A stretch of 64,000 bases of DNA from contig CAVSXG010000002.1 of assembly GCA_963731865.1 (NCBI GenBank), forward strand, positions 612,057-676,056, written 5' to 3'. The position numbers and the translations under genes are program-made. Below are positions 1 through 64,000 of the stretch, one piece after another. Numbering within the stretch: position 1 is the stretch's first letter; each line of letters begins with the position of its first letter. The DNA is from an uncultured Chloroflexia bacterium. Lineage in GTDB: Bacteria > Chloroflexota > Limnocylindria > Limnocylindrales > CSP1-4. The notes beneath the pieces are model-generated. The model was given only the letters and a program-made list of their open reading frames with translations, searched no databases and had not been told where the DNA came from.

Positions 1-264
1 GTCCGGGCGTTCGTGAAGTCGACCTGGCGCACCGCGATCGCGCAATGCGAGAGGTGCAGGTGAGCGTCGGTCAGGGCCGGGATAACGACTTCGTCGGGTT
101 CCAAGGCGATCCGTTCGGTGTGCGGGTCGGCCCGCGTCTCGAGGTCGACCTCCGTGCCGGCGAACGCCACTCGCCCATCGCGGATCCCGAGCGCTTCAAC
201 CCAGCCGAAGCCCGCGTCGCCGGACAGGGTGGCGATCCGGCCCGTGATCAGGGCGTCGAGCGGC
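1..264 (-). CDS. Amidohydrolase family protein, N-terminal ~88 aa only; the gene runs off the left edge
   Basis: Reverse-strand translation from ATG at 264 gives MPLDALITGRIATLSG...VVIPALTDAHLHLSHCA, the metal-binding HxH start of the amidohydrolase fold. It begins 7 nt after the asparaginase stop. Confidence 0.5.
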
Positions 265-270
265 ATCGGT

Positions 271-1251
271 TCAGTCTGCGGGATCGGCCAGCAGTGCCGT
301 CAAGCCGGCGCGATCCAGCCCGGCGCCAAGCCCCAGGGCCAGCGCGACGCGTGCCTTGAGCGCACACAGGTGACCGACCGGCAACGCCCCCGCGCGGATC
401 CAGTTCGCCCCGCCGCCGGGAAACGCGTACCCGGCCGTCGCCCGGCCGCCCGGGCAGCGGGAGGCGAGCGCGACCTCGATCCCGGCCGCCATCGCCCGCT
501 CGGCCGCAGCGAGCAGCGAGGGATCGGTGTTCCCCGAGCCGGCCGCGGCCACGACAATCCCGTCCGCGCCGGCGGCCACGGCCGCGTCGAGGAGGACCGC
601 GTCCGCGGCCACGGTCGCGGTGATCAGGTAGACCAGGCCGGCGCGGTCGGTCGCGACGTGTCGTCGGGCGCCACGCGCCCGTGTCAACGTCACACCTGCC
701 GGGCCAACGCTCCCCAGCGAACCGTGGTTGGGGCTACGAAACGTGTCGAGCGCCGTTGCGTGCGACTTCTGGACGTCATCGGCCGCCTCGATCGTGCCAG
801 CGAGCGAAACGACCACGCCGGAGCCACGCAGGTCCGGTGAGGCGGCAGCCCGGACCGCGCCGCGAAGGTTGTCCGGACCGTCGAACCCCGGCATGTCCGA
901 GGACAACATCGCTCCGGTCACGACCACGGGCTTCGGCCCGTCGAGCAGCAGGTCCCAGCAGAAACTCGTCTCCTCGATCGTATCCGTGCCCTGCACCAGC
1001 ACGGCGCCGGCGATCCCTGGATCGGCCAAGGCATCGCGGAGGATCGCTCCCAGCTCGATCAGCTGCGGAAACGTGAGATGGCTCGCTGCGAGCCTTCCGC
1101 GATCGATCGCGACGACCTCGGCGATCGTGTCGAGGCCCGGGGTCCGGGCGAGAATCGCCGCGCCATCGAGCACGGGCACGTTTCCGCCGGCGATCGGGTC
1201 GAACACCGTGCTGATCGTGCCGCCGGTAAAGACGACGGCGACTCGGGGCAT
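271..1251 (-). CDS. L-asparaginase
   Basis: 326 aa with the VFTGGTISTV catalytic threonine motif and asparaginase-wide similarity. Confidence 0.85.
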   Translation of the reverse strand: MPRVAVVFTGGTISTVFDPIAGGNVPVLDGAAILARTPGLDTIAEVVAIDRGRLAASHLTFPQLIELGAILRDALADPGIAGAVLVQGTDTIEETSFCWDLLLDGPKPVVVTGAMLSSDMPGFDGPDNLRGAVRAAASPDLRGSGVVVSLAGTIEAADDVQKSHATALDTFRSPNHGSLGSVGPAGVTLTRARGARRHVATDRAGLVYLITATVAADAVLLDAAVAAGADGIVVAAAGSGNTDPSLLAAAERAMAAGIEVALASRCPGGRATAGYAFPGGGANWIRAGALPVGHLCALKARVALALGLGAGLDRAGLTALLADPAD

Positions 1252-1257
1252 GCGGAC

Positions 1258-2841
1258 TCAGTCCCGGTCGGTCGGGTCGGACGGGCCGGCGCGTTCGAGA
1301 CCGGTACGGTCGACGCTGGCGCTCTCCGGCGTCGGTGCCTCGAGGCCCGTCGGCGTCCCGGGCGTCGCGATCAGCTCCCGTCTTGTCGCCAGTCCAACGT
1401 CGGCGCCGTCCCGCCACGTCGGGCGATCCGCCCCGAGCGCTGCCGCGATGGGGTCGATGGCATGTGGATCGGCCGCCGGCCGCGATTCCGAGGCCAGGAG
1501 CGGTCCGCGCGTCAACACGGAAACGACGCCGGAGGCGAGGACACCGAGCGCGACAACGAGGATCACGCTCGTCGTCCCGACAAGGTCGGAGATCGGTCCG
1601 ACGATGATGATCGGGAGGAAGCTCGCGACCGAGACGAGCATGTTCAACACGCCAAACACCCGACCCCGGACATCGGCCGGCAGGTCCTCCTGGAGCTGGG
1701 TCTGGGACGGGATGGCCACGAGGCCGTACGCGATGCCGGCGAAGAACGCGATCACGACCACGATCGCGAGCAATGAGGTCACGGCTGTCAGGTCAAACCC
1801 GCCCGGTCCATCTGCTCGCTGGAGCAGGCGGCTGATCGGCCCGGCGACGGACAGGGCCGCAAGCAGGGCACCCAGCGCGATCAACGCACCCTCGATCACG
1901 CGGCGGCGCGGAAGGTAGCGGCCGTAGGCGTTGAGCAGCAGGATCCCGGTCACGATCCCGAACCCAAGCGGCAGGACGACGACCGCAAAGTCCTTGGCGT
2001 CGAGCCCGAGCGCCGACTGGGCGAAGTCGGGACCCAGGACGCCCAGGACGCCCACCAGCGACGCCGCGATGCCGAGATAGAGCAGCGACCAGCCGATGGC
2101 CCGGTTGGAGCCGATGAATGCGAGCCCCTCGCGCAGCTGGGCGAAGGTCGATTCGACCGCCTTCTCCGCTTCGCCGACACCCAACCGGCCTTCGTGCGGG
2201 TGATCGCTCGGTGGGGGCGAGGGCGGCAGCGTGAAGCAGAACAGCGCGGCCAGGAAGTACAGACCGGCCACCACGAGGATCACGGCCTCCGGACTGGCGA
2301 TGTTGACCACGAGTGGCCCGAGCAGCGCGAACCCCAACGCGAACGCCGCGTTCAACGTCAGCGTGAAGATCCCGTTCGCGGCGAGGAGCTGACTTCGGGG
2401 CAGCAGCACGGGGATCATCGCCGCCTCCGCCGGTGCGAAGAAGACCGTGACCGTGGAGATCAGGACGTTGAGCAGGATGATCAGCGCGAAGTGGTCGCCG
2501 ACAAGGAACAGGGCGATGAACATCGCGCCGCGCAGGATGTTGGTCGCGATGAGGATGAGCCGTCGGTCGTACCGATCGACGTAGACGCCGGCAACCGCCG
2601 AGAACAGGACCGCGGGAACCAGGAAGCTCAGGATCAGCAGGCTGACGGCAGTGTTCGATCGGGTCGAGCTGACCACGATGACGGTCAGCCCATAGAGCAC
2701 CATGTTGCCGCCGATCTGGGTGGCGGCCTGCGACAGCCAGAGCCGCAGGAAGGAGGCGTTTCGAAAGACGGCGATCGGGTCGCCAGCGGGCTCCGGCGTG
2801 GGTTCGGGCGCCGTGGCGGGCGCGGTGCCGGCCGCGGTCAC
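1258..2841 (-). CDS. MFS transporter
   Basis: About 12 predicted TM helices with an MFS-like pattern. The ORF extends to 3021, but the R/P-rich N-terminal extension is unlikely to be real; GTG at 2841 sits behind a GGGAGA Shine-Dalgarno. Confidence 0.7.
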   Translation of the reverse strand: MTAAGTAPATAPEPTPEPAGDPIAVFRNASFLRLWLSQAATQIGGNMVLYGLTVIVVSSTRSNTAVSLLILSFLVPAVLFSAVAGVYVDRYDRRLILIATNILRGAMFIALFLVGDHFALIILLNVLISTVTVFFAPAEAAMIPVLLPRSQLLAANGIFTLTLNAAFALGFALLGPLVVNIASPEAVILVVAGLYFLAALFCFTLPPSPPPSDHPHEGRLGVGEAEKAVESTFAQLREGLAFIGSNRAIGWSLLYLGIAASLVGVLGVLGPDFAQSALGLDAKDFAVVVLPLGFGIVTGILLLNAYGRYLPRRRVIEGALIALGALLAALSVAGPISRLLQRADGPGGFDLTAVTSLLAIVVVIAFFAGIAYGLVAIPSQTQLQEDLPADVRGRVFGVLNMLVSVASFLPIIIVGPISDLVGTTSVILVVALGVLASGVVSVLTRGPLLASESRPAADPHAIDPIAAALGADRPTWRDGADVGLATRRELIATPGTPTGLEAPTPESASVDRTGLERAGPSDPTDRD

Positions 2842-3102
2842 CCTATCTCCCCCGGTTCGCCTTCGACGGCTGCGGTTACAGCAGGATCGCCCCGCGACAC
2901 GAACGCCACCAGCCGCTGCTCGACGCGTCGGCGCTCGACCAGGACGTGGCGACGGCATGTCTGGCAACGGAGACCGATGTCCGCACCCAGGCGATCGACG
3001 AGCCAGGTGTCGCCGCCACATGGATGCTGGCGCTTCAGGCGGACGACGTCACCCAGGAGCAGCGCGAGAACCGGCGTGTCTGGCATCCGGCGGGTCACGG
3101 TA

Positions 3103-3777
3103 TCAAAGGCGCGGCCGGCCGTGTGCTGGCACCAGCGTGCGGGTGGTCGCCGGCAGTTCGATCCGGTCGACCGGTGTGACGGTCACCGTGACGTCCGGTT
3201 CGGTGGCGGCGAGCTGCGCGATAACGCCGCCTGAGCGAGTCAGCGAGCCGGTCAACTTGTCCGGCGCGCCAATGGCGGAGAGCTCGAACACCGGCCCAAG
3301 CCGGGCGCCACCGATTGCCGCGGACCCGGCGACCCCGGAGACCACGACGCCGTTGACGATCCTGACCGTGCCCGCGCCGATGGCCTCGGCTCCGGCGTTG
3401 CGCAGCTCGTTGATCAGCTCCTCCACGCCGGATCCGTCGATCGGACCACTGATCGAGATCGTCACACCAGGCCCACCGACCGGATCCAGACCGGCATAGG
3501 CGCGGACACGGCGAAGGTCGGCACGAAGCTCGTCGACGGACGCTTCGCCCCGCGCCTGGTTCTGGTTGAGCGCGCCAAGCTCGTCCTCGAGGGACGAGAT
3601 CTCACGCCGCAACTGGTCGTTCCGGGCGTTGAGGTTGGCGACCAGGATCGTCAGGTCCTGCGAGGAGAGCTGGGCAAGACCCGCGCTCCCGGCCTGGGCC
3701 CGCACCTGGACCACAACCAGCAGGCCCAGGACGAGCGCGACCGCCGCGACGGCGAGCTGGCTACGCGTCCGGTGCAC
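3103..3777 (-). CDS. DUF881 domain-containing membrane protein
   Basis: N-terminal TM helix, coiled-coil, and a conserved DUF881 C-terminal domain (GPGVTISISGPIDGSGVEELINELRNAGAEAI). GTG start lies 2 nt after the upstream stop. Confidence 0.7.
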   Translation of the reverse strand: MHRTRSQLAVAAVALVLGLLVVVQVRAQAGSAGLAQLSSQDLTILVANLNARNDQLRREISSLEDELGALNQNQARGEASVDELRADLRRVRAYAGLDPVGGPGVTISISGPIDGSGVEELINELRNAGAEAIGAGTVRIVNGVVVSGVAGSAAIGGARLGPVFELSAIGAPDKLTGSLTRSGGVIAQLAATEPDVTVTVTPVDRIELPATTRTLVPAHGRPRL

Positions 3778-3779
3778 GG

Positions 3780-4563
3780 CTACCCTTCCGGCCCGCCGGG
3801 ATCGTCGGCCGAAAGCGCGGCCGGCGATGCCAGGGGACGCGAGTAGCGCAGGGTGACTGTCCCGGCAAAGGCGGGCATGTCGACCGTTTCGGGCTCCGCG
3901 AACGAGAGACGAATGCCATAGGCCTCCGCCCTGCTGCGCACGAAATCGATGAACCCAGCCGAGCGGCTCACCCTGTCGTACAGGTCGGTAGAGCCGATCG
4001 CCGTCACCTGGTATGGCGGCGCTAGATAGGCCGAGTTGACGAGCAACGACGAGCCGATATCGATGATCGCGGTCGTCGGCGTGACCCGTTCGTTGTTGAT
4101 GGCGATTGCCTCGGCTCCGGCGATCCATAGCTCTTCGACCACCGAGCGAATGTCCCGCGACCCGACGAGGTAGTCGGCATCGCTGGAACCAGGCGGGACC
4201 GGGACCTGCGGAGTCGTCAAGCAGCAGGACCATGCCCGTGCCCGACAACGGGATGAGGCCGGCGGCGATGCGCGCCGCTTCGAGGTCGGCGTTCAACTGG
4301 CGGACCTGATCGGCCGAGCCGATCCCCTGGCCCTCGATCCCCTGGATGGACTCCCGAAGCTCGAGGATGCGGACCTTGAGCTCGTCCTGCTGGGACTGGA
4401 GCTGTGTGGCGGTCTCGAGCAGCGGTGTACGTTCCTGGGTGGTGTAGCGGACCCGAGGACCCTCCGACCCGAGCTGGGCGGCAATCAGGAACCCAAGGGC
4501 CAGGAGCGCAGCGCCGAGCGTGACCTGCCAGCTCGGGATGCGGCGCACCCAGGCCAGGATCAT
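3780..4563 (-). pseudogene. DUF881 domain-containing membrane protein, split by an apparent 1-nt frameshift
   Basis: N-terminal half (MILAWVRRIPSWQVTLGAALL...LLLDDSAGPGP) is in the 4563 frame. C-terminal half (SSDADYLVGSRDIRSVVEELWIAGAEAIAINNERV...) is in the 3780..4220 frame. Junction at ~4186-4200 (ggtcccggtcccgcc). Confidence 0.6.
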
Positions 4564-5945
4564 CCGACCCCCTCCGGTTCGGAACGACGGCGGCGGATCG
4601 CCACCAGCACGATCGCTCCGAACACGACGATGACGATCACGGCAACGAACACCAGGCCGGACGAGCCGGACGTAGCCGAGCCGTTGTTCGGGGAGGCACC
4701 GGGGCTCGACCCGGGCTGGCCAGTCGCCGCGGGCGGAGCGCTTCCGCCGGCCTCGCCCGACCAGGCTGACGGCACGGGCCCGGCCGGCGCGGGTTGGGGG
4801 CCATGTTTTGTCGGCGGTGCCGCACCGAGATCGGCCAGCCAGGCATCGCCAAAGGCCTTCATGTCCTGGCCCAACGCCGCCGTGAAGGCCTCGTCGTCCG
4901 TCCGGCCGTCGGCGTATGACCGGATCAGCGACACGAGCGCGTCCTGGTCGTATGCGCGGACCAGATATTCAACAGCCGACACGCTTTCGCTATAGGCGAG
5001 CGAGAACCGCTCGAAGCTCGTCGGGAACTGACCGGTCAGGCCATCGAGTGGGATGAGCGTGCCGCTGGATGCCGCGCTCTCCACGGCGCCACGATCCAAC
5101 GCGTCATAACCCTGGCTGACGTAGACCGCCAGCCCCTCGTTGAGCCAGTGCGGCGGGAAGTGGTAGGGATTGCTCGACGCGGTGTCGAAGACGAGATGTG
5201 TGAGCTCGTGCGGGATGACGATCCTGACCCAGGAGTCGTTGATCTGACCGGGGGTGATGCGTGCGAACATCGTTCGGATGTCGGCGTTCGCCTGCCCACC
5301 GACGTTCTCCCGAGTGCCCGGTCCGAGTGCATCGTAAAACGCTTCCTCGTCGGCGTAGACGAAGAAGTCCACCGGTTCCGACTCCGTGACCTGGAGGAGT
5401 TCCGAGACCTCGCGAACAGCGTCCTCGCCGATTTTCAGCGCTTCGGCACCAAAGGTTTCGCCACCCTCGTACCAGTGGACCCGGACGAGATCACCAGCCT
5501 CCGTTCGCCAGTCGAACCGATCGTCCTCGAAGGTCAGCCGGACCTCGGGCCCGACCTCGACGTCGCTCGGATCGTCGGCACCAACGAGACGCCAGCGGGC
5601 GGTCAACGGCGTGTTCGGCATGATGTGCCCGTCGGCGACCGGGTCCAGCGCATGACTGAGCGTCACCGCTCCGGTGCCTGGCGGCGGTGGGACCAGGATC
5701 ACCGATTGGCCGACGGATCCTTCGGTCCCGAGGAGCAATTCAACTCGCCGGAGCTGCCGATCGATCGTGACGGGCTGGCTGAACGTGACGCCGGTCTCGA
5801 AGGTGGATGCAGCGGTTGGGGGCCCGAAGTCCGCCCAACCGGTTGCGGCGGCGGCAGGGGTTGCCATACCAGCTGAAAGGAGTACGAAGGCGGCGATGAC
5901 GGGGGCGGCCAGGCCGTGCTGGGCCGTGCGCCGTTGGCCAGTCAC
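4560..5945 (-). CDS. HExxH zinc metallopeptidase (peptidase MA-like), secreted with C-terminal TM anchor
   Basis: Signal peptide, HELTHLVFD zincin motif, S/P/G-rich linker and a C-terminal hydrophobic anchor followed by RRRR. GTG start at 5945 overlaps the SBP stop (GTGA); the gene's stop overlaps the DUF881 start (ATGA). Confidence 0.65.
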   Translation of the reverse strand: MTGQRRTAQHGLAAPVIAAFVLLSAGMATPAAAATGWADFGPPTAASTFETGVTFSQPVTIDRQLRRVELLLGTEGSVGQSVILVPPPPGTGAVTLSHALDPVADGHIMPNTPLTARWRLVGADDPSDVEVGPEVRLTFEDDRFDWRTEAGDLVRVHWYEGGETFGAEALKIGEDAVREVSELLQVTESEPVDFFVYADEEAFYDALGPGTRENVGGQANADIRTMFARITPGQINDSWVRIVIPHELTHLVFDTASSNPYHFPPHWLNEGLAVYVSQGYDALDRGAVESAASSGTLIPLDGLTGQFPTSFERFSLAYSESVSAVEYLVRAYDQDALVSLIRSYADGRTDDEAFTAALGQDMKAFGDAWLADLGAAPPTKHGPQPAPAGPVPSAWSGEAGGSAPPAATGQPGSSPGASPNNGSATSGSSGLVFVAVIVIVVFGAIVLVAIRRRRSEPEGVG

Positions 5946-7501
5946 TCGGCCCACGCGAGGCCGGCCATCCGGACGATCCCGAGCCCGTTCTGCCTCGCCC
6001 CGAGCAGCTCGGTTCGCGACAGGGCCCACCCTGGGGCGTAGTGGAGCGGGACTACCGGGACCTCGTCTCGAACGATCAGTTCCGCCCGGTCATAGGCGGC
6101 CGCCGCGTCCTCGGGATCGATCGCTGCCCCCGCTTCGATGATGGCCGCGTCGAAGTCCGCCGAGCTCCACCCGCCGTAGTTGTTGGAGGCTCCGGTTTGC
6201 AGGAGGACCCCGAGGAAATCATTCCGACCGGGATAGTCCGCCACCCAGGTGAGTGTCCACATCTGGGGTGGTTCGGTATCAAGTCGATCGAAGTAGCCAT
6301 CACCCATTGTCTCCCAGGTGAGAGTGACCCCAAGCTCCCGTTCGAGTTCCGCAAGGATCGCCTCGTCGAACCCGCCGCCAAAGGTCATCAGGGTCGTCGC
6401 CGGGAAGTCCGCCCCACCCGGGTAGCCCGCGTCGGCCAGAAGGGCTCGGGCCGCATCAGGATCGTATTCTGGCAGGAAGTCCTGATCGCTCCGGCCCGGA
6501 ATGCCCGGAGGCACCATCGAGTTGGCCAGCTCCGCCGCGCCACTGGCGGCGCCGAGCTCGGCGATCCGCCGCCAGTCGACCGCCAGGCCGAAGGCCTGGC
6601 GCACCCGGACATCGTCGAACGGCGGACGGGTGGTGTCGAAGCCGTAATAGGTGACCGACATCGAGGCCACCTCGCGGAGCTGCGGCCCGAGCGTTTCGTC
6701 ATAGGCAATCCATGTCGCATCGAACCCGCTGATTGGGGCATAGTCGAGCTCATCGGCCTCGAAGGCCGCGACCTCGCTGCGACCGGCCAGGTCACCGACG
6801 AGCTCGATTGAGCTGATTGCCGGAACACCAGCCCAGTAGTGTTCGTTCGCCGTCAGGAGCAGCCCCGAATCCGACGCGCCGGTGAGGACGTATCCGCCGC
6901 TGGCGACGAACCCACTTCCCGGTTCCAGGGCCGCGGCATCCTGTCCGACGCCGGGCGGGACCACGGAAAAGGTCGGCCCGGCCACGATGTTCGGGAAGTC
7001 CGACGCCGGACGCACGAGGTCGACGGTCAGGTCGTTGGCGCCGTCATCTGCGCGCATACCGACGGCATCGGGATCGGGGTTCTGGCCGCGCAGGTAGGCT
7101 TCCGCGCCCGCAATGTCCAGCGCAAGGGAGGCCAGTGGCGAGGGCTGGTCCGGGTCGATGATGCGGAGCCAGCTGCGCACCACGTCGGACGGTCGCAACG
7201 GGCTGCCGTCCGAGAACGCGAGATCCGGTCGCAGGTGGAACGTGATCGTCCGACCGCCCTCGTCGAACGCCCACGATTCGGCCAGCGCCGGACGTAGCTC
7301 GAGGTTGGCATCGAATGCCGTCAGGGACTCGAAGAGCTGGGCACTGATGGCGGCACTCCCGGCGTCACCCATGGCCGCCGGATCGAGCGACTCCGGTGTT
7401 CCTGTGAGGATCCGCGCCGGTCGATCGTCCTGGGCGATGGTCGGGGACGCGCACGACACGAGGGTCGCGAACAGGGCGAAGGTAGCGACCAGCCGCAGCA
7501 T
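5942..7501 (-). CDS. ABC transporter substrate-binding protein, family 5 (peptide/nickel type), lipoprotein
   Basis: SBP_bac_5-like sequence throughout. Lipobox MLRLVATFALFATLVSC begins at ATG 7501; the ORF upstream to 7927 is an R-rich non-genic extension. Confidence 0.8.
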   Translation of the reverse strand: MLRLVATFALFATLVSCASPTIAQDDRPARILTGTPESLDPAAMGDAGSAAISAQLFESLTAFDANLELRPALAESWAFDEGGRTITFHLRPDLAFSDGSPLRPSDVVRSWLRIIDPDQPSPLASLALDIAGAEAYLRGQNPDPDAVGMRADDGANDLTVDLVRPASDFPNIVAGPTFSVVPPGVGQDAAALEPGSGFVASGGYVLTGASDSGLLLTANEHYWAGVPAISSIELVGDLAGRSEVAAFEADELDYAPISGFDATWIAYDETLGPQLREVASMSVTYYGFDTTRPPFDDVRVRQAFGLAVDWRRIAELGAASGAAELANSMVPPGIPGRSDQDFLPEYDPDAARALLADAGYPGGADFPATTLMTFGGGFDEAILAELERELGVTLTWETMGDGYFDRLDTEPPQMWTLTWVADYPGRNDFLGVLLQTGASNNYGGWSSADFDAAIIEAGAAIDPEDAAAAYDRAELIVRDEVPVVPLHYAPGWALSRTELLGARQNGLGIVRMAGLAWAE

Positions 7502-7572
7502 CCCGCGGAGTATAAGAGCGCCAGCCCGAACGGCCCCTCGGCGGCAACGCGAGTCACGTAACACGCGCGCGA

Positions 7573-7693
7573 GAACGTCCGAGGCGAAGGCGGAGGTGTG
7601 CCACGGAATCGCGCCGCGCGTGCTCGGTCGAGGCGAAGGCGTCGCGAAGTAGCGAAGTGACCGCGCGCGGCGAGGACGTCCGAGGCGAAGGCG
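7573..7693. repeat. Intergenic direct repeats in the divergent SBP/cysS promoter region
   Basis: ACGTCCGAGGCGAAGGCG occurs identically at 7575-7592 and 7676-7693. A partial copy TCGAGGCGAAGGCG lies at 7628-7641. Confidence 0.4.
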
Positions 7694-7953
7694 CCGGCGA
7701 AGGGAGGGAGCGAGCGCACTCCAAGTGCGTGAGCGACCGAGCGCCGTCGGCAACGAACGCATCGGGCGCCCTCGACGGGCGCTAAATGAGGCCTCGCAGG
7801 TCCACACCGCCGGGGGAACGATGGACGGGCCGCGAGGCCTCTGAAGCGATAACGACGGATCGGGCATTACGTTAGGGCGCTTTGGATCGGCTCCTCCGCC
7901 GTCGATTTCGGGGGTCGCCGCTACCATGGTCGTCCCGCCATGACGAGTCGGTG

Positions 7954-9531
7954 ATGCTGCACCTGCGCGACACCATGACCCGGCAGATCCAGCCGGTCGA
8001 GCCCCTCGAACCGGGACACATCCGGATGTACACGTGTGGGCCGACCGTGTATCGATTCGCCCACGTCGGCAACCTGCGCAGCTTCCTGCTGGGCGACCTC
8101 ATCCGCCGGGTCCTGCTCTACCACGGGATCGACGTCCTCCACGTCAAGAACGTGACCGATGTGGGCCACCTGCGCGACGAAGGCTTCGATCGCGGCAAGG
8201 ATCCGATGCTGGTGCAAGCCGGGCTCGAGTCCAAGACCGTGGAGGAGATCGCGGCCGCCTACGAGGCCGCGTTTCATGCCGATGAGGCGGCGGTCAACAT
8301 CCTGCCCGCCCACGTCTTCCCACGCGCCACCGAACACATCGAAGAGATGCTCCGGCTGGCCGAGGCCCTCGAAGATGCCGGGCACGCCTATGCCACACCC
8401 GAAGGAAACGTGTACTTCGGGGTCTCGACGTTTCCGGGTTATGGCCGGCTGTCGGGCAACAGCCTGGGCGACCTCCGGGCGGGGCACCGCAGCGACGTCG
8501 AACCCGACAAACGCGATCCGGCGGACTTCGCGCTGTGGAAGCACGCGGGCGAGGGACGCGTCCTCAAATGGCCCACGCCGCGATGGGGCGACGGCTTCCC
8601 GGGTTGGCACCTCGAATGCTCGGCCATGGCGATGCGGTACCTCGGCGCGCAGTTCGATATCCACACTGGCGGGATCGACAACATCTTTCCGCACCACGAG
8701 GACGAGATCGCCCAATCCGAGCCAATAGGCGGGGCGGTGCCCGCCCGCTATTGGGTCCACGGCGAATTCCTGCTCTCGGCGGGCCACAAGATGGCGAAGT
8801 CCGCCGGGAATTTTCAGCGCGTCACGGAACTCGTCGATCGAGGGATCGATCCGCTCGCGCTCCGCTATCTGACGCTCACCTCGAAGTACGGACGCAAGCT
8901 CGACTACTCCGATCGATCGTTGGACGCGGCGGCATCGGGTCTGGCATCGCTGCGAAGCCGGCTGCGCGAGCTTGGAGCGCCGTCCGAATCGGGCTCCTGG
9001 GCAGCACCGCCCCCGCTCGACGCTGGGACAGCAGGCGATCGACCGGTCGGCGTGGCATCGGGCGCGGCTGGCCACGGCGACGGCACTGCCTTCGCGACGC
9101 AGGATCGGGCTAGGACACCGACCGCGCCGCTCTCACCTGAGGGACGCGGGTTTCACGATCGATTTGTCGACGCGATCGACGATGACCTCGACATGCCCGG
9201 GGCGCTTGCGCTAGTTCGCGAGATCCTTCGATCATCGCTGAAAGCCGAGGAGCGACGATGGCTGGTCCTCGACGCGGATCTTGTGCTCGGTCTCGACCTG
9301 CATCGCGTCTGGGATCGAGCGGCCGATGCTGCGCGAACGGGCTCATCGGTGGACAACGCTCACGCGGTCCCGGCGGAGATCGAGGCCCTCGTTACCCAGC
9401 GGTCGGAGGCCCGGTCAGCGGGAGCGTACGCCCGCGCCGATGCCATCCGCGACGAGCTCCGCGAGCTCGGCTGGGAAATCGCCGACCAGCCAGGCGGCCC
9501 GGACGTTCACCGTCGGACGGCCGACGCATAG
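7954..9531 (+). CDS. cysS: Cysteine--tRNA ligase
   Basis: MLHLRDTMTRQIQ...MYTCGPTVY aligns to the CysS N-terminus. HVGN(HIGH)-like and KMAKSAGN (KMSKS) motifs are present. A C-terminal low-complexity insertion is present. Confidence 0.9.
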   Translation: MLHLRDTMTRQIQPVEPLEPGHIRMYTCGPTVYRFAHVGNLRSFLLGDLIRRVLLYHGIDVLHVKNVTDVGHLRDEGFDRGKDPMLVQAGLESKTVEEIAAAYEAAFHADEAAVNILPAHVFPRATEHIEEMLRLAEALEDAGHAYATPEGNVYFGVSTFPGYGRLSGNSLGDLRAGHRSDVEPDKRDPADFALWKHAGEGRVLKWPTPRWGDGFPGWHLECSAMAMRYLGAQFDIHTGGIDNIFPHHEDEIAQSEPIGGAVPARYWVHGEFLLSAGHKMAKSAGNFQRVTELVDRGIDPLALRYLTLTSKYGRKLDYSDRSLDAAASGLASLRSRLRELGAPSESGSWAAPPPLDAGTAGDRPVGVASGAAGHGDGTAFATQDRARTPTAPLSPEGRGFHDRFVDAIDDDLDMPGALALVREILRSSLKAEERRWLVLDADLVLGLDLHRVWDRAADAARTGSSVDNAHAVPAEIEALVTQRSEARSAGAYARADAIRDELRELGWEIADQPGGPDVHRRTADA

Positions 9532-9763
9532 GGTCAGTAGCCGGGCGCGCCACCGCCTCCACCGTCGTCCGGCCCGCAGGCAGCGAGCACGAAGGGCAGG
9601 ATCACTGAGGCGACAGTCACGAGCCGAACGAGCATCGCCCAAAGGCGGATCGGATCGAAATGGCGTGGTTGCACGGTTGTACCTCCAGGTACGTTCGACC
9701 AGCGTGGGCCGCTGCCCGATCCGGGCGCGACGCTGCGTCCGCTCGCGCGCTTGCAGCCTCGTG

Positions 9764-10744
9764 TCAGCCCGGTCGCACGAGCAGGTCGCGCCGGGCACCG
9801 AACCGGTCGATGATCCGGTAGAAATTGCGCTTGCTCAGGCGGTCGCGCTCGCCTTCGGGGATTGCCGTATAGCCGCGATGCTCGTGGCGAACCAGTGGAA
9901 GACCCTCGAGCGCGATGGCCGGTCGCGCCGGCTCGCCTTCTCCGTCGTCGCGAAGGACGAGGCTCCACCAGATGTCGAGGTTCCGGTAGAACGAGAACCG
10001 CTCGTCGAGCGGGCCCCGCGCGACGTAGTCGGCGCGGCGGAAGGCAAGGCAATACCCCTCGATGGCGTCCACGGTGCCAGCCGGCGCATCCTCAAAGTGA
10101 CGAAGGTCCTTCGAGGCGATCCCCCATCCCCCGGCGACGGCGACCGCCGGATCGCCGAGCACACGAGTGAGTGGCGTGACGAAGTCACCGGTTGCTTCCA
10201 CGCTCGTGTCGAGGAGGATGACCACGTGGCCGCTGGCGCGCCGTATCCCGGCGTTTAGGGCGGCGGCATGCCCCAGTCGATCGCTGGTCCACAGCACCTC
10301 GATCGGATCGTCCGAAACGGGCCCGGATCCGATGGCCTCCAGGGCCATCGTCTGTTCCGTCGACGGATCGTTCGCGACGATCACGATCGAAACGCCCAGC
10401 GGCAGCGTTCCCCGCACTGAGGAAAGCGCACGATCGAGGTCGGCCGGCCAATCCGTGGCGAGCAGCACGAGCGTGGCGGGTCCGATCGGCGGCTCGTCCA
10501 ATCGCGATGGGACGTTGCGGCTCGCGCCGTACCGCACCCGCGACCCTTCCGAGAGGTCGGGCGGAGCGGCCGGTGACAACGCGAAGTCCGTCCCGTGGTC
10601 GACGATCGTCCAGCCCGCGGCTTCGATCGTCGCCCGGAGGCGGTCGGCCTCGGGCCAGTCACGAGCGGCACGCGCCTTCGCCCGATCGTGCGCCGCAGCG
10701 AGGATGTCGTCGGGAATGCGCTGACGGGTCACGCTTTGGAGCAT
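9764..10744 (-). CDS. Glycosyltransferase family 2
   Basis: GT2-like fold with a DxD region. Start taken at the internal ATG at 10744. Confidence 0.65.
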   Translation of the reverse strand: MLQSVTRQRIPDDILAAAHDRAKARAARDWPEADRLRATIEAAGWTIVDHGTDFALSPAAPPDLSEGSRVRYGASRNVPSRLDEPPIGPATLVLLATDWPADLDRALSSVRGTLPLGVSIVIVANDPSTEQTMALEAIGSGPVSDDPIEVLWTSDRLGHAAALNAGIRRASGHVVILLDTSVEATGDFVTPLTRVLGDPAVAVAGGWGIASKDLRHFEDAPAGTVDAIEGYCLAFRRADYVARGPLDERFSFYRNLDIWWSLVLRDDGEGEPARPAIALEGLPLVRHEHRGYTAIPEGERDRLSKRNFYRIIDRFGARRDLLVRPG

Positions 10745-10819
10745 AGACGCGGACACCGGGGATCGCCGAAGGTATCGTGCTCGTTCACCCGGACCAATCG
10801 TTCGCGGTAGGCTCAAGGG

Positions 10820-11293
10820 GTGAAATCGCCCCACTTCCCCACGCTCTCACCGGCCCGAATTTGCGCTGCCGCGTGCCTGATCGTGCTTGGCTGCGCACAA
10901 GGCGCCGTCGACAGCTCGACAACGGCTTCACCGGATTTGGGGTCGCCATCGTCGCCGTCGAGTGCGACGGTTCGCTTGAACGTAGCGCCAGCCAATCTCG
11001 GCTGCGACACGATGGGCGTGACGTACCGATCGGCGACCATCCGATTCACACCCGCCGGCCCCGAACAGGTGTCGGCCGTGACCGACAGTGGGGTAACCCT
11101 CAAGACGTTCTGGAGTGCAGGGTTCGTCGGTGGACCGCTCGACGATCCCTCCGTCCTCGATCATGAGGGACGCGTTGTCGCTCGCGACGGGGAAGTCGTG
11201 ACCATCCCGGAGGGCGCCTGGCCGCGCCTGAACGGCTATTTCGTCTGCCCGTCGCCGGACGCCCTGTACATCCTGTTGACCGACCCTGCCTGA
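10820..11293 (+). CDS. Hypothetical lipoprotein
   Basis: GTG start followed by a signal peptide with lipobox LIVLGCAQ. No recognisable domain. Confidence 0.45.
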   Translation: MKSPHFPTLSPARICAAACLIVLGCAQGAVDSSTTASPDLGSPSSPSSATVRLNVAPANLGCDTMGVTYRSATIRFTPAGPEQVSAVTDSGVTLKTFWSAGFVGGPLDDPSVLDHEGRVVARDGEVVTIPEGAWPRLNGYFVCPSPDALYILLTDPA

Positions 11294-11340
11294 TCCCCAG
11301 GCAGCCGGCCGCCGAGATCAGCCCTCGACGCGAACGATCG

Positions 11341-11787
11341 TCAACACGGCCCTGGCGTCGTGGTCACATCGTTGATTCGCTCAGTCTCGTTCCGGATCAG
11401 GATTCGATAGCGAGTGCAGGTCGTGACCCCGTCCGCCGTGACCTCGTCCGCGCGCCGGACGTTCTGATCGACATAGTGCGGCGCACCCTCCGCGACGAGC
11501 ACCGTGTCCTGCTCGCTATTGGTCATTTCGAACGACGAGACGATGTTGCCGGCCGCGTCAACGACCGTGGACATGAACCACTGGTCCATCTTGATGCTCG
11601 TCTCACCGGACTTCCGCTCCTTGGACCGGGTGTCCGTCTCCGTCGCGGAGCAGAAGGTGAGGGCGTCGACCGTGAAACATTCGTAGGAGGACACGTGCGT
11701 TGTCGTGGGCGGGTCCGCGAGCACGGGTGCCGCAACCGTCAGGGTCAGCGCAGATGCGAGAAGCACGGCGCGAATCGGGAGCTTCAT
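11341..11787 (-). CDS. Hypothetical secreted Cys-containing protein
   Basis: MKLPIRAVLLASALTLTVAAPVLA signal peptide from ATG 11787. Mature part has four Cys. Confidence 0.45.
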   Translation of the reverse strand: MKLPIRAVLLASALTLTVAAPVLADPPTTTHVSSYECFTVDALTFCSATETDTRSKERKSGETSIKMDQWFMSTVVDAAGNIVSSFEMTNSEQDTVLVAEGAPHYVDQNVRRADEVTADGVTTCTRYRILIRNETERINDVTTTPGPC

Positions 11788-11964
11788 TCGTTCTCTCCGT
11801 TGGGTCGCAGGCTGGGGCTCGTCCGGCGCCTGGGGGAGCGCGTCCGAGTTGTCATTCCGTTGGATTTTCCCACAGTCGTGGGGTGCAAAGCGTAGTTCCC
11901 AAGGCAACTGCGTCCAATAGGTTGCATGCCCTAACCCCCGGGTGCTGCTCGACGAGGGCGTGCG

Positions 11965-12390
11965 TCACCTGGAATCCTTCAAACGCCCGAGGGCATCGAG
12001 CAGCTCGTCGCTCACCCGGGCCATCGGCGCGAAGGGCAGATCGATCCGGATCGCGGCCGACTCGGTGAGCATCGCGTTGTACGGTGCGCCGCTGCCCGCA
12101 TGCGTTCGGTAGTCGGTCCGGACGAGGATGATCGGCTTCTTGCCGAAGGCGTAGCCGCACTCCCATGCCGTGCCCGAGTCGGGGTCAGGGCCGTCCATGA
12201 TCGCCACGATTGCGTCGGCCCAGTCGATCCCGCTGACGTCGGTGCTGAAGATCCCCGGCGCGTCCCTGCCCGGCTCCTGCTCCTGGGGCAGGAACACCTC
12301 GTGTCCACTTGCACGGAGGGCGGCCGTGAGCTCGGCGTTCCAGCTCCGTTCGGCCGCCGAGAAGAGCGGTCCCGCGAAGTACAGCTTCAT
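11965..12390 (-). CDS. Nucleoside 2-deoxyribosyltransferase family protein
   Basis: MKLYFAGPLFS...AIVAIMDG...WECGYAFG pattern typical of the NDT/DRTase fold. Confidence 0.6.
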   Translation of the reverse strand: MKLYFAGPLFSAAERSWNAELTAALRASGHEVFLPQEQEPGRDAPGIFSTDVSGIDWADAIVAIMDGPDPDSGTAWECGYAFGKKPIILVRTDYRTHAGSGAPYNAMLTESAAIRIDLPFAPMARVSDELLDALGRLKDSR

Positions 12391-12476
12391 CGACCCAGTA
12401 TCGCCGACCCGGCCCGCGTGACGATAGGTTCGAACGCCGACCGGCGGGTTGCGTCCATCGGCATCGGTGTCGCACC

Positions 12477-13463
12477 ATGCGCCGCGTGGAGCCCTCCGAG
12501 GAGATCCGTCGCGTCGTCGAGCGGTGGACCATCGCGACCGCGACGGGCGACGAAGAGGCGTACCTCGGGCGGCTTTCCGACCACGCTGGCACCCTGATGA
12601 TCGGCACCGACCCCGCCGCGTGGTTTCGGGGCAGCGAGACCCGCGCGATCTGGGCCCGACAGATGCAGGAGACCGGCGCCTTCCCGGTCACGGCCACCGA
12701 GATCCAGGCCTGGGAGGAAGGGTCGGTCGGCTGGGCCGCAGTGAAGGAGTTGATCAGCTGGGAGGGCGAAGCACTCGAGTCGCGCGCGACCTACATCCTC
12801 CACCTCGAGCGAGGGGAGTGGAAGGTCGTCCACGTCCACTGGTCGTTCCCGCGATCGTATTTGGAGACTCTCGGCCGGTCGCTCACCGTCTCGCTCGACG
12901 AGCTCGAGCGTACGATCCAGCGCGAGCGGCCGGACCTGTCGGCCTCGCTGGCCGTCGATGGCACGGTCACGATCATGTTCACCGACATCGTCGACTCGAC
13001 ACCCATGCTCGCCCGCCTCGGCGACCGGGCCTGGCTCGAGGTCATCCGGCGCCACAACCGGCTCATCGAGGCGGTGGCGGCCACCCACGGCGGCAGCGTC
13101 GCCGGGACACAGGGCGACGGGTCGATGCTGGCCTTCTCGAGCGCCCGCCAGGCGGTCGCGTGCGCGCAGGCGATCCAGCTCGAGATCGAGCGAGAGTTCG
13201 GCGATCTCGCGCCGCCGATCCGCGTGCGGATCGGCATCCACACGGGCGACGCGATCAAGGAGGCCGAGCAATACATCGGCAGCACCGTGCACTTCGCCGC
13301 ACGCGTCGCGGGACAGGCGATCGGCGCCGAGGTGCTCGTGTCCAGTGCCGTGTACGAGCTCGTCCACGCCTCGACCCCGGCGGTAACGTTCCTCGAGGGT
13401 CGCGAGGTGGAGCTCAAGGGGATTGCCGGCCGGCACCGGGTGTACGCGCTCGCCCCCGCCTGA
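12477..13463 (+). CDS. Adenylate/guanylate cyclase (class III) with N-terminal SnoaL-like/NTF2 domain
   Basis: C-terminal cyclase homology domain (TIMFTDIVDSTPM...GTQGDGSMLAF...RIGIHTGD). N-terminal ~130 aa has an NTF2-like pattern. Confidence 0.8.
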   Translation: MRRVEPSEEIRRVVERWTIATATGDEEAYLGRLSDHAGTLMIGTDPAAWFRGSETRAIWARQMQETGAFPVTATEIQAWEEGSVGWAAVKELISWEGEALESRATYILHLERGEWKVVHVHWSFPRSYLETLGRSLTVSLDELERTIQRERPDLSASLAVDGTVTIMFTDIVDSTPMLARLGDRAWLEVIRRHNRLIEAVAATHGGSVAGTQGDGSMLAFSSARQAVACAQAIQLEIEREFGDLAPPIRVRIGIHTGDAIKEAEQYIGSTVHFAARVAGQAIGAEVLVSSAVYELVHASTPAVTFLEGREVELKGIAGRHRVYALAPA

Positions 13464-13513
13464 CGTCCAGCTCGTCGACTGGTCGCCCGTTCGTCGGGGA
13501 AGCTGCGTGGGTA

Positions 13514-13589
13514 TGGCGCCCCCGGACGGACTCGAACCGCCGACGCAGGCCTTAGGACGGCCTCGCTCTGTCCACTGAGCTACGGGGGC
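13514..13589 (-). tRNA. tRNA-Arg (anticodon CCT)
   Basis: Manual cloverleaf: 7-bp acceptor GCCCCCG/CGGGGGC, D-arm GCTC/GAGC, anticodon stem AGGCC/GGCCT with loop GTCCTAA, T-arm GGCGG-TTCGAGT-CCGTC, encoded CCA. Confidence 0.8.
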
Positions 13590-13729
13590 ACCGAACGCCA
13601 TCGTACCGCGCCGTGAAAGGAACCTCGGACGACGGTCCAGCGTCACGACACCATGGCCGTCGCACCTCCCTGCGATGGCCTACTCCCTCCGGCGCCCGTC
13701 GGACGGGAGTGCCCGGACCCTCGCGTACA

Positions 13730-14020
13730 ATGCCGGCCGAGATGTCGCTCCCTCCCCTCCCCGACCTGATCCTGTACGGCCGTCCGGGATGTGGGTTGTG
13801 CGACGAGGCGCGTGCCCTGGTCGGTGCGCTCCTTGCGGCGCGCAAGCTGGCCGGCCTGGCCACGCCGGCACTCGTCGAGCGCAACATCGAAACCGATCCA
13901 GCCTGGGAACGAGCCTATTTCGCGACGATCCCCGTAGTCGAGCTTGGCGATCAACGGCTGGACCTCGCCACGAGTGCCGCGAGGGTGCGTCGCCTTCTGA
14001 CCGACGTCCTCGACGCCTGA
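13730..14020 (+). CDS. Glutaredoxin-like (thioredoxin-fold) protein
   Basis: LILYGRPGCGLCDEA CxxC motif. Start chosen at the internal ATG. Confidence 0.6.
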   Translation: MPAEMSLPPLPDLILYGRPGCGLCDEARALVGALLAARKLAGLATPALVERNIETDPAWERAYFATIPVVELGDQRLDLATSAARVRRLLTDVLDA

Positions 14021-14024
14021 ACCG

Positions 14025-14840
14025 ATGGGCGGCACCGACCTGACGATCCTCTTGGCCCTCGCGGCGGGCGTGATCAGCTTCCTGTCACCTTGCGTCCTGC
14101 CGCTGGTGCCTGCCTATGTCGGGCAGTTGAGTGCGATTGCCGTCGCTTCCGCGGCGGAGGGCGCCTCCCCGTCCCGATGGTCCGCGATGCGTCACGCCCT
14201 CGCCTATGTCGCCGGGTTTGGTGTCGTGTTCACCCTTCTCGGCGTGACTGCTACGTTTGCCGCGGGTCCCCTGGTCGATTACCTGCCGGCCCTGCGCATC
14301 GTTGGCGGCATCGTGCTGATTGTCCTTGGGCTCAACCTGGCCGGAATCCTGCGGATACCGGCACTCGAGCGGAACTGGCGACCGCTCGACGCAGGAGCGG
14401 CTGCGTCACTGGCCACGGCTACCAACTCGATCGGGTTCGGTGGCGGTGCGACCCGCTCGATCGGCGATCGTCTCGGTGGTCGGATCGTGAGTGCGCGTGG
14501 CGGATGGCTGGCATCCTTCGGCCTCGGTGCCATCTTTGCCATCGGCTGGACGCCGTGCATCGGGATCATCCTGGGCGGGATCCTGACCATGGCCGCCACG
14601 TCGGCGACGGCCGCCCAGGGAACGCTCCTGCTGGTCGCCTACACGCTCGGTCTTGGATTGCCCTTCCTGCTCATCGCGGCCGTCTACGACCGGGCCCCGC
14701 GGCTCCTGGCGCCGCTGGTGAAGCACGGGAGCGTCGTGGCGCTCATCGGCGGGTTGCTCGTCGTGTTCATCGGCGTCGCCATGGTCTTCGACTGGCTTTC
14801 GTTGTTCCCGCGCTACTTCAACTTCAACACGGCGATCTGA
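14025..14840 (+). CDS. ccdA: Cytochrome c-type biogenesis / thiol-disulfide transporter CcdA (DsbD family)
   Basis: Six TM helices with the conserved LSPCVLPLVP and TPCIGIILG cysteine motifs. Confidence 0.85.
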   Translation: MGGTDLTILLALAAGVISFLSPCVLPLVPAYVGQLSAIAVASAAEGASPSRWSAMRHALAYVAGFGVVFTLLGVTATFAAGPLVDYLPALRIVGGIVLIVLGLNLAGILRIPALERNWRPLDAGAAASLATATNSIGFGGGATRSIGDRLGGRIVSARGGWLASFGLGAIFAIGWTPCIGIILGGILTMAATSATAAQGTLLLVAYTLGLGLPFLLIAAVYDRAPRLLAPLVKHGSVVALIGGLLVVFIGVAMVFDWLSLFPRYFNFNTAI

Positions 14841-15512
14841 GTGGCGCAGCGGCCAGGGTTCGTCCATCGCCCGGAACGGCGCGGGCTCGTTGGCCCATTC
14901 AGCGGACGCCAGCTGCTCGCGGCGTTCGTCTCGGTCGTGGTCACCGGCGTCCTCCTCGTGGCGGTGACCACCCCCCTGGGCAATACGGGTACCGGTCCAG
15001 ACACGGTCGATCCCCGTGCCACCCAGTACATCATCGGTCCGCCTCCCGAGGAAGGGCTTCAGCCCGGCGATCTCGCGCCGGAGCTGGCAGTTGCCCTCGA
15101 CGACGGCTCCACCTTCCAGTTGACCGACCTCGGCGGTCAGCCGATCCGCCTGGCCGACCTTCGCGGCAAGGCGGTCTGGATCAACTTCTGGGCGAGCTGG
15201 TGTCCGCCGTGCCAGCAGGAGACCCCGATCATCCGCGCGATGGCCGAGCGCTACCGCGACGCCGGGCTTGTCGTCGTGGCCATCGCAGTCCAGGAGACCT
15301 CGCCGGCTGACATCCGCGCGTACGCCGAGCGATACGACCTCGACTACACGATCGGCTTTGACGCGTCCGGGCACGTGTACCGCGAATACCGGGTCTTTGG
15401 CCTGCCGACGCAGTTCTTCATCCGGCCGGATGGAACGATCGCATCGGTTGGGAAGACAGTCGACGAAGCGGCCGCCGTGGCCGCGATCGAGGGGATCCTG
15501 CCGCCAAACTGA
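14841..15512 (+). CDS. TlpA/ResA-family thiol-disulfide oxidoreductase
   Basis: N-terminal TM anchor, WASWCPPC thioredoxin motif. GTG start abuts the ccdA stop. Confidence 0.85.
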   Translation: MAQRPGFVHRPERRGLVGPFSGRQLLAAFVSVVVTGVLLVAVTTPLGNTGTGPDTVDPRATQYIIGPPPEEGLQPGDLAPELAVALDDGSTFQLTDLGGQPIRLADLRGKAVWINFWASWCPPCQQETPIIRAMAERYRDAGLVVVAIAVQETSPADIRAYAERYDLDYTIGFDASGHVYREYRVFGLPTQFFIRPDGTIASVGKTVDEAAAVAAIEGILPPN

Positions 15513-15518
15513 CCTAGG

Positions 15519-16385
15519 TCAGTCGCCCTCATAGCGGAAGCGGTCGCGGTCGCGAACGAGACGACCGATCGGGTGCGTTCGTTCGTGTGAGAGAGCGACG
15601 ATCCATGCCTCATCCGCCGCCTGCGCGAAGAGATCGGCCTTTCGCACGACAGAGTCGAGGGGGAAATCGTCGAACGCTGTGACCCAACGTGGGTTCGCCG
15701 CCCACGGACGCATCAGCAAGTCACCGAAAAACGCGAGCGTCCGCCCGCCCGCTCCCCCACCCCGGACGATGATCGCCTGGTGCCCGGTGGAGTGACCACC
15801 CGTCGGAACGACGGAGACACCCGGAAGGACCTCGCGCTCGCCGTCGGCCCAGCCTTCTGCGCCCCAGTCGCGCACGAGCTCGAGCTCGGGCTGGACGTAC
15901 GAGGCCACGAGCCTTGGGTTGTCGCCGAGCGCGACCTCCCATTCCGCGCGCTGGGCGACGATCGTCGCTCTCGGGAACGCGCGAGCGCCGTCCGCGAGCA
16001 GAAGCCCGCCGGCGTGGTCGAAATGCAGGTGGCTCATCGCCACCACGTCGATGGTGTCCGGTTGGAACGCGGCGGCCTCGAGCGCGGGCACGATCGCCGG
16101 GCCTTCGTAGCCACGCATCGCCCGGCCCTTGTCGTCGATACGTTCGCCGATCCCGGTCTCGACCAGGACCCGCCCCGCCGGCGTGTCGATCAGCAGGCAG
16201 TTGAGCGCCTGGAGGAGCCGTCGCTTGTCGTCGAGCTCATCGGCGACAAGGGCGCCCCACATCGACCACGGCACGGGGCCCAGCAGCGCACCGGCATCCG
16301 AACGGAACGTTCCCGCCTGGACTAGCGCGACGCGCACCCCGCCACCGAGATCGCGCGCCCAGTCGACCGCGTCGTTGATCGCCAT
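15519..16385 (-). CDS. MBL-fold metallo-hydrolase
   Basis: HLHFDHAGG (HxHxDH) motif and downstream His/Asp ligands. Confidence 0.75.
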   Translation of the reverse strand: MAINDAVDWARDLGGGVRVALVQAGTFRSDAGALLGPVPWSMWGALVADELDDKRRLLQALNCLLIDTPAGRVLVETGIGERIDDKGRAMRGYEGPAIVPALEAAAFQPDTIDVVAMSHLHFDHAGGLLLADGARAFPRATIVAQRAEWEVALGDNPRLVASYVQPELELVRDWGAEGWADGEREVLPGVSVVPTGGHSTGHQAIIVRGGGAGGRTLAFFGDLLMRPWAANPRWVTAFDDFPLDSVVRKADLFAQAADEAWIVALSHERTHPIGRLVRDRDRFRYEGD

Positions 16386-16388
16386 CGG

Positions 16389-16988
16389 CTACGACCGCGT
16401 TGGATCGCCGGTCCGCCGCCCCCCGTCAAAGTCGCGGTGGAACGCCGAGGCCGTCGGTTCCGATTGGCCCTGGTACTTCGATCCGAGCTCGGGCGAGCCG
16501 TATGGCCGATCCACCGGACTGGACATCTTGAAGAAGCTGATCTGGCCAATCCGCATGCCCGCGTAGAGCGCAATCGGCAGGTTGGCGACGTTCGACAGCT
16601 CGAGCGTCAGGTTCCCCTTCCAGCCCGGATCCACGTAGCCAGCCGTCGAGTGGATCAGGAGGCCGAGTCTCCCGAGGCTCGACTTGCCCTCGAGCCGGGC
16701 GACAAGATCGTCCGGCAGCTCCACCCATTCGTGCGTCTGGCCGAGCACGAACTCGCCCGGATGCAGGATGAAGGCCTCGTCCTCGGCCACGGTCAGGAGC
16801 TCGGTCAGGTCAGGCTGGGGAGCGCGAACGTCGATATAGGCGTACCGGTTGTTGCGAAAGACCCGGAAGCTGTGGTCCAGGTGGAGGTCGACCGACGAGG
16901 GCTGGAGGTCGTGAGCGTCGTACGGCCGGATCTTGACCGTCCCGGCATCGAGCGCTGCCCGGATGTCGCGGTCAGACAACACGCTCAC
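16389..16988 (-). CDS. dcd: dCTP deaminase
   Basis: [14 protein letters not shown]...[16 protein letters not shown]...[23 protein letters not shown] dUTPase-like fold. GTG start overlaps the nrdR stop (GTGA). Confidence 0.85.
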
Positions 16989-17462
16989 TTGGCGTAGCTC
17001 GCCGTGCCACGCTCGGCGTAGAGCGAATCGACCTCTCGCTTGAGCGCCTCGAGATCCTCGAAGCTCTGGTAGACGCTCGCAAAGCGGATATAGGCGATCT
17101 GGTCGATGCCTCGAAGCTGCTCCATCGCAAGGGCACCGATGCGGGACGACGGGACTTCGGTCACGCCAGCCGAGCGAAGCTCGGCTTCGATCGCGTCGGC
17201 CGCCGACTCCGCGGCGCCGTCGGCAACCGGGCGACGAGTCGAGCGCCTTGCGCAGCCCGGAAACGAGCCGCTCACGATCGAACTCCTGGCGCGCGCCATC
17301 GCGCTTGAGCACGATCAGTCGGGCCGCCTCGACGCGCTCGTAGGTTGTGAACCGAAACGTGCAGGCAGCGCATTCTCGGCGTCGCCGGATCGTTGCCGAA
17401 TCATCGAGGTCGCGCGAGTCGACGACACGGGTCTCCCGCTCCGCACACTGGGGGCAGCGCAT
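16985..17462 (-). pseudogene. nrdR: Transcriptional repressor NrdR, split by an apparent 1-nt frameshift
   Basis: N-terminus [42 protein letters not shown]...GLRKAL is in the 17462 frame. C-terminus [10 protein letters not shown]...[11 protein letters not shown]... is in the 16985..17299 frame. Junction near 17226-17236 (gcccggtt). Confidence 0.7.
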
Positions 17463-17543
17463 CGCTCTCCTGTGCCACTGATACCACAAGGGCTTGTGGT
17501 GTGTGCCGAGGATACCACTAGATGGTGTGGTCAGATGCGCGGT

Positions 17544-18098
17544 TCAGATGCCCAACTGGTTGCGTTCCGAGGGCGTTTCGTCGGCCCGCAGGTCATCGGC
17601 CCGGACGGCGTGACGGGCGATCGCCTCGCGTGCGTGGATCAGGTTGAGATAGCCGCGCTTGATCGACGTCTGGGCCTCGAGCTCCCGGCTCCCCCGGCGC
17701 GACGCTGCGAGCATGTTTGCGCCGTGTTCGACCATGCCGAGGGCACGTGTGGCGCGTTCGAGTTCGGCCACGAAGTCGTCGCGGATCACCTGCGCCCGGC
17801 GTGGGCCCTTCAGCGCGCGGGCTTCCTCGCCATAGCGCTCGAGCGCCTCTGACGCGAGCACGACCGTCTCGCTGATGACCTCCGGTCCCGCCGTGTTGTG
17901 CCGGACCGCATCGATCCGACCCGTCGCGGACTCGAGCGCCGAATCGACTCGGGCAGCGAGCTCGCGGACACCACGCCGGAACTGGTGGAGCTCACGCGTC
18001 CGTGCCGCGATCCGGGACGTGCCGCGGAACACGACGATCAGCCCGGCGGCGAGCGCGATGAAGGCCATCACTGGCAGGAGGATCACCGCGAGCTCCAT
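17544..18098 (-). CDS. Hypothetical single-pass membrane protein with coiled-coil
   Basis: N-terminal TM helix, then a charged helical region. No known domain. Confidence 0.45.
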   Translation of the reverse strand: MELAVILLPVMAFIALAAGLIVVFRGTSRIAARTRELHQFRRGVRELAARVDSALESATGRIDAVRHNTAGPEVISETVVLASEALERYGEEARALKGPRRAQVIRDDFVAELERATRALGMVEHGANMLAASRRGSRELEAQTSIKRGYLNLIHAREAIARHAVRADDLRADETPSERNQLGI

Positions 18099-18119
18099 CG
18101 TGGTCCCGGGATCCCGCGG

Positions 18120-19103
18120 TCAGGCCGTGCGCGCGCGGAGTTGCTCGAGGAGGGCGGCCCCTACCTCGAACAAGTCCCCCACGACAAGGAGGTCGGCGAA
18201 TTCGGCGATCGGCGCATCCGGGTCGCGATTGACCGCGACGATGCTCCCGGCGGTCTGCATCCCGACCTTGTGCTGGATCGCGCCACTGATCCCCAGGGCA
18301 AGGTAGAGCTCCGGCTTGACGATCTTGCCCGTCTGCCCGATCTGCTGGCTGTAGTTGATCCAGCCCGAGTCAACCGCGGCTCGGGTCGCGCCAACGACAC
18401 CGCCGAGGACCTCGGCCAGGTCACCAACGAGCCCGAAACCGTCCGGGCCGCCCACGCCGCGACCGCCTGCAACGATGATCCGCGCCTCCTCGATCGGGGC
18501 GGCCGCGCCCGCTTCGCTGACACGTTCGACGACCTTGACCGCCGGGATCGTCGGCCCGCCGGCGGTCCGGGTCTCGACCGTGCCCGACGCGTCAGACGGC
18601 ACGGCCGTGATGACGTTGGGACGGACGGTCACGATCCCCCGCCCTGCGGTGAAGTTGGACGTTGTCAACAGCTTGCCGCCAAAGGCGCTCATCTCGACGG
18701 TCGGCCCGGCGTCCGTCCAGGCAACCCCGGTCGCACTCGTGAGGACGCCAAGGCCAGCCAGGGCCGACAGTGCGCCGGCCAGGTCACGACCATCTGGGCC
18801 GGCACCGGTGAGGATGGCGTCCGGCGCTGCCTCGGACTGCTCATCGACCAGGCCGGCGACCCGCGCGGCCGCGATCGCCGACCACGCGTGCCCCTCGGCC
18901 GCGGGATCTGCGATCGTCCACACGCTCGGAAGGAACCGGGCAAGCTCGTCTGCGATCGCGTCAGGGGCTGCGGCCACCACGACGCCGACGACACCGCGGC
19001 CGCTCTGCGCCCCGAGATCGCGAGCGAGCGTGGCCACCTCGGCGGACAGCCGCGACAGGCCGCCTTCCGCCGAAGGCTCCGCGATGACCCACAGGTCGCC
19101 CAT
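18120..19103 (-). CDS. etfA: Electron transfer flavoprotein alpha subunit
   Basis: MGDLWVIAEP...RIIVAGGRGVG...LYLALGISGAIQHKVGM FAD-binding region. ATG at 19103 overlaps the etfB stop (TGATG); the ORF upstream of it is an antisense extension. Confidence 0.85.
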   Translation of the reverse strand: MGDLWVIAEPSAEGGLSRLSAEVATLARDLGAQSGRGVVGVVVAAAPDAIADELARFLPSVWTIADPAAEGHAWSAIAAARVAGLVDEQSEAAPDAILTGAGPDGRDLAGALSALAGLGVLTSATGVAWTDAGPTVEMSAFGGKLLTTSNFTAGRGIVTVRPNVITAVPSDASGTVETRTAGGPTIPAVKVVERVSEAGAAAPIEEARIIVAGGRGVGGPDGFGLVGDLAEVLGGVVGATRAAVDSGWINYSQQIGQTGKIVKPELYLALGISGAIQHKVGMQTAGSIVAVNRDPDAPIAEFADLLVVGDLFEVGAALLEQLRARTA

Positions 19104-19897
19104 CAGATGATCCGCCGCTGCGCGAGGAATTCGACGATCCTCGCGGCCCCGTCCGACGACGACCCGCGGACGATCTCCGTGGCCCCGCGGGCGGGCGGGG
19201 TCCGGCTGTCGAGCACGGCCGTGGTGGCCACGCCGCCTCCGACGGTGGCCGGGTCGATCTCGAGCTCGGCGAGCGAACGAGTGACGATCTCCTTCGACCG
19301 CGCGGCCATGATCCCCTTGAGCGACGGGTAGCGAGGTTCCCCGAGCGCCTGCGTGCAGGAGATCAGCGCGGGCATCGGAGCCTCCAGGACGTCGTACCCG
19401 GTCGGGCTGATCCGTCGGACGCGTACGATCCGGGCACCCTCGTCGGGCTCGATCCGAGCTGCATACGAGAGCAACGGCAACCCGAGAAGTGCGGCCACCG
19501 CCGCGGGGACCGTGCCGCCCAGCCCGTCTGAGGTGTCGACGCCGACCAGGACGAGGTCGAACGTCAACGGCTTGAGCGCCGCGGCGAGGACACGGGCCGT
19601 CGAGACCGTGCATGAACCCGCGAGGGCCGGGTCGGTCACGTGGATTCCGCGCGTCGCGCCCATCGCCAGCGCCTTGCGAAGCGTCTCGGGTGCGGAGGTG
19701 GGGGCCATCGACAGGAGCGTGACCTCGCTCCCATCGGACGCGGCGGTGGTGAGCTTGAGGGCCGCTTCGAGCGCGTACTCGTCATTGCCGTTGACGACCG
19801 AGGGCGTCGCCGTCCGATCGAGGCGGCCGTCGGCGCCGAGCCGCTCACCGCCGGATGCGGGGTCGGGAACCGGTTTTACGAGGACGACGATGTGCAT
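19103..19897 (-). CDS. etfB: Electron transfer flavoprotein beta subunit
   Basis: MHIVVLVKPVPD...NGNDEYALEAALKL typical EtfB. Confidence 0.85.
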   Translation of the reverse strand: MHIVVLVKPVPDPASGGERLGADGRLDRTATPSVVNGNDEYALEAALKLTTAASDGSEVTLLSMAPTSAPETLRKALAMGATRGIHVTDPALAGSCTVSTARVLAAALKPLTFDLVLVGVDTSDGLGGTVPAAVAALLGLPLLSYAARIEPDEGARIVRVRRISPTGYDVLEAPMPALISCTQALGEPRYPSLKGIMAARSKEIVTRSLAELEIDPATVGGGVATTAVLDSRTPPARGATEIVRGSSSDGAARIVEFLAQRRII

Positions 19898-19921
19898 GAA
19901 GTCTGGAACTCCTCCCTGCGA

Positions 19922-21115
19922 TCAGTCGTCCTTGCCAAGCAGTGCTCGTGCGATCACGAGCCGCTGGATCTGTTGGGTCCCCTCGTAGATCTGGGTGATC
20001 TTCGCGTCGCGCATCATGCGCTCGACGGGGAATTCGTCGATGTAGCCGTAGCCACCAAGGACCTGTACCGCGTCCGTGGTGACTCGCATCGCCGTGTCCC
20101 CGGCCACGAGTTTACACATCGCCGACCAGCGACCGGCGTCAGGAGCTCCTGCCTCGATCTCGACGCACGCCTTGTACAGGAGCTGGCGTGCCGCTTCGGT
20201 CCCGGCGTCCATGTCGGCGAGCATCGCGGCGATCATCTGGAGATCTCCGATTCGCTTGCCGAATTGACGACGCTCGGTGGCGTAGCGCGTGGCGACCTCC
20301 AGGGCGCCCTGGGCTATCCCGACCGCCTGTGCGGCAATCCCCGGTCGACTCCGCTCGAACGTCCTCATCGCGATGCCAAAGCCGTCGCCCTCGTCGCCGA
20401 TCCGGTTGTCCGCCGGCACGAGGACGTTGTCGAAAGCGAGCTCGGCGGTCGGGCTGCCCCGGATTCCCATCTTGTGTTCGATTCGAGGCACCGAGAACCC
20501 CGCGGTGGGGACCTCGACCATGAAGCACGAGAGGCGGCGATGTCGGGGCGCTTCCGGATCGGTCACCGCGAAGATCGTGATCAGGTCGGCCACCGAACCG
20601 TGGGAGATGAATCGCTTCGCGCCGCTGATCCGGTAATCGTCGCCATCGCGGATGGCGCGGGTCCGGGTCGCGGCGGCATCGGAACCCGCCTCCGCCTCGG
20701 TCAGGGCGAACGCGATCAGGGACGCACCGCTTGCCAGCTTCGGGAACCAGCGCGCCCGCTGATCTGGCGTGCCGGCGAGCAGCAGCGGCAGCGCGCCCAG
20801 CTCGTGAACGGCGAGGATCAGCCCGGTCGTGGCGCAGGCGCGGCTGAGCTGCTCGACGGCAAGGCAGACCGACAGCAGTTCGCCACCGAGACCGCCGAAC
20901 TCCTCGGGAAACGGAAGGGCCAGGATGTCCTGGGCGGCGAGGAGCTGCCGAAGGTCTTCGGGGAACTCCCCGGTTCGGTCGATATCCGCGGCACGAGGCG
21001 CCACGCGCTCGTCGGCAAGCTCGCGGACGGCATCGCGGAGGAGCCGCTGCTCCTCGGTCAACCGGTAAGGGCCTTGGGCTGGGCTCGGCGCGGTCACTTC
21101 GGCCGATCGTAGCAC
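19922..21115 (-). CDS. Acyl-CoA dehydrogenase
   Basis: Full-length ACAD fold with the catalytic glutamate region YEGTQQIQRLVIARALLG. Confidence 0.85.
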   Translation of the reverse strand: MLRSAEVTAPSPAQGPYRLTEEQRLLRDAVRELADERVAPRAADIDRTGEFPEDLRQLLAAQDILALPFPEEFGGLGGELLSVCLAVEQLSRACATTGLILAVHELGALPLLLAGTPDQRARWFPKLASGASLIAFALTEAEAGSDAAATRTRAIRDGDDYRISGAKRFISHGSVADLITIFAVTDPEAPRHRRLSCFMVEVPTAGFSVPRIEHKMGIRGSPTAELAFDNVLVPADNRIGDEGDGFGIAMRTFERSRPGIAAQAVGIAQGALEVATRYATERRQFGKRIGDLQMIAAMLADMDAGTEAARQLLYKACVEIEAGAPDAGRWSAMCKLVAGDTAMRVTTDAVQVLGGYGYIDEFPVERMMRDAKITQIYEGTQQIQRLVIARALLGKDD

Positions 21116-21246
21116 CGGGACGACGCGGCTTCCGGGGATGCGGTCTATGCCCTATTGCCGCCCGTCTGAGCCGCGCGTAGTCTCCTGTCAGCTGGTGGAC
21201 TGCGGCTTCGGGGGTCGCGGCAACCAGCAATCCGGGGTCACGCGAT

Positions 21247-21465
21247 ATGGAACAGACCCAGCTCGTTGCCATCACCGGCGCGGCCGCGCTTGGCATCCTG
21301 GCCACGATTGCCATCCTGCGCAGACAGCGCCACGCGCTCGAGCCACCACGAGAATCCCCGTTCGCGGTCTCCACCGAGGGCGAGAAACGCTGTCCGAAGT
21401 GCGGGATGGGCAACCTGTGGACGCAGGACCGCTGCATCACGTGCGGGACGAAGCTCGCGGGCTGA
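21247..21465 (+). CDS. Small membrane protein with C-terminal zinc ribbon
   Basis: TM helix followed by CPKCG...CITCG. Sits alone on the plus strand between minus-strand genes. Confidence 0.4.
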   Translation: MEQTQLVAITGAAALGILATIAILRRQRHALEPPRESPFAVSTEGEKRCPKCGMGNLWTQDRCITCGTKLAG

Positions 21466-21559
21466 TCAGAGCACCGGCAACTGCCGCGCGGCGGGGGCCG
21501 CGGCGATCCGGGCCGCAAGCACCTCGCTGACGTCCAGGGTCGCCACGGCCCGCCCGCCA

Positions 21560-23590
21560 TCAGCTGCCGCCAGGCCGTCGCTGAGCATGACCATGCAGAA
21601 CGGGCACGACGTCGCCACGGTGGCGGCGCCCGTCTCGACGACCTGACGGGCGCGCTCGGCATTGATCCGCGTGCCGCGCGTCTCCTCCATCCACATTCGA
21701 CCACCACCCGCGCCGCAGCAGAACGTGTTCTTGCCGCTCTTCTCGAGTCTCGGTGATGGTGACCCCGGCCGCGCCGAGGACGTCGCGTGGCGCGGCGACC
21801 ACGTTGTTGTAGCGGGCTAGATAACACGAGTCGTGCACCGTGACGGCGCCGGGCCGGTGATCCCCGGTGGTCGAGGTCGCATCCTCAGGGAGCGTCGCCA
21901 ACCGTCCAGATGCCACGAGATCGGCAAGGAACGTGCTGTGGTGGACGATCCGGAACTGGCCGCCGAGCTGGCCGTATTCGTTGCCGATCGTGTTGAAGCA
22001 GTGTGGGCAGGCGGTCACGATCGTTCGCTCACCCATGCCGTACCGGTTGAGCGTCTCGACGTTGCCCGACGCGAGGATCTGGTAGACGTAGTCGTTGCCC
22101 ATTCGCCGGGCCGGATCGCCGGTGCACGACTCCTCCTGGCCGAGAATGGCGAACTCCACGCCCGCGGCGTGGAGACAGGTCGCCACGGCACGCGCGACCT
22201 TCTGGTTCCGCGGGTCGAATGCGGCCGCGCAGCCCACCCAGTACAGGACCTCGAGCCCATCGAGCCCCCCCGCGGCAGCGACGTCGGCCACGAGGGGCAC
22301 CTCGAACGGGAGGCTCTTCGTCCAGTCGGTCCGCGCAGATGCCGGCTGGCCCCACGGGTTGCCCTGGCCTTCCATCGCCCGGAACGCCGGCGTCAGCTCG
22401 GCCGGGAAGCGGCTCTCCTCGAGGACAAGGTTGCGACGCAGCCCGACGATCTTGTCGACGTGCTCGATCAGGACCGGGCAGGCCTCGACGCACGCGCCGC
22501 AGGTGACGCAATCCCAGACCGCGTCGTACGGGATCGCGGTATCGACGATCGGTCGGGCCAGGGCCGCTGCCGCGGGTCGCGTGCCCTCGAGGCCGTACGT
22601 CTCGCGCACGATGGGGCTGTTGGGGATCAGGTCGATCCCGTGCTCGGCCTCGACCGACATGTCCCGGATGCCCATGATGAAGGTCTTGGGGTTGAGCGGC
22701 TTGCCGGTCGTCCAGGCCGGGCAGGCCGCCTGGCAGCGACCGCATTCGGTGCAGGTAAAGCCGTCGAGCAGATCCTTCCAGCCGAGGTCCTGGAGCGTCT
22801 TGAGCCCAAAGGTCGCGCTCTCGTCCTCGAGATCCATCTGGGGAAGCTCGCCACGCGGCGCGAGCTTGCGGAACAGGATGTTCGGGAAAGCTCGTGGCGA
22901 TGTGGAGGTGCTTGGAGAACGGCAGGTAGCACAGGAACGCCGCGACAAGCGCCATGTGGCCCCACCACAGGACGGCGAATGCAGCTTCGAGGCGTCGATG
23001 CGCCGAGCGCCCGCAGGGGCACGGCCAGGGCGTTCGACACGAACGCGCCGGTGATCTCGCCGTACCGCGCGACCTCGAAGGCCTGGGCCAAGCAGCTCGG
23101 TGGCGACGACCCCGCCGATCATGCCCAGGATCACGAGGGCATCGCGGTTGAAGGTGAGCCGCGCCGGCCGGGTGACGAGCCGACGAAGGTACGCCCAGCC
23201 GATCGAGACGAGGACGATGACGGCGACCACGTTCTGCATCGCGCTGATCGCCGCCCACAGCGCGCCGTCGAGCGGGATCGCGCAGGACGGTCTGGATGAT
23301 CCCGCCGGTCACGATGTCCGCCGTCCCGATCGTCAGCAGCACGAACCCCCAGAAGATGCCCGGCGTGCAGGAGCCCGGCGCGCAGGTCCTTGAACATCTT
23401 GGTCTGGAGGAACGCGTACTGGACCAGCCCGACGAGGCGCGCCGGGACGTTGGCGAACGGGCGCGACGGCCGGGCGACCGCGAACACCCGCAGGTGTCGG
23501 GCCATGGCCAGCGCGAAGAAGACCGCGGCACCCCAGAACACGCGGGAAGACGAGCGGATAGGCCGGGACCTCGACGAACGGCTCGAACAT
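21560..23590 (-). pseudogene. Membrane-bound (Fe-S)-binding oxidoreductase, heterodisulfide-reductase/GlpC-like (EtfD/Rv0338c-like), with multiple frame changes
   Basis: N-terminal polytopic membrane domain and C-terminal 2x(4Fe-4S)/CCG regions (CTECGRCQAACP, CVTCGACVEACP, WVGCAAAF, CPHCFNTIG). Pieces lie in at least 4 frames (23590, 23541, the 22029.. frame, and 23239/21560). ATG 23590 overlaps the mogA stop. Confidence 0.6.
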
Positions 23591-24062
23591 CAGGCGGTCG
23601 TGCCGTGGTCGTGCGGACCGGCCAGTGTCTCGAGCGCGTGGTCGAGCACGGTCTCGATGCGCCTCGAGCGATTCGAGCGCGCCCTTCGGGCTGCCCGGCA
23701 GGTTCGCGATCAGCGATCGCCCGCGCACGCCGACGACCCCGCGCGACAGGTCGGCCAACGGCGTCTTCGCTCGGCCGGCCGCTCGCATCGCCTCGGCGAG
23801 GCCCGGGAACCTCGTAGTCGATCACGCCTCGGGTCGCCTGCGGCGTCACGTCGCGGGGCGTGAGCCCGGTCCCGCCGGTGGTCACGACGAGCGGGTGGCG
23901 TGCGGCTCCCATCGATCGAGCGCCTCGCTCGATCGCAGCCTGGTCATCGGGGACGAGGACCCGCTCCACCTCGTACCCGAGCGTCGCCAGGCGATCGGCG
24001 ACGCCGGCTCCGGAGACGTCCTCGCGGACGCCGGCCGCGGCGCCATCGCTGGCCGTGATCAC
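23590..24062 (-). pseudogene. Molybdenum cofactor biosynthesis protein MogA/MoaB family, frameshifted
   Basis: N-terminal part ...PLVVTTGGTGLTPRDVTPQATRGVIDYEVPG is in the 24062 frame. ...MRAAGRAKTPLADLSRGVVGVRGRSLIANLPGSPKGALESLEA is in a second frame. The tail IETVLDHALETLAGPHDHGTTA* is in a third. Junction at ~23795-23806 (cccgggcc). Confidence 0.65.
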
Positions 24063-24089
24063 CAGCGCGGATCGCTCGGACGCCAGTCG

Positions 24090-24684
24090 TCATGCGCGGG
24101 TCGCCCTGCGCTTCCCGCCGATCCTGCCCGCGATCCGTCGCCCGGATGGCGGTTCGGGGCGGTCGTCCACCGGGCCGGGCGCGCGCTCCCAGGTCCCGCT
24201 CTTGCCGCCGGTCTTGGAGAGCAGTCGCACGCCGCGGATCTCGACGCCGCGCTCGGCGCCCTTGACCATGTCGTAGACGGTCAGCGCCGCGACCGACGCC
24301 GCGGTCATCGCCTCCATCTCGACGCCGGTCTGACCGGTCGTGGCGGCCTCGGCCCGGATCCGCAGGACGCCGACTGGCTCGATCCGGGGTGATCGCCACC
24401 TGGAGATCGGTGAGCGGGAGCGGGTGGCACAGCGGGATCAGCTCGCTTGTCCGCTTGCCGCCCATCACGCCCGCCAGCTCGGCCACGCCGAGGACGTCGC
24501 CCTTGGAGCCGCCGCCGTCGATCACGAGGCTCATCGTCTCGGGCGAGACCGCCACCGTGGCCTCGGCGACCGCGCGACGCGCCGTGACCGGCTTGGCCGA
24601 CACGTCGACCATCCGTGGCCGGCCCGACCGGTCGACATGCGAGAGCCGTCGACGCTCGGATCGCGGCGCTGGTTTCTGGTCCAT
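24090..24684 (-). pseudogene. moaC: Cyclic pyranopterin monophosphate synthase MoaC, frameshifted
   Basis: N-terminus ...[19 protein letters not shown]...[21 protein letters not shown] is in one frame. C-terminus ...[28 protein letters not shown] is in the 24090..24317 frame. Junction at ~24385-24392 (ccccgg). Confidence 0.65.
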
Positions 24685-24689
24685 TCGGT

Positions 24690-26052
24690 CCTCCGGGTCG
24701 GGTGGCGATCGGGTCAGGCGCTGTCGAGCCACCAGATGGCGACCTCGGCGCCCGCCGGAAGCGAGTCGAGCGGATTCTGGAACGATCGCGAGGGCATCGG
24801 CGGCAGCGAGGGCGGACATCACGTGACTCCCCTGCCCGCCCGCGAGGCGGACGCGGACACGGCCCCGCTCGTCGCGGACCGGCGCGCCGTCGTCGGACCG
24901 TTCCGCCTGGACGCGCAGGTACGCCCGACGACCGTGGCTCTTGGTGACGGGCTGCATCGAGCACGGCCCGATCGGCCGGACGGAGCAGGTCGCGCCGCCC
25001 GGCGAGACGCCGGATCGCGGGCCGGACGAAGAGCTCGAACGTGACCGCCGACGAGACCGGGTTTCCAGGCAGGCCAAAGACCGAGGATCGGCGCACCGCC
25101 GTCGGGTCGCGGCGCGGTGCCGAACGCGAACGGCTTGCCCGGTTGGACCGCCACCCGCCAGAGATCGACCCGTCCGATCGTCTCCATGGCGGTCTTGACG
25201 ACGTCGTACGGCCCGACGGACACGCCGCCCGAGATGATCAGCGCGTCGGCCCCGACCTCGATGCCGCCGCGCAGCCGCTTGAGCACGTCGGCGAGATCGT
25301 CGGTCGCGATGCCGAGATCGATCGCTTCTGCGCCCGCGGCTGCGACCTGGGCGCGCAGACCGGGGCCGTTGGCATCGGGAATGCCCGCCGGGCCCAGCGG
25401 CTCGCCGGGCGCCCGGATCTCGTCGCCGGTCGCGAGCACGCCGACACGCGGGCGTCGGTAGACGCGGAGCGCATCGACGCCGGCGCCGGCGACCAGGGCA
25501 ATCGCGGCCGCCGTCAGCGCGACGCCGGCCTCGAACAGCGTGTCGCCCGGCCCGGAGGTCGCTCGCGGCATCGCGGATGGAGCCACCGACCGGCACGACC
25601 TCGTGGACGAGGCAGGCCGACGGCAGCGGACCAGTCGCATCCCGTCCACGAGACCCGGGATGGCCAGCCGCATCGAGCGGGGTCGTCAGTTCGACCGGCA
25701 CGACGGCGTCGGCGCCGTCGGGAAGCCGCGCGCCGGTGGCGATTCGGACGGCCGTCCCGGGCCGGACGACGACGCTTGGCGCGGCCCCTGCCGCGACATC
25801 GCCGATGACGCGGAGCTCGACCGGGCTGGCGTCGGCTGCCCCGGCGGTATCGGCGGCCTGGATCGCGTACCCGTCCATCGCCGAATTCGGCCACGGCGGC
25901 AGCGAGACCCGCGCGGTCACGGGCTCGGCGACGACCCGCCCGAGCGCGGCGGCCGTCGACATCCGCTCGGTCTCCACCGGGACGAGCTCGGCGAGGATCG
26001 CATCGCGTGCCGCCTCGACACTGAGCAGACCCGGAGCCGCGGGCGCCGTCAT
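24690..26052 (-). pseudogene. moeA: Molybdopterin molybdotransferase MoeA, several frameshifts; 3' end approximate
   Basis: MoeA segments (...[20 protein letters not shown]..., ...[24 protein letters not shown]...[11 protein letters not shown]..., ...[29 protein letters not shown]..., ...[19 protein letters not shown]) are distributed over three frames. One junction at ~25547-25556 (gccgggcg). Confidence 0.6.
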
Positions 26053-26068
26053 CGGCTTCGCGCGGGGG

Positions 26069-26772
26069 TCACGACTGGCTCGATCCGCTGCGGTCGTGAG
26101 CTCGGTGGTCGGCGCGCGGCCCACGCCGACGGTCGCCCGGCGCCCCGCGAGCGACGGCAGTGACGAGGGCGAGCGCGATGATCACGACGCCGACGACGAC
26201 CGCGGTCTCCTGCCAGAACACGAAACGGGAAGAGCTGGACGAGCCGCTCCGTCGCCGGGTCGAAGGTGTACGAACCGCCTGGGAACAGCAAGCCGATGGA
26301 ACAGCTCGAACAAGGCCTCGAACGCGACCAGCGCAACGACCCCGATCAACGCCACGGCTCCCGCCAGCACGAGCGCGCCACGACGAACCGCGACCCAGAC
26401 CGCCGCGTCGTTCCATGCGCCGGCTCGCCGACGAGGAGGATGACGAGCGACGCCGCCGCGAGGATCCAGAGGCCCGATGAAGACCGTCCGCACGTCGCGC
26501 ATGTGCCCGCGCTCGCGCTCGACGAGGACCGGCGACCCGCCAACCTCCACGTCGAAGTCCGGCGGCCCGATGACCAGGTCCGACAGGATGGCGTCGGTCG
26601 CGGTCCGGAGCTCCTCGGTCGTGTAGCCGGTCCACGCGACGGCGTTCGCGCGACCCTGCTCGAAGGCCACCCACTGCGGGGTCAGGAACGGCAGCACAGC
26701 GGCCGTGACGACGACGGTCGCGGTCGCCACCCCGATCAGGATCGAAGCGATCGGCCTCCGGATGGCGTGCAC
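26069..26772 (-). pseudogene. Hypothetical integral membrane protein (possibly DUF1461/TIGR01906-like), apparently frameshifted
   Basis: Convincing N-terminus MHAIRRPIASILIGVATATVVVTAAVLPFL...VERERGHMRDV. A C-terminal TM ([21 protein letters not shown]) lies in another frame. Confidence 0.35.
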
Positions 26773-26798
26773 CGGGTCATCCTAGCCCGTCGCGCGGC

Positions 26799-27188
26799 CT
26801 ACTCGTCCTCGAGCGTCTTCGCCTGGTCCCACCAACCCTCCATGGCGAGATCCGATGGCGGGTCGACCTTGAGCTCGATGGCCGCCGCGCGGACCCGCGC
26901 CTTGAACACATCCAGCGGCAACTCGAGGATCTGCCGAAGGCCCTCGATCCCCGCCTGGACCAACAGCTCGTGCTCCGCCGGACCAAAGCTCGCGAGGTTG
27001 AGCATGAGCGCCTCGTCTCGCCACATCAGCACGTCGTTGACGGTGGCGTCGACCTGGTCCGCGAGGTTCTGGCGGCGGGTCGGCGTCTCCGAAACCTCGA
27101 GCAGCAGACCGGTCGTGAAGACGCCCTGATGGTCGAGGCGATCGAGATGGACCGGCTCGATGCGGGTCAGCTCGTTGATCGGTGGCAC
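26799..27188 (-). CDS. DUF4332-like helix-hairpin-helix protein
   Basis: LTRIEPVHLDRLDHQGVFTTGLL and a second HhH-like repeat. Confidence 0.45.
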   Translation of the reverse strand: MPPINELTRIEPVHLDRLDHQGVFTTGLLLEVSETPTRRQNLADQVDATVNDVLMWRDEALMLNLASFGPAEHELLVQAGIEGLRQILELPLDVFKARVRAAAIELKVDPPSDLAMEGWWDQAKTLEDE

Positions 27189-27277
27189 GGGTCGGGCGGG
27201 ACCTCCAAAGGCGATGCTGGCGATCTGGCTTGGCTCGCGATGGGGTCATTATCCCCGCGCTGGTGGTGCGTCGCGCG

Positions 27278-27592
27278 CTAGATCGGTCGGAGATGCGAGA
27301 TCACACCGTAGGTCCTTCCGGTCTCGGGGTCGTTCCGGGCCGCAACGACCAGGCGTCGCAGTCCCGCCGGAGTCTCGATCCGGCAGGCCAGAGCCGCGCC
27401 ACGCTGGTAGACAAGGTCCATCAGCTCGAACGCGGCCGGCGGCAGATCCAGGAGCGCCTCACGGGCCGGCTGGCCGACGCACCCATTGCCGAACGCCTCG
27501 ATAAAGGCGGCGTTGCCATGCACGATGAGGTGGCCGGGGCCAATGTGAAACGCCGCGGGGTACGGGCGTCGCGCGGCTGAGTCGACGCCCAT
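27278..27592 (-). CDS. Small hypothetical protein (PAS-like fold), translationally coupled to the decarboxylase
   Basis: ATG at 27592 overlaps the decarboxylase TGA (ATGA). 104 aa with no low-complexity sequence. Confidence 0.4.
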   Translation of the reverse strand: MGVDSAARRPYPAAFHIGPGHLIVHGNAAFIEAFGNGCVGQPAREALLDLPPAAFELMDLVYQRGAALACRIETPAGLRRLVVAARNDPETGRTYGVISHLRPI

Positions 27593-29092
27593 CAGACCGC
27601 CGCCACCTGTTCCGCGGCGGCCGCGCGCAACAGGTCCCACGCTCGCTCGACGTGCCGGCTCTCGGTCCGAAGGTTGCCGACCGCGACCCGGATCGTGAAT
27701 CGCCCGGCGAGTCGCGTGTGCGACAGGAACACCTCGCCGGTACGATTGACCGCATCCATGATCGCCGCATTCGCGTCATCGAGCAGCTCGCGCGACGTCC
27801 GGCGCCTCGGCACGGTTGGCAAGCTCGGCGGGCCGCCAGCGGAAGCAGACCGTCGAAAATGGGACAGGCGCCAGGAGCTCCCAGTCCGGATCGGCCCCGA
27901 TCGTCGCGGCGAGATCGGCGGCGAGCTCGAGGTGGCGCTCGATCCGTCGTCGCAGACCGTCGAGCCCGAACCAGCGCAGCTGGATCCACAGCTTGAGCGC
28001 CCGGAACCGACGTCCGAGCTGCGGGGTGTACTCGTTGTAGTCGCGGACCGGCGTCGCGCGATCGAGGGTCCGCAGGTACTCGGGCACAAGACTGAAGGCT
28101 GCCCGCAGCTCCGGCATTCGGCGCGTCAGCAGAAGCGATGCGTCGAGCGGCGTGAACAGCCACTTGTGCGGGTTGATCACGATCGAGTCGGCTCGTTCCC
28201 AACCCGCAAAGGGTGCGCGACGGTCGGGCAGCATGGCGACGACGCCGGCATAGGCGGCATCGACGTGCAGCCAGAGGCCTTCCTGCGCCGCGACGTCCGC
28301 AATCGCTGCGACCGGATCGACCGAGGTCGACGATGTCGTTCCGACCGTCGCCACGATTGCGATCGGCCGGAATCCACGCAGCCCGGTCTTCCGCGATCGC
28401 CTGCCGCGAGCGCGTCCACGACCATCTCGAACCGCTCGTTCACCGGAACGCGGACGAGCGAAACACGCCCAAGCCCGAGGGTCATGCACGCCTTCTCGAC
28501 CGAGCTGTGCGCCTCGGCCGAGGCGTAGACGCGCAACCCGGCACCCAGGTCGTCGCGGGCGGCCAGACCGCGAGCCGAGGCATCCGTCCCCGCGGCTTCC
28601 CGGGCCGCCGCCAGCGCGATCAGCGTCGAGGTCGACGCGGTGTCCGGTGAGGAGTCCGTCGAACCCGTCGGGCAACCCGACGGCCTGCCGCAGCCAGTCG
28701 ACGACGACCTCCTCGAGCTCCGTGCCGATCGGCGAGGTCCGCCACAGCATCGGGTTCTGGCCGAGGGCCGCCGTCAGCATCTCCCCGAGGATTCCGGGGC
28801 CCGATGCCGTCGTCGCGAAATAGGCGAGGAACCCCGGGTGTTGCCAGTGCGTGGCGTTTGGTTCGACCAGCCGGGCATAGTCGGCCAGGATCGCCTCGAT
28901 CGGTTCAGGGGCCTCCGGCGCCGCGGTCGGGAACTGGGGTCGCAGGGAGCCGGGCTCGATCGCCGGAAAGACCGCGCGTGTCTCGACCGTTTCAAGGTAG
29001 TCGGCCATGACGTCGACGACCGCGTGCGCGGCCGCCCGAAAGGCCTCGACGTCCATGTCAAGGAGTGGGGCTGGATGGTCCGGGTCGGTCAC
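27592..29092 (-). pseudogene. Pyridoxal-dependent (group II) amino-acid decarboxylase, frame changes in the middle
   Basis: N-terminus ...WQHPGFLAYFATTASGPGILGEMLTAALG..., middle ...RVYASAEAHSSVEKACMTLGLG... (other frame), PLP region ...WLHVDAAYAG...INPHKWLFTPLD..., C-terminus ...LSHTRLAGRFTIRVAVGNLRTE (third frame). Confidence 0.65.
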
Positions 29093-29116
29093 CGGGCCAG
29101 TGTATGACCTGCCCTA

Positions 29117-29524
29117 TACCGTGTCGGCCGATCGCCCTCCGAGGAACCCGGCAACCGCCTCGACCAGCTCGGCGGGACGATACGGCTTGGCCAGGAAGCC
29201 CGACGCGCCCGTGGCGAGGGCGGTGGCCCGTTCGGCCGGCAGCACGCTCGCGCTCAGGACCACGAATGGAGGGCTTGGACCGCCGCGATCGGCGCCTTCC
29301 CACATTAGCGACAGCCCGTTCCCGTCCGGTAGACGGACGTCGAGCAGGACGAGGTCAACGTGGTTCGTGGCGAGGATGGCGCGGGCGGTTGCCAGGTCCG
29401 GCGCTTCGAGCAGGACCAGCCCGCGCAGACGGTCATCGGTCGCTCGTTCGAGCACCGCACGCAGCAGTACGCGGTTCGGCTCCTCGTCCTCGACGACGAG
29501 GACGACGGGGGGTCGTGCCGTCAA
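29117..29524 (-). CDS. Response regulator, receiver domain only
   Basis: VVLVVEDEEPNR...LVLLDVRLPDGNG...AKPYRP. A likely TTG start overlaps the upstream TGA (TTGA). Confidence 0.65.
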
Positions 29525-32195
29525 CGAGACGCCAGCGGCACCGCGTGATCGAGCCAATCGAGCAGCCCGACGCGAGCATCCTGTCCCTTGGTCACAATGC
29601 CGAGGATTTTCCCATTGAGCCGGTACTTCTGCTCCGGGCTCAGGTCGTGACCGGTGCACACCACGATCGGCAGGCCCGCCGTGCGTTGGTTGTGCTTCAG
29701 TGCGGCGATGACCTCGAACCCATCCACGTCCGGCATCACCAGGTCGCAGACGACGAGATCGACGAGTTGGCCGTTCTCGGCCCACTCGAGTGCCTCCCGG
29801 CCACCCTGCGCGGTGACCACCACTACGCCTTCGGGCTCGAGTGCCCCGCGGATATAGGCGAGCGCGGCGGGCTCGTCGTCAACGACGAGCACCCGTTTGG
29901 CCACGCCGCGCACGTCGTCCGCCGCCACGAACCGCGCCAGACAGCCAAGCAGCGCCTCGCGATGGATCGGCTTGACCAGGTAATCGACGGCGCCGAGCGC
30001 CAGCCCGACCTCGCGTTCCTCGACGACCGTCACGATGACCACCGGCACGTCCTGGAGCTGTGCGTCCGCCTTTAGCCGCCGGAGGACTTCCCAACCGTCC
30101 ACGCCCGGCAGGAGGACATCCAGGACGATGGCCGCCGGACGCGAGGCCCTGGCAGCCGTGATCCCGGTCTCCCCCGTGGAGGCGACCCTGACCTGGTATC
30201 CCGCCCCCTCGAGATACTCGCGGAGCAATCGAACCGCACTCGGATCATCCTCGATGACCAGGATGTCGCCCGATACGGCAGGTGCGCCGTCGGCCGTTTC
30301 CAGACCGGGCAAGTGGGTCGTTCGATGGCCGCACCCTCGGCGTCCTGCGCCGGCAGGACGAGCGTGAACGTGCTGCCGTGACCACGCGCCGACTCCAGTT
30401 CGATCCTGCCACCGTGCGCCTCGGCCAGGCGTTTCGTCACCGCGAGCCCCAGTCCCGAGCCCGGCTGTCGCTCGGACGGGTCGCCAACCTGGCGGAATTC
30501 CTCGAAGACGCGCGGGTGATCCTCGGCCGCGATCCCGACGCCGGTGTCGGCAACGGCAATCCGAACCTCGCCACCGGCCATCGACGCCGTCACCCGGATG
30601 GACCCGCCATCGGGCGTGTACTTGATCGCGTTCGAGATCAGGTTGTAGAGGATCTGGCGGAACCGGCCGCGGTCCACGGCCACGTTGAACGAGCGTGCTT
30701 CCGCGTGGAATGCGAGGTTCTTGCGATCCGCCAGCGGGCGCAGGCCGTTGACCGCTTCGGTGACCGCGAGACCAACGTCGACGGGCTCCGGGCGGAGCTC
30801 CAGGCGGCCCGCTTCGACCCGGGCAAGATCGAGGACATCGTTGACCAGGGTCAGGAGGTGCTGTCCGCCACGCTGGATGTGGTCCACCCATTCGATCGGC
30901 ACCGATACGTTGTCGCCATCGCGTGGCTCCGTGGTCATCAGGTCGCTGAAGCCGATGATCGCCGACAACGGCGTCCTGAACTCGTGGCTCATCGATGCCA
31001 CGAAGTCGCTCTTCGCGGCGCTCGCCGATCGCAGCGCCTCGACGGTGGTCGCCAGGCGGTCGGCCAGTGCCTCCTGGTCCGCCATCACGGCACGCCGCTC
31101 GGCGACGATCGCCGTCTGCGCGCCAAGGGCCGCGAGCAGCTCGGCATCTGACGGGTGGAACAGGGCTCGGTGGGTGGACATCAGAATGAGGGCGCCGCGG
31201 TCGCCACTTCCCGGCAGCTCGACTGGGACAATCGAGACATACCGGGCGCCGGCCGCCTCGGCCAGAGCCTTGCGGATCGGACCAACCTCCGCGACCGGGA
31301 CGTCCCAGCGCGACCGGCCGGACTGCACGTTCTCGTCGAACTGCGACCACGTCATCGACTCGAGGTTCTCGGGCGCGGTCATGCCGGTGGTCGCGATCAG
31401 GGACACGGCTCCGGTACGCGGCCCAGTCAGCATCGCCGCGAAACCGCCCTGCATCCGAACGGCGACGTCCGTGAAGCCAGTCCAGATTCTGTCGATCGGG
31501 TCTCCTGAGCGCGCGATCAGCTCGCGCGTGTAGTCAACCGTCGTCCGCGCCTGCGCGATGCGACGAATCGGGCCGGGCGGGAGCAGTGCCAGCACATATC
31601 CGACGCCCGACAGGAGCGCGAGGACAGCAGCGGTAGCGCTCGAGACCGCGGTCGGAGCGGAGATGACGGCACCCACGGTCGCGACGACCAGGGCGAACGC
31701 GAAGACCCCGGTCGAGATCCCGGCCAGACCCATCCGGACCGCGACTGGACCCCTTCGGCGGACCGCTTCCAGGAGGAGGTAGATCGCCGCTGCCGCCTCA
31801 AAGACGACGAACCCGCCAACGACGACGATCGCGGCGATGGCCCTCGGCCCGACCACATCGATCGCGCCCGGCAGGACGACAGCCAGAGCGGTTCCTCCGA
31901 CGAGGATGATCGCGCTCGCCCAGAGCAATTGCCGAGGGACCGGGCGAAGCAGGGACACGAGATGCAGGACAAAGACCGGCTGCAACAGGAACAGTCCGCC
32001 CGCGATCGCCCGAAGGATGGGTGACGGCGACCCGACTGATCCTTTCCAGATCTCACCAACCAGGGCCGCTGCAAGGGGGCTGAACACCAACGCCAGGTCG
32101 CGGCTCACCGGGTCACGCTGTCGGGCGTACCTCCAGAGGGTCGCGAGGAACGGGACGAGGAAGAGTCCCTCCACGATGGCGGTCAGCCAGTTCAT
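29521..32195 (-). pseudogene. Hybrid sensor histidine kinase (membrane sensor, HisKA, HATPase_c, two receiver domains), 1-nt frameshift between kinase and receivers
   Basis: Polytopic N-terminus, SHEFRTPLSAI H-box, GLGLAVTKRLAEAHGGRIELES ATP-lid. Then, in another frame, two REC domains (DILVIEDDP...LDVLLPGVDG..., KRVLVVDDEP...DLVMPDVDG...). Junction at ~30315-30325 (gcccggtc). Confidence 0.7.
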
Positions 32196-32483
32196 GCGTC
32201 GTCCCCCACGATCAGTCGGGTGCGTGGGCGGCCGACTCGACGAGATCGAGGACTTGAGCCAATCAAAGGGACAGTCGCGTCATGCGACAGAAGGGGCTCT
32301 GTCATCACTAGCTCCATGACCGACGAAACCGTCGCCGGATTGACGGCCCCCAAGTCTCGGGCGCTCGAAGTGGTACCGGGATGGACTAAAAGGCTAGTTC
32401 CACCCCCGTACTTTGGTCCTACCGGAGACCTCGTTCGCTCGACTCTAGCACGCTGAATTCGGCCGTCTGTTCTGAGACGCCTC

Positions 32484-33095
32484 TCATCGCCAGCGGCCCT
32501 GGAGCGCCGAGGAGTGCCCGGACGGCAGCGCGAACCGGACGCTGATCCACGCCGGGGTGCCTTGCCGCCAGGAGAAGACGACGACACCATCCGGGCCGAT
32601 CGTGCGTGTCGTCAGGGTTGACCATCCAGTCCACGTCCCATTGAGCCGGGTCGCCACTTCCACGTCAACGACCGGGCCTGAACCGGCCACGTCCATCACG
32701 GCACGCCAGGAGATGTACTGCCCTCGAGGGACAACGGGCGTCGTCGCACCGTAGCTGCCGCCCTGGCCAGGGAGACCGGCCTTGACGCCCGGCTGCTCGA
32801 ACGTCACCGACCCGCTCGGCGCAGCGGTCGGCCCGTCGGTTGGCGCCGTCGACGGCTCCGCGGTCTGGATGGCGGCGGGGCTGGAGGCCGGGACGGTGCT
32901 GCCATGGGCAGATGGCCTGTCGGTCGGCTGCGCGATGGATCCAGTTTCATCCGGTGATCGAGAGGCGCGCTCGAAGGGCGTCGCCTCCAGGATGTCGAGG
33001 ATTGGCGACCCAGACAGGGCCGATGCCATCACGATCACCACGACCCCGGACACGGCCCCGATGAGCAGCGAGGTCCCGAGCTCTCGGCCAGTCAT
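32484..33095 (-). CDS. Hypothetical membrane-anchored protein with P/A/S-rich linker and a small C-terminal beta-rich domain
   Basis: ATG 33095 followed by TM helix LLIGAVSGVVVIVMASAL, then a low-complexity linker, then a ~90 aa domain. Confidence 0.45.
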   Translation of the reverse strand: MTGRELGTSLLIGAVSGVVVIVMASALSGSPILDILEATPFERASRSPDETGSIAQPTDRPSAHGSTVPASSPAAIQTAEPSTAPTDGPTAAPSGSVTFEQPGVKAGLPGQGGSYGATTPVVPRGQYISWRAVMDVAGSGPVVDVEVATRLNGTWTGWSTLTTRTIGPDGVVVFSWRQGTPAWISVRFALPSGHSSALQGRWR

Positions 33096-33209
33096 CGCCT
33101 GAAGCTTAGCGGTCCGACCGAGCCAGCCGAGACGATGGCGATCGAACGTTGAAGGGCCTAACGGACCCCAGCCCGGGATCGTTGTCCATGAAAAGGAAAC
33201 CCGATACCT

Positions 33210-33431
33210 GTGCTGTTCAACCTTCGCGACCGCCGCCTCTCCGAGCCTGATACGGACACGCCGTTCGATCACGAGCACTATGGCAAGTGGGTGCCCATGC
33301 CGCCCGTCGCCACAGCCGAGATCGAGCGTCACGGATGGATCCGTCATGCGGTCACCTATGCCTGCCCCAGTTGTGGGTACGAGCTGACCGAAAGCTTCCC
33401 GATCCGCGCCGTCGACCTCAAGACGGCGTAA
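33210..33431 (+). CDS. Small hypothetical protein with CPxCG zinc-ribbon-like motif
   Basis: 73 aa with YACPSCGYELTE. Divergent from the 32484-33095 gene. Confidence 0.3.
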   Translation: MLFNLRDRRLSEPDTDTPFDHEHYGKWVPMPPVATAEIERHGWIRHAVTYACPSCGYELTESFPIRAVDLKTA

Positions 33432-33612
33432 CCGCGTCGGCGGCCCGGGACGGGTTCGCAGCCTGGGCCACGGCGCCGACCTCCTCGTTCGGCCGGTATA
33501 GGACCTCGCCGACGTATGCGCTACAGTCGGACGTCAGGAGCGTCGACCAACGTCGCTTGCGGCCGTGCGACGACTCCCCGCATTTGGCTACCTTGGGAAC
33601 ATACGAGGAGAC

Positions 33613-35445
33613 ATGATTCGTTATCGGTTGGCAGCACGCGCTGTCATGGCGCTCACCGTCGCGGCGTTCCTGCTCGCGGGTCGCTTCGTTCCGGCGTCGG
33701 CCGTGCAGGTCCCACCGGACGGATCCGACGTCGTCCTCGTCCTCGACTTTTCCGCGTCCATCCTGAATGACGCCGCGAACCGGGAGCGCTTCGCCGATGC
33801 GCTTGACCGGATCGCCGACCGGATTGACGCGACGTCGTCGGACCTCGTGGCCGGCGACACCACGGTAACGCTGGTCCAGTTCGCGACGAGAGCGGCCGAC
33901 TACCCCAGCTGCGTTGAGCTCGGGCTGCTCGATAGCCCAGCGGTCGTCGCGCGCTTCGCCGACTGCCTCCGAGAAGCGGCCCTCGCGTACCGCAAGGGCC
34001 TCGACGCGGCGCTCACCACGAAAATCGGCGTCGACACGAACTACGTCGCGGCGATGACCGTGGCCGCTCGTCACCTTCCCGCGGACGCCGTGCGGCCAGC
34101 CATCATCCTCTTCACTGACGGAAAGCATGACGTCCAGGGGGTGCCGGTCGGGCAAGTGCTGCCGGCACGGGATCGGCTCTTCGGGGCTCGATCGCCCATT
34201 GCGTTGCTGCCTGTTGGCATGGGTCTCAGCCCCGCGGAGCGGCCAGCCCTTGAAAGCGGCCTCGTCAACCTTCGCTTGATCAAGGACATGCCCGCCTGCG
34301 GCAGCGGGAGTCAAATCGAGTGGCCACAGGTGGTCTTCGATTCTCCGGCCGACGCCGGAAACGCCGTGGCGGTCGCCCTTCAGAACGTCACGTGCACATT
34401 CACGGTGGCGCCAACGCCGACACCGACTCCGGAGCCGACGCCGACGCCGGAGCCGACGCCGGGCACGCCTCGCGCCATCGAGCTCTCACCAGGTGATGGC
34501 ACCATCGGCGTCACCTGGGTCGCTCCGCTCACGACGCTGGCGCCGATCGTCGACTACCGGATCCGCTGTCGATCGGGCGAAGGCGAATGGACGGAATCGA
34601 GCGAGGGCGCATCGCTCGCGACCTCCACCGTCGTCGAAGGACTCACCAATGGCGTCGCATACGAGTGCGAGGTCATGGTCGTTGACGAGACCGGGGAGGG
34701 GCCCTGGACCGCCGCACCGGCCGTCGCCACACCGGTCGGGCGCCCCGGGTCCCCCGGGAAGCCCGCTGTGCAAGCGCTGAACGGCGGCGTGCGGGTCGAG
34801 GTGCCGCCCACGGACCCGGCGCTCGTCTCCGACTACCGCTTTGAGTGCTCAGGTGACGATGGCCAGACCTGGCCCAACGGAATCGATGTCCCTGCGACCG
34901 GGGGTGCCGCCGCCGAGATCGGGAACCTCACGAACGGCGCGGCGTACGTCTGCCGAGCGTTCGCCGCCAACGCTGCCGGCATCAGCGACCCTTCGGCGGT
35001 GTCGGACCTGGTGCGACCCTGCGCCTCGCTTGTCGACTGCAACCCGATTCTCGCTCCGCTAGCGGGCGGTCTCGGGTTCGTGGCGTTCCTGGCTCTACTG
35101 GCGGTGATCGTGACGCTGTATCGGGACCGAACGCGCGGGTATGTGGTGGCCGTCGTGGACGTGGTGCACACGGCGAACCTTGGCTACGGCTCGAAGCTCG
35201 GGCTCCGCTTCGTGCGGGACCAGCCTCGCGGTTCCGTGACCGGTATCGCCTCCGACCGGAGCAGACGTGCGGAACTTCGCATCCGCCATCGTGGTGGGGA
35301 TCAATTCGAAGTGACCGATCGAATGGGCAAATACATGACCGCGTCTGGGCAGCCAGTGGTGATCGTCGATCCCCTTGGTGATCGCCACCAGGTGATCCTG
35401 CGGCGATTCCGTGGAGTCACGGCATCGGCCATGGACGTCCGCTAA
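33613..35445 (+). CDS. Membrane protein with extracellular von Willebrand factor A domain, two fibronectin type III domains, one TM helix and a cytoplasmic C-terminal domain
   Basis: Signal peptide, VWA MIDAS motif VVLVLDFSASI, TPTPTPEPTPTPEPTP linker, two FN3-like repeats (each containing YECE / YVCRAF), TM LAPLAGGLGFVAFLALLAVIVTLY, and a ~110 aa cytoplasmic tail with a possible degenerate FHA-like pattern. Confidence 0.75.
   Translation: MIRYRLAARAVMALTVAAFLLAGRFVPASAVQVPPDGSDVVLVLDFSASILNDAANRERFADALDRIADRIDATSSDLVAGDTTVTLVQFATRAADYPSCVELGLLDSPAVVARFADCLREAALAYRKGLDAALTTKIGVDTNYVAAMTVAARHLPADAVRPAIILFTDGKHDVQGVPVGQVLPARDRLFGARSPIALLPVGMGLSPAERPALESGLVNLRLIKDMPACGSGSQIEWPQVVFDSPADAGNAVAVALQNVTCTFTVAPTPTPTPEPTPTPEPTPGTPRAIELSPGDGTIGVTWVAPLTTLAPIVDYRIRCRSGEGEWTESSEGASLATSTVVEGLTNGVAYECEVMVVDETGEGPWTAAPAVATPVGRPGSPGKPAVQALNGGVRVEVPPTDPALVSDYRFECSGDDGQTWPNGIDVPATGGAAAEIGNLTNGAAYVCRAFAANAAGISDPSAVSDLVRPCASLVDCNPILAPLAGGLGFVAFLALLAVIVTLYRDRTRGYVVAVVDVVHTANLGYGSKLGLRFVRDQPRGSVTGIASDRSRRAELRIRHRGGDQFEVTDRMGKYMTASGQPVVIVDPLGDRHQVILRRFRGVTASAMDVR
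34411..34464 (+). repeat. In-frame tandem codon repeat encoding the (T/E)P linker of the VWA protein
   Basis: Unit ccgacNccgacNccggagccgacg is present twice (~24 nt and 18 nt). Confidence 0.5.
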
Positions 35446-35598
35446 CCCGGCCGACAAGATCGGCGACGGCCCCGCCCGTCCGTCGCGGCCCACGTCAGTC
35501 CGCAGGGGCACCTACGAAGTGGCGTGCAACGCAACAACGGACGAACGAGGCCAAACGGGAAACGGTGTGGACACCCTGCCGTTATGGCCTCACGGAAA

Positions 35599-35628
35599 AA
35601 CGCCCGGAGAGACCCCGCTCCGGGCGTT
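35599..35628. terminator. Bidirectional rho-independent-like terminator between convergent genes
   Basis: ggaaaaACGCCCGGAGagaccccgCTCCGGGCGTtcgtttgg: a perfect 10-bp GC-rich stem with an A-tract on one side and a T-rich tract on the other. Confidence 0.5.
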
Positions 35629-35742
35629 CGTTTGGCTGGACGAGGGGGTGCCCCTCCGCGTCCGAGGTGGACACTAGATCGTTGCCTGGCGCGGGCGCAC
35701 TAGGTCAGTTGCCGTATTCGACAGGCTGGACGGTCGCTGGTC

Positions 35743-35928
35743 CTAGCGCTTGTTGGTCGGCCGCATGATTTCGTACCTGGCGAGGACCTGGAAGAAGAGT
35801 GGCGCGCCGATCGTCAAGGCCATGATGAGCTGCCTCACCACCTCGCCTCCGAAGGGTGGGTTGAAGGCGAGGGCGATAGAGCCCGGAAAAACGATGCCAC
35901 CGCGTAGAAGGCAAAGCGCGACGTTCAT
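35743..35928 (-). CDS. Small two-TM hypothetical protein
   Basis: 61 aa MNVALCLLRGGIVFPGSIALAF...LIMALTIGAPLFFQVLA. Weak. Confidence 0.3.
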   Translation of the reverse strand: MNVALCLLRGGIVFPGSIALAFNPPFGGEVVRQLIMALTIGAPLFFQVLARYEIMRPTNKR

Positions 35929-36096
35929 CCGGTCATCGTCCGGCCCCACGCCGCCCGATCGTCGACCTGGGCTGTCCACATCGCCCCTTACGAACGGGGC
36001 CGGCATCGGTGACCATGGGATGCCCGACAAGTCGACGCGGTCCATCCATCGTCATGCGTGCCGGGGAAGCTTGACCGTTCACGCCGTTGGTGGCCC

Positions 36097-36612
36097 ATGT
36101 CGCGTTCGTCCGACCCGTATCGAGTGCTCCAGGTTCACCGTGATGCCAAGCGTCACGAGATCCGGGCTGCTTATCGGACGCTCGCCTGGCAGTGGCACCC
36201 CGATCACGGGGGAGCCCCGGGACAGATGATCGAGATCAACGAGGCATGGCGGATCCTCGGACATGAGGACCGACGCGCGGCCTACGATGCCGCGGCCCGA
36301 AGGCCTGCGGTCGCCGTGCCTCAGCCGGCGCGGCCAGAACCAGTGGCGGCGCCCGAGGCTGAGCGCCCACCCCGAGCTGCCCGGGAGCCGGGCGTCATCG
36401 ATTACGGGCGCTATGCCGGTTGGTCCATCGACGAGCTTGCCCAGCACGATCCCGACTATCTCCAGTGGTTGGTGCGCATGCCCGCCGGCCGCCAATACGC
36501 CACCCAGATCCGCGCGATCTTCGATCGGCGCGAGCAGCAGCGAGCCGAGCGTGTGCCAAAGCCTGCACGTCGTCGTGGCATGTTCGGCCTGCGGACGGCC
36601 GCGGCACGCTAG
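36097..36612 (+). CDS. J-domain (DnaJ-like) protein
   Basis: DPYRVLQVHRDAKRHEIRAAYRTLAWQWHPDHGG with the HPD tripeptide. C-terminal ~100 aa is an uncharacterised domain. Confidence 0.7.
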   Translation: MSRSSDPYRVLQVHRDAKRHEIRAAYRTLAWQWHPDHGGAPGQMIEINEAWRILGHEDRRAAYDAAARRPAVAVPQPARPEPVAAPEAERPPRAAREPGVIDYGRYAGWSIDELAQHDPDYLQWLVRMPAGRQYATQIRAIFDRREQQRAERVPKPARRRGMFGLRTAAAR

Positions 36613-36773
36613 CGGACCTCTAACGAGAAGGGACGATCCCCGTTCTCCGCTGCAGAAGAGCGTTCATCAGCCTGTGCGTTCTGTTCCCCCGGCGGTTGTG
36701 CACAGGTGAGCGGAGGTTCTCTTTGTGTCCGGGACGCGATCGTGCGCCAAAGCGCAATCAACACGTGGCACCC

Positions 36774-36798
36774 GGCGGCGGGCAGAAGCCCGCCGCCA
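36774..36798. terminator. GC-rich hairpin immediately downstream of the 36817 stop (possible terminator)
   Basis: GGCGGCGGGCagaaGCCCGCCGCC: perfect 10-bp stem with a 4-nt loop. No clear U-tract. Confidence 0.35.
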
Positions 36799-36816
36799 CG
36801 ATGCGTGAGAACCGCG

Positions 36817-37587
36817 CTACGGCACCCGGCTCACGTTAACGTCGTCGAAGTTCACCATTTGCGCGGGGCAAATGCCACCGCAGTTCCAGCCCGGGACCAT
36901 CTGGGCCGAATGCGTACCGGCGGCCATGGTCGCCTGACCTTGCAGGAACGTCCATACACCCGTTGTCACGGGCGGCGGCGTCGCGACTGAATCGTTTCTC
37001 GCGAAGATGCCGCAGGCGCCGTCCGAGTACTCAACGAGGAGCACGTCTACAAACGCGATCCCTGCGGACGTTGTCCGATACCAACCGTTCACGTTGTAGG
37101 TCGTGGACGGCGAGACCGCAAAGCAGCCTGAGGCCGCTCGGGGCGCGGTGCTGTTCGAAGTGGTGGCAGCAAGACTGGCTGGGGCAGAACGGAAATTCAC
37201 CGTGTCGCGGCTGACCGTCGAGCCGATTCCGAACCAGTTACAAGGGACGCCCAGGCAGTTGTCCGTGGCGCTCGGGTTCGGCACCAGGTTTGGCTGCGGA
37301 GTTGGCGTTGGCGTTGGAGTCGGAGTTGGAGTTGGAGTCGCCGACCGAGTAGCCGCGCATTGACTGGCACTGACGCCGATCTGGTCACCGTGCGCCCGGT
37401 GCGCGCGCACTGCCTGCGGTGCGACCGAGATGAAGACCCACGGATTGGACGCGCTGTGCGTCCGGTGGCAGACGCCGACCTTGGCGCCTTTCGCAACGAC
37501 TGGCACGGCGACCGCGATGAGCAGCGCTGCCACTGCCAAGGTCGTGACGGCGATCCTCGCGCCTCGCCGGAATCGCTTTGGAACCAT
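36817..37587 (-). CDS. Secreted protein with TP-repeat linker and C-terminal carbohydrate-binding-module-like domain
   Basis: Signal peptide MVPKRFRRGARIAVTTLAVAALLIAVAVPVVA, ATPTPTPTPTPTPTPQP linker, and a Cys-containing beta-rich C-terminal domain reminiscent of CBM4/9. Confidence 0.5.
   Translation of the reverse strand: MVPKRFRRGARIAVTTLAVAALLIAVAVPVVAKGAKVGVCHRTHSASNPWVFISVAPQAVRAHRAHGDQIGVSASQCAATRSATPTPTPTPTPTPTPQPNLVPNPSATDNCLGVPCNWFGIGSTVSRDTVNFRSAPASLAATTSNSTAPRAASGCFAVSPSTTYNVNGWYRTTSAGIAFVDVLLVEYSDGACGIFARNDSVATPPPVTTGVWTFLQGQATMAAGTHSAQMVPGWNCGGICPAQMVNFDDVNVSRVP
37298..37342 (-). repeat. Hexanucleotide tandem repeat (GGAGTT/GGCGTT)n encoding the (TP)n linker
   Basis: ggagttggcgttggcgttggagtcggagttggagttggagtc, 7-8 units. 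Confidence 0.5.
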
Positions 37588-37698
37588 GGCAGCCCCTCCT
37601 ACTGGCCCGGCGGAACACCCATTGTGCTCGCGGACGAAAGGTTCGCGCAAGACTGATTCAGGCCGGCGTCCCAGGACGACGGCGCTGGCTGGATGCGC

Positions 37699-37929
37699 CT
37701 ACAACGAGCCGGCGAACGGCGACGGCAGCTCAGCTCCGAGGACCACCAGCGCAATCACGGCCAGGATGATGAGGCTGATGATCCCGACCGCCAGCAAGCC
37801 TGGGTTGATGCCACGCGACTGCCTGACTGCCGGGATGATTACGGCTTCGACGAAGTCGTAGCCGCAGTTGGCACAGGCAGGACCAGTCCGCTGGGCACCG
37901 CACGTTGGGCAGTACAGCCGGTCGTTCAT
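37699..37929 (-). CDS. Small membrane protein with N-terminal zinc ribbon
   Basis: MNDRLYCPTCG...CANCGYDF followed by a TM helix LLAVGIISLIILAVIALVVL. Confidence 0.45.
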   Translation of the reverse strand: MNDRLYCPTCGAQRTGPACANCGYDFVEAVIIPAVRQSRGINPGLLAVGIISLIILAVIALVVLGAELPSPFAGSL

Positions 37930-38265
37930 GGCAACGCTCCAGGCTCCCGTCCCTTCAATCCGAGGCATGGCGCGACCCCCGTCGACCACCATCGCGGCAC
38001 GCCCAAGAGCTAGATGCGTGATCACGACGATCGTGCCGGCCGGGGGCCACCCACGCCAGTAGCGAAGAACGATCGCTACCGGTCGACTAGCGAAGGACGC
38101 TTAGCTGCGACCTCTTGAAATGGCTGCTCGAGGTTCCGGTAGGCTATCAACGCGTGTCGGCCGGGTCGCAGTGATCGCGATCCGCAACGCCGTTTCGACG
38201 CGCTCAGGGGTACCAAACACATCCCGGGTACCTCACGAGCGGCATCCTTTGCGGCGGAGAGTCGG

Positions 38266-38655
38266 ATGCAGCGTCGGGAAGAACAGCGCCGAGAGCGGGT
38301 TCAATGGGTGTTATGCCTCACGGCCGTGGCGCAATTGGTCGAGCAATTGCCCGCGTTGTACCGCGTCGTCGAGGCTGGCGAAGACGACGTCCGCGTCGAG
38401 CTCCACATGAAGTCATCCGCCTGGGAGATTCTTCAGCTCGGGCCAGCCGATCAGGACCATGTGGCCGTGACACTGAGCAGCCACTTGGATAACCCGCCCG
38501 CATTGCCGTTCGAACCGTGGATGACCGAGGGAATCGAAGCCCTCAAGGCCGATCTCCAGTGGGCGGCCCTGCAACCGTGTTCAGAGCAGGCGAGCGAACT
38601 GCTCTCGGCTCTGGCCCGAATCCGCGGGACGATGCTGCACGGCAACCTGTATTGA
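38266..38655 (+). CDS. Hypothetical protein (atypical codon usage)
   Basis: 129 aa, non-repetitive, GC3 high but uses TTA/TTG/CAA codons that are rare elsewhere in the window. Confidence 0.35.
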   Translation: MQRREEQRRERVQWVLCLTAVAQLVEQLPALYRVVEAGEDDVRVELHMKSSAWEILQLGPADQDHVAVTLSSHLDNPPALPFEPWMTEGIEALKADLQWAALQPCSEQASELLSALARIRGTMLHGNLY

Positions 38656-38942
38656 CGGCGGGCCGTGTGAGCCGCGGCCGCAGACGTGGAACGACCCCGG
38701 CGGCAGCCGCCTCGCTCTGTCGGTGCAGCTAGAGCGATGCACGTGCGGCTTCGCCGGGGCCGAGGCTCGGACGGGGCGCAGGACTCTCAGCACCGTATGG
38801 CCCAGGGACGCACAGCGGGAGGCCCAAAAGGACCAATTCCCGGGGGCCAATCGGGGACAAAACGGCACCAGCGGCGCGTCGGGTGGCGCCGCGAGGCAGG
38901 GGCGCGACGGCGGACCGGAGATGGCGGCCGTCGCTGCGTGTG

Positions 38943-39140
38943 TCAGGCCGGCTCTTGCAGCGGTGTCGCTCCGCCTTGGTAGGCCTCGGAGGCGGTCAGC
39001 CGCTGGTACTCGTCACGAAGTCGGGCGACCTCGGCGCGAAGCTCCTCGACTTCTGATGACCCGGGGCGGACGCTCGCAAGCTGGCGCTCCACGTCGCGCC
39101 ATCGCTCAAGGACCAGGGCCGCTTCGGAGTGGTGGGGCAT
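38943..39140 (-). CDS. Small hypothetical coiled-coil protein
   Basis: 65 aa from ATG 39140 (MPHHSEAALVLERWRDVERQLAS...). Weak. Confidence 0.25.
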   Translation of the reverse strand: MPHHSEAALVLERWRDVERQLASVRPGSSEVEELRAEVARLRDEYQRLTASEAYQGGATPLQEPA

Positions 39141-39596
39141 GTGTCCATTGCTCGATACAGGGCGGAGGTGGCGCGAGGCCTGACGCGAGTCGCGTTCGAG
39201 AATTGGCGCAGGCCTCGCCACCTGACGATGCACTGCCCAATCGCCACGATCAATACCCGGAGCCGAGTACTGGGTGCACCCGAGCACCGACGGCACCTTG
39301 GCCGATCTGGCCGCGCCCGAGCGTCCTAGAAGGGCTTGGGCATCCCGTTCAATGTCTGCAGCAGGAGCGTGACCGCCGCCCCCGCGAGCAAGCCTACGAC
39401 GACGCCCAAACGCAACTGTCGTCCTGGCAGGTCCATGGGCGAACCGTCGCTCAAGTCAATGAGCTTCGGTATCACTCCACGGTCCTGTCCAGGCGTGGTA
39501 CCGCAGACGCAACACGGTCCTCAGTCGGCGACTGGCCGAAGCACTGTCGTTCGGGTGCGCTGCCGTGGCGATCGCGCCGAGCGAACTGATCGGAAT

Positions 39597-39818
39597 CTAG
39601 CGCAACGGTCTCGTGACCTCACGCTGCGCGTCGATCCAGCCCTTGCCGGCATCCCAGAAGTAATCGCCATACCGATCGATCCCCTGCCGCGCCGCCTCCG
39701 CTTCCCAGCGGTCGCACCACCATTTGGCCGTGATCGGGTCCGTCCCGGCTCGAATGAGGGCATCGCGTACGCGCTCGCGGTTGATCTCGTACAAGCGCTT
39801 CTCGCTTCGTCGCGACAC
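39597..39818 (-). CDS. Small hypothetical Trp-rich protein
   Basis: 73 aa, non-repetitive, W/R-rich (WWCDRWEAEAARQGIDRYGDYFWDAGKGWID). Confidence 0.35.
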   Translation of the reverse strand: MSRRSEKRLYEINRERVRDALIRAGTDPITAKWWCDRWEAEAARQGIDRYGDYFWDAGKGWIDAQREVTRPLR

Positions 39819-40983
39819 TCGGCAGTTCCCCCGGCTTCAGCAATGCCCGATTGAGCGAAGCCTCGGTTCCGGTGCCCGCCCGGGGGAGAACAGAGCACGC
39901 ACCAAGGCTTCGCGGTCTGGACCATGCCTCGTCTGTTGCCCTCGATCAAGAGCAAACGAAAGTACCAGGTGCATGTTGGCACCGGCCCCGAGAGGCCGCC
40001 GAGGCTGGACATGTCAGCCGGGGCTGCGCCAGCGAAGGTGACGGCGGAACGTCCTGGGCTAACGGTCGGCCGGATGCCGCCGAAGCGCGCGCTCTTTCTC
40101 CTCGCGCGTAAGGGGCCTTCCCACACGGCGCATCGACTCAGCCTCGGCGCGGGCCAGGAACTCCGCACGTCGCCATGCTCGTAGTTTTCGCTGCCACCGC
40201 CAGTCGTCGAGTGCGGCCGGGCTCGTCATGTGCAACACGCTGGGCATCGTCGACTGCTCTTGTCGGTGTGAGCAATAGGGCGGATAGCCTACTGAAGTGT
40301 CGAGCATGGCCCGGCCCGTCGGCGGGCCGGCGACTGGATCGGGGAGAACAGCCGGCGCGGCTAGACGCGATTTCGGCGCGCGGCTGTCTGCATCCGTTCG
40401 TCCTCGCGATCGGCTGCAAGCCGCTCTTCGTTGGCACGCGCCTCGGCATCCGCGACAGCCTGGTCAGCTTGGACGTTGGCCGATCGCTGCGTCTCGGCTG
40501 CCCCTTGCCGAGCGCGGATTCTCGGGTCGACAGGCAGCTCAAATCCGTGACCGTTTCGACTCATGGTGTGGTCCCTCGCCGGCGCCGTGGATTGCCCGGC
40601 TGTGCACGGACCGCGTGCACCACATCCCACGCTAGCAGCCGGGGACCCGTGCGATGTGGACAACCCTGTCCAGTTACCCACAATTTGTATTCGCAGGCTA
40701 CGGCCCCGTCGGCTCGTCGAGGGTTGGCCGCGGGTTGGGCCTCACGATCCCATCGGGTTTCGTCGTCGCGTCCTGGAGGCCCCGTCGGTATGACGTCCGT
40801 ACCCTGGCGTGCTTGCGTTGCCGGGGGATCGTCTGCAATCGCGGAGCATGCCGAACCAGAAGCCTGGCACCGAGTCCTCTCCCAATGGCGCGGGGTCGAA
40901 CGCCAGTCGCTGCCAGAGCGCCCAGGCCCTGGGGGTCATTAAGCACCTCTGTCACAACCTGCGCAATCGGAGGCGCGGTTGGG

Positions 40984-41547
40984 TTACGGTGTCACGACCA
41001 GCTTGCCAACCATGCCCGTCTTGTAATGCGAAATCCGGTCGGCTCCCTCGACAACCGTGCAGAAATAGACGTACTCGCCCGCGGGCAGGTCCTCGACAGT
41101 GAAAATGGCCGCCTTGCCCTGGGCAACGGGGGACGACGTGACCAGCGGCTCGCCCAGGACTACGCCGATGGCCATGTTGTGGCGGGTACCAGTGTTCAAA
41201 CCGCCGCTGGGCCAGACATTCTCGACAAAGAACGCCACGCTGCCAGCCGTGGCCGCCACCTCGGTCGGCGTGTACGTCCAAGCATTGTTGAACGTCTGAA
41301 TCGCGATCGCGCCGGGTGGGGCGCTCGCTGCCGGAGTCGTCTCGCCGAGCAGGCCCGCCGACGCGGTAGCAGTGGCAGAGACCGACGTTGACGGCAATGG
41401 GGTCGCCACGCTCGGGCTGATCGGCGCAACTACGCTGTCCGGCGCGGCGGATGCCGCAACTCCTGCACAACCGGCGATCAGGGCTGTCCCGATGACGGCG
41501 GCCGCCATCCGGGGCGCATGAAACAAGGTGTCGGCCAGAATGCGCAT
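40984..41547 (-). CDS. Cupredoxin (blue-copper, plastocyanin/azurin-like) lipoprotein
   Basis: Lipobox LIAGCAG. Type-1 copper ligand pattern H...C...H...M (HNMAI...YFCTVVEGADRISHYKTGM). Confidence 0.65.
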   Translation of the reverse strand: MRILADTLFHAPRMAAAVIGTALIAGCAGVAASAAPDSVVAPISPSVATPLPSTSVSATATASAGLLGETTPAASAPPGAIAIQTFNNAWTYTPTEVAATAGSVAFFVENVWPSGGLNTGTRHNMAIGVVLGEPLVTSSPVAQGKAAIFTVEDLPAGEYVYFCTVVEGADRISHYKTGMVGKLVVTP

Positions 41548-41642
41548 GTCACCCCTCCTTCGTGTGCTCTGATGCGTTTTGCACGACGCGGAGCGCCCGG
41601 GGCGGCCCTGCCAGGAGATCAGCTCGAGGTCGCCGCGACGGG

Positions 41643-41849
41643 TCATCCCTTTCGACGGGGCCAGAGCCTGCCAACGAGCCAGAGAGCCGACAAGATGATC
41701 AGCCCAATTGCCCAGATAGCAATGAGACCGGCATCTACGATCATCTGGTCGAGGCGAGGCTTGGGGCTATTCAGCTTGAGGACATTCCAGGCGATAGCGA
41801 CGACCACCCATGAGAGGACCGCCCAGGTTGTCAACCGCCAGGAACGCAT
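41643..41849 (-). CDS. Small two-TM membrane protein
   Basis: MRSWRLTTWAVLSWVVVAIAWNV...LIAIWAIGLIILSALWLVG. Its stop overlaps the cupredoxin start by 4 nt. Confidence 0.4.
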   Translation of the reverse strand: MRSWRLTTWAVLSWVVVAIAWNVLKLNSPKPRLDQMIVDAGLIAIWAIGLIILSALWLVGRLWPRRKG

Positions 41850-42142
41850 AGCCACTGCATGGTACGGCCCTGCGTCGGCCCATCGAAGCTGGACCCCCGA
41901 AGGCGTGATCACGACGCTGGGACCGGCGCGAGGGCGGAAGCTGGGTGTGTCAGGCGGGGATTAGCTGCGGCTTGTCGCGACATTCGGGTGTGTCTGATAG
42001 GACTCTCGGATGCTTTCGGCGCCGCTTGGCCGCCCGTACATTCCCGGGCAAGAGAAGCATCCGGGACGTGGCCGATTGGATCCTGAACCAGCCGGCTGAC
42101 CCCGAGGCTTCTCTTCTCTTTGGGCGGCGTCCACAAAACGAC

Positions 42143-42160
42143 CATTCGCAAATGCGAATG
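42143..42160. promoter_or_regulatory. Perfect 8-2-8 palindrome CATTCGCAAATGCGAATG in a non-coding region (candidate operator)
   Basis: Seen directly in sequence. Flanked by other inverted repeats (AGAGAAGC...GCTTCTCT; CGTTCGG...CCGAACG). Confidence 0.3.
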
Positions 42161-42372
42161 CCCGTGAATTTGGCGGGGCATGAAAAAGCGTTCGGACGGT
42201 GGGGGGATACCGCCCGAACGCTCATGAGTGCGAGAGCCCCCGGACTCCCAACGGCGAGACCATATGTCTCCGCACCGGTCACGGTCACTAGGTGAGGTGC
42301 CCTATCCGGTGGCCACGCGATCGACGCTGGCCCGGCCCATCCGCGCCCGAAGGCCGGTTTCGCGTGTGAATG

Positions 42373-42449
42373 TGGTCGGGGCGGCCGGATTTGAACCGAC
42401 GACCACCAGTCCCCCAGACTGGTGCGCTACCAGACTGCGCCACGCCCCG
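42373..42449 (-). tRNA. tRNA-Pro (anticodon GGG)
   Basis: Manual cloverleaf: acceptor CGGGGCG/CGCCCCG, anticodon stem CCAGT/ACTGG with loop CTGGGGG (G37), T-arm GTCGG-TTCAAAT-CCGGC, encoded CCA. Confidence 0.8.
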
Positions 42450-42480
42450 ACGCGCCTCGGAGTCTAGCAGAGGCCCGAGC

Positions 42481-43530
42481 TCACCCCTCCCCCGCGCGCC
42501 CGAGCTGCTCGACCCAGCGACCGTAGTCGGCGAGCTCGTCCTTTGACTCCCTGGCCAGCAGATCAATCAGGCATCGTTGGACGCTCTTGCCCTCGAATAG
42601 CGCGTTGTGGACCTCGCGCGCGATCGGCATCTCGACCCCGACCCGATCGGCAAACGCGAGAGCAGCGTCCACGGTATATGCGCCTTCGGCCGTCCCGGGC
42701 ATGGTGGCTTCGATCTCCGGCCATGGCCGGCCACGGGCGAGCTCGGCACCCAGCCGGTAGTTCCGTGAGAGCCCCGAGCCGCACGTCGCAATCACATCGC
42801 CAACACCAGCGAGCCCGGCGAAGGTCAGCGGGTTGGCTCCGGCGGCGATCCCCAGCCGGGTCATCTCGGCGAGCCCCCGGGTGATCAACCCCGCCTTGCC
42901 GTTGTCGCCAAACCCGAGTGCATCGGCCGCACCGGCGGCGATGGCCACGATGTTCTTGAGCGCGCCGCAGAGCTCAACCCCAAGGATGTCGGCGTTGACG
43001 TACAGCCGGAATTCGCGGCGACCGAGCCGAGCCACGACTCGCTGACCGAGCTCCGTGTCCGGCGCTGCAATCACCGCCGACGCCGGCAACCCCCGCGCGA
43101 TCTCGAGCGCGAGGTTGGGGCCCGACAGCGCAGCCACGCGCCCGGGCGGGACGGATCCGCCGGACACGATCACCTCGCTCATCCGGAGCAGGGTGCCAGT
43201 CTCGAGCCCCTTGACTACCGAGACGAGGTCCGCGCTGGCTGCGACGTACGGGACAAGGGCGCTGACCGTCTTTCGGAGGTGCCGCGACGGCGTCGCGAAG
43301 ATCACGAGGTCGGTCGCCGCCGAGATGTCCGTCGGATCGGCGGTCGGTACGACTCCCTCGGGCAGGTCGATTCCCGGCAGACGACGTTCGTTTCGCCGTG
43401 TCCGCGCGATCTCGTCCGCAACTGCCGCGGAGTGGCAGAGCAAGGTCACCGGTTCGGTCCCGGCGATCAGCCTGGCAAGGGTCGTCCCCCAGGCACCGGC
43501 GCCGACGACCGCGACCCGCGGGGTGGTCAT
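42481..43530 (-). CDS. gpsA: NAD(P)H-dependent glycerol-3-phosphate dehydrogenase
   Basis: MTTPRVAVVGAGAWGTTLA Rossmann motif and full-length GpsA similarity. Confidence 0.9.
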   Translation of the reverse strand: MTTPRVAVVGAGAWGTTLARLIAGTEPVTLLCHSAAVADEIARTRRNERRLPGIDLPEGVVPTADPTDISAATDLVIFATPSRHLRKTVSALVPYVAASADLVSVVKGLETGTLLRMSEVIVSGGSVPPGRVAALSGPNLALEIARGLPASAVIAAPDTELGQRVVARLGRREFRLYVNADILGVELCGALKNIVAIAAGAADALGFGDNGKAGLITRGLAEMTRLGIAAGANPLTFAGLAGVGDVIATCGSGLSRNYRLGAELARGRPWPEIEATMPGTAEGAYTVDAALAFADRVGVEMPIAREVHNALFEGKSVQRCLIDLLARESKDELADYGRWVEQLGRAGEG

Positions 43531-45170
43531 CCGCGCGATTTGCGCGGCCGTCCGGTCGTCCCGCTCGGCTTCCCGGAGCCGCCTGGCGCACGCCGGGCGC
43601 CACGCACGGTCGACACCGGCGCCGATCGCTGCTTGCGGCGACGAGGAAGCTTGACGGACGCCCGATCGCGGAACACCAGCCGGATCGGGGTGCCGTCGAA
43701 CCCGAACGTGTCACGCAGGCAATTCTCGAGGTACCGCCGATAGCTGAAGTGCACGGACGAGGCGTCCGACGCGAAGAACACGAACGTCGGGGGCGCCACC
43801 GCGGCCTGGGTCGCATAGAACAACTTGGGTCGGTGCCCGCGGACCGGCGGCGGTGGCGTCCGATCGATCGCAGCCAGGACCACCCGGTTGAGCGCACCGG
43901 TCGAGATCCGCTTTCGCCGTTCGCCCCAGATATCGATGGCCGTCTCGAGCACACGACCGACTCGCTGACCGGTCTTGGCGCTGATCGAGAGGATCGGCGC
44001 GAAGTCGAGGAACGGAACCTCGTTCCGGATCCACTCGGTGTACTGGTTGAACGTCTTGTCCGTCTTGTCTTCGACGAGATCCCACTTGTTGACCGCGATC
44101 ACGAGGCCCTTGCCTTCCTCGACGATGTACCCGGCCACATGGGCGTCCTGCGAGGTCAGCCCCTCGACCGCGTCGATCACCAGGACCGCGACGTCGGCCC
44201 TCGACAACGCGTGCAGCGCCCGGAGCGTCGAGTACCGCTCGGCGGCCGGCCCGCCGGCGACCTTGCCGCGACGCCGGATGCCGGCCGTGTCGATGAGAAC
44301 CACCTCGCTCCGGCCCCACGCGAGCCGCGTATCGATCGCGTCGCGGGTCGTCCCGGGGACCTCCGACACGATCGCGCGCTCCTCGCCAAGCAGCGCGTTG
44401 AGCAGGCTCGACTTGCCGACGTTCGGGCGTCCGACAAACGCGATTGCGGCGGGCTCGCCATCGGCATCGGCCGCCATCGCGGCGTCCCACCGGCGCATCT
44501 CGGCGGTGTCGGCCGCGTCAACGCCGTCCCCATCGTCGTCCTCGTCGAGCTCAGGGTCGCCGACCACGAACGGCTCCAGGCGACCGGCGGCGACCTCGCT
44601 CGCCCACGTTTCCGCTTCGGCCTCCCTGGCTTTGCGGGCCAGTTCGGCCTCGCTTTCGGGCGGCAGCGCCCACACGATCGCATCGAGGAGGTCGCCCGTC
44701 CCTCGACCGTGCGATGCGGAGATCGTGTACGTCTCCTCCCAGCCGAGCGAATGGAACTCGGCGCCTTCGAGCTCGCGTTTCTCGTTGTCGGCCTTGTTGA
44801 CCGTCACGATGACCGGCGCCTTCGCGCGGCGCAGGATGTCGGCGGCCTCCAGGTCGGCCGGCGTCAGGCCACTGATGGCATCGACGATGAACAGGATGAC
44901 GTCGGCCTCGGCGATCGCGAGCCGGGCCTGTTCCTGGACACGCGCCTCGATCGAATCACCCGGGTCGAGCTCGAGCCCACCGGTGTCGACGATGACGAAG
45001 CGACGGCCGTTCCACTCCGTGTCGCCATAGAGCCGATCGCGCGTCGTGCGCGCCCGATCCTCGACGATGGCCGACCGCTGGCCGAGGAACCGGTTGAACA
45101 GCGTGCTCTTGCCGACATTCGGGCGTCCGACGATCGCGACGACCGGGATGCCGCCCCTGGTGCTCGCCAC
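43527..45170 (-). CDS. der: Ribosome biogenesis GTPase Der (EngA)
   Basis: Two GTPase domains (IVGRPNVGKSTLFN; FVGRPNVGKSSLLN) plus a KH-like C-terminus. An acidic insert lies between the G domains. Confidence 0.9.
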   Translation of the reverse strand: MASTRGGIPVVAIVGRPNVGKSTLFNRFLGQRSAIVEDRARTTRDRLYGDTEWNGRRFVIVDTGGLELDPGDSIEARVQEQARLAIAEADVILFIVDAISGLTPADLEAADILRRAKAPVIVTVNKADNEKRELEGAEFHSLGWEETYTISASHGRGTGDLLDAIVWALPPESEAELARKAREAEAETWASEVAAGRLEPFVVGDPELDEDDDGDGVDAADTAEMRRWDAAMAADADGEPAAIAFVGRPNVGKSSLLNALLGEERAIVSEVPGTTRDAIDTRLAWGRSEVVLIDTAGIRRRGKVAGGPAAERYSTLRALHALSRADVAVLVIDAVEGLTSQDAHVAGYIVEEGKGLVIAVNKWDLVEDKTDKTFNQYTEWIRNEVPFLDFAPILSISAKTGQRVGRVLETAIDIWGERRKRISTGALNRVVLAAIDRTPPPPVRGHRPKLFYATQAAVAPPTFVFFASDASSVHFSYRRYLENCLRDTFGFDGTPIRLVFRDRASVKLPRRRKQRSAPVSTVRGARRAPGGSGKPSGTTGRPRKSRG

Positions 45171-45173
45171 GGG

Positions 45174-46154
45174 CTAGGCCGCGCCGGTCTGGACGGTCGC
45201 GCGTGCGGGTTTCGGCAGGGACGTGGTCCGGCCTGCGGGCGTCGCCGCCCGCTCCAGGGCGGCTTCGGCCAGCCGCACGGCGTTGGCGCTCGCCTCGGAC
45301 GTCCCCGCGAGGGTGAGGATGCGCTCGGTCACGTCGCGCAGGTCCTCGATCGGCGTCGAGGTACCGCCGGTCACGCCGACGATCCTGGAGCCGTCGAAGA
45401 CGGTCGCGTCCTCGAGGTCGCGGACGTTCTCGATCTGGATTGCGGGCGTCCCGGCGATCTCGCAGAGACGGGTTAGCTCCTTCGTGTTCGCGCTCGACCG
45501 CCCGCCGACGACGACCATCAGGTCGACCTCACCGGCCGTCTCGAGGGTGTCCTCCTGGCGCCGGATCGTCACGGGGCAAACCGTGTTGACGATCTTGAGC
45601 TCGTGAGCGCGCGAAACCATCAAGGCAGCGAGCTTCTCGAACTTCCAGGGTGGCTGGGTCGACTGCGAGATCAGGGCCATCCGCTTGCGCCGCGGGATCG
45701 CGGCGTCCCATTCCTCCTCCTCGTCGACGACGATGGCGTCGGGGGCAAAGCCGAGCAGCCCGACCACTTCGGGGTGTCTGGGCGTGCCCATCAGCACGAT
45801 CGTGTAGCCGTCCTCGACGAGCTTCTGGAGCTCCTTCTGCTCCTGGATCACCCATGTGCAGGTCCCGTCGATCACCTCGAGCCCACGCGCGTCGGCGCGA
45901 GCCATCACGTCTGGGCGGACGCCATGGGCACGAATGACGACGGCCGCGCCATGATCGACGTCGTCGAGCGTTTCGACCGTTCGAATGCCGAGGTCCTGGA
46001 GATCGCGGACCACCCCCTCGTTATGGACGACCTGTCCGAGGGTGTGTGTGGGCTTCCCGGCGGCCGAGGCCTCCTTCGCCTTGTCGATCGCCTCGCGAAC
46101 GCCATAGCAGAAGCCGGTGCGCTTCGCGATACGGACCTCCTCGACGGTACCCAT
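45174..46154 (-). CDS. ispH: 4-hydroxy-3-methylbut-2-enyl diphosphate reductase
   Basis: RIAKRTGFCYGV...VHNEGV...TCTWV...VCPVT conserved Cys/His ligands of IspH/LytB. Start at ATG 46154. Confidence 0.85.
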   Translation of the reverse strand: MGTVEEVRIAKRTGFCYGVREAIDKAKEASAAGKPTHTLGQVVHNEGVVRDLQDLGIRTVETLDDVDHGAAVVIRAHGVRPDVMARADARGLEVIDGTCTWVIQEQKELQKLVEDGYTIVLMGTPRHPEVVGLLGFAPDAIVVDEEEEWDAAIPRRKRMALISQSTQPPWKFEKLAALMVSRAHELKIVNTVCPVTIRRQEDTLETAGEVDLMVVVGGRSSANTKELTRLCEIAGTPAIQIENVRDLEDATVFDGSRIVGVTGGTSTPIEDLRDVTERILTLAGTSEASANAVRLAEAALERAATPAGRTTSLPKPARATVQTGAA

Positions 46155-46161
46155 GCGTGAA

Positions 46162-46938
46162 TTATCGCACGGGGTCCCGGACCGCCCTCCCGACGTCGCC
46201 ATAGGGTCCGCGTTGTCCAGGCGGCAACAGCCCCGCGATCCGCCGCATGATCACGCCCGTCACGAGCCCCTTGGCGGCCGATCGAGACGTGTCCGGCGGG
46301 ATCTCGTCGGCGGGGCGGAATGGCGGTCCGACGCGGATCGTGACGCGCCCGCCCGGGTGTGGGAGCCGTTGCCCGCGCGGCCACACCAGGTGCGACCCGC
46401 TGATGGCGAGAGGAACGACCGGGGCCGCCGTCCGGAGGGCGAGCAGCGCCAGGCCGTCACGAGCCGACTGGAGCGCGCCGTCACGGCTGCGCGTTCCCTC
46501 GGGGAACACGAACAGGATGTGCCCCTCGTCCAGGATGCGTTGGGCGAGCCGGAACGCGTCCACGTCCGCGGCGCCGCGATCGACCGGGTGCACGCCCCCG
46601 TTGGCGGCTGCCCAACCAATGAGCGGCCAATCGAAGAGCTCCTTCTTGCCGAGCCAGTGGATCCGCCGCCCGAGTCGGGGGATCAGCCATGAGCCAATCA
46701 CCACGGCATCGAGGTTCGAGGCGTGGTTGGCGGCGAGGATGAGCGGGCCTTTGCGAGGGAGCTCGTCGAGCGCACCCTCGAGCGAGATGCGGGTCACTGC
46801 CCGACCAAAGATGCGACCGGCGAACGTCAGGATCGCGATCAACGGCGAGATCGAGTCGTCGAGCGGCTCTGGCGCCGGTCGTGCGGTCCCTTCGACCGGC
46901 GGTGCGCCGTCTGGTCCGCCGCCAGGCTCGGCGGTCAC
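46162..46938 (-). CDS. 1-acyl-sn-glycerol-3-phosphate acyltransferase (PlsC family)
   Basis: NHASNLD (HxxxxD) and FPEGTRS motifs. Confidence 0.8.
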   Translation of the reverse strand: MTAEPGGGPDGAPPVEGTARPAPEPLDDSISPLIAILTFAGRIFGRAVTRISLEGALDELPRKGPLILAANHASNLDAVVIGSWLIPRLGRRIHWLGKKELFDWPLIGWAAANGGVHPVDRGAADVDAFRLAQRILDEGHILFVFPEGTRSRDGALQSARDGLALLALRTAAPVVPLAISGSHLVWPRGQRLPHPGGRVTIRVGPPFRPADEIPPDTSRSAAKGLVTGVIMRRIAGLLPPGQRGPYGDVGRAVRDPVR

Positions 46939-47672
46939 CGGGCGCTCGACGGCTCGGCTTCGGACGCCCGGCGCGCTTGCGCGTCAAGGATCGCGCCGGC
47001 GACCGCATCGACCGTGTCCTCGAAGCGGTTGCCGTCTGTCGCGATGATCCGCGCATCCGGTGCGGGGCGCAGCGGAGCGATTGCCCGGGTCGAGTCGAGT
47101 CGGTCGCGTTCCCGCAGCGCGGTGAGGATGGCTCGTGCATCGTCGTCCTCGGGATCGAGTCCGCGCTCCTCGGCGCGCCGCCTGGCTCGTTCCTCGACCG
47201 ACGCGTCGAGAAAGATCTTGAGATCCGCGTCGGGCAGGACGACCGTCCCGATGTCGCGCCCGGCCATCACGATCCCGCCCCCCGCCGCGAGCGCTCGTTG
47301 CCGCTCGAGCAGGGCGGCACGAAGCTCAGGGATCGCGGAAACGGCCGAGACCGCCGCATCGACCGGCGGGGTGTGGACTTCGGCCGTTCGGTCGATCCCG
47401 TCCACGAGGACCGAGGACAGGCGTCCGGCCTTGTCAGCGGCGAGTTCGACCTCCGTGGCGAGGGTTCGCAGGCCCGTCGGATCCGTGGCCGGAACACCTC
47501 GCGCCAGCGACAGCCAGGTCACGGCCCGGTACAGCAGCCCCGTGTCACAGAACCGGTACCCGACCTGGAGCGCGGCCGCCGCGCCCACGCTGCTCTTGCC
47601 GGACGATCCCGGACCGTCGAGCGCGACGATGAGGCGTGTTGGGTCGGGGAGGGACGATCGAGGGGAGTCCAC
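46935..47672 (-). CDS. cmk: Cytidylate kinase
   Basis: IVALDGPGSSGKSS P-loop and Cmk-wide similarity. Confidence 0.85.
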   Translation of the reverse strand: MDSPRSSLPDPTRLIVALDGPGSSGKSSVGAAAALQVGYRFCDTGLLYRAVTWLSLARGVPATDPTGLRTLATEVELAADKAGRLSSVLVDGIDRTAEVHTPPVDAAVSAVSAIPELRAALLERQRALAAGGGIVMAGRDIGTVVLPDADLKIFLDASVEERARRRAEERGLDPEDDDARAILTALRERDRLDSTRAIAPLRPAPDARIIATDGNRFEDTVDAVAGAILDAQARRASEAEPSSAR

Positions 47673-47736
47673 GTCTTCAGGATAGCCGAGGCTCAGTCGG
47701 CCACTCCGGCCTTGCCCACCTCGCTATCGTTGCGAC

Positions 47737-48009
47737 ATGAAAGGCGATCGGATCGAGGCATTGGTCGACACCGGCCAGGGCGTCCAGGCCTTCGAGATCA
47801 CGGCAACGCGCGCGGGACGACGCGTGGAGGTCACCACGGCCCGCGGCGTGGTCGAGGTGCGTGAGGTGACTCGCAGCGGCCAGACCGTCCGGACGGGTCG
47901 CTTCATGACGAGCCGGCTGATCGCTCTCGTCGAACACCCAGCCGCCGACGAGCGTGGCCGCGTGGAGATATCGACGAGCCACCGGATCCAGCCGCGAGGA
48001 TCGGGCTAA
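47737..48009 (+). CDS. Small hypothetical protein
   Basis: 90 aa ORF with ~85% GC3, non-repetitive, alone on the plus strand between cmk and rluB. Confidence 0.35.
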   Translation: MKGDRIEALVDTGQGVQAFEITATRAGRRVEVTTARGVVEVREVTRSGQTVRTGRFMTSRLIALVEHPAADERGRVEISTSHRIQPRGSG

Positions 48010-48028
48010 CCGGAGGCTCGAGCGCCGA

Positions 48029-48883
48029 TCAGCAATTCACCCGTCGTCGTGGCGGCTGCGGCGAGTCCGAGCTGCGCGATCGGGCCGGGCTCGTGGCTAC
48101 GCCTGCGCGGCTGGTGCCCGCGCCCGCGCCGAGGCCTCTGATCTCCGGTGCGCGGAGGCGTCGCGCTCGGCCACTCGGAAGGTCGTCGAGGCGAACAGGT
48201 CCGATCCGCACCCGGACGAGCCGGTCGATTGGCGCGCCGACGGCCCCGAACATCCGGCGCAACTGCCGCTTCCAACCCTGCGCCAGGATCGCGCGGTACC
48301 ACGACAGCTCGGGAGGCGGCGGCGCAAGGAGGTCCACGAGCCGACGTGTCTCGAGCTCGGTCGTGGCGCGCAGGCCGGTCAAGGTGGCGAGACCCTCGTC
48401 AACCTGGATCCCGGCACGAAGCGTCGCGACCTGGTCGGCCGACAACGGCTGTCGCAGCCCGATCGCATATTCGCGCTCGATCCCGTGTCGTGGGTGGAGG
48501 ACCCGATCGGCCCAGGCACCGTCGTTGGTGAGGATCAGCAGGCCCTCGGAGTCCTGGTCGAGTCGCCCTACCGGGTAGAGGCGCGCGCCCTCGGGCACCA
48601 GGGCCGTCGGCAGCAGTTCGAGCACGGTCCGCGACGCGTGCCGGTCGCGAACGGTCGCCGTGACACCACCCGGCTTGTGGAGCAGGAGGTACGCCGTCGC
48701 GGCGGCGGCGCCGATCACGCGCCCATCAACGGCAATGACAGCCTTGTCCGGGTCGACCTGGCTGCCAAGCGTCGCGACCTTCCCATCGACCGTGACGCGA
48801 CCGGCGCCGATGAGGACCTCGCTCGCCCGGCGCGACGCCACGCCCGACGCCGCGAGCACCTTCTGGAGCCGTTCCGCCGGCAT
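48029..48883 (-). CDS. rluB: Pseudouridine synthase (RsuA/RluB family) with S4 domain
   Basis: S4 RNA-binding N-terminus (RLQKVLAASGVASRR), catalytic RLD motif, LYPVGRLDQDSEGLLILTNDG. Confidence 0.85.
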   Translation of the reverse strand: MPAERLQKVLAASGVASRRASEVLIGAGRVTVDGKVATLGSQVDPDKAVIAVDGRVIGAAAATAYLLLHKPGGVTATVRDRHASRTVLELLPTALVPEGARLYPVGRLDQDSEGLLILTNDGAWADRVLHPRHGIEREYAIGLRQPLSADQVATLRAGIQVDEGLATLTGLRATTELETRRLVDLLAPPPPELSWYRAILAQGWKRQLRRMFGAVGAPIDRLVRVRIGPVRLDDLPSGRARRLRAPEIRGLGAGAGTSRAGVATSPARSRSSDSPQPPRRRVNC

Positions 48884-49608
48884 CAGCCAGCGTCCGGTGG
48901 GGCGCCGGCCGGGTGGATCGAGCCGCTGACCTCACCGGCGGCCAGGTCCGCCTCGGGGAACATCGGCTGCGTGACCGCATCCCCGCCCTCCTCGCCGAGC
49001 CGTGCCGCCACCTCCACGTCAAGGAACGGCAGCTCTTCGAGGCTCGTCAGTCCAAACCGCTCCAGGAATTCGAACCCCGTGCCGTACAGGTACGGTCGGC
49101 CGGGGGCATCGGACCGGCCGAGCTCGACCACGAGCCGTCGGTGCAGCAACGTCCGGACCGTGTAGTCCGAATCGACGCCTCGGATCCGGTCGATCGCCGC
49201 CCTCGTCACGGGTTGGCGATAGGCGACGATCGCCAGCGTCTCGAGCGAGGCCGGCGACAGCCGCACGGCGTCGGCCCCGACATACCGGGCCACGAGGGCT
49301 CCGCCCTCTGGGGCCGTTGCCAGCTCCACGCGGTCGCCGTCGATGAGGAGCCGGATCCCGCGCGCCCGTAGCGATACCTCCAGGTCGCCGAGCCGGGCAT
49401 CCACGGTCGCTCGATCCGTGCCAGCGAGGGTGGCGACCTCGCGCCGGGTCAGCGGTCGCTCCGCCACGAAGAGGAGGGCTTCGAGGGCGGCCTCCGTGAG
49501 CTCGATCGGCTGCGGCTCAGCTTCCGGGGATGGTTCACGCGCGCCGTCCGGCGGCAGCGCGGCGGACAGAGGATCAGGCGGGTCAGCTCGCTCGATCGCT
49601 TCGGTCAC
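48883..49608 (-). CDS. scpB: Segregation and condensation protein B
   Basis: LEALLFVAERPLTRREVATLAG winged-helix region. GTG at 49608 overlaps the scpA stop (GTGA). Confidence 0.75.
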   Translation of the reverse strand: MTEAIERADPPDPLSAALPPDGAREPSPEAEPQPIELTEAALEALLFVAERPLTRREVATLAGTDRATVDARLGDLEVSLRARGIRLLIDGDRVELATAPEGGALVARYVGADAVRLSPASLETLAIVAYRQPVTRAAIDRIRGVDSDYTVRTLLHRRLVVELGRSDAPGRPYLYGTGFEFLERFGLTSLEELPFLDVEVAARLGEEGGDAVTQPMFPEADLAAGEVSGSIHPAGAPPDAG

Positions 49609-50507
49609 GCGAACGACTCCAGGCGCTCGTCCAGCGGCGTGTCGGGGGTCCCGGAATCGATGCCCGCGGCCGCTCGTTCCTCGGCGGTCGTCGACCTCGC
49701 GACGATTGGACCCCATGGAACCGCCTGCTCGACCACGATCTCGCGTCGTTTCATCAGCTCCAGCATGGCCAGGAAGGTGATCGCGATCACGACCCGGTCA
49801 TGGATGCCAGTGAGCAGGTCCTGGAGCACCACCGACGGCGCGTCACGCAGGGCGGCACGGATGATCGCCGCGCGTTCTGCGAGCGTGATCGATCGTGGGA
49901 CGACCTCCGGCGGGGGCTCGGGGGGCGGGGTGATGACCGCCAGACGGGCGAGGGCTCGCGCGAGCAACAGCGGATCGAGCGGCGGCGTGTCGAGGGGCCG
50001 GGCCCCAGCCAGCGCAGTCGCATGCGCGGCTCCCGGCTCCCGGCGGAAGAGGCCGATCCGGGTGACCGCGTCCTCGGCCAGACGAAGCCCGGCATCCCGA
50101 TGGGCGCGATAGACGAGCAGCCTGGCACGGAGCTCGGCCTCGGGATCGGCGCCCTCGTCGGGGGGGTCCGTCGCCGGTTCCACGGCCTGTCGCGGGAGCA
50201 TCGCGCGACTCTTGATCAGGATCAGCTGGCTGGCGATGGCCACGAACGCGCTGACGTTGCCGAGCCGATCTGCCTCGAGACCCGCCAGTGCGTCGAGATA
50301 GGCATCAGCGACGGCACCAAGCGGCACGGTCAGGACGTCGAGCTGGCGCGCCTCGATCAGCGACAGCAGCAGGGCAAGCGGTCCATCGAACTCGGCAACC
50401 TGCACCTGGGTACGTGTCTCGGGACGCCGTCCGTCACCAAATCGGACCGCCGTCGGTCCAGGCGGCGCGGGCGCCATGACGGGGATCCCGGGGGCAGGCG
50501 CGGTCAC
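49605..50507 (-). CDS. scpA: Segregation and condensation protein A
   Basis: FDGPLALLLSLIEARQLDVLTVPLGAVADAY...LELMKRREIVVEQ kleisin pattern. Confidence 0.8.
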   Translation of the reverse strand: MTAPAPGIPVMAPAPPGPTAVRFGDGRRPETRTQVQVAEFDGPLALLLSLIEARQLDVLTVPLGAVADAYLDALAGLEADRLGNVSAFVAIASQLILIKSRAMLPRQAVEPATDPPDEGADPEAELRARLLVYRAHRDAGLRLAEDAVTRIGLFRREPGAAHATALAGARPLDTPPLDPLLLARALARLAVITPPPEPPPEVVPRSITLAERAAIIRAALRDAPSVVLQDLLTGIHDRVVIAITFLAMLELMKRREIVVEQAVPWGPIVARSTTAEERAAAGIDSGTPDTPLDERLESFA

Positions 50508-50508
50508 C

Positions 50509-51010
50509 TCAGTTGGCCTCGTCCGCGAGCCGGAGAAGTTCGCCGAATTCGGGATCGACTGGCGCGTCCTGGTATCGGATCAGCTCGACGGTGCGTGGCG
50601 GGCACCCGGCCGATGCCGCGAGTGCGGCCGAGGTTTCGGCATGCGTCCGGAGCCGTTCCAACGGCGCGCCAAAGACCCGGCAGACGTCGCGCAACGGCGG
50701 CGATCCAATGCCCATAGGTGCTGGCCAGCGCATAGGCGACGCGCGGCCAGACGCCGGTGTTGCCCTTGCCCGCGTCGTGCAGCAACCCTGCCAACAGGGC
50801 ATCGGGTTCGGTGACCCGTTCCGCGCGAAGGGACGCCACGACGTCGAGACCATGTCGTCGATCGGCGATGTGCATCGAATCGAAGAGGTCGAGCTGCGCC
50901 GGGGTGATCCAGGTCGCCAGTGCCGTCCGCTCCTCGGGCGCCACTCGGGCCCGCAGGTGCGACCGGAACTGGCGGAACCTAGAAACCCACCAGGAAGCTG
51001 TAGAACGCAT
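50509..51010 (-). pseudogene. HD-domain phosphohydrolase-like protein, apparent frameshift
   Basis: ...FDSMHIADRRHGLDVV...LLHDAGK in one frame. C-terminus ...VFGAPLERLRTHAETSAALAASAG... in another. Junction ~50655-50665 (gccgggtc). Confidence 0.45.
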
Positions 51011-51647
51011 CGATGATCGGGAGGAGCACCCGGCCGCCGATCGAGCCGCCCGGCGGCAGGAAGAACAGCAGGAGCAGGATGACGAACCCGTATTGCTCGA
51101 GGATGGGGCGAATCTGGTATTCCGTTCGCCGGTCGAGGAAGGCGAACAGGACCTTCGAACCGTCGAGCGGCGGGATGGGGATCAGGTTGAACACCATCAG
51201 GACGAGGTTGATCAGCACGAACAGGCTGAGGACCTGCGCGAGCATACCGACGTCGGCGAGCAAGTCCGGATTTCCGACCAGGTAACGCAACGGGATGGCG
51301 GCCGCGGCGGCGAGGACGAGGTTGGACAGCGGACCGGCGGCCGCGACGATCGCTTCGCCTCGCCGGCCGTACAGCAGGTTCATCGGGTTGACCGGCGTCG
51401 GCTTGGCCCAGCCAAACCCGAAGGCACTCCCCGACGCCGCGGACCCGATGAACGTGACCGCGAGCAGGATGCCGCCGACCGGATCGAAGTGGGCGATCGG
51501 ATTGATCGTCAGCCGGCCAAACAGCTTGGCCGTGCCATCCCCGAGGCGGTAGGCCGCGAGGGCGTGACTGAACTCGTGAACGGGAAAGCCCACGAGCAGC
51601 ATGATGGCCACGACGATCGCGGCGGGAATGAGTCGATCAGGATCCAC
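50979..51647 (-). CDS. Site-2 protease family (peptidase M50) membrane metalloprotease
   Basis: HEFSHA HExxH in a TM helix and the downstream LDG motif. Confidence 0.8.
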   Translation of the reverse strand: MDPDRLIPAAIVVAIMLLVGFPVHEFSHALAAYRLGDGTAKLFGRLTINPIAHFDPVGGILLAVTFIGSAASGSAFGFGWAKPTPVNPMNLLYGRRGEAIVAAAGPLSNLVLAAAAAIPLRYLVGNPDLLADVGMLAQVLSLFVLINLVLMVFNLIPIPPLDGSKVLFAFLDRRTEYQIRPILEQYGFVILLLLFFLPPGGSIGGRVLLPIIDAFYSFLVGF

Positions 51648-51746
51648 GCGGCACCTGGTGTCTGGGGGTCCCGCGTATCGTAGCCGCGGCTGCCTTCCGC
51701 GGTCTGCCGGCTGCGGTCAGGGCCGCGGTCGACGCCCCCTCCAGGA

Positions 51747-52637
51747 TCAGAGCCGACCGAGCAGATCGGTCTTCTTGGCTTCGTATTCCTCGGCCGAGAT
51801 CGCGCCACGATCGCGCAGGTCGGCGAGACTGGCGAGCGTCCGGGTCACGTCGTCAGGGTTGGCCCTCGGTGGGGTTGCCGACGCCGGAGCCGGCGAGGTG
51901 ATCGGCGCGCTTGGTGGCGGAGCAGGCCGCTCCGGTACCTCAATGTTGGCCGCGGACGCCGAGGTTTCGGCTCGCGGCGCAGGACCAGCGGCGCCCGAGC
52001 CTGTTCCCGATCCACCGACCGATGCCCCGCCGGTGGGGCCGGCCGAGGCGCCGGCGGCCGACGGACCCGCGAGGCCGACGACGCGGAGGCCCGACGAGGC
52101 ACGGATCGGCGGACTCGGCTGCCAGCCCGACCGCTCCATGTCGACCTCGTATTCGTGCTTGGCGTCCAGCATCGCCCGCTTGAACCCGATCGGGTCAATG
52201 ATCATCCGAAACCGCTCGATGCCGGCCTCCGCGGCGGTCAGGACGTCGAGATCGCCAAACCCGAAGATCCGTCCGAAGATCGACTGCGTCAGCACCGCGT
52301 CGTTGATCTTCTCGAGCGAGCTGTCGGTCGCCCGCTTGTTGACCACGCCCTCGACCTGGACGACTCGGCGGTTCGTCAGGACGAACTCCGTGTTGAGGTA
52401 GCGCAGCGTCGCCCAGGCGAGGAAGACGAGTCCGCCGATGAACAGGATGGCCGTCAGGATGCCCAGGAGCGTCCGGAACGCACTGTCCTGCACGTTTCCG
52501 CTGAGAACGAGCAGGAGGAGGGCCGCGATGATCGCGGCGATGGGGATCCGCGCACCCCAGACGAGGACGAACCAATGCTGGCGGACGCGATGACTGACCC
52601 GTTCGCCAGTGGACAGCAACGAATCGGCGTAGCTCAT
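51747..52637 (-). CDS. Membrane protein with bacterial PH (bPH_2/YdbT-like) domain and C-terminal SHOCT domain
   Basis: Two TM helices, a PH-like region, a G/S/A/P-rich linker, and a SHOCT-like tail LADLRDRGAISAEEYEAKKTDLLGRL. Confidence 0.6.
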   Translation of the reverse strand: MSYADSLLSTGERVSHRVRQHWFVLVWGARIPIAAIIAALLLLVLSGNVQDSAFRTLLGILTAILFIGGLVFLAWATLRYLNTEFVLTNRRVVQVEGVVNKRATDSSLEKINDAVLTQSIFGRIFGFGDLDVLTAAEAGIERFRMIIDPIGFKRAMLDAKHEYEVDMERSGWQPSPPIRASSGLRVVGLAGPSAAGASAGPTGGASVGGSGTGSGAAGPAPRAETSASAANIEVPERPAPPPSAPITSPAPASATPPRANPDDVTRTLASLADLRDRGAISAEEYEAKKTDLLGRL

Positions 52638-52658
52638 GGTCGCCCAGGTCTCCCCTCT

Positions 52659-53586
52659 TCAGGCCCGCGGGTGGGCCCGGCTATAGACGTCCCGGATCCG
52701 CTCTCCGGTCAGGTGCGTGTAGAGCTGTGTCGTGGAGATACTCGCATGACCGAGCAACTCCTGGACGATCCGCAGGTCGGCGCCGCCCTCGAGCAGATGC
52801 GTGGCAAACGAGTGCCGCAGGGTATGCGGACTGACCCGAGCGGCGAGGCCCGCCCGGGACGGCGGCCCGTTTGACGGCGGCCCATGCCTGTTGGCGGGCC
52901 AGGCGGCCGCCGCGATCGCCGACGAACAGGGGACCGCCTCGACCCGGGTGGGCAGGCCCGACCGCGAGGAGTCTCGCCCTCGGCCCATCGATCCAGCGTG
53001 CCAACCAGTCCAGGGCAACCTCGCCGACCGGGACGAGGCGTTCCTTGTCACCCTTTCCGATCACCCGGACGAACGACCCGTCGGTCGATAGGTCCTCACG
53101 GTCGAGTCCGGTAGCTTCGCTGATGCGCAGGCCAGCGGCGTAGAGCAGCTCGAGCACAGCTCGATCGCGCAACCCGTGTGGCTCGCCGTCCTCGCCGCCG
53201 GCCGCGTCGAGCAGGCGGTCCGTTTCGGCGACCGTGAGCGTCTCGGGCAGTAGCCGCGAGGGTCGCGGCAGATCCAGGTGCGCGGCCACGTCGACACCGA
53301 TCAGGCCCTCGCCGTAGGCGAACCGATAGAACCCCTTGAGCGCGGCCGCCCGCCGTCGGAGGCTGCTCGGCGCCAGCCCCGGATCGTTGCGACGCCCACG
53401 GCGCGTTCGAGCGGCCAGGTAGTCGATCGCCGCCTCCGCGGACGCGGACCATGCCCGCCCGACATCGCGCGCGGCCGCGAAGTCGGTCAGGTCGGCCCGA
53501 TAGGCCCGGATCGTCGCCGGGGAGAGCCCACGCTCAACGTTGAGATAGGTCAGGTAGCCGTCGATCGCGGGCTGAAGGTCGGTCAT
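52659..53586 (-). pseudogene. xerD: Tyrosine recombinase XerD, apparent 1-nt frameshift near the C-terminus
   Basis: MTDLQPAIDGYLTYLNVERGLSPATIRAYRADL... in the 53586 frame. Catalytic C-terminus ...[40 protein letters not shown] is in the 52659 frame. Junction ~52865-52872 (gtcccgggcg). Confidence 0.75.
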
Positions 53587-53596
53587 GTGGCCGGCG

Positions 53597-55298
53597 TCAT
53601 CCCGCCCGGGCGACACCGGCCCGCCACGCCTCGGCCCGATCGAGCAGCTCCCGGGCGCTGGCGAGGCTCGTCGCCCCGCCCGCATCGCCGGCGAGCATCT
53701 GGGCGAGCTCGACGATCCGTCCCTCGTGGTCGAGCTGCTCCACCTCCGTGACGGTCCGGCCGTCGCGCTCTCGCTTGACGATCCGATACTGGGCGTCGGC
53801 GTGCGCCGCGATCTGCGGCAGATGCGTCACGCAAAGCACCTGGTGGCGACGGGCCAGGGCCCACAGGCTTCGACCGACCGGATCGGCGCCACGGCCTCCG
53901 ATCCCCGTGTCGACTTCGTCGAAGACCAGCACTGGCGTTTCGTCGGCTTCCGCGAGCACCTGCTTGATCGCGAGCGCAACACGGGACAGTTCCCCGCCAG
54001 ACGCGATCCGAGCCAGCGGGCGAGCCGGTTCGCCCGGGTTTGGCGCGAGGCGGTAGACGACCTGGTCGGCGCCGCTGGCATCGAATGCGACGGCGTCGCC
54101 GTCGAGCTCGATCGCGGCCTCGTCATCCGCAGCCACGCGTCGTCCAAGACCCACCTCGAAGACACCGGCCGGAAAGCCGAGCTCGGAGAGGATCCCGCCG
54201 ACCGCCCGGACAAGCGCGTCCGCGGCCGTTCGCCGCGCCTCGGACAGGGCCGTCGCCTCGCTGGCGATCGCAGCCAGCAAGGCCGCGTCCTCGCGCTGCC
54301 GACGGGCTCGCTCGTCGTCGAGACCGCGGAGTCGCTCGAGCTCGGCCAGGGCTCGTTCCCCGTGGGCGATGACGGCCGCCTCATCCTCGCCGTACCGGCG
54401 CTCGAGCGCGTAGATCGCGCCGAGTCGCTCCTCGAGCGCGGTGAGCGCGGCGGGATCGTGGTCGACGCCATCCGCGAGATCGCGGATCTCCGCCGCCACG
54501 TCGGTCAGCTCCGCTTCCAGACCGGTCAACCGTTCCGCGAGCAGTTCGAACCGCGGGTCGAGCCGGGCCAGCCCACGTGCCTCGCGCGCAGCCACGGCCG
54601 TCGCTTCGCGGGCGCCGGCGCCGTCGGCGGTCAACGCGTCATGGACGGTCACCGCTCCCCGGGCGATCGCCTCGCCATGCTGGGCGGCCGCGAGGCGTGC
54701 ACGGATCGCTTCGGCTTCTCCCGGCACCAGGCGGGCCGCCACCGATCTCTGCCGCCTCGTGTTCGAGCAGGTCCACGCGACGGGCCAGCTCGCGCGGTTC
54801 GATCGACAACTCCGACAGGGCCGCGCGGTTGGCGCGCCATCGCTCGACGACGTCGACCATGGACGCGCGCGCCGGTCCGTGCCCGCCAAACGCGTCGAGG
54901 AGGTCCCGCTGCCAGCGTTCATCGAGCAGCCGTTGCTGATCATGCTGGCCGTGGATCTCCACGAGCGGCCCTACCTCGTCCGCAAGGCGCGACGCGGTCG
55001 TGGCGAGGTCGTCGAGCCTGGCCGTTGAACGCCCGTTCGCCGCAACCTCGCGCACGGCGATCAGCGGCTCCGGCAGGCGGTCGAACAACGCCTCGACCCG
55101 CGCCGTTTCGGCGCCATGCCGGATCACGGTCGTGTCGGCTCGTGCGCCGGCAACCAGACCGAGCGCGTCGATGATCAGGCTCTTTCCGGCACCCGTCTCG
55201 CCGGTGATCACGTTGAGGCCTGGGGCGAGCGTCAGGCGAAGCCGGTCGATCAATGCGAGGTCGATGACGGTCAGTTCCAGGAGACGCCCGGCGTTCAC
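53597..55298 (-). pseudogene. recN: DNA repair protein RecN, apparent frameshift
   Basis: N-terminus ...LNVITGETGAGKSLIIDALGLV (Walker A) to ...LEHEAAEI in the 55298 frame. Remainder including ...LVFDEVDTGIGG is in the 53597 frame. Junction ~54725-54740. Confidence 0.8.
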
Positions 55299-56173
55299 GA
55301 GGGCAACAAGGCTACCTTGTGCCTGAGGAGGTCCCAGAACGGTTGGGCGCCACGTGGCTCGATGAGCCGGATCGGCCGCTCGACCGCGCGGACCTCGACG
55401 ACGTCGCCGACCGAGATCGGCAGGTCCTCCCGACCGTCGATGGAGACGAGGGCCTCGTGGGCGTCGACCACCGTGCAGCGAACGACCTGGCTGGGGCTCA
55501 CGACAACGGAGCGGATCGCCGACAAGTACGCCGCGATCGGGGTGACGATCAGGTTGCGGCTGACCGGGTCGACGATCGGGCCGCCCGCGGAGAACGAGTA
55601 CCCCGTCGATCCCGTCGGACTGGCTACGACCAGGCCGTCGGCGATGAACGTGGCGAGGTGCGAGTCGTCGATCTCCACGTCGAGACGGCAGACGCGTGCC
55701 AGCGATCCACGCGCCACGACGATGTCGTTGAGGGCGAAATGGCGCGTCTCTTCGGGGGTCGGTGCCAGGCGCCCGGGTGCGTCATGCGGGAGGCCGGCTC
55801 CACGAAGGATTCGGCCCTCGAGCGCCATCCGTTCGTCGATCCGGTACTCGCCCTCGGAGATCAGCCCGAGCACGGTCTCGAAGTCGTTGCCCTCGGCTTT
55901 CGACAGGAAGCCGACCTTGCCGAGGTTGATCCCGAGCAGCGGGACGTCCACTTCCGAGACCGCGCGCGCCGCCCGAAGGAACGTGCCGTCGCCCCCGAGG
56001 ACGACGAGCAGGTCCGTCGTCGGGAGCTCGCGAAGGAGGGTCGCGGTCTCGCTCGACGGCGCTTCCCACTCCCCGATTCCGCGGACCTGGCACCAACCGG
56101 CGGCGCGGGCACTGAGCTCGACCGCGGCCTCGATCGTGGGGTTGTAGGCAAACCCGATCCGCTTGACGGTCAT
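55295..56173 (-). CDS. nadK: NAD kinase
   Basis: VVLGGDGTFL...NLGKVGFL...ASPTGSTGYSFSAGGP motifs. Start ATG 56173. Confidence 0.85.
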   Translation of the reverse strand: MTVKRIGFAYNPTIEAAVELSARAAGWCQVRGIGEWEAPSSETATLLRELPTTDLLVVLGGDGTFLRAARAVSEVDVPLLGINLGKVGFLSKAEGNDFETVLGLISEGEYRIDERMALEGRILRGAGLPHDAPGRLAPTPEETRHFALNDIVVARGSLARVCRLDVEIDDSHLATFIADGLVVASPTGSTGYSFSAGGPIVDPVSRNLIVTPIAAYLSAIRSVVVSPSQVVRCTVVDAHEALVSIDGREDLPISVGDVVEVRAVERPIRLIEPRGAQPFWDLLRHKVALLPS

Positions 56174-56970
56174 TAAGCTGCCGTCCCCGCCGGCCAGGCG
56201 ACCGCCTCGACGATCCGATCCGCGATATCGGCACACCCGGGGCCGGGCGCCAAGTGGACGAGGAACTCGCGGTTTCCCTCTGGACCGAGCAGCGGCGAGG
56301 CGATCACCGCGCGCGCGCCGAGCCCGATGCCCCGAGCAACCTCGACCGTTCGTTCGAGAACCTCGCGATGGATTGCCGGATCGCGGACGACGCCGTGGTC
56401 CGTCCGGCCTTTCCCGGCCTCGAACTGGGGCTTCACCAGGGCGACGACCCCCCCACCAGGCGCGAGCGTGGTTGCCACGGGACCGAGGACAAGGTCGAGG
56501 GAGATGAACGACACGTCGATGCTGGCGAGGCCCACCGGTTCGGGCAACGTCGTCGCCGTCAGCGAGCGGGCGTTGGTGCGCTCCATCGAGATGACGCGCG
56601 GGTCGCGGCGGAGCAATTCGGCGATCTGTCCGCGGCCCACGTCGAGAGCGTAGACCCGGCTCGCGCCGCGCTGCAACAGGACGTCCGTGAAGCCACCGGT
56701 GGATGCCCCGACATCGAGACAAACAAGTCCAGCCGGGTCGATCTCGAACGCGTCGAGGGCCGCCGCCAGCTTGTGCCCGCCGCGGCTGACATACGGCTCC
56801 GGTTCTGCGACCTCGACCGGCGTATCGGCGGGCAGCAGGTCCCCGGGCTTGCGGTCACGGCGGGTCGAGTCGCCCTCCCCCACCCCGACCTTGCCCGCCA
56901 GGACCAGTGCCTGGGCGCGGCTGCGCGACTCGGCCAACCCTCGCTCGACGAGCAACTGGTCGAGCCGCAT
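56173..56970 (-). CDS. tlyA: TlyA-family rRNA 2'-O-methyltransferase (hemolysin A-like)
   Basis: S4 domain MRLDQLLVERGLAESRSRAQALV, then an FtsJ-like MTase (LDVGASTGGFTDVLLQRGA). Confidence 0.8.
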   Translation of the reverse strand: MRLDQLLVERGLAESRSRAQALVLAGKVGVGEGDSTRRDRKPGDLLPADTPVEVAEPEPYVSRGGHKLAAALDAFEIDPAGLVCLDVGASTGGFTDVLLQRGASRVYALDVGRGQIAELLRRDPRVISMERTNARSLTATTLPEPVGLASIDVSFISLDLVLGPVATTLAPGGGVVALVKPQFEAGKGRTDHGVVRDPAIHREVLERTVEVARGIGLGARAVIASPLLGPEGNREFLVHLAPGPGCADIADRIVEAVAWPAGTAA

Positions 56971-57052
56971 GCGTGGGGTCTTCGCCGGGCTCACCCACCT
57001 ATCGTGGCACAGCCGGCTGCACCCGGAATCACCCGACGAGCCGGCGACGTGG

Positions 57053-59059
57053 CTAGACGGCCGTGACCTCGGAGCGACCGGGCATGGCCCGGATCGTGGC
57101 GAGGGTATCCCTGACCTGCTCGGCGAGACCCGGGGCGTCCAGCCTGAGTACCCGCCGCAGGTCGGCCACCGACCCGTGGTCGACGAAGCGGTCGCCGGGG
57201 ATCCCGACGATGCGCACCGGGACGTCGCGATAGGCCGGGTCGGCCAACCGCGCCTCCTCGATGAGCTCGAGCACGCCCGCCCCGAAGCCTCCGGTCACCA
57301 CGCTCTCCTCGAACGTGACCACGAGACGTTTGCCGCGCGCCTGGTCGAGGATCAGCTGGCGATCCAGTGGCCGCGCAAACCGGGCGTTGATGACCCCGAT
57401 CGACCAGCCCTCGCCCTCGAGGACCTCGGCGGCCTCGAGCGCACGAGCCACGATCGGACCAAACCCGACGAACAGCAGATCGCGGCCTTCCCTGAGCACC
57501 TCGCCGCGCCCAACCGGAATGACCGTCGGCGTGACCGGGTCGAGACCAAAGCCGGGATCGCGGGGGTAGTGGAGCGCAAACGGGTGGTCCTGCGCGAGCG
57601 CCGTGTGGAGCAACGATCGCAGCTCCTGCTCGTCCTTTGGCGAGGCGATCACCAGGTTTGGCAACTGGCGCTGGGCCGACAGCATGAACATGCCCTGGTG
57701 ACTCGTCCCGTCCTCGCCGACAAGACCCGCCCGATCAACCGCGATCAGCACCGGCTGGTCGTTCTGGCAGACGTCGTGGACCGTCTGGTCAAAGGCGCGC
57801 TGGAGGAACGTCGAATAGAGCGCGACCACCGGGCGCATGCCGCCCATTGCCAGCCCCGTGGCGAGCGTCATGGAGTGTTGCTCGGCGATCCCGACGTCAA
57901 AGAACCGGTCCGGGTACTGCGCCTGGAACTTGGCCATCCCCGTCCCGGTCGGCATCCCGGCGGTGATCCCCACGACTCGCCGGTCGGTCCGGGCGAGCTC
58001 GATCAGCTCGGCGGCGAACACCGCCGTGTAGTTGGGTGGCTTGGGCGCCGCCACGGCGACTCGGGTCGGCGGCGCCGCGTCATCCGTCATCGACTCGGTG
58101 GGCATGGCGGTCCGCGCGCCGTTGTAGGCATCGGCACCGGGGGCCATCGGAAATGGTGGGAGCGCCGCGCCATGGAAGCCGACCTGGTCGGTTTCGGCCG
58201 GTCGGAACCCGCGGCCCTTCTGGGTTCGGACGTGGACGATCGTGGGACCGGGCAGCGCCAGCGCGCGCCCCAACGTCTCGAGCAGCGCGTGCAGATCGTG
58301 GCCGGGGACCGGGCCGATGTACGTGATCCCGAGATCCTCGAACAGCTGCCCGGGCTGCGCGAACTGGACGACGGAGCGGCGCAACCGGCGGCTGAGCTCG
58401 AGGACCGTGCCACCCACGACGGGAATTCGCTCGACGGCCCGGTCGTAGGCGCCCTTGCCCTGCCGCCAGGTCCGCGAGAGCTTGATCTGCGAGAGGTACC
58501 TGGAGAAGGCGCCCACCGTTGGGCTGATCGACATCTCGTTGTCGTTGACCACGATCAGCATCTGCGTCTTGCGCTGGCCGATGTCGTTGAGGGCCTCGAG
58601 CGAGAGTCCGCTCATGAGGGCCGCGTCGCCGACCACGACGGCGATCCGTTCGAGGCTGTGCCGCAGATCGCGGGCCTCGGCCAAGCCCTCGCCGATCGAC
58701 AGCCCGGTGCCAGCGTGGCCGCCGTCGAACACGTCGTGTGGCGACTCCGAGCGCCGCGGGAACCCGCCGACCCCGTCGAGCTGGCGTAGCGTCGCGAACC
58801 GGTCCAGGCGTCCGGTGAGCAGCTTGTGCGGGTAGGCCTGGTGGCCCGTGTCCCACACGATCCGGTCCCGTGGCGACTCGAGCAGTCGGTGGAGCGCGAT
58901 CGTCAGCTCGACGACACCCAGCGACGATCCGAGGTGGCCACCTGTCCTGGCCACCGTCCGGACGATCGTTTCGCGCAGCTCCACGGCGAGCTGGGCAAGG
59001 TGCGCTTCATCCAGGCCTCGCAGGTCGGCCGGGCCCTGGATCGTCGGCAGGATTTGCAC
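57053..59059 (-). CDS. dxs: 1-deoxy-D-xylulose-5-phosphate synthase
   Basis: GGHLGSSLGVVELTIALH...DTGHQAY TPP-binding N-terminus and full-length Dxs similarity. Confidence 0.9.
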   Translation of the reverse strand: MQILPTIQGPADLRGLDEAHLAQLAVELRETIVRTVARTGGHLGSSLGVVELTIALHRLLESPRDRIVWDTGHQAYPHKLLTGRLDRFATLRQLDGVGGFPRRSESPHDVFDGGHAGTGLSIGEGLAEARDLRHSLERIAVVVGDAALMSGLSLEALNDIGQRKTQMLIVVNDNEMSISPTVGAFSRYLSQIKLSRTWRQGKGAYDRAVERIPVVGGTVLELSRRLRRSVVQFAQPGQLFEDLGITYIGPVPGHDLHALLETLGRALALPGPTIVHVRTQKGRGFRPAETDQVGFHGAALPPFPMAPGADAYNGARTAMPTESMTDDAAPPTRVAVAAPKPPNYTAVFAAELIELARTDRRVVGITAGMPTGTGMAKFQAQYPDRFFDVGIAEQHSMTLATGLAMGGMRPVVALYSTFLQRAFDQTVHDVCQNDQPVLIAVDRAGLVGEDGTSHQGMFMLSAQRQLPNLVIASPKDEQELRSLLHTALAQDHPFALHYPRDPGFGLDPVTPTVIPVGRGEVLREGRDLLFVGFGPIVARALEAAEVLEGEGWSIGVINARFARPLDRQLILDQARGKRLVVTFEESVVTGGFGAGVLELIEEARLADPAYRDVPVRIVGIPGDRFVDHGSVADLRRVLRLDAPGLAEQVRDTLATIRAMPGRSEVTAV

Positions 59060-59206
59060 GCGGGTGTGACTCCCTGGGTCGGCCGGTCAGCGTCCGGCGG
59101 TCTGGTCGGCTGACGTGTCAGCGGGCCATGATGTGATGATCGAGTCTAAACCTGTTCCCTGCAGGTCGCTTGTTTCTCACGGATACGCCAGCGGCCCGGT
59201 GCAGGA

Positions 59207-59491
59207 TCATCGAACGCCGCCTGGCTCATCCGCGGCGTCGTCGGGAGTGACGTCGCGTGTCTCGAGGACACCGCCCGCCCGCGCGACGAGTTGCTGGACC
59301 CGGAGTTCCGCGTCGCCGAGCAGCCGCTCGCACCGAGCCTGGAGCGCGACACCCCGCTCATAGAGCGCGATCGCGACCTCGAGTGGCTGACCGCCGGCTT
59401 CCAGCTCGGCCACGGTCCGCTGCAGCTCGGCCAGCGCATCGTCGAACGGGAGGGCGTCGATCGCCGGATCAGTCGGTGTGGTGGCCACCAT
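59207..59491 (-). CDS. xseB: Exodeoxyribonuclease VII small subunit
   Basis: FDDALAELQRTVAELEAGGQPLEVAIALYERGVAL typical of XseB. Confidence 0.8.
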   Translation of the reverse strand: MVATTPTDPAIDALPFDDALAELQRTVAELEAGGQPLEVAIALYERGVALQARCERLLGDAELRVQQLVARAGGVLETRDVTPDDAADEPGGVR

Positions 59492-59627
59492 CGTCCTCGT
59501 CGTCGGTTTGGGTCATTCGGTCAAGCGGCGGGGCCACGAGCATACCAAGGCGCACCCCGATCACCGCGACGAGCGCCACGACCCCGAGGAACACGACGGC
59601 CTCAGCCATGCGGCGCCCGATCCGCGA

Positions 59628-61146
59628 TCATCGCGGGTCCGCGGAGGCCGGGATCTCGCCACGGGCGACCCGGAGGGACAACTTCGATCCCGGCGGCGCA
59701 TCGTCGGGATCACGGACGATCGCGCCGTTCCCCGCCAGCCGAACGATGGCGTAACCACGCTCCAGGGTCGCCTGCGGCCCGAGGACGCCAAGTGCCGCGG
59801 TCGCGCTGCCGAGCGACCGGCGACCGGTGTTCAGCCGCGTGACGATGAGCGGATCCATGACGACGGCTTGACCCAGCCGGACCCGGTCGCGCGCCAGCCG
59901 TGACGGCAGCGTTGGTGCCAGGCGGCGACCGAGTCGTTCGACCGCCCCCTGGTGAGAGCCGACCCGCTCACGCGTCGCCCTCGTAGCTCGATCGAGCAGC
60001 AGCCCGACGCGCTCCCGCGCCATCGTGAGCTGCACGGCGGGACTCAGTCGATCAAGGGCGCGACGTTCCGCCGCGATCTCACGGACCGTGGCCCGAACGC
60101 GCGACGTGGCTGCGCCGTCGAGCCTGCGTCCAAGCGATGCAATCGCGGCCGCGTGTTCGGCACGATCCGGAACGACGATCTCGGCCGCGGCCGACGGCGT
60201 CGGTGCCCGGACGTCGGCGGCGAAGTCGGAGAGCGTGACGTCGGTCTCGTGGCCAACCCCGCAGACGACGGGCAGGGTGTGCGCAACGATGGCTCGGACG
60301 ACGGCCTCGTCGTTGAACGCCCAGAGATCCTCCAGCGATCCCCCACCCCGGGCCAGGATCGTGAGCACCGGGGCATCGTCGGCTCGCCCGGCTGCGATCT
60401 GCGCGGCGGCATAGCGCTCGACCTTGCGGAGGGCGCCGACCAGGCTGCCCGGGGCGGCATCGCCCTGGACCTGCGCCGCGACGAGCACGACCCTCGTCAG
60501 CGGCCAGCGCCGCGACAGAACATGGCAGATGTCCTTCCAGACCGCGCCGCTGGGGCTCGTGATCACGGCGATCGTCCGTGGACGGCTCGGCAGACGGCGT
60601 TTGCGCTCCGTGGCAAAGAGACCTTCCGCCGCCAGCCGGGCCTTGAGCGCCTCGAACCGCAGCGTGAGATCGCCGAGCCCGGACGGCTGGATCGAATTCG
60701 ACGTAGAGCTGGAGCGCGCCCTGTGGCTCGAACAAGTCGATCCGGCCGTGCGCCACGACACGCAGCCCAGCCTGGGCCTCGAATGCCGAGCGTTGCCGAT
60801 CGTCGCGGAACCAGACGCACTGGAGCTGGTTCCGGTCGTCCTTGAGCGCGAAATAGGCATGGCCGGCCGACGAGATCGTGACCCGCCCGATCTCGCCTTC
60901 CACCCAGAGGTCCGAGAGTTGCGGGTCGGTGCGCACAGCGCCCCGGATCGCTCGCGTGACCTCGCTGACGGCGAGGATTCGGACCCCGAAGGTGCCCGGA
61001 GCGGCGAGGGATCCGGGCGAGGACCCCGCGGGGGGACCCGGTGGGATCGTCGCCCGGCCAACGGGTCTCTGTGACGCCTCGCCCGGCTCTGCCGGGAGCG
61101 AATCCCAGCTTGGCAGCGCCCAATCAGGTGGTTCGTTACCGCTCAT
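59628..61146 (-). pseudogene. xseA: Exodeoxyribonuclease VII large subunit, apparent frameshift
   Basis: OB-fold N-terminus ...LSDLWVEGEIGRVTISSAGHAYFALKD...LQLYVEF in the 61146 frame. Remainder QPSGLGDLTLRFEALKARLAAEGLF... in the 61061 frame. Junction ~60690-60700. Confidence 0.75.
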
Positions 61147-61184
61147 TCGTTCGTCGCCTTGATCCCGCGATCGACATCAGGCAC

Positions 61185-61742
61185 CTAGAGTCGGGTCTGG
61201 TAGTCCCCCGTCCGGGTGTCGACCCGGATCACGTCCCCGGTCTCCACGAAGATCGGGACCTGGACCACGAGGCCCGTCTCCGTCGTTGCCGGCTTGCGCG
61301 CGCCGGTCTGGGTGTCGCCGGCGAACCCGGGCTCGGTGTCGACGACGGCGAGGTCGACCGTCACCGGGAGCTCCACGCCGATCGTCTCGCCCTGGTAGCT
61401 GGTCCGGTCGAGGGTCATGCCATCCTTCAGGTACAGCGCCGTATCGCCGAGCTGCTCGGTCGTCAGGACGAACTGGTCATACGTGTCGTTGTCCATGAAA
61501 TGGTGATCGAGGCCGTCGCGATACAGGAACTGGACCGGGCGTTTCTCCATCGATGCCCGCGGCCACTTCGTCCCCGCCTGGAACGAGCGCTCGACGGTCT
61601 GGCCGCGCTTGATGTTGCGGAGCGTGATCCGAACCTGGGCCGAACCGCGGCCCATCTTGATGTGGTGGTAATCGAGGATCTGCCAGAGATCGCCGTCGAG
61701 CTCGATGGCGACGCCCTTCTTCAGTTCGCCGGTGCTGATCAT
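61185..61742 (-). CDS. efp: Elongation factor P
   Basis: MISTGELKKGVAIELDGDLWQILDYHHIKMGRGSAQVRITLRNIKRGQ with the conserved KPG-loop lysine region. 185 aa. Confidence 0.9.
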   Translation of the reverse strand: MISTGELKKGVAIELDGDLWQILDYHHIKMGRGSAQVRITLRNIKRGQTVERSFQAGTKWPRASMEKRPVQFLYRDGLDHHFMDNDTYDQFVLTTEQLGDTALYLKDGMTLDRTSYQGETIGVELPVTVDLAVVDTEPGFAGDTQTGARKPATTETGLVVQVPIFVETGDVIRVDTRTGDYQTRL

Positions 61743-61861
61743 CGGGTGGGGCTCCTGGATTGACGGCCGGCGGCTCGGGTTGCTCGGGGCACGCGCACCG
61801 GCGGATCGGTCGACAAGGGTTTGAACCTCGATTGTATCCGACGCCCAGCGCACTCCCGCGA

Positions 61862-62449
61862 TCAGCCGCCCGCGTATTCCCAGCTGCTGGTCAGGGTCGT
61901 CCCGTCGTTGTACGAGACGATGGTGTCGCCCGCGCCCTCGTCGTTGGTGCACGGCACTCGCGTGCAACGGACCAGGATGCCGATCACCGCGGCGTTGCTG
62001 AGCTCGCCAAAGGCGGTCTCGGCCATCGTGCGGCACATCGACACGGGGACACCCTGGCATTTGGGCTCAACCGGCACGCCGGGCTCCGCGTCGGGCGGGA
62101 CCGCCGGCGCGGGCAGGGGCTTCACACCGCCCGCTCCGGGCTCCCCGGGCTCCGACCACGAGATGGTCGATGATCGAAGCTGACTGCCGTCGACGAGGGT
62201 CACGACCGTGTCCATCGCGCCCGATTGGTCGGTGCAGTTGCCGGCCACGCAGAGGACCTCGATCTTGGCCACGGGCGTGTTCGGGAGCGACCGGGCGACC
62301 GACGCGAGCGCCTCGTCGCACCGGGAGGCCGGGACGGTGTCGCATGTGACGGTCGGTGAGGCGGGTGGTCCGCTTGGTGTGGGCGCGCCACAGCCAGCGA
62401 TCGCGAGGACCGCGAGGACGGCGAGCCGCCGAAGGTCAGTCGTCCCCAC
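61862..62449 (-). CDS. Hypothetical Cys-rich lipoprotein with internal duplication
   Basis: Lipobox LAIAGCGA. Two related halves, each with CxxxxxxxC / C..NC patterns. Confidence 0.45.
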   Translation of the reverse strand: MGTTDLRRLAVLAVLAIAGCGAPTPSGPPASPTVTCDTVPASRCDEALASVARSLPNTPVAKIEVLCVAGNCTDQSGAMDTVVTLVDGSQLRSSTISWSEPGEPGAGGVKPLPAPAVPPDAEPGVPVEPKCQGVPVSMCRTMAETAFGELSNAAVIGILVRCTRVPCTNDEGAGDTIVSYNDGTTLTSSWEYAGG

Positions 62450-62533
62450 CGCGCAAGGTCCGGATGGGGACCGTGTATTCGATCGGAAGGATGTCCATGG
62501 TCGTCTCAGCGTACCGGGCGACCATCGGCCATG

Positions 62534-63766
62534 TCAGCCGCCGACGATGACAATATCGCTGGGAAACCGGGTCAGGCGCTCGACGCGTCCGGCGGCGACA
62601 TCGAGGGCGACCAGGTCCTCGATCCTGACGCCCATCTCCCCGTCGAGATAGACGCCAGGCTCGACCGAGAACACCGTCGGGCTCGGCAGGGGGGCCTCGC
62701 TTGCCGTCTTCCCCAGTAGCGGCAGCTCATGGGTGGCGAGCCCGATTCCATGCCCCGTGCCGTGACCGAAGTGGTCGCCATGACCGGCATCGACGATGAC
62801 CTGGCGGGCGATCGCATCGATGGCGCGGCCGCTCGGCAACTGGCCGTTGGACGTTGTCCTGTGCCCGTCGACGGCAGCCTCGACGGCGTCGATCGCCGCG
62901 GCCTGGGCGCGAGCCACGAGCTCATAGATCTCCAGGTCGCGTGGGCTCGGTTCGCCCACGAACAGGGTCCGGGTCATGTCGCTTCGATACCCGGCGACCT
63001 GGGCTCCGAAGTCGAACAGCAGCACGTGCCCGTCGCGCACCGGTCGGTCACTCGGCGACCCGTGGGGCAGCGCAGCCTCCGGGCCGGCGAGGCAAGCGAC
63101 GTCAAACGCGAGCGCCTCCGCTCCCCCGGTCCGCATCAGCCATTCGAGCCGGAGCGCGAGCTCGCCTTCCGTGACGTCCGGCTTGATCTCCGGCAGCATG
63201 GCTGCCAGTGCGCGGTCGGCGACGGCACATGCGGCGGCGACGCGTTCGAGCTCGGCTGGCTCCTTGACCGCGCGGTCGGCCTCGATCCAGCCCTCCACGG
63301 GCACGAGCTCCACGCCCGGTGCGGCAGCACGAAGACGCTCCCACATGGCGTGCGATACGAAGCCGGCTTCCACGGCCAGGCGGCGTGCGCCGACCGATTC
63401 GACAAGATCCGGCCAGCGATCGATCAGGTTGTTGTACACGTCGACCAGCCTGGCGTCGGGCGCCTCGCGGCGGGCCTGGATCGAGTAGCGCGAGTCCGCC
63501 AGGATCGCGACCTCATCTCCACTGACGAGGAACTGGCCCGAGTGGGCCGCCGATTTCTCCTCGCCCTCGGCGAGAGTGAACCCGGTGAGATAACGCATGT
63601 GCTCGCGGCGAACCCCGAAGTACGCCTCGACGTTGGCTTCGACAAGGCGGGCTCGCAATCGTTGCAGACGCTGCGGCCGGGCTGCCCGATCGGCGTCACT
63701 CCAGGACGCGATCTGCCCGGACGTGGGTGGCGCGGCGAAATCGGCCGGGACGGGCGTGTCGCTCAC
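62534..63766 (-). CDS. pepP: Xaa-Pro aminopeptidase (M24 family)
   Basis: Creatinase N-domain plus M24 metal ligands (DFGAQVAGYRSD...HGTGHGIGLATHE...VEPGVY...RIED). Confidence 0.85.
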   Translation of the reverse strand: MSDTPVPADFAAPPTSGQIASWSDADRAARPQRLQRLRARLVEANVEAYFGVRREHMRYLTGFTLAEGEEKSAAHSGQFLVSGDEVAILADSRYSIQARREAPDARLVDVYNNLIDRWPDLVESVGARRLAVEAGFVSHAMWERLRAAAPGVELVPVEGWIEADRAVKEPAELERVAAACAVADRALAAMLPEIKPDVTEGELALRLEWLMRTGGAEALAFDVACLAGPEAALPHGSPSDRPVRDGHVLLFDFGAQVAGYRSDMTRTLFVGEPSPRDLEIYELVARAQAAAIDAVEAAVDGHRTTSNGQLPSGRAIDAIARQVIVDAGHGDHFGHGTGHGIGLATHELPLLGKTASEAPLPSPTVFSVEPGVYLDGEMGVRIEDLVALDVAAGRVERLTRFPSDIVIVGG

Positions 63767-64000
63767 TGGATGTAGCCGTACTTCCGCCGGTTCTCGTCGT
63801 GTTCGGCCTTGGTCTTGGCAAAGGCGTGCGCGCCGCCGCCTTCCGGGATCGCAAGGAAGTAGATGAATGCATCTGCGGTATCCGGCTCGAGCGCGGCGTC
63901 GAGGGAAGGCAGGCTCGGCGTGCAGATCGGCCAGGGGATGAGCCCGGCGGTCTGGTAGGTCTGGAAACCCTGGAGCGCCTCGGGCACGGAGACTTCGGCA
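63763..64000 (-). CDS. Hypothetical protein, C-terminal part only; the ORF is open to the right edge
   Basis: No in-frame stop upstream of the listed start; the sequence ends ...AEHDENRRKYGYIQ*. Family not recognised. Confidence 0.3.
   Translation of the reverse strand, partial: AEVSVPEALQGFQTYQTAGLIPWPICTPSLPSLDAALEPDTADAFIYFLAIPEGGGAHAFAKTKAEHDENRRKYGYIQ

What the first reader, a model, noticed from the sequence alone, without database searches (positions are those of the whole stretch)
3780..61146. At least 15 genes are split between two frames by single-nucleotide indels, mostly at CCCGG/CCGGG
For each split gene the N- and C-terminal halves are individually convincing homologues but lie in different frames, so the long listed ORFs (e.g. 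486, 366, 559, 677, 726, 707 aa) are chimeras of real sequence plus out-of-frame read-through. I located the junction by hand for 14 cases. Nine fall exactly at CCCGG or CCGGG: DUF881 at ~4190 (ggtcccggtcc), nrdR at ~17230 (gcccggtt), EtfD-like at ~23330 (gccgggcat), mogA at ~23800 (cccgggcc), moaC at ~24388 (ccccggat), moeA at ~25550 (gccgggcg), hybrid HK at ~30320 (gcccggtc), HD protein at ~50660 (gccgggtc), xerD at ~52868 (tcccgggcg). Four fall at other short C/G runs or elsewhere: recN at ~54730, EtfD at ~22950 and ~23560, xseA at ~60695. A CCSGG 5-mer should cover only about 10% of random 10-nt windows at this GC content, so the enrichment looks real. Essential genes are affected (xerD, recN, xseA, moaC), which argues for a systematic sequencing/assembly artefact rather than loss of function. 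A motif-specific artefact is what base-modification-sensitive long-read chemistries produce at methylated sites. CCSGG is the specificity of BcnI-type m4C/m5C restriction-modification systems, so the pattern may be reporting an active CCSGG (or CCGG) methyltransferase. Alternatively these are real pseudogenes in a decaying genome.
Basis: partly seen in the sequence, partly recalled or inferred. Interest (0 to 1): 0.8.

Follow-up and report, generated by a model that had tools for sequence, protein, structure and literature searches.

The report
Long-read assembly errors, not methylation footprints
Thirteen genes in this soil-bacterium genome piece are broken by about 30 stray single bases that are almost certainly consensus errors of a long-read-only metagenome assembly, and the proposed link to a CCSGG methylation site does not hold up for most of them.

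Summary
The split genes are real in the sequence. The window is a 69% GC Limnocylindria (Chloroflexota) fragment. Frameshift-aware alignment to intact orthologues finds about 30 single-base lesions in 13 minus-strand genes: 29 extra bases and 1 missing base. Removing or restoring them gives 13 full-length ORFs with no other damage.

Twenty-three lesions lie in one 6.9-kb patch (21,748-28,647), at 3.3/kb against 0.25/kb elsewhere.

The CCSGG claim fails for the set. Only 3 of 29 insertion intervals overlap CCSGG (1.6 expected), no k-mer is enriched and homopolymers are not favoured.

One residue of the idea remains. The seven lesions outside the patch all lie 1-15 nt from a CCSGG (p=2.5e-4). 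This is only the best of 1,320 motifs (family-wise about 0.3) and is not seen in 64 lesions from related Nanopore assemblies.

The same orthologous genes carry 57 insertions and 7 deletions in 158 kb of Nanopore-only MAGs, also in patches. They carry 4 events in 167 kb of Illumina assemblies.

The window's chimeric XerD product is on public record on a 2.32-Mb contig.

Verdict: a known kind of long-read consensus artefact. The artefact reading is right and the methylation reading is unsupported.

The parts
21748..28647 (-). Error patch: 23 single-base insertions in six consecutive genes (Fe-S oxidoreductase, MogA, MoaC, MoeA, Lit, PLP decarboxylase). Rate is 3.3 per kb against 0.25 per kb in the rest of the assessed coding sequence.
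   Evidence: P of 23 or more of 30 in the patch = 2e-11. DNA alignment to the intact Illumina contig L163 shows isolated single extra bases in the window at the same places.
4209..4211 (-). +1 insertion in the first DUF881 gene (gene about 3783-4563). Gene-strand context is GAC TCC|g|CAG GTC CCG.
   Evidence: 15 references at 85-90% identity; 5 of the 6 shown read Q-V-P-V-P in the shifted frame across the motif.
17240..17241 (-). +1 insertion in nrdR (16988-17460). Context is CTC|g|ACT, 9 nt upstream of the CCCGG. It creates the 366-aa NrdR/Dcd chimeric ORF.
   Evidence: T-R-R-P-V conserved in the shifted frame in all references.
21748..21749 (-). +1 insertion, Fe-S/CCG oxidoreductase (21469-23588). 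Context is GAG|a|CTC GAG.
22883..22890 (-). +1 insertion, Fe-S oxidoreductase. Context is AGC TT(T) CCC GAA.
22991..22993 (-). +1 insertion, Fe-S oxidoreductase. Context is ACG|c|CTC GAA.
23088..23093 (-). +1 insertion, Fe-S oxidoreductase. Context is GAG CTG|c|TTG GCC.
23278..23280 (-). +1 insertion, Fe-S oxidoreductase. Context is CTG CG(C)G ATC.
23358..23363 (-). +1 insertion, Fe-S oxidoreductase.
23541..23543 (-). +1 insertion, Fe-S oxidoreductase. Context is CCG|c|GTG TTC.
23659..23659 (-). +1 insertion, mogA (23602-24072). Context is GCG|c|ATC GAG.
23800..23809 (-). +1 insertion, mogA.
24372..24377 (-). +1 insertion, moaC (24105-24682). Context is GCC AGT|c|GGC.
   Evidence: P-D-R-A read in the unshifted frame across the motif.
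24770..24773 (-). +1 insertion, moeA (24723-26050).
24954..24954 (-). +1 insertion, moeA.
25081..25083 (-). +1 insertion, moeA. Context is ATC CTC|g|GTC TTT.
25542..25550 (-). +1 insertion, moeA.
26219..26220 (-). +1 insertion, Lit-family membrane protein gene (26117-26761).
26288..26294 (-). +1 insertion, Lit gene.
26400..26409 (-). +1 insertion, Lit gene. Lower confidence: together with the next lesion it could instead be a single deletion.
   Evidence: 2 references.
26428..26431 (-). +1 insertion, Lit gene. Lower confidence, see the previous entry.
   Evidence: 4 references.
26471..26478 (-). +1 insertion, Lit gene.
27789..27791 (-). +1 insertion, PLP-dependent decarboxylase gene (27610-29054).
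28376..28377 (-). +1 insertion, PLP decarboxylase. Context is GCT GCG|t|GGA TTC.
28400..28403 (-). +1 insertion, PLP decarboxylase.
28644..28647 (-). +1 insertion, PLP decarboxylase. Context is CTC ACC|g|GAC ACC.
30313..30316 (-). The only deletion (-1). It lies in the linker of the hybrid histidine kinase (29536-32175), between CCC AC and TTG CCC GGT, 4 nt upstream of the CCCGG.
   Evidence: an 891-aa intact orthologue, P0361, 89% identical, reads K-P-S-L-P-G across the site.
Context is CCG GGT|c|TTT, immediately 3' of CCGGG.
   Evidence: Neither fragment has a Pfam hit.
52859..52862 (-). +1 insertion in xerD (52681-53600). Context is GCC GCC G(t)C CCG GGC, immediately 5' of CCCGGG.
   Evidence: The resulting 301-aa chimeric product is on public record.
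54736..54741 (-). +1 insertion in recN (53600-55300). Context is ATC GGT GGC|g|GCC.
   Evidence: 35 of 35 loci.
60697..60698 (-). +1 insertion in xseA (about 59713-61146). The window reads GTC GAA TTC GAT where the relative reads GTC GA-TTC GAT.
   Evidence: Seen directly in a DNA alignment to the 91%-identical Illumina contig L161.

Best explanation
The frameshifts are consensus errors of a long-read-only metagenome assembly, most probably Nanopore reads assembled with Flye and polished with Medaka. They are not mutations.

The underlying genes are intact. The deposited consensus carries about 29 spurious extra bases and lacks one base.

Most errors sit in one patch of about 7 kb where the consensus was locally poorly supported or poorly polished. 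Possible reasons are few reads, mixed strains or a polishing failure; which one applies is inferred, not shown. There the errors fall without regard to sequence context. A few isolated errors occur elsewhere.

Gene callers then produce truncated and chimeric proteins from these stretches.
For: SHOWN:
1. Every lesion is a single base. The ratio is 29 insertions to 1 deletion (binomial p=6e-8). Bacterial mutation spectra are deletion-biased (my own knowledge of the literature).
2. Deleting 29 bases and restoring 1 gives 13 uninterrupted full-length ORFs with no nonsense or other lesions.
3. The Fe-S gene has 7 insertions. Once corrected it is 94% identical over 99% of its length to intact 705-aa orthologues, among thousands of intact homologues.
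4. DNA alignments to Illumina contigs of close relatives show the window's isolated extra bases directly (L161, L163).
5. Across the same 17 orthologous genes, 15 Nanopore-only MFD MAG loci carry 57 insertions and 7 deletions in 158 kb, concentrated in patches in different genes. Nineteen Illumina loci carry 1 insertion and 3 deletions in 167 kb (p=5e-16).
6. The closest long-read relative, L164, has two +1 insertions in its MBL gene.
7. The errors are context-free. There is no CCSGG, homopolymer or k-mer enrichment.
8. They are strongly clustered: 23 of 30 in 6.9 kb (p=2e-11).
9. The window's exact products are on record on one 2,319,914-bp contig held by NCBI and ENA. These include the chimeric 301-aa XerD and a 173-aa kinase fragment. 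A contig of that size from an uncultured soil lineage implies long reads.

LITERATURE:
- The MFD long-read MAGs are R10.4.1 reads assembled with Flye and polished with one round of Medaka 1.8.0 (PMC12313526).
- Nanopore bins below about 40x coverage need short-read polishing to remove frameshift-causing indels (PMC9262707).
- Soil Nanopore assemblies show more frameshift errors than HiFi assemblies (PMC13087279).
Against: - The sequencing platform of the window's own source was not identified. Look-ups of the source contig failed.
- Nanopore consensus errors are usually described as homopolymer-linked deletions and insertions. Here they are almost purely insertions and not homopolymer-linked. 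I could document this only empirically, in the MFD loci, and could not explain it algorithmically.
- The cause of the patch is not shown.
- The seven isolated lesions lie closer to CCSGG than chance predicts. This hints at a second, motif-linked component.
Confidence: 0.9

Rival explanations
1. Partial methylation reading. Apart from the context-free patch, the isolated indels are basecalling or polishing errors induced near CCSGG sites that a genome-specific BcnI-type methyltransferase modifies. They would then report that enzyme's activity.
For: - All seven lesions outside the patch lie 1-15 nt from a CCSGG. The median distance is 6 nt against a null median of 47 nt (Mann-Whitney p=2.5e-4).
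- Four of the seven lie within 6 nt, against 12% expected.
- CCSGG ranks first of 1,320 motifs tested. Control motifs of like composition (GGSCC, CGSCG, GCSGC, CCWGG) show nothing.
- Medaka 1.8.0 predates the methylation-aware polishing models (my own knowledge).
Against: - The motif was chosen from these same data. After correction for 1,320 motifs the family-wise p is about 0.3.
- Only 7 events are involved.
- Three of the distances (9, 15 and 15 nt) are too far for a pore-context effect.
- At most 7 of 474 sites are affected.
- There is no CCSGG proximity in 64 lesions from 15 related Nanopore loci, nor in L164.
- There is no CCSGG avoidance (observed/expected 1.09, the same as in relatives).
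- Methylation-linked Nanopore errors are mostly substitutions (my own knowledge).
- No methyltransferase gene was looked for.
Confidence: 0.2
2. The frameshifts as a whole are a motif-specific artefact at methylated CCSGG sites.
For: - Three lesions overlap CCSGG and two abut it.
- Over all 30 lesions there is a mild overall shift towards the motif (Mann-Whitney p=0.015).
Against: - The 23 patch lesions show no association with the motif (median distance 35 nt against 47 nt, p=0.28).
- Overlap is 3 of 29 against 1.6 expected (p=0.22).
- Sixty CCSGG sites in the patch carry 3 lesions. Fifty-three sites in the neighbouring 8 kb carry none.
- A short motif cannot give a 13-fold regional rate difference.
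Confidence: 0.03
3. The lesions are genuine. On this reading they are real pseudogenes in a decaying genome or population, or the work of a localised insertion-biased mutational process.
For: - The frameshifts are present in the public record as deposited.
- Some hit genes are dispensable (Moco synthesis, the decarboxylase).
Against: - The 29:1 insertion bias runs against the deletion bias of bacterial mutation.
- No nonsense mutations, larger deletions or excess amino-acid change accompany as many as 7 frameshifts in one gene.
- Housekeeping genes are hit (nrdR, xerD, recN, xseA).
- Other Nanopore MAGs show the same kind of patches in other genes, and Illumina assemblies of the same genes show none.
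Confidence: 0.03
4. A refinement of the best explanation rather than a true rival. The inserted bases would be double calls of two alleles at strain-polymorphic wobble positions in a region where two strains were collapsed into one consensus.
For: - Most lesions can be read as a third codon position plus one extra, different base. Deleting either base then gives a synonymous codon (GAG|A, ACG|C, CTC|G, GGT|C, GAA|T and others).
- At xseA both candidate residues (E and D) occur among relatives.
- Patchiness would follow from local strain divergence.
- The MFD authors report that microdiversity affects MAG recovery.
Against: - A random insertion is indistinguishable from this in about two thirds of cases.
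- Three lesions are best placed between the first and second codon positions: 23542, 24954 and 52859.
- No read or population data were available to test the idea.
Confidence: 0.25

Closest known systems
Indel (frameshift) consensus errors in Nanopore-only metagenome-assembled genomes (Sereika et al. 2022, PMC9262707; MFD long-read catalogue, PMC12313526; nanoMDBG benchmark, PMC13087279; frameshift-correction tools such as proovframe, 10.1101/2021.08.23.457338)
   Same: - Single-base indels fragment otherwise intact genes.
- The lesions are absent from short-read assemblies of the same genes.
- They are present in related Nanopore-only MAGs.
- They produce truncated and chimeric gene calls.
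   Different: - The lesions are almost purely insertions and are not tied to homopolymers.
- They are concentrated in a multi-kb patch at about 3 per kb rather than spread evenly.
- The platform of this particular record was inferred, not read from the record.
Methylation-motif-associated Nanopore basecalling and polishing errors (for example at Dam or Dcm-type sites)
   Same: - Such an artefact would be genome-specific and motif-linked.
- The seven isolated lesions lie unusually close to CCSGG.
   Different: - Most lesions have no motif.
- Very few motif sites are affected.
- The errors are indels several bases away from the motif, not substitutions at it.
- The association is not significant after correction for multiple motifs.
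BcnI-type (CCSGG) restriction-modification systems
   Different: - No methyltransferase or endonuclease gene was identified in the window.
- There is no motif avoidance.
- There is no modification evidence.
Genuine pseudogene accumulation in reductive genomes
   Same: Many genes are interrupted by frameshifts.
   Different: - There is no mixture of lesion types and no deletion bias.
- The encoded protein sequences show no decay.
- Neighbouring 8-kb stretches are untouched.

Membership tests
Long-read consensus indel artefact | Lesions are single-base indels only, and correcting them restores full-length ORFs with no other damage. | tested here: met
   Removing 29 bases and adding 1 gives 13 uninterrupted ORFs covering 98-100% of the orthologue span. 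The corrected Fe-S protein is 94% identical over 99% of its length to intact orthologues.
Long-read consensus indel artefact | Orthologues in independent short-read assemblies are intact at the same positions. | tested here: met
   Nineteen Illumina loci carry 4 events in 167 kb. DNA alignments to L161 and L163 show the window's extra bases.
Long-read consensus indel artefact | The same lesion type recurs in other assemblies made with the technology, in unrelated genes. | tested here: met
   Fifteen MFD Nanopore loci carry 57 insertions and 7 deletions in 158 kb, in patches in different genes. L164 has two insertions in its MBL gene.
Long-read consensus indel artefact | The source record is a long-read-only assembly. 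| tested here: inconclusive
   Exact products map to a 2,319,914-bp contig held by NCBI and ENA. That size implies long reads, but the record name and platform could not be retrieved.
Long-read consensus indel artefact | Raw reads or independent accurate reads disagree with the consensus at the lesions. | not testable with these tools
   No read data are available.
Methylation-motif-specific error at CCSGG | Lesions fall in or next to the motif more often than chance. | tested here: not met
   All insertions: 3 of 29 overlap (expected 1.6, p=0.22) and 5 of 29 lie within 2 nt (p=0.08). Patch lesions show no association.
Methylation-motif-specific error at CCSGG | The isolated lesions, away from the patch, are motif-proximal. 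| tested here: inconclusive
   Seven of 7 lie within 15 nt (p=2.5e-4). CCSGG is the top motif of 1,320, but Bonferroni correction gives about 0.3. The signal is not reproduced in 64 MFD lesions.
Methylation-motif-specific error at CCSGG | A substantial share of motif sites is affected. | tested here: not met
   There are 474 sites in the window and at most 7 have a lesion within 15 nt. None of the 53 sites in 13.7-21.5 kb has one.
Methylation-motif-specific error at CCSGG | A cognate methyltransferase is encoded in the genome. | not tested
   Only 64 kb of a contig of about 2.3 Mb is available, and I did not scan the window's ORFs for methyltransferase domains. The motif is not avoided (observed/expected 1.09).
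Methylation-motif-specific error at CCSGG | A base-modification signal at the motif. | not testable with these tools
   This needs raw Nanopore signal or kinetics.
Genuine pseudogenes / genome decay | Mixed lesion spectrum (deletions at least as common as insertions, nonsense mutations, larger deletions). | tested here: not met
   There are 29 insertions and 1 deletion, with no internal stops after correction.
Genuine pseudogenes / genome decay | Relaxed constraint on the encoded sequence. | tested here: not met
   Corrected proteins are 84-96% identical to the closest orthologues, like their unbroken neighbours. No formal dN/dS was computed.
Programmed frameshifting | A conserved slippery site or stimulatory element at a conserved position, also present in orthologues. 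| tested here: not met
   Orthologues are single ORFs at every site. No shared sequence context was found.

The most novel reading that the evidence does not exclude
The 7-kb patch could be real. On that reading a natural Limnocylindria population carries a gene block (Fe-S oxidoreductase, Moco synthesis genes, Lit, decarboxylase) riddled by a localised, insertion-only mutational process, or the assembly captured such a lineage.

A milder unexcluded reading (about 0.2) is that the seven isolated indels are footprints of an active CCSGG methyltransferase.
Probability: 0.03. Interest if true: 0.6.

Novelty: not a real feature. Interest (0 to 1): 0.12.

Why it matters
The main consequence is for data hygiene.

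- A public 2.32-Mb MAG contig contains at least one stretch with about 3 spurious bases per kb.
- Its deposited gene calls include chimeric proteins. One example is a 301-aa 'XerD' with an out-of-frame tail. The long NrdR-Dcd and MoeA/MoaC read-through ORFs in the window are likewise chimeras.
- Molybdenum-cofactor synthesis, an ETF-linked oxidoreductase and several DNA-maintenance genes would be scored as missing or pseudogenised in pathway or completeness analyses.

The comparison also gives a practical warning. In 6 of 15 related Nanopore-only MAG loci the same insertion-only, patchy errors occur. Genome-wide quality scores can therefore hide locally very poor consensus.

A methylation motif should not be inferred from frameshift junctions placed by eye in a 70% GC genome.

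Tried and rejected
- **GC3 frame plot** and **codon-usage Viterbi**. Both were too coarse for closely spaced lesions. I used them only to confirm shift directions and to screen regions without references.
- **tblastn and alignment with stop-to-stop ORFs of relatives**. These gave many false junctions at gene boundaries and in alternative frames. I replaced them with called genes of L163/L164 and database proteins.
- **Finding the source record by exact protein look-up.** EtfB, PpnK and P0133 were not in the gene-position index. Only the contig length and the holding archives could be learned.
- **Chimeric products.** The exact NrdR-Dcd, XseA and DUF881 chimeras were not on record, probably because a different start codon was called.
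- **Motif hunting.** I tested CCSGG, CCGG, CCWGG, C/G runs, TCGA, GATC, CTCGAG and GC-rich 6-mers, then all 2- to 5-mers. Nothing survived correction for multiple tests.
- **CCSGG avoidance** as a sign of a restriction system: none.
- **Repeat or paralogue of the patch** within the window that might misdirect polishing: none.
- **Suspected further frameshifts** at about 11114, 46888, 51648 and 51941. I rejected them as an intact lipoprotein ORF, upstream non-coding sequence, a gene boundary and a misaligned SHOCT-like tail.
- **Pfam on ORFs of the atypical 36.6-42.4 kb stretch:** no hits.

Full report
**What the window is.** The 64-kb window has 66-72% GC. Its acyl-CoA dehydrogenase is 72-85% identical to proteins of Limnocylindria/Limnocylindrales (Chloroflexota) metagenome-assembled genomes. 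Many of these relatives are 'MFD' genomes. Those come from the Microflora Danica long-read project: Nanopore R10.4.1 reads, Flye assembly and one round of Medaka 1.8.0 (PMC12313526). Others are Illumina assemblies. Gene order is conserved with these relatives over window positions 13.5-29 kb. A second set of 80 metagenome contigs around the NAD kinase gene covers 44.7-64 kb.

**Method.** I aligned three kinds of reference to the window:
- ORFs of the relatives;
- the called genes of two close syntenic contigs, L163 (Illumina, JGI) and L164 (a 2.34-Mb long-read contig);
- close database proteins for the kinase and DUF881.

To localise each lesion I deleted every base in turn and scored the corrected translation against up to 23 references. 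The type of each lesion follows from the frame change itself. I checked types independently by DNA alignment and by a codon-usage Viterbi path.

**The observation.** The split genes are real. I find about 30 single-base lesions in 13 genes, all on the minus strand:

| Gene | Lesions |
|---|---|
| DUF881 | 1 |
| NrdR | 1 |
| Fe-S/CCG oxidoreductase | 7 |
| MogA | 2 |
| MoaC | 1 |
| MoeA | 4 |
| Lit | 4-5 |
| PLP-dependent decarboxylase | 4 |
| Hybrid histidine kinase | 1 |
| XerD | 1 |
| RecN | 1 |
| XseA | 1 |

- Twenty-nine lesions are extra bases and one, in the kinase linker, is a missing base.
- Alignments on both sides of each lesion are near-perfect.
- Deleting the 29 bases and restoring one turns all 13 genes into single uninterrupted ORFs spanning the orthologue.
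- The Fe-S gene, after removal of seven bases, encodes a protein 94% identical over 99% of its length to intact 705-aa orthologues. Thousands of intact homologues exist.
- A 91%-identical Illumina contig shows the xseA lesion directly: GTCGA-TTCGAT against GTCGAATTCGAT in the window.
- L163 shows isolated single extra bases in the window at the patch lesions.
- Genes in stretches without close references look intact as long ORFs. The total is therefore close to 30.

- The direction is almost uniform: 29 insertions to 1 deletion (p=6e-8).
- Twenty-three of the 30 lesions lie between 21,748 and 28,647. That is 3.3 per kb against 0.25 per kb in the other 28 kb of assessed coding sequence (p=2e-11). 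The 8 kb just upstream, from ACAD to Glrx, has a single lesion.

**The CCSGG claim.**
- CCSGG occurs 474 times and covers 3.4% of bases.
- Three of 29 insertion intervals overlap it (1.6 expected, p=0.22). Five lie within 2 nt (2.4 expected, p=0.08).
- Runs of three or more C or G are not favoured (5 observed, 6.3 expected). No lesion is in a run of four.
- None of 2,720 k-mer tests survives correction; the best p is 2e-4.
- About half of the lesions could be a duplication of a neighbouring base, which is what random insertion predicts (my count from the intervals).

- Three are compatible: 23358-63, 23800-09 and 25542-50.
- Two abut the motif: 50674-75 and 52859.
- Four are excluded, because conserved residues are read in a single frame straight across the motif.
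  - DUF881: the insertion is TCC|g|CAG and Q-V-P-V-P follows in the new frame.
  - NrdR: CTC|g|ACT, then T-R-R-P-V.
  - MoaC: T-P-D-R-A is still in the old frame, and the shift comes 11-15 nt later.
  - Kinase: a missing base between CCC AC and TTG, then L-P-G.

**A residue of the idea.**
- The seven lesions outside the patch all lie 1-15 nt from a CCSGG. Their median distance is 6 nt against 47 nt for random coding positions (Mann-Whitney p=2.5e-4).
- The 23 patch lesions show nothing (median 35 nt, p=0.28).
- Control motifs of similar composition show nothing.
- In an unbiased scan of 1,320 motifs CCSGG ranks first, but the family-wise probability of such a best hit is about 0.3.
- Three of the distances (9, 15 and 15 nt) are beyond any plausible pore-context effect.
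- At most 7 of 474 sites are affected.
- An independent set of 64 lesions in 15 related Nanopore loci shows no proximity (medians 50 and 53.5 nt against 47). Nor do the two lesions in L164.
- The motif is not avoided (observed/expected 1.09, as in relatives).

I treat this as an open, weak lead. It is not a finding.

**What it is.** The decisive comparison uses the same 17 orthologous proteins aligned to every Limnocylindria locus (binomial test):

| Loci | Coding sequence compared | Insertions | Deletions |
|---|---|---|---|
| 19 Illumina-assembled | 167 kb | 1 | 3 |
| 15 Nanopore-only MFD | 158 kb | 57 | 7 |

- The difference between the two sets has p=5e-16.
- In the MFD loci the lesions are again insertion-biased and again patchy.
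- Their patches fall in different genes in different genomes. L003, for example, has 14 insertions in hyp184, AhpC and DsbD. L033 has 10 spread from Lit to EtfB.
- The window has 22 insertions and 2 deletions in 16 kb by this test.

The pattern follows the assembly technology, not the gene or the lineage.

**Source of the window.** The window's own products are on record on one 2,319,914-bp contig held by NCBI and ENA. They are the 301-aa XerD chimera, a 173-aa kinase fragment starting at GTG 30042, EF-P, EtfB and PpnK. A contig of that length from an uncultured soil bacterium implies long reads. I could not retrieve the record itself.

**Literature.**
- Nanopore bins below about 40x coverage retain frameshift-causing indels unless polished with short reads (PMC9262707).
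- Soil Nanopore assemblies show more frameshift errors than HiFi assemblies (PMC13087279).
- The MFD authors themselves looked for Nanopore-associated errors in low-coverage MAGs.

**Mechanism: shown and inferred.**
- Shown: the lesions are single extra bases with no sequence context. They are clustered, linked to the technology, and are the only damage to the genes.
- Inferred: they arose when the consensus was built or polished from too little or conflicting read evidence over a stretch about as long as a read.
- Not determined: why insertions dominate, and whether the patch reflects low depth, collapsed strains or an unpolished chunk.
- One attractive refinement is that both alleles of a wobble-position polymorphism were called. 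It fits most sites but cannot be separated from random insertion with these data.

**Rivals.**
- Real pseudogenes are very unlikely. The insertion bias is the opposite of bacterial mutation bias. No other lesions accompany as many as seven frameshifts in one gene. Housekeeping genes are hit, and Illumina assemblies of the same genes are clean.
- Programmed frameshifting is excluded, because orthologues are single ORFs at every site.
- CCSGG methylation as the general cause is refuted by the patch lesions and by the site statistics. As the cause of the seven isolated lesions it remains possible, at about 0.2.

**Verdict.**
The frameshifts are real and more numerous than reported. The motif enrichment is not confirmed.
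It is an artefact, but it is not a methylation footprint.
- This is a known kind of long-read consensus error and not a biological feature.
- Interest is low. It has some practical value as a warning about locally very poor consensus in Nanopore-only MAGs and about chimeric proteins entering public collections.

Noticed in passing
window 36600-42450: A stretch of about 6 kb with atypical codon usage: GC3 periodicity is weak and the Viterbi path calls it non-coding. It has few convincing ORFs, among them a secreted protein at 36817-37650 and a cupredoxin-like ORF at 40984-41646. None has a Pfam hit. The stretch ends at a tRNA-Pro(GGG) gene at 42373-42449. It may be an integrated or foreign island, or poorly conserved non-coding DNA.
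   Followed up: partly
L003 (hyp184, AhpC, DsbD), L001, L007, L033, L037, L049; L164:17434 and 17900: Other public Nanopore-only Limnocylindria MAG loci carry the same insertion-type frameshift patches, up to about 7 per kb in L003, in different genes. Nineteen Illumina loci are clean.
   Followed up: yes
window 52681-53600 (P0363): The frameshifted XerD is in public protein collections as a 301-aa chimeric sequence with a real N-terminus and an out-of-frame tail. An intact 318-aa orthologue (P0364) sits in the same 90% cluster.
   Followed up: yes
window 16389-17489: After the nrdR insertion the shifted frame runs without a stop into the downstream dcd gene. The result is a 366-aa ORF that looks like a NrdR-Dcd fusion but is an artefact.
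   Followed up: yes
window 13514-13589: A tRNA-Arg(CCT) gene marks the point where synteny with most relatives ends, at about 13.5 kb.
   Followed up: no
window 3103-4563: Two DUF881 (PF05949) paralogues lie in tandem. Only the upstream copy is frameshifted, and the read-through ORF fuses them into a 486-aa chimera.
   Followed up: partly
window 33565-35445: An intact 626-aa plus-strand ORF with VWA and fibronectin type III domains and a Thr/Pro-rich linker. It sits in a stretch for which I had no close references.
   Followed up: no

Follow-up and report, generated by a model that had tools for sequence, protein, structure and literature searches.

Gene content of the locus

The window, a 64,000-nucleotide stretch of DNA, comes from a Limnocylindria-like member of the Chloroflexota. 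An earlier note on this DNA had framed the locus in actinobacterial terms, but the closest relatives are labelled Candidatus Limnocylindrales/Chloroflexota. Four genes at the places given in that note, all on the minus strand, form the core of the locus. The etfA gene (18120-19103, 327 aa, frame intact) encodes the large, FAD-binding ETF subunit and carries the Pfam domains ETF and ETF_alpha (4.8e-33). Its start, ATG 19103-19101, is inferred from alignment with the related locus L001, whose EtfA residue 1 maps to 19103 by tblastn, and base 19103 is shared with the etfB stop. The small subunit gene, etfB (19103-19897, 264 aa, also intact), is identified by Pfam ETF (5.9e-36) and by PDB alignments. 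Next comes an acyl-CoA dehydrogenase gene (ACAD; 19922-21115, 397 aa, or 391 aa if the start is GTG 21097), whose short/medium-chain type product contains the N, M and C domains (Pfam Acyl-CoA_dh_N, _M and _1, E down to 1.7e-47) and, near the C-terminus, the sequence IYEGT, which is the YEG motif with the catalytic Glu. Its best solved relatives are ACADs (414 bits); no NCBIfam equivalog that would assign a substrate reached its cut-off.

The fourth gene, etfD (21466-23590), would encode an EMO-type ETF:menaquinone oxidoreductase of 705 aa once seven single-base insertions are removed. Pfam finds in it two CCG stretches (3.9e-30) and a 4Fe-4S dicluster. The gene end previously placed at 21560 is actually the end of an out-of-frame ORF, the true stop being at 21466-21468, and the distance of 450 bp once given between etfD and ACAD shrinks to 350 bp, measured from the true etfD end to the ACAD start. 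A small zinc-ribbon membrane protein is indeed encoded in between (72 aa, 21247-21465, recognised as an ORF and by GC3 frame), but on the opposite, plus strand. Upstream of etfD, on the minus strand, lie moeA (about 24714-26052), moaC (about 24093-24684) and, directly adjacent, mogA (about 23590-24090). They were located by tblastn and frameshift-aware alignment with the L001 proteins, and their counterparts in L001 and in a second related locus, L002, carry Pfam labels. At the other end, an ORF of 184 aa (17544-18098, minus strand) begins 21 bp downstream of etfA.

The membrane Fe-S protein very probably belongs to the EtfD/EMO family

A phmmer search of the PDB with the corrected etfD product returned a single strong match, EtfD of M. 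smegmatis (9ojn_A, E = 1.4e-136, query 52-691), which spans both the membrane and the soluble parts. The AlphaFold model of the protein (pLDDT 85, pTM 0.86) likewise matched 9ojn in Foldseek (E 8e-42, TM 0.87/0.83, 734 columns), while the next matches, LutA, HdrB and NarI, covered one domain each (TMq 0.2-0.28). A single polypeptide combines an N-terminal five-helix NarI-like haem-b domain with a dicluster domain, where the two cubane [4Fe-4S] motifs lie, and a pair of CCG domains; the architecture of a NarI-like membrane domain with CCG/4Fe-4S modules, proposed from the raw sequence, holds in the frame-corrected protein. The model shows five long TM helices and, following TM I and TM IV, short ones, which matches the description of EMOs.

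We mapped the ligand list published for M. smegmatis EtfD (MsEtfD; PMC13083937) onto the window protein via the 9ojn_A alignment. All haem, menaquinone-site and Fe-S ligands of 9OJN are conserved in the corrected EtfD, and the ligand columns are invariant across 20 diverse homologues. In the membrane domain, the haem b pair His78/His241 corresponds to H75/H228 and the third conserved EMO histidine (MsH223 / SaH233) to H210, all three being invariant in the 20 homologues. The modelled menaquinone-site pair Phe85/Phe230 corresponds to F82/F217, and Arg137/Arg306, of which Arg306 is a haem contact, to R136/R283. The two cubane motifs CxxCxxCxxxC (clusters D3/D4) are found as C278/281/284/288 (Cys301/304/307/311 in MsEtfD) and C359/362/365/369 (Cys412/415/418/422). 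Among the remaining ligands, Cys503/538/581/584 with Thr539 map to C452/C487/C526/C529 with T488, and Cys637/672/673/709/712 with His583 to C587/622/623/660/663 with H528. This is the non-catalytic CCG state, in which H528 caps the proximal non-cubane cluster and T488 replaces the Hdr cysteine at the distal one; the cluster types themselves are putative and taken over from homologues.

Full-length homology, the fold, the presence of all cofactor ligands and a conserved neighbourhood place the protein in the EtfD family. It is very probable that 21466-23590 encodes an ETF:menaquinone oxidoreductase of the EtfD/EMO type in one polypeptide, operating in the electron path proposed below. The earlier suggestion of an Rv0338c-type EtfD orthologue is thus borne out by the full-length match to 9ojn in sequence and fold and by the features that mark EtfD proteins: the protein goes with EtfD rather than with GlpC, LutA or GlcF, and its haem/quinone domain is kept after frame repair.

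In the proposed path, modelled on characterised homologues with respect to electron route, ETF docking and quinone acceptor alike, the neighbouring ACAD would convert acyl-CoA to enoyl-CoA, and its FADH2 would be re-oxidised by the EtfBA heterodimer. Reduced ETF would then dock, via EtfB, onto the cytoplasmic CCG domains of EtfD. Within EtfD, electrons might pass from a linear [3Fe-4S]-type cluster through the non-cubane [4Fe-4S] cluster and the two cubane [4Fe-4S] clusters to the b haem (His75/His228), and finally to membrane menaquinone, which would tie beta-oxidation to respiration.

Linkage of etfD to ACAD and etfBA is conserved but loose

We surveyed 80 genomes with etfD homologues, counting as linked those with etfBA within 10 kb of etfD. 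Linkage was found in 24 of them, far above the expected share of about 1.5% (binomial P about 1e-24); in 12 of the 24 it takes the form of a tight etfB-etfA-etfD operon. The gene order of the window recurs in L001, L002 and eight further Chloroflexota loci, with EtfD identity down to 44-46%, and since so many loci share it, the adjacency goes beyond chance. Linkage of etfD with ACAD-etfBA is conserved across the class. None of the surveyed loci of Mycobacteriales and other Actinomycetes has etfBA within 10 kb of etfD, in agreement with the original remark that the mycobacterial gene is unlinked.

On the other hand, an operon connection from etfD to ACAD-etfBA finds no support: between them lies the 72-aa gene, which stands tail-to-tail with etfD and head-to-head with ACAD and is kept at the same opposite-strand position in L001-L007 (57-85% identity). 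It follows from this gene on the opposite strand that etfD and ACAD-etfBA are separate units; together with locus L005, where etfBA is absent at the etfD site, this makes the linkage a loose one. The 72-aa protein has one TM helix (about residues 6-24, by hydropathy) and a C-terminal CxxC...CxxC zinc ribbon; it matched no Pfam family, and a weak 4-Cys prefix match fell just under the cut-off.

As for etfD itself, the overlap of the mogA stop with its ATG (TGATG) can be read directly at 23592-23588, and mogA is immediately upstream of etfD in eight Chloroflexota loci. The conserved position behind moeA-moaC-mogA makes the co-transcription with Moco genes postulated earlier plausible, and a moeA-moaC-mogA-etfD unit would end with etfD. 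A second unit, downstream on the same strand and behind the opposite-strand gene, would consist of ACAD-etfB-etfA, perhaps with the 184-aa ORF. A scan with the sigma-70 consensus gave no match. Just upstream of ACAD, at 21106-21114 on the minus strand, there is an extended -10-like motif, TGCTACGAT; the window, L001 and L002 have CCGGTGCTA(C/G)GATC in common, the rest of the spacer being divergent. The motif might be a promoter of ACAD-etfBA in its own right, and if the alternative start GTG 21097 is used, the ACAD mRNA would be leaderless.

The 184-aa protein has a TM helix at its N-terminus, the rest being helical too, and it matched nothing in Pfam or NCBIfam. Its ORF comes after etfA in L001, L004, L006, L007 and L010 and directly after ACAD in L005, and it is possibly co-transcribed with etfA. 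In a wider scenario, which we consider improbable, etfD of Limnocylindria is the translationally coupled end of a conserved moeA-moaC-mogA-etfD series and opens a block etfD-ACAD-etfBA-184-aa ORF-nrdR-dcd, of which an etfD-dcd remnant survives in many Actinomycetota. EtfD might then share its regulation with a molybdoenzyme, or also drain electrons from it, and the window might retain an ancestral linkage, the mycobacterial gene order with its unlinked etfD being derived from it.

The window ETF is unlikely to be part of a bifurcating complex

A different reading of the locus is that ACAD and EtfBA form a self-contained bifurcating complex of the Bcd-Etf or CarCDE type, working with NADH and ferredoxin, and that etfD is nearby only incidentally. 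The best PDB relatives of EtfB and EtfA are indeed bifurcating (CarDE 6fah, C. difficile 5ol2, 7koe and 4kpu, E 1e-37 to 1e-47), and human and Paracoccus ETF score weaker (1e-18 to 1e-37). On this side the best NCBIfam matches are to subunits of clostridial acryloyl-CoA reductase, each of them well under the cut-off, and in one of the surveyed loci, L045, the etfD homologue has an ETF of the classical bifurcating type beside it. However, at the bifurcating-FAD site EtfA reads E-M137-S138-AFGGKLLTTS instead of TRP-x-FGGN-(I/L)-MATI. Met137-Ser138 stand where four of four bifurcating ETFs carry Arg-Pro, and Ile157 of the same site is replaced by Ser. Among bifurcating ETFs the arginine in question, Afe Arg146, shows 99% conservation, and flavin is no longer bound once this residue is substituted (PMC10279923). 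The ferredoxin-type N-terminal extension is also absent from EtfA. In addition, the etfD neighbourhood is conserved class-wide, and the closest non-Chloroflexota ETF belongs to an etfBA-etfD operon, that of the Thermoleophilia locus L052 (48% and 43% identity). We thus consider a bifurcating complex unlikely, and favor electron delivery from EtfBA to EtfD. It needs to be mentioned that the Arg of (T/E)RP-x-(F/Y)-(G/A)-G-N, missing here, is present in both bifurcating and Paracoccus ETFs. By its residues the window ETF is thus atypical, and loss of the Arg is no proof of a canonical type, as the canonical ETF of Paracoccus has it.

The frameshifts in etfD probably are sequence errors

To restore the etfD frame, +1 corrections are needed at about 23542, 23361, 23279, 23092, 22992, 22889 and 21748. 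One might take this to mean that etfD and the upstream Moco genes are true pseudogenes, with ACAD-etfBA serving another acceptor or also being lost: beyond the seven breaks in etfD there are 17 more over the next 8.6 kb, moeA, moaC and mogA are each frameshifted, several of the etfD insertions lie outside homopolymer runs, and no frameshift was found in ACAD, etfB and etfA. Yet all seven breaks are single-base insertions, and the corrected gene, which has no in-frame stop or other indel, keeps all ligand residues, and its product can be aligned with a homologue of 705 aa (94% identity) without any gap. Its dN/dS is 0.05-0.07, compared with 0.083 between two intact orthologues. Moreover, 24 of the 25 frame changes found fall within 21.7-30.3 kb and run through seven unrelated genes, nrdR among them, and 22 of the 25 are +1 insertions, a pattern typical of read or assembly errors and unlike bacterial gene decay; in all close relatives the genes are intact. 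Since the etfD frameshifts are part of a cluster of about 24 and the corrected dN/dS is so low, they are probably errors of sequence or assembly rather than signs of gene decay, and we judge true pseudogenes to be very unlikely.

That the Fe-S protein is another CCG enzyme (HdrDE, GlpC, GlcF, LutA, TfrB or DsrK-like) with a substrate other than ETF is extremely improbable, for although CCG and dicluster domains are common to all of these and HdrDE has the same overall architecture (PMC13083937), the full-length match in sequence and fold is with EtfD only, the membrane domain is part of the same polypeptide, as it is in EtfD/EMO, and the two positions on which catalysis by Hdr clusters depends hold the EtfD residues, His528 and Thr488. 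The NCBIfam scores are weak and far below the curated cut-offs (in bits, TfrB 126/385, LdhH 107/800, GlpC 53/278, DsrK 43/400, GlcF 22/333), and for LutA and HdrB the structural match is confined to one domain.

Comparison with known ETF-dependent oxidoreductases

The closest characterised relative of the window protein is mycobacterial EtfD (Rv0338c; MSMEG_0690, PDB 9OJN), with 37-39% identity over the full length and a TM-score of 0.87. Both share five TM helices, the haem b His pair, the menaquinone-site Phe pair, two cubane clusters, the Cys-Thr and CPHC signature of the linear [3Fe-4S] type and the His-capped non-cubane cluster. The mycobacterial proteins are longer (1042 and 882 aa vs 705 aa); an internal loop is missing from the window protein, as is the insertion that holds MsEtfD Arg150. 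The window EtfD ends about 15 residues past the last aligned position (residue 741 of 1042 in the 9ojn chain), so that the tail of roughly 265 residues, with the disordered C-terminal repeat region (13-30 kDa) of the mycobacterial subtype, is absent. This tail, which an AlphaFold3 model suggested to mediate ETF binding in mycobacteria, is lineage-specific and not required for membership in the EtfD/EMO family. The genes also differ in their setting, the mycobacterial one being unlinked to ACAD-etfBA and the window one lying near them, behind Moco genes, in a Chloroflexota host.

The EMO proteins (Syntrophus aciditrophicus SYN_02638; Syntrophomonas wolfei Swol_0698, DUF224) belong to the same family, share the three membrane histidines and are treated by the EMO authors as one enzyme with EtfD. 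For SaEMO, EtfB-mediated docking has been shown and the structure of the EMO:EtfAB complex is available (bioRxiv 10.64898/2026.08.18.745454). SaEMO, which has a distal twin haem, differs in its [4Fe:5S] cluster and in Gly for the second Cys of CPHC, where the window protein is of the MsEtfD type (T488, C529); its host is an anaerobe, in which it runs a reverse loop driven by the pmf. Methanogen HdrDE/HdrBC, evolutionary relatives of EtfD/EMO, likewise combine the CCG non-cubane module and two cubane clusters with a cytochrome b of the NarI type. Their clusters are catalytic and solvent-exposed, whereas the window EtfD has the His and Thr substitutions in a fused polypeptide (HdrB TMq 0.28). 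Human and proteobacterial ETF-QO (ETFDH) does the same job, from ETF to quinone, but is a non-homologous, monotopic FAD/[4Fe-4S] protein.

The earlier note had presented the co-localisation as new, independent support for an EtfAB-EtfD partnership. Both the partnership and such gene clustering are already known: the former rests on co-immunoprecipitation and genetics (PMC8593149), on an activity assay and a structure (PMC13083937) and on the EMO:EtfAB complex structure, and is no longer in need of genomic support. Clusters of ETF genes with a membrane Fe-S oxidoreductase have been described in Syntrophomonas wolfei (Swol_0696-98, with etfBA; PMC3582634) and Desulfococcus multivorans (PMC5109826), and B. 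subtilis has the FadR-regulated fadF-acdA-rpoE operon (PMC5397183). The window etfD is thus a further member of a known EtfD/EMO cluster type, here in Chloroflexota. FadF of B. subtilis (YwjF, BSU37180) and FadF/Dmul_C01000 of D. multivorans are enzymes of the same kind encoded beside ACAD and/or etfAB; they differ from the window in phylum and gene order, and B. subtilis etfBA is in another fad operon. In Brevibacillus, an ACAD lies 2.3 kb downstream of a homologue with 35% identity.

Identity of the membrane Fe-S protein

The product of the large Fe-S gene at 21466-23590 (minus strand), read after correction of its reading frame, is by sequence and predicted fold an orthologue of the EtfD/EMO family. 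A phmmer search against all PDB sequences gave one strong match, to M. smegmatis EtfD (MsEtfD, chain 9ojn_A, E 1.4e-136), spanning residues 52-691 of the query and 54-741 of the chain, i.e., the membrane and soluble parts. The AlphaFold2 model of the corrected product (pLDDT 85, pTM 0.86) matched 9ojn in Foldseek with an E of 8e-42 and TM-scores of 0.87/0.83, and the next matches, LutA, HdrB and NarI, covered one domain each (TMq 0.2-0.28). GlpC, GlcF, TfrB, LdhH and DsrK were rejected as identities, since their NCBIfam scores lay far under the cut-offs. The earlier note had proposed an Rv0338c-type EtfD and this was borne out; neither a closer likeness to GlpC, LutA or GlcF nor loss of the membrane quinone domain after frame repair was found.

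All ligands reported for MsEtfD (PMC13083937) are kept in the window protein: the haem b ligands H75 and H228, the haem contacts R136 and R283, F82 and F217 of the modelled menaquinone site, C278/281/284/288 and C359/362/365/369 of the cubane clusters, C452, C487-T488, C526 and C529 of the linear [3Fe-4S] type (Cys-Thr plus CPHC), and C587/622/623/660/663 with H528 of the non-cubane cluster. The third His conserved across EMO membrane domains is H210. The ligand positions do not vary among 20 homologues (34-93% identity), except for two which have instead the CC...CxHG variant of SaEMO, the Syntrophus aciditrophicus ETF:(methyl)menaquinone oxidoreductase. Actinobacteria are not alone in having the MsEtfD-type cofactor signature (Cys-Thr plus CPHC, His cap), and the structurally defined EtfD/EMO family now extends to an uncultured aerobic class of Chloroflexota. 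Unlike mycobacterial EtfD, which has a long disordered C-terminal tail, the window protein has no such extension; for membership of the family this tail is dispensable.

The actinobacterial framing of the locus in the earlier note proved wrong. The best 120 database matches to the window EtfD are 80-93% identical, the named ones among them come from Candidatus Limnocylindrales/Chloroflexota MAGs, and the best-matching genome loci belong to Chloroflexia/Limnocylindria MAGs, while identity is 39-40% to EtfD of Mycolicibacterium, Pseudonocardia and Micromonospora, and 37% to that of Leptospira. A neighbour-joining tree of 81 EtfD homologues, built without outgroup or support values and therefore not relied on, placed the Limnocylindria clade beside the actinobacterial one. 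A 9.3-kb contig binned as Candidatus Polarisedimenticolia (Acidobacteriota; L003, DASRJS010000129.1) holds the Limnocylindria-type moeA-moaC-mogA-etfD...ACAD-etfBA block with 74% EtfD identity, and is probably a mis-binned Chloroflexota contig.

Frameshifts in etfD

The coding sequence of etfD occupies each of the three minus-strand frames in succession. Frameshift-aware alignment, together with ungapped tblastn using the closest homologue as query, located the insertions responsible, seven in all and each of one base, at about 23542, 23361, 23279, 23092, 22992, 22889 and 21748. The corrected product has 705 amino acids and aligns without gaps to a metagenomic protein of the same length (94% identity). 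The end at 21560 given in the earlier note is that of an out-of-frame ORF; the true stop lies at 21466-21468.

Such damage might be read as gene decay. We consider it very probable, however, that the frameshifts are sequence or assembly errors, because the insertions form a local burst across unrelated genes and there is no sign of relaxed selection. Alignment of the proteins encoded on L001, a syntenic contig of 2.3 Mb, to the window revealed 18 more frame changes, in mogA, moaC, moeA, a Lit-family gene, a PLP decarboxylase, a histidine kinase and nrdR, and none in the acyl-CoA dehydrogenase gene (ACAD), etfB, etfA, dcd and six other genes. All but one of the 25 changes fall within 8.6 kb (21.7-30.3 kb; 21700-30350), the neighbouring 8 kb (13.7-21.7 kb) holding a single one, in nrdR (~17240), and +1 insertions make up 22 of the total. 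The dN/dS of the corrected etfD against two intact orthologues is 0.05-0.07, compared with 0.083 between those two, and the cofactor ligands are all intact in the corrected product. As the source assembly has many single-base insertions here, automated annotation will wrongly label etfD, mogA, moaC and moeA as pseudogenes.

Organization of the locus

The window has a G+C content of about 69% and six-frame ORF lists are therefore full of spurious ORFs; genes were called from third-position GC and translations. Pfam domains confirmed ACAD (19922-21115), etfB (19103-19897) and etfA (18120-19103), and found two CCG stretches and a 4Fe-4S dicluster in etfD. All four genes lie on the minus strand, and thus the arrangement described in the earlier note stands. 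The ACAD start is ambiguous, being either GTG 21115 (397 aa) or GTG 21097 (391 aa, as annotated in a close relative). The spacer between etfD and ACAD, previously put at 450 bp, is 350 bp because of the corrected etfD stop. The small zinc-ribbon membrane protein reported there is indeed present (21247-21465), but on the opposite strand. It has 72 residues, with one TM helix and a CxxC...CxxC zinc ribbon, is conserved in close relatives at this place and in this opposite orientation (57-85% identity), and could be assigned to no known family. A 184-aa ORF (17544-18098, minus strand), whose product has a TM helix at the N terminus and is otherwise helical, matched no family in Pfam or NCBIfam. 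It lies downstream of etfA in most Limnocylindria loci; in one of them (L005) it directly follows ACAD, and etfBA is absent there.

In the window, etfD and ACAD-etfBA form two units and not one operon, separated by the conserved 72-aa gene with its opposite orientation. An alignment across five loci of the region separating this small gene from ACAD showed no palindromic operator and only a short conserved element, TGCTACGAT, just upstream of ACAD (21114-21106, minus strand). This would be compatible with an extended -10 element from which a leaderless transcript starts at about 21097. A consensus promoter and terminator scan of 17.4-24.2 kb, the consensus being uninformative for such a GC-rich phylum, found a single terminator-like site, within etfD, and no promoter; shuffled sequence gives as many such sites.

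On the other side of etfD, moeA, moaC and mogA (23590-26052, minus strand) are directly upstream, an order found in eight Chloroflexota genomes (L003-L010). The overlap of the mogA stop with the etfD ATG, claimed previously, was read as TGATG at 23592-23588, and is also present in L001 and L002, two syntenic relatives. Rfam revealed no riboswitch near these genes. The coupling is conserved although EtfD itself requires no molybdenum cofactor.

Gene neighbourhoods of etfD

In L001 and L002 the genes are intact and in identical order: moeA-moaC-mogA-etfD, the opposite-strand small gene, then ACAD-etfB-etfA-184-aa ORF-nrdR-dcd. A scan for two conserved EtfD motifs, with one genome per species, gave 80 loci from many phyla, whose arrangements were scored by tblastn with the window proteins. 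Genes for EtfBA were within 10 kb of etfD in 24 of the 80. In eight loci, all from Chloroflexota, (ACAD-)etfBA followed etfD at 0.4-6 kb on the same strand, and mogA was immediately upstream of etfD in eight. A tight etfB-etfA-etfD operon occurred in 12/80 (Gemmatimonadota, Thermoleophilia, Bacteriovorax, Desulfobacteraceae, Hydrogenedentes, Burkholderiaceae and others), etfBA directly downstream of etfD in 2/80, and looser linkage in another two. Of the 39 loci whose 10-kb flanks were complete, 15 had etfBA nearby against a chance expectation of ~1.5% (binomial P ~1e-24, to be read with the caveat that the loci lack phylogenetic independence and that divergent ETFs may have escaped detection). 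None of the Actinomycetes and Acidimicrobiia loci surveyed had etfBA nearby, in agreement with PMC8593149 and with the earlier statement that mycobacterial etfD is unlinked to etfBA.

Clustering of the oxidoreductase gene with etfBA and/or ACAD genes has been described in S. wolfei (Swol_0696-98; PMC3582634) and D. multivorans (PMC5109826), and B. subtilis has fadF-acdA-rpoE (PMC5397183). Beites et al. (PMC8593149) studied co-occurrence, not synteny; their cut-off of 30% identity and 75% coverage explains why nearly all of their matches were actinobacterial. EtfD and EMO are now regarded as one family, which is reported to be general in menaquinone-containing fatty-acid degraders. Genetics, biochemistry and two cryo-EM studies have already established that ETF and EtfD are partners, and operons that join etfBA and etfD more tightly are common elsewhere; the co-localization, put forward previously as independent genomic support, therefore adds little. 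The window is a phylogenetically interesting addition to a known family, with a known type of genomic association, and gives no new evidence that the two proteins are partners. The observation in the earlier note is thus confirmed with corrected coordinates, and its interpretation partly supported.

The dCTP deaminase gene dcd (16392-16988) follows etfD at a distance of 4.5-7.5 kb in the window and Limnocylindria loci, and is within 700 bp of the etfD homologue in ten Actinomycetota-type loci (L023, L030, L032, L034, L037, L041, L047, L051, L056 and L069). This proximity may be a remnant of synteny common to the two phyla; no functional link between dcd and etfD is apparent.

The ETF and a proposed electron path

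Top PDB scores of EtfB and EtfA were to bifurcating ETFs. EtfA has Met-Ser at the site of Arg-Pro in all four bifurcating ETFs compared and in Paracoccus ETF; in bifurcating ETFs this Arg is 99% conserved, and flavin binding depends on it (PMC10279923). The closest ETF outside Chloroflexota (48% and 43% identity) is encoded in a Thermoleophilia etfBA-etfD operon. The window ETF is therefore read as atypical and probably non-bifurcating, and as a partner of EtfD. Asp93' of EtfB (Cys96 in the window) was dropped as a bifurcation marker, as Asp occupies this position in the non-bifurcating W3A1 ETF too, and among close relatives of the window the residue is sometimes Asp and sometimes Cys.

By homology with MsEtfD and SaEMO, which also suggests the acceptor and the haem count, electrons would pass from acyl-CoA to the FAD of ACAD and then to that of ETF. 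The latter would dock through EtfB, its FAD domain swinging toward the CCG domain, and electrons would cross the two non-cubane clusters (distal, then proximal), the two cubane clusters and haem b on their way to menaquinone.

A deltaproteobacterial MAG (L045) encodes a classical bifurcating-type ETF, with TRPAFGGNIMATI in EtfA and DRVFGGADTLATS in EtfB, about 1.5 kb from, and directly upstream of, an etfD/EMO homologue (4870-6861), an unexpected pairing of such an ETF with a quinone reductase.

The other window genes are housekeeping (der/engA, ispH, dxs, gpsA, scpA, recN-like, asparaginase, MFS transporter, SnoaL-adenylate cyclase), and the sole Rfam/ARAGORN matches in the window are tRNA-Arg(CCT) at 13514-13589 and tRNA-Pro(GGG) at 42373-42449, both on the minus strand.

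Follow-up and report, generated by a model that had tools for sequence, protein, structure and literature searches.

A dense cluster of frame changes in the 64,000-nucleotide window (the whole stretch of DNA that was analysed) very likely reflects a local failure of consensus building or polishing in a long-read assembly, and not the loss of genes. Since the breaks are taken as consensus errors, the region would say nothing about the metabolism of the organism. The window itself most likely derives from a Nanopore-only long-read metagenome assembly.

To locate the frame changes, we used a frameshift-aware protein-to-DNA dynamic programme of our own with orthologues from five short-read relatives, and a codon-usage Viterbi analysis, as an independent method, gave the same sites; the dense frame changes claimed for this place in the preliminary description were thus found to be present. 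All event positions are approximate. Ordinary tblastn was dropped, because wrong-frame open reading frames (ORFs) in high-GC DNA still align with it and short frame changes remain hidden. In six minus-strand genes at 21.7-28.7 kb, 24-25 frame changes were obtained, about one per 290 bp, and the limits of the dense block were set at 21.75-28.65 kb. The 24 events observed in the block compare with 3.2-3.9 expected (Poisson P = 1e-13 to 5e-12). The rest of the window held five verified events and up to six unverified candidates, near to the earlier count of about seven single events. It had also been stated that all but two of nine consecutive genes between ~22.9 and ~32.2 kb were disrupted. Most genes of the run are indeed disrupted and the clustering is real, but the run comprises ten genes, all on the minus strand, of which three are intact (the DUF4332 protein, the 120-aa ORF and the response regulator), and the dense block covers a different span, the hybrid kinase carrying only a single event of opposite sign. 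The earlier gene identifications (EtfD-like, mogA, moaC, moeA, membrane protein, PLP decarboxylase and hybrid kinase) were borne out by Pfam domains. The genes and events are listed in Table 1.

Table 1. Genes of the disrupted run and verified frameshifts in the rest of the window, with positions counted in the window.
Feature	Position	Strand	Events and evidence
DUF881 gene, +1 frameshift	4205..4217 (~4211)	-	Viterbi; PF05949 positions 2-145/146 across junction
nrdR, +1 insertion	17234..17246 (~17240)	-	Five orthologues concur; ATP-cone domain spans junction
EtfD-like membrane-anchored Fe-S oxidoreductase (2x 4Fe-4S, 2x CCG)	21469..23590	-	Seven single-base insertions, at ~21748, 22889, 22992, 23092, 23282, 23361, 23542 (alignment to five short-read orthologues)
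mogA (MoCF_biosynth)	23591..24093	-	Insertions ~23659, ~23807
moaC	24090..24684	-	One insertion ~24372
moeA	24714..26052	-	Insertions ~24768, 24952, 25084, 25548
Lit-family membrane protein (PF07314)	26075..26772	-	Insertions ~26153, 26221, 26292, 26404, 26430, 26477
DUF4332 protein, intact	26799..27188	-	Four orthologues, no frameshift; PF14229 match
120-aa ORF, appears intact	27278..27640	-	Single coding frame in Viterbi path
Group II PLP-dependent decarboxylase	27592..29092	-	Insertions ~27790, 28375, 28404, 28645
Single-domain response regulator, intact	~29114..29530	-	Single frame; PF00072 match
Hybrid histidine kinase (HisKA, HATPase_c, two receiver domains)	29521..32195	-	One frame change ~30307-30320
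xerC/xerD-type recombinase gene, +1 frameshift	52847..52859 (~52853)	-	Viterbi; PF00589 spans junction
recN, +1 frameshift	54737..54749 (~54743)	-	Viterbi; joined protein is a single SMC_N match, residues 27-518
xseA, +1 frameshift	60686..60698 (~60692)	-	Viterbi; OB-fold and Exonuc_VII_L either side of junction

Every event in the block consisted of one extra base (+1), and this was also seen at each site of the EtfD-like gene in the DNA alignments. In mogA, a third insertion probably lies between 24066 and 24085. When the block (24-25 events) and the five verified flank events were taken together, 29 of 30 events were +1 (sign test P = 3e-8), the exception being the hybrid kinase, whose frame change is of opposite sign (-1 or +2) and falls in an unconserved linker, where its exact site is not placeable; it was revealed by alignment to a single 1040-codon ORF of the locus L038 and by a Viterbi switch at 30320. 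The extra bases were mostly G or C and mostly outside long homopolymers. At least 14 of the 25 insertions cannot be homopolymer extensions, which counts against a Nanopore origin in so far as classical Nanopore errors are deletion-biased homopolymer indels. Around 82 insertion sites, no 2- to 4-mer showed significant enrichment; the strongest 4-mer was ACGC, with an uncorrected P = 0.002 in 256 tests. In the genome and metagenome contig collections searched, no frameshift-free reference of the same species was found; the closest match to the window showed 79% DNA identity and 89% amino-acid identity, and for this reason the exact inserted base could often not be pinned down. The GC content of the window peaks at 24-26 kb (0.745), but it was rejected as the reason for the location of the block, since other stretches above 0.71 GC were free of events.

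Outside the block, an event was taken as verified when Pfam domains ran across the junction, and housekeeping genes (nrdR, recN, xseA and xerC/D) were among those affected. The Viterbi switches at 43629 (der/gpsA) and 46221 (plsC/ispH) proved to be ordinary gene boundaries, and those at 10996, 14885, 36043, 47966, 51623/51706 and 62341/62398 were set aside as unverifiable N-terminal noise. The weakly coding stretch at 36.5-42.4 kb was considered as an rRNA operon and this was discarded, as Rfam finds two tRNAs only.

Removal of the extra bases gave full-length Pfam domains across all junctions. The repaired EtfD-like protein is 705 aa long, contains CCG (two stretches) and Fer4 domains, and had none of its 385 invariant residues changed. 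A protein of the EtfD type should have a membrane part at its N terminus, two motifs for 4Fe-4S clusters and two CCG domains, and its gene should be linked to etfBA and to a gene for an acyl-CoA dehydrogenase. The gene described here agrees with this, and acyl-CoA dehydrogenase, EtfB and EtfA are encoded at 18.1-21.1 kb, adjoining it. By analogy with M. tuberculosis Rv0338c, its product may function as an ETF oxidase. The three molybdenum-cofactor (Moco) proteins MogA, MoaC and MoeA, once repaired, contained their family domains above the Pfam gathering scores. MogA matched PF00994 (positions 2-140/144, 93 bits) with 0 of 74 invariant residues changed, MoaC matched PF01967 (positions 1-136/136, 175 bits), and MoeA contained MoeA_N, MoCF_biosynth and MoeA_C at full length (PF03453, PF00994 and PF03454 with 134, 96 and 48 bits, respectively) with one of 192 invariant residues changed. 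The stop codon of moaC overlaps the start codon of mogA (ATGA). In the repaired Lit-family protein, PF07314 was matched at positions 5-176/176, spanning all six junctions, and in the repaired decarboxylase PF00282 was matched at positions 1-374/375. The 120-aa ORF at 27278-27640 matched no Pfam family.

As a control, the identical method was applied to related Limnocylindria loci, an event being counted if it was doubly supported. The assembly type of the control MAGs was judged from contig and isolate names together with PMC12313526, according to which the MFD MAGs were built from Nanopore reads alone, with Flye as the assembler and a single round of Medaka polishing. No frameshift was obtained in 10 short-read MAG loci (~96 kb), where the orthologues were single uninterrupted ORFs. 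On the other hand, 12 Nanopore-only MFD MAG loci (~115 kb) yielded 45 frameshifts, 41 of them +1, and these were clustered, with eight inside 660 nt in the locus L021. The signature therefore follows the sequencing technology and not the lineage. Together with the uniform +1 sign in the block and the lack of decay in the repaired genes, its restriction to Nanopore-only MAGs upholds the local drop in consensus quality that the preliminary description had offered as one of its two readings.

The other reading was a coordinated decay of the Moco pathway, in which mogA, moaC and moeA, and hence all molybdoenzymes, would really have been lost along with neighbouring accessory genes. Such pseudogenisation would suit the run of seven disrupted genes, three of which belong to a single pathway, and the strongly non-random clustering. 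However, no in-frame stop was found in any repaired reading frame of the block, and alignment to the orthologues revealed no deletions, truncations or missing segments in its genes. The repaired block proteins were changed at 8 of 1040 invariant positions (0.8%) against 8 of 881 (0.9%) in intact flank genes, an invariant column being one invariant in at least six short-read relatives; leave-one-out change rates at such columns in the short-read genomes were 1-6%. Codon periodicity was likewise unaltered (the three-base GC periodicity of the block was 0.309, that of the flanks 0.315-0.337). Bacterial pseudogenes have mixed indels with a deletion bias, whereas the indels of the block were 100% +1. 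From substitution-to-indel ratios, ~24 neutral indels should bring well over 100 substitutions, and these were not seen. The damage also ignores pathway boundaries, the EtfD-like gene (seven events) and the Lit-family gene (six) being hit hardest and the decarboxylase carrying four, and elsewhere the same signature appeared only in Nanopore MAGs, where it affects other genes. The decay claim is thus not upheld, and we consider real pseudogenisation highly improbable. That the extra bases are real in another way, a localised +1-only mutational process (e.g., error-prone patch synthesis) having recently struck these 7 kb and put the Moco genes and those around them out of action, appears extremely improbable; if true, it would imply similar bursts in other Limnocylindria, unseen in short-read assemblies.

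Two further explanations place the fault in the sequence, as the favoured reading does. With strain heterogeneity, the consensus would keep both alleles of a SNP in tandem, so that a SNP-dense segment would become an insertion-dense one, which would explain why the events cluster and why they are insertions only. Many sites can indeed be read as two adjacent alleles with both variants present in relatives (for example, GGG+C before ATC, compared with GGG-ATC or GGC-ATC; C+G before TG, compared with CTG or GTG; TTT+C; GTC+G), and 21 of the 25 events fit a pair at the third codon position. However, any non-homopolymer insertion is trivially readable as an allele pair, and by our estimate ~60-67% of random insertions would be compatible with the third position, so that 21 of 25 is only marginally above this level. 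The pairs are moreover mostly G/C and not the transitions expected of natural SNPs, and, as we reason, the likelihood and pile-up models of Flye and Medaka should not favour tandem alleles. Although attractive to the eye, this explanation is regarded by us as unlikely and is retained as a sub-hypothesis only. Nanopore errors are also known to be linked to DNA modification, and a systematic basecalling error at modified (methylated) motifs clustered in the region was considered. Two pairs of insertions, each from different MAGs, coincide at an orthologous codon, one at MoeA residue 379 (the window and the locus L055) and the other at EtfD residues 384/385 (L013 and L016), as such an error might produce. 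These two coincidences within one codon equal the calculated chance expectation of ~2, and recurrent orthologous positions were therefore rejected as a signal. Modification-linked errors are usually substitutions, and the lack of an enriched motif at the 82 sites speaks against this explanation as well, which we find very unlikely.

For the consensus-error explanation, the following course may be envisaged. A ~7-kb stretch where polishing failed would hold the concentrated errors, each event would be one spurious base, and the underlying genes would be intact and functional in the organism. The local cause may be low read depth or mixed strains; Nanopore consensus sequences have been reported to retain frameshifting indels below ~40x coverage (PMC9262707). 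The polisher presumably adds a base on the word of a minority of reads more readily than it takes one out, and such an asymmetry would produce insertions alone, with no surplus of substitutions.

Read literally, the block would describe an uncultured soil Chloroflexota lineage without Moco and molybdoenzymes that has also lost its ETF-oxidising enzyme, and this claim is unfounded. Clustered +1 insertion errors occur in Nanopore-only MAGs of this high-GC class, some of which are GTDB species representatives, and they will split genes, raise the number of apparent pseudogenes and falsify calls of pathway completeness. Three signs of such errors can be read from the sequence alone, namely that all events are +1, that stops are absent and that conserved residues are intact.

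Pseudogene clusters of genome reduction, as in Mycobacterium leprae, combine adjacent disrupted frames with stops, deletions, raised non-synonymous change and eroded codon bias. The block described here shares the adjacent disrupted genes, but it lacks stops, deletions, change at conserved sites and eroded periodicity. Programmed +1 ribosomal frameshifting, as in prfB, takes place at only one position in a gene, marked by a conserved slippery or stop motif that is kept in orthologues. Here a +1 change in conserved genes is also found, but with up to seven sites per gene, no enriched k-mer at the 82 sites and uninterrupted orthologues in short-read genomes. A localised insertion-rich region, as in the block, has been reported for another high-GC bacterium, Propionibacterium freudenreichii, in whose R10.4.1 Flye assembly the insertion errors were concentrated in one region (PMC11649196); that case concerns an isolate genome and a PCR-based library, its scale and cause may differ, and the insertions there were perhaps not single-base. 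The indel errors of Nanopore-only genomes and metagenomes (Sereika et al., 2022, PMC9262707), with which the IDEEL test and proovframe are meant to deal, are classically homopolymer-associated and deletion-rich, whereas here nearly all are +1, mostly outside homopolymers of at least three bases, and clustered at 1/290 bp over 7 kb. MAGs of lower quality or low coverage often contain such errors, and the likeness to the block is clear: single-base indels split genes, correction returns full-length genes, and short-read assemblies of relatives are free of them.

Frame changes in the window were mapped by a frameshift-aware protein-to-DNA alignment, in which the orthologous ORFs of five related Limnocylindria loci from short-read assemblies (L038, L003, L006, L015 and L017) served as references, and by a reference-free codon-usage Viterbi analysis in six frames; the two methods were concordant. 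Because wrong-frame ORFs are long in this GC-rich DNA (66-74%), ORF lists and ordinary tblastn blur short frame changes. A dense patch at ~21.7-28.7 kb on the minus strand (the block), from the EtfD-like gene through the PLP decarboxylase, carried one event per ~290 bp, against a spacing of 5-10 kb in the rest of the window (Poisson P 1e-13 to 5e-12), and the contrast between a crowded run and a sparse remainder drawn in the preliminary description was thus confirmed. Three genes amid the disrupted run were intact: those of a DUF4332 protein and of a single-domain response regulator, and an ORF of 120 aa. Outside the block, five events were verified and about six remained unverified candidates; two further apparent switches were found to be ordinary gene boundaries.

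Features of the window with their frame changes and, for repaired proteins, differences at invariant columns
Feature	Position	Strand	Frame changes	Differences	Remark
DUF881 gene	4211		isolated +1		Pfam domain through junction
nrdR	17240		isolated +1		Pfam domain through junction
moeA to etfA gene run	18126-26052	-
EtfD-like Fe-S oxidoreductase	21469-23590	-	7	0/385
mogA	23591-24093	-	2, probably 3	0/74
moaC	24090-24684	-	1	2/128
moeA	24714-26052	-	4	1/192
Lit-family membrane protein	26075-26772	-	6	1/60
PLP decarboxylase	27592-29092	-	4	4/201
Hybrid histidine kinase	29521-32195	-	1
VWA_2/fibronectin type III protein	33565-35445	+
Weakly coding stretch	36500-42370
tRNA-Pro(GGG)	42373-42449	-
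xerC/D	52853		isolated +1		Pfam domain through junction
recN	54743		isolated +1		Pfam domain through junction
xseA	60692		isolated +1		Pfam domain through junction

When the extra bases were removed, Pfam domains matched the repaired proteins end to end and all gene identities were confirmed; the EtfD-like label is further supported by the adjoining acyl-CoA dehydrogenase, etfB and etfA genes. The moaC stop overlaps the mogA ATG at 24093 (ATGA). From this ATG to the conserved GTGATCACG there are 34 nt versus 33 nt in L003, which implies one further +1 insertion in mogA, hidden in ORF lists because the in-frame GTG at 24062 provides a false start.

A search of the genome collection with a MoeA fragment matched 80 related loci, nearly all of them MAGs and nearly all labeled Chloroflexota, Candidatus Limnocylindrales or Limnocylindria, the best having ~79% DNA identity to the window. 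Searches of the genome and metagenome collections gave no sequence from the same species, the best match having 89% amino-acid identity, and look-ups of two intact proteins of the window gave no existing record. Synteny with the relatives was kept from ~15 kb to 29 kb, and the order moeA-moaC-mogA-EtfD-like, a short gap, then acyl-CoA dehydrogenase, etfB and etfA is common to many Limnocylindria MAGs. The non-syntenic segment beyond includes the gene of a large protein, anchored in the membrane, in which VWA_2 and fibronectin type III domains are combined with a linker rich in Pro and Thr. A weakly coding stretch of ~6 kb, bounded at its end by tRNA-Pro(GGG), has few credible ORFs and a GC content of 0.65-0.66. 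Its periodicity of 0.19 lies between that of shuffled sequence (0.13) and that of genes (0.32), and the stretch may represent accessory DNA, DNA of foreign origin or the remains of decayed sequence. The tRNA directly adjoins the hybrid kinase in L038, so gene order there differs from that of the window.

Local DNA alignments against 2-5 relatives revealed exactly one extra base per site in the window. Every one of the 24-25 events in the block was +1, as were the five verified in the flanks, the sole exception being that of the hybrid histidine kinase, in an unconserved linker where the exact site cannot be placed (29/30; sign test P = 3e-8). The shared sign of the flank events indicates an assembly-wide insertion bias. 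For at least 14 of 25 insertions, homopolymer extension was impossible.

The preliminary description had offered coordinated decay of the Moco pathway as one reading of the run, and this was rejected. No stop codon occurred in any repaired frame, and the three-base periodicity of GC was equal in the block (0.309) and the flanks (0.315-0.337). At columns that did not vary across six or more short-read relatives, repaired block proteins differed at 8/1040 positions versus 8/881 in intact neighbor genes; the short-read genomes themselves gave leave-one-out rates of 1-6%. Going by neutral substitution-to-indel ratios and by the deletion bias of bacterial pseudogenes, two dozen real neutral indels should come with numerous substitutions as well as occasional stops and deletions, and none of these accompanying changes was present in the block genes. 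The damage also paid no heed to pathway boundaries.

As a technology control, 22 related loci were aligned in the same frameshift-aware way to L038 and L003 proteins, and an event was counted only with support from both. The ten short-read loci, recognized by assembler names (k141/k127/NODE), gave no event in ~96 kb of aligned coding sequence versus 45 in ~115 kb for the 12 Microflora Danica (MFD) loci; 41 of the 45 were +1, and they were clustered. The MFD MAGs are Nanopore-only Flye assemblies with one round of Medaka polishing (PMC12313526). Seventeen events were spread across L055 (CAWDXA010000011.1), eight lay within 660 nt (14804-15464) of L021 (CAWHYQ010000001.1), and L042 (CAWEYB010000001.1) and L013 (CAVURK010000006.1) had eight and seven; five MFD loci had none. 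The clusters sat in different genes from one MAG to another, those affected in these four MAGs, which serve as species representatives, including acyl-CoA dehydrogenase, EtfD-like, MogA, EtfB and decarboxylase.

Pure +1 changes, absence of decay and the short-read versus MFD difference support the other reading, a local drop in consensus quality. The block is not a real biological feature; it very probably consists of uncorrected +1 consensus errors of long-read assembly, with the genes intact in the organism. As for the local cause, the simplest inference is that depth was low here or that the assembly graph was followed along a strain of lower coverage. If the polisher took minority support for an added base as sufficient, a pure insertion bias without excess substitutions would follow. 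A specific variant, tandem retention of both alleles at strain SNPs, is attractive to the eye in the local alignments but could not be separated statistically. A methylation-motif cause found no support in a motif test of the insertion sites, and insertion positions coincided between MAGs at chance level. Two different Nanopore MAGs, L013 (12946) and L016 (4531), do each carry an additional T at one and the same orthologous site of the EtfD-like gene (GAG^GCCGAG to GAGTGCCGAG), a hint of sequence-context effects behind some errors, though the coincidence total fits chance.

The same signature in public Nanopore-only MAGs of the class Limnocylindria, some of them species representatives, calls for caution. 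Frameshifting indels persist in Nanopore consensus below ~40x coverage, and MAGs with many frameshifts can still pass high-quality criteria (PMC9262707). In an R10.4.1 assembly of a high-GC bacterium, most of the errors were insertions within a single region (PMC11649196).
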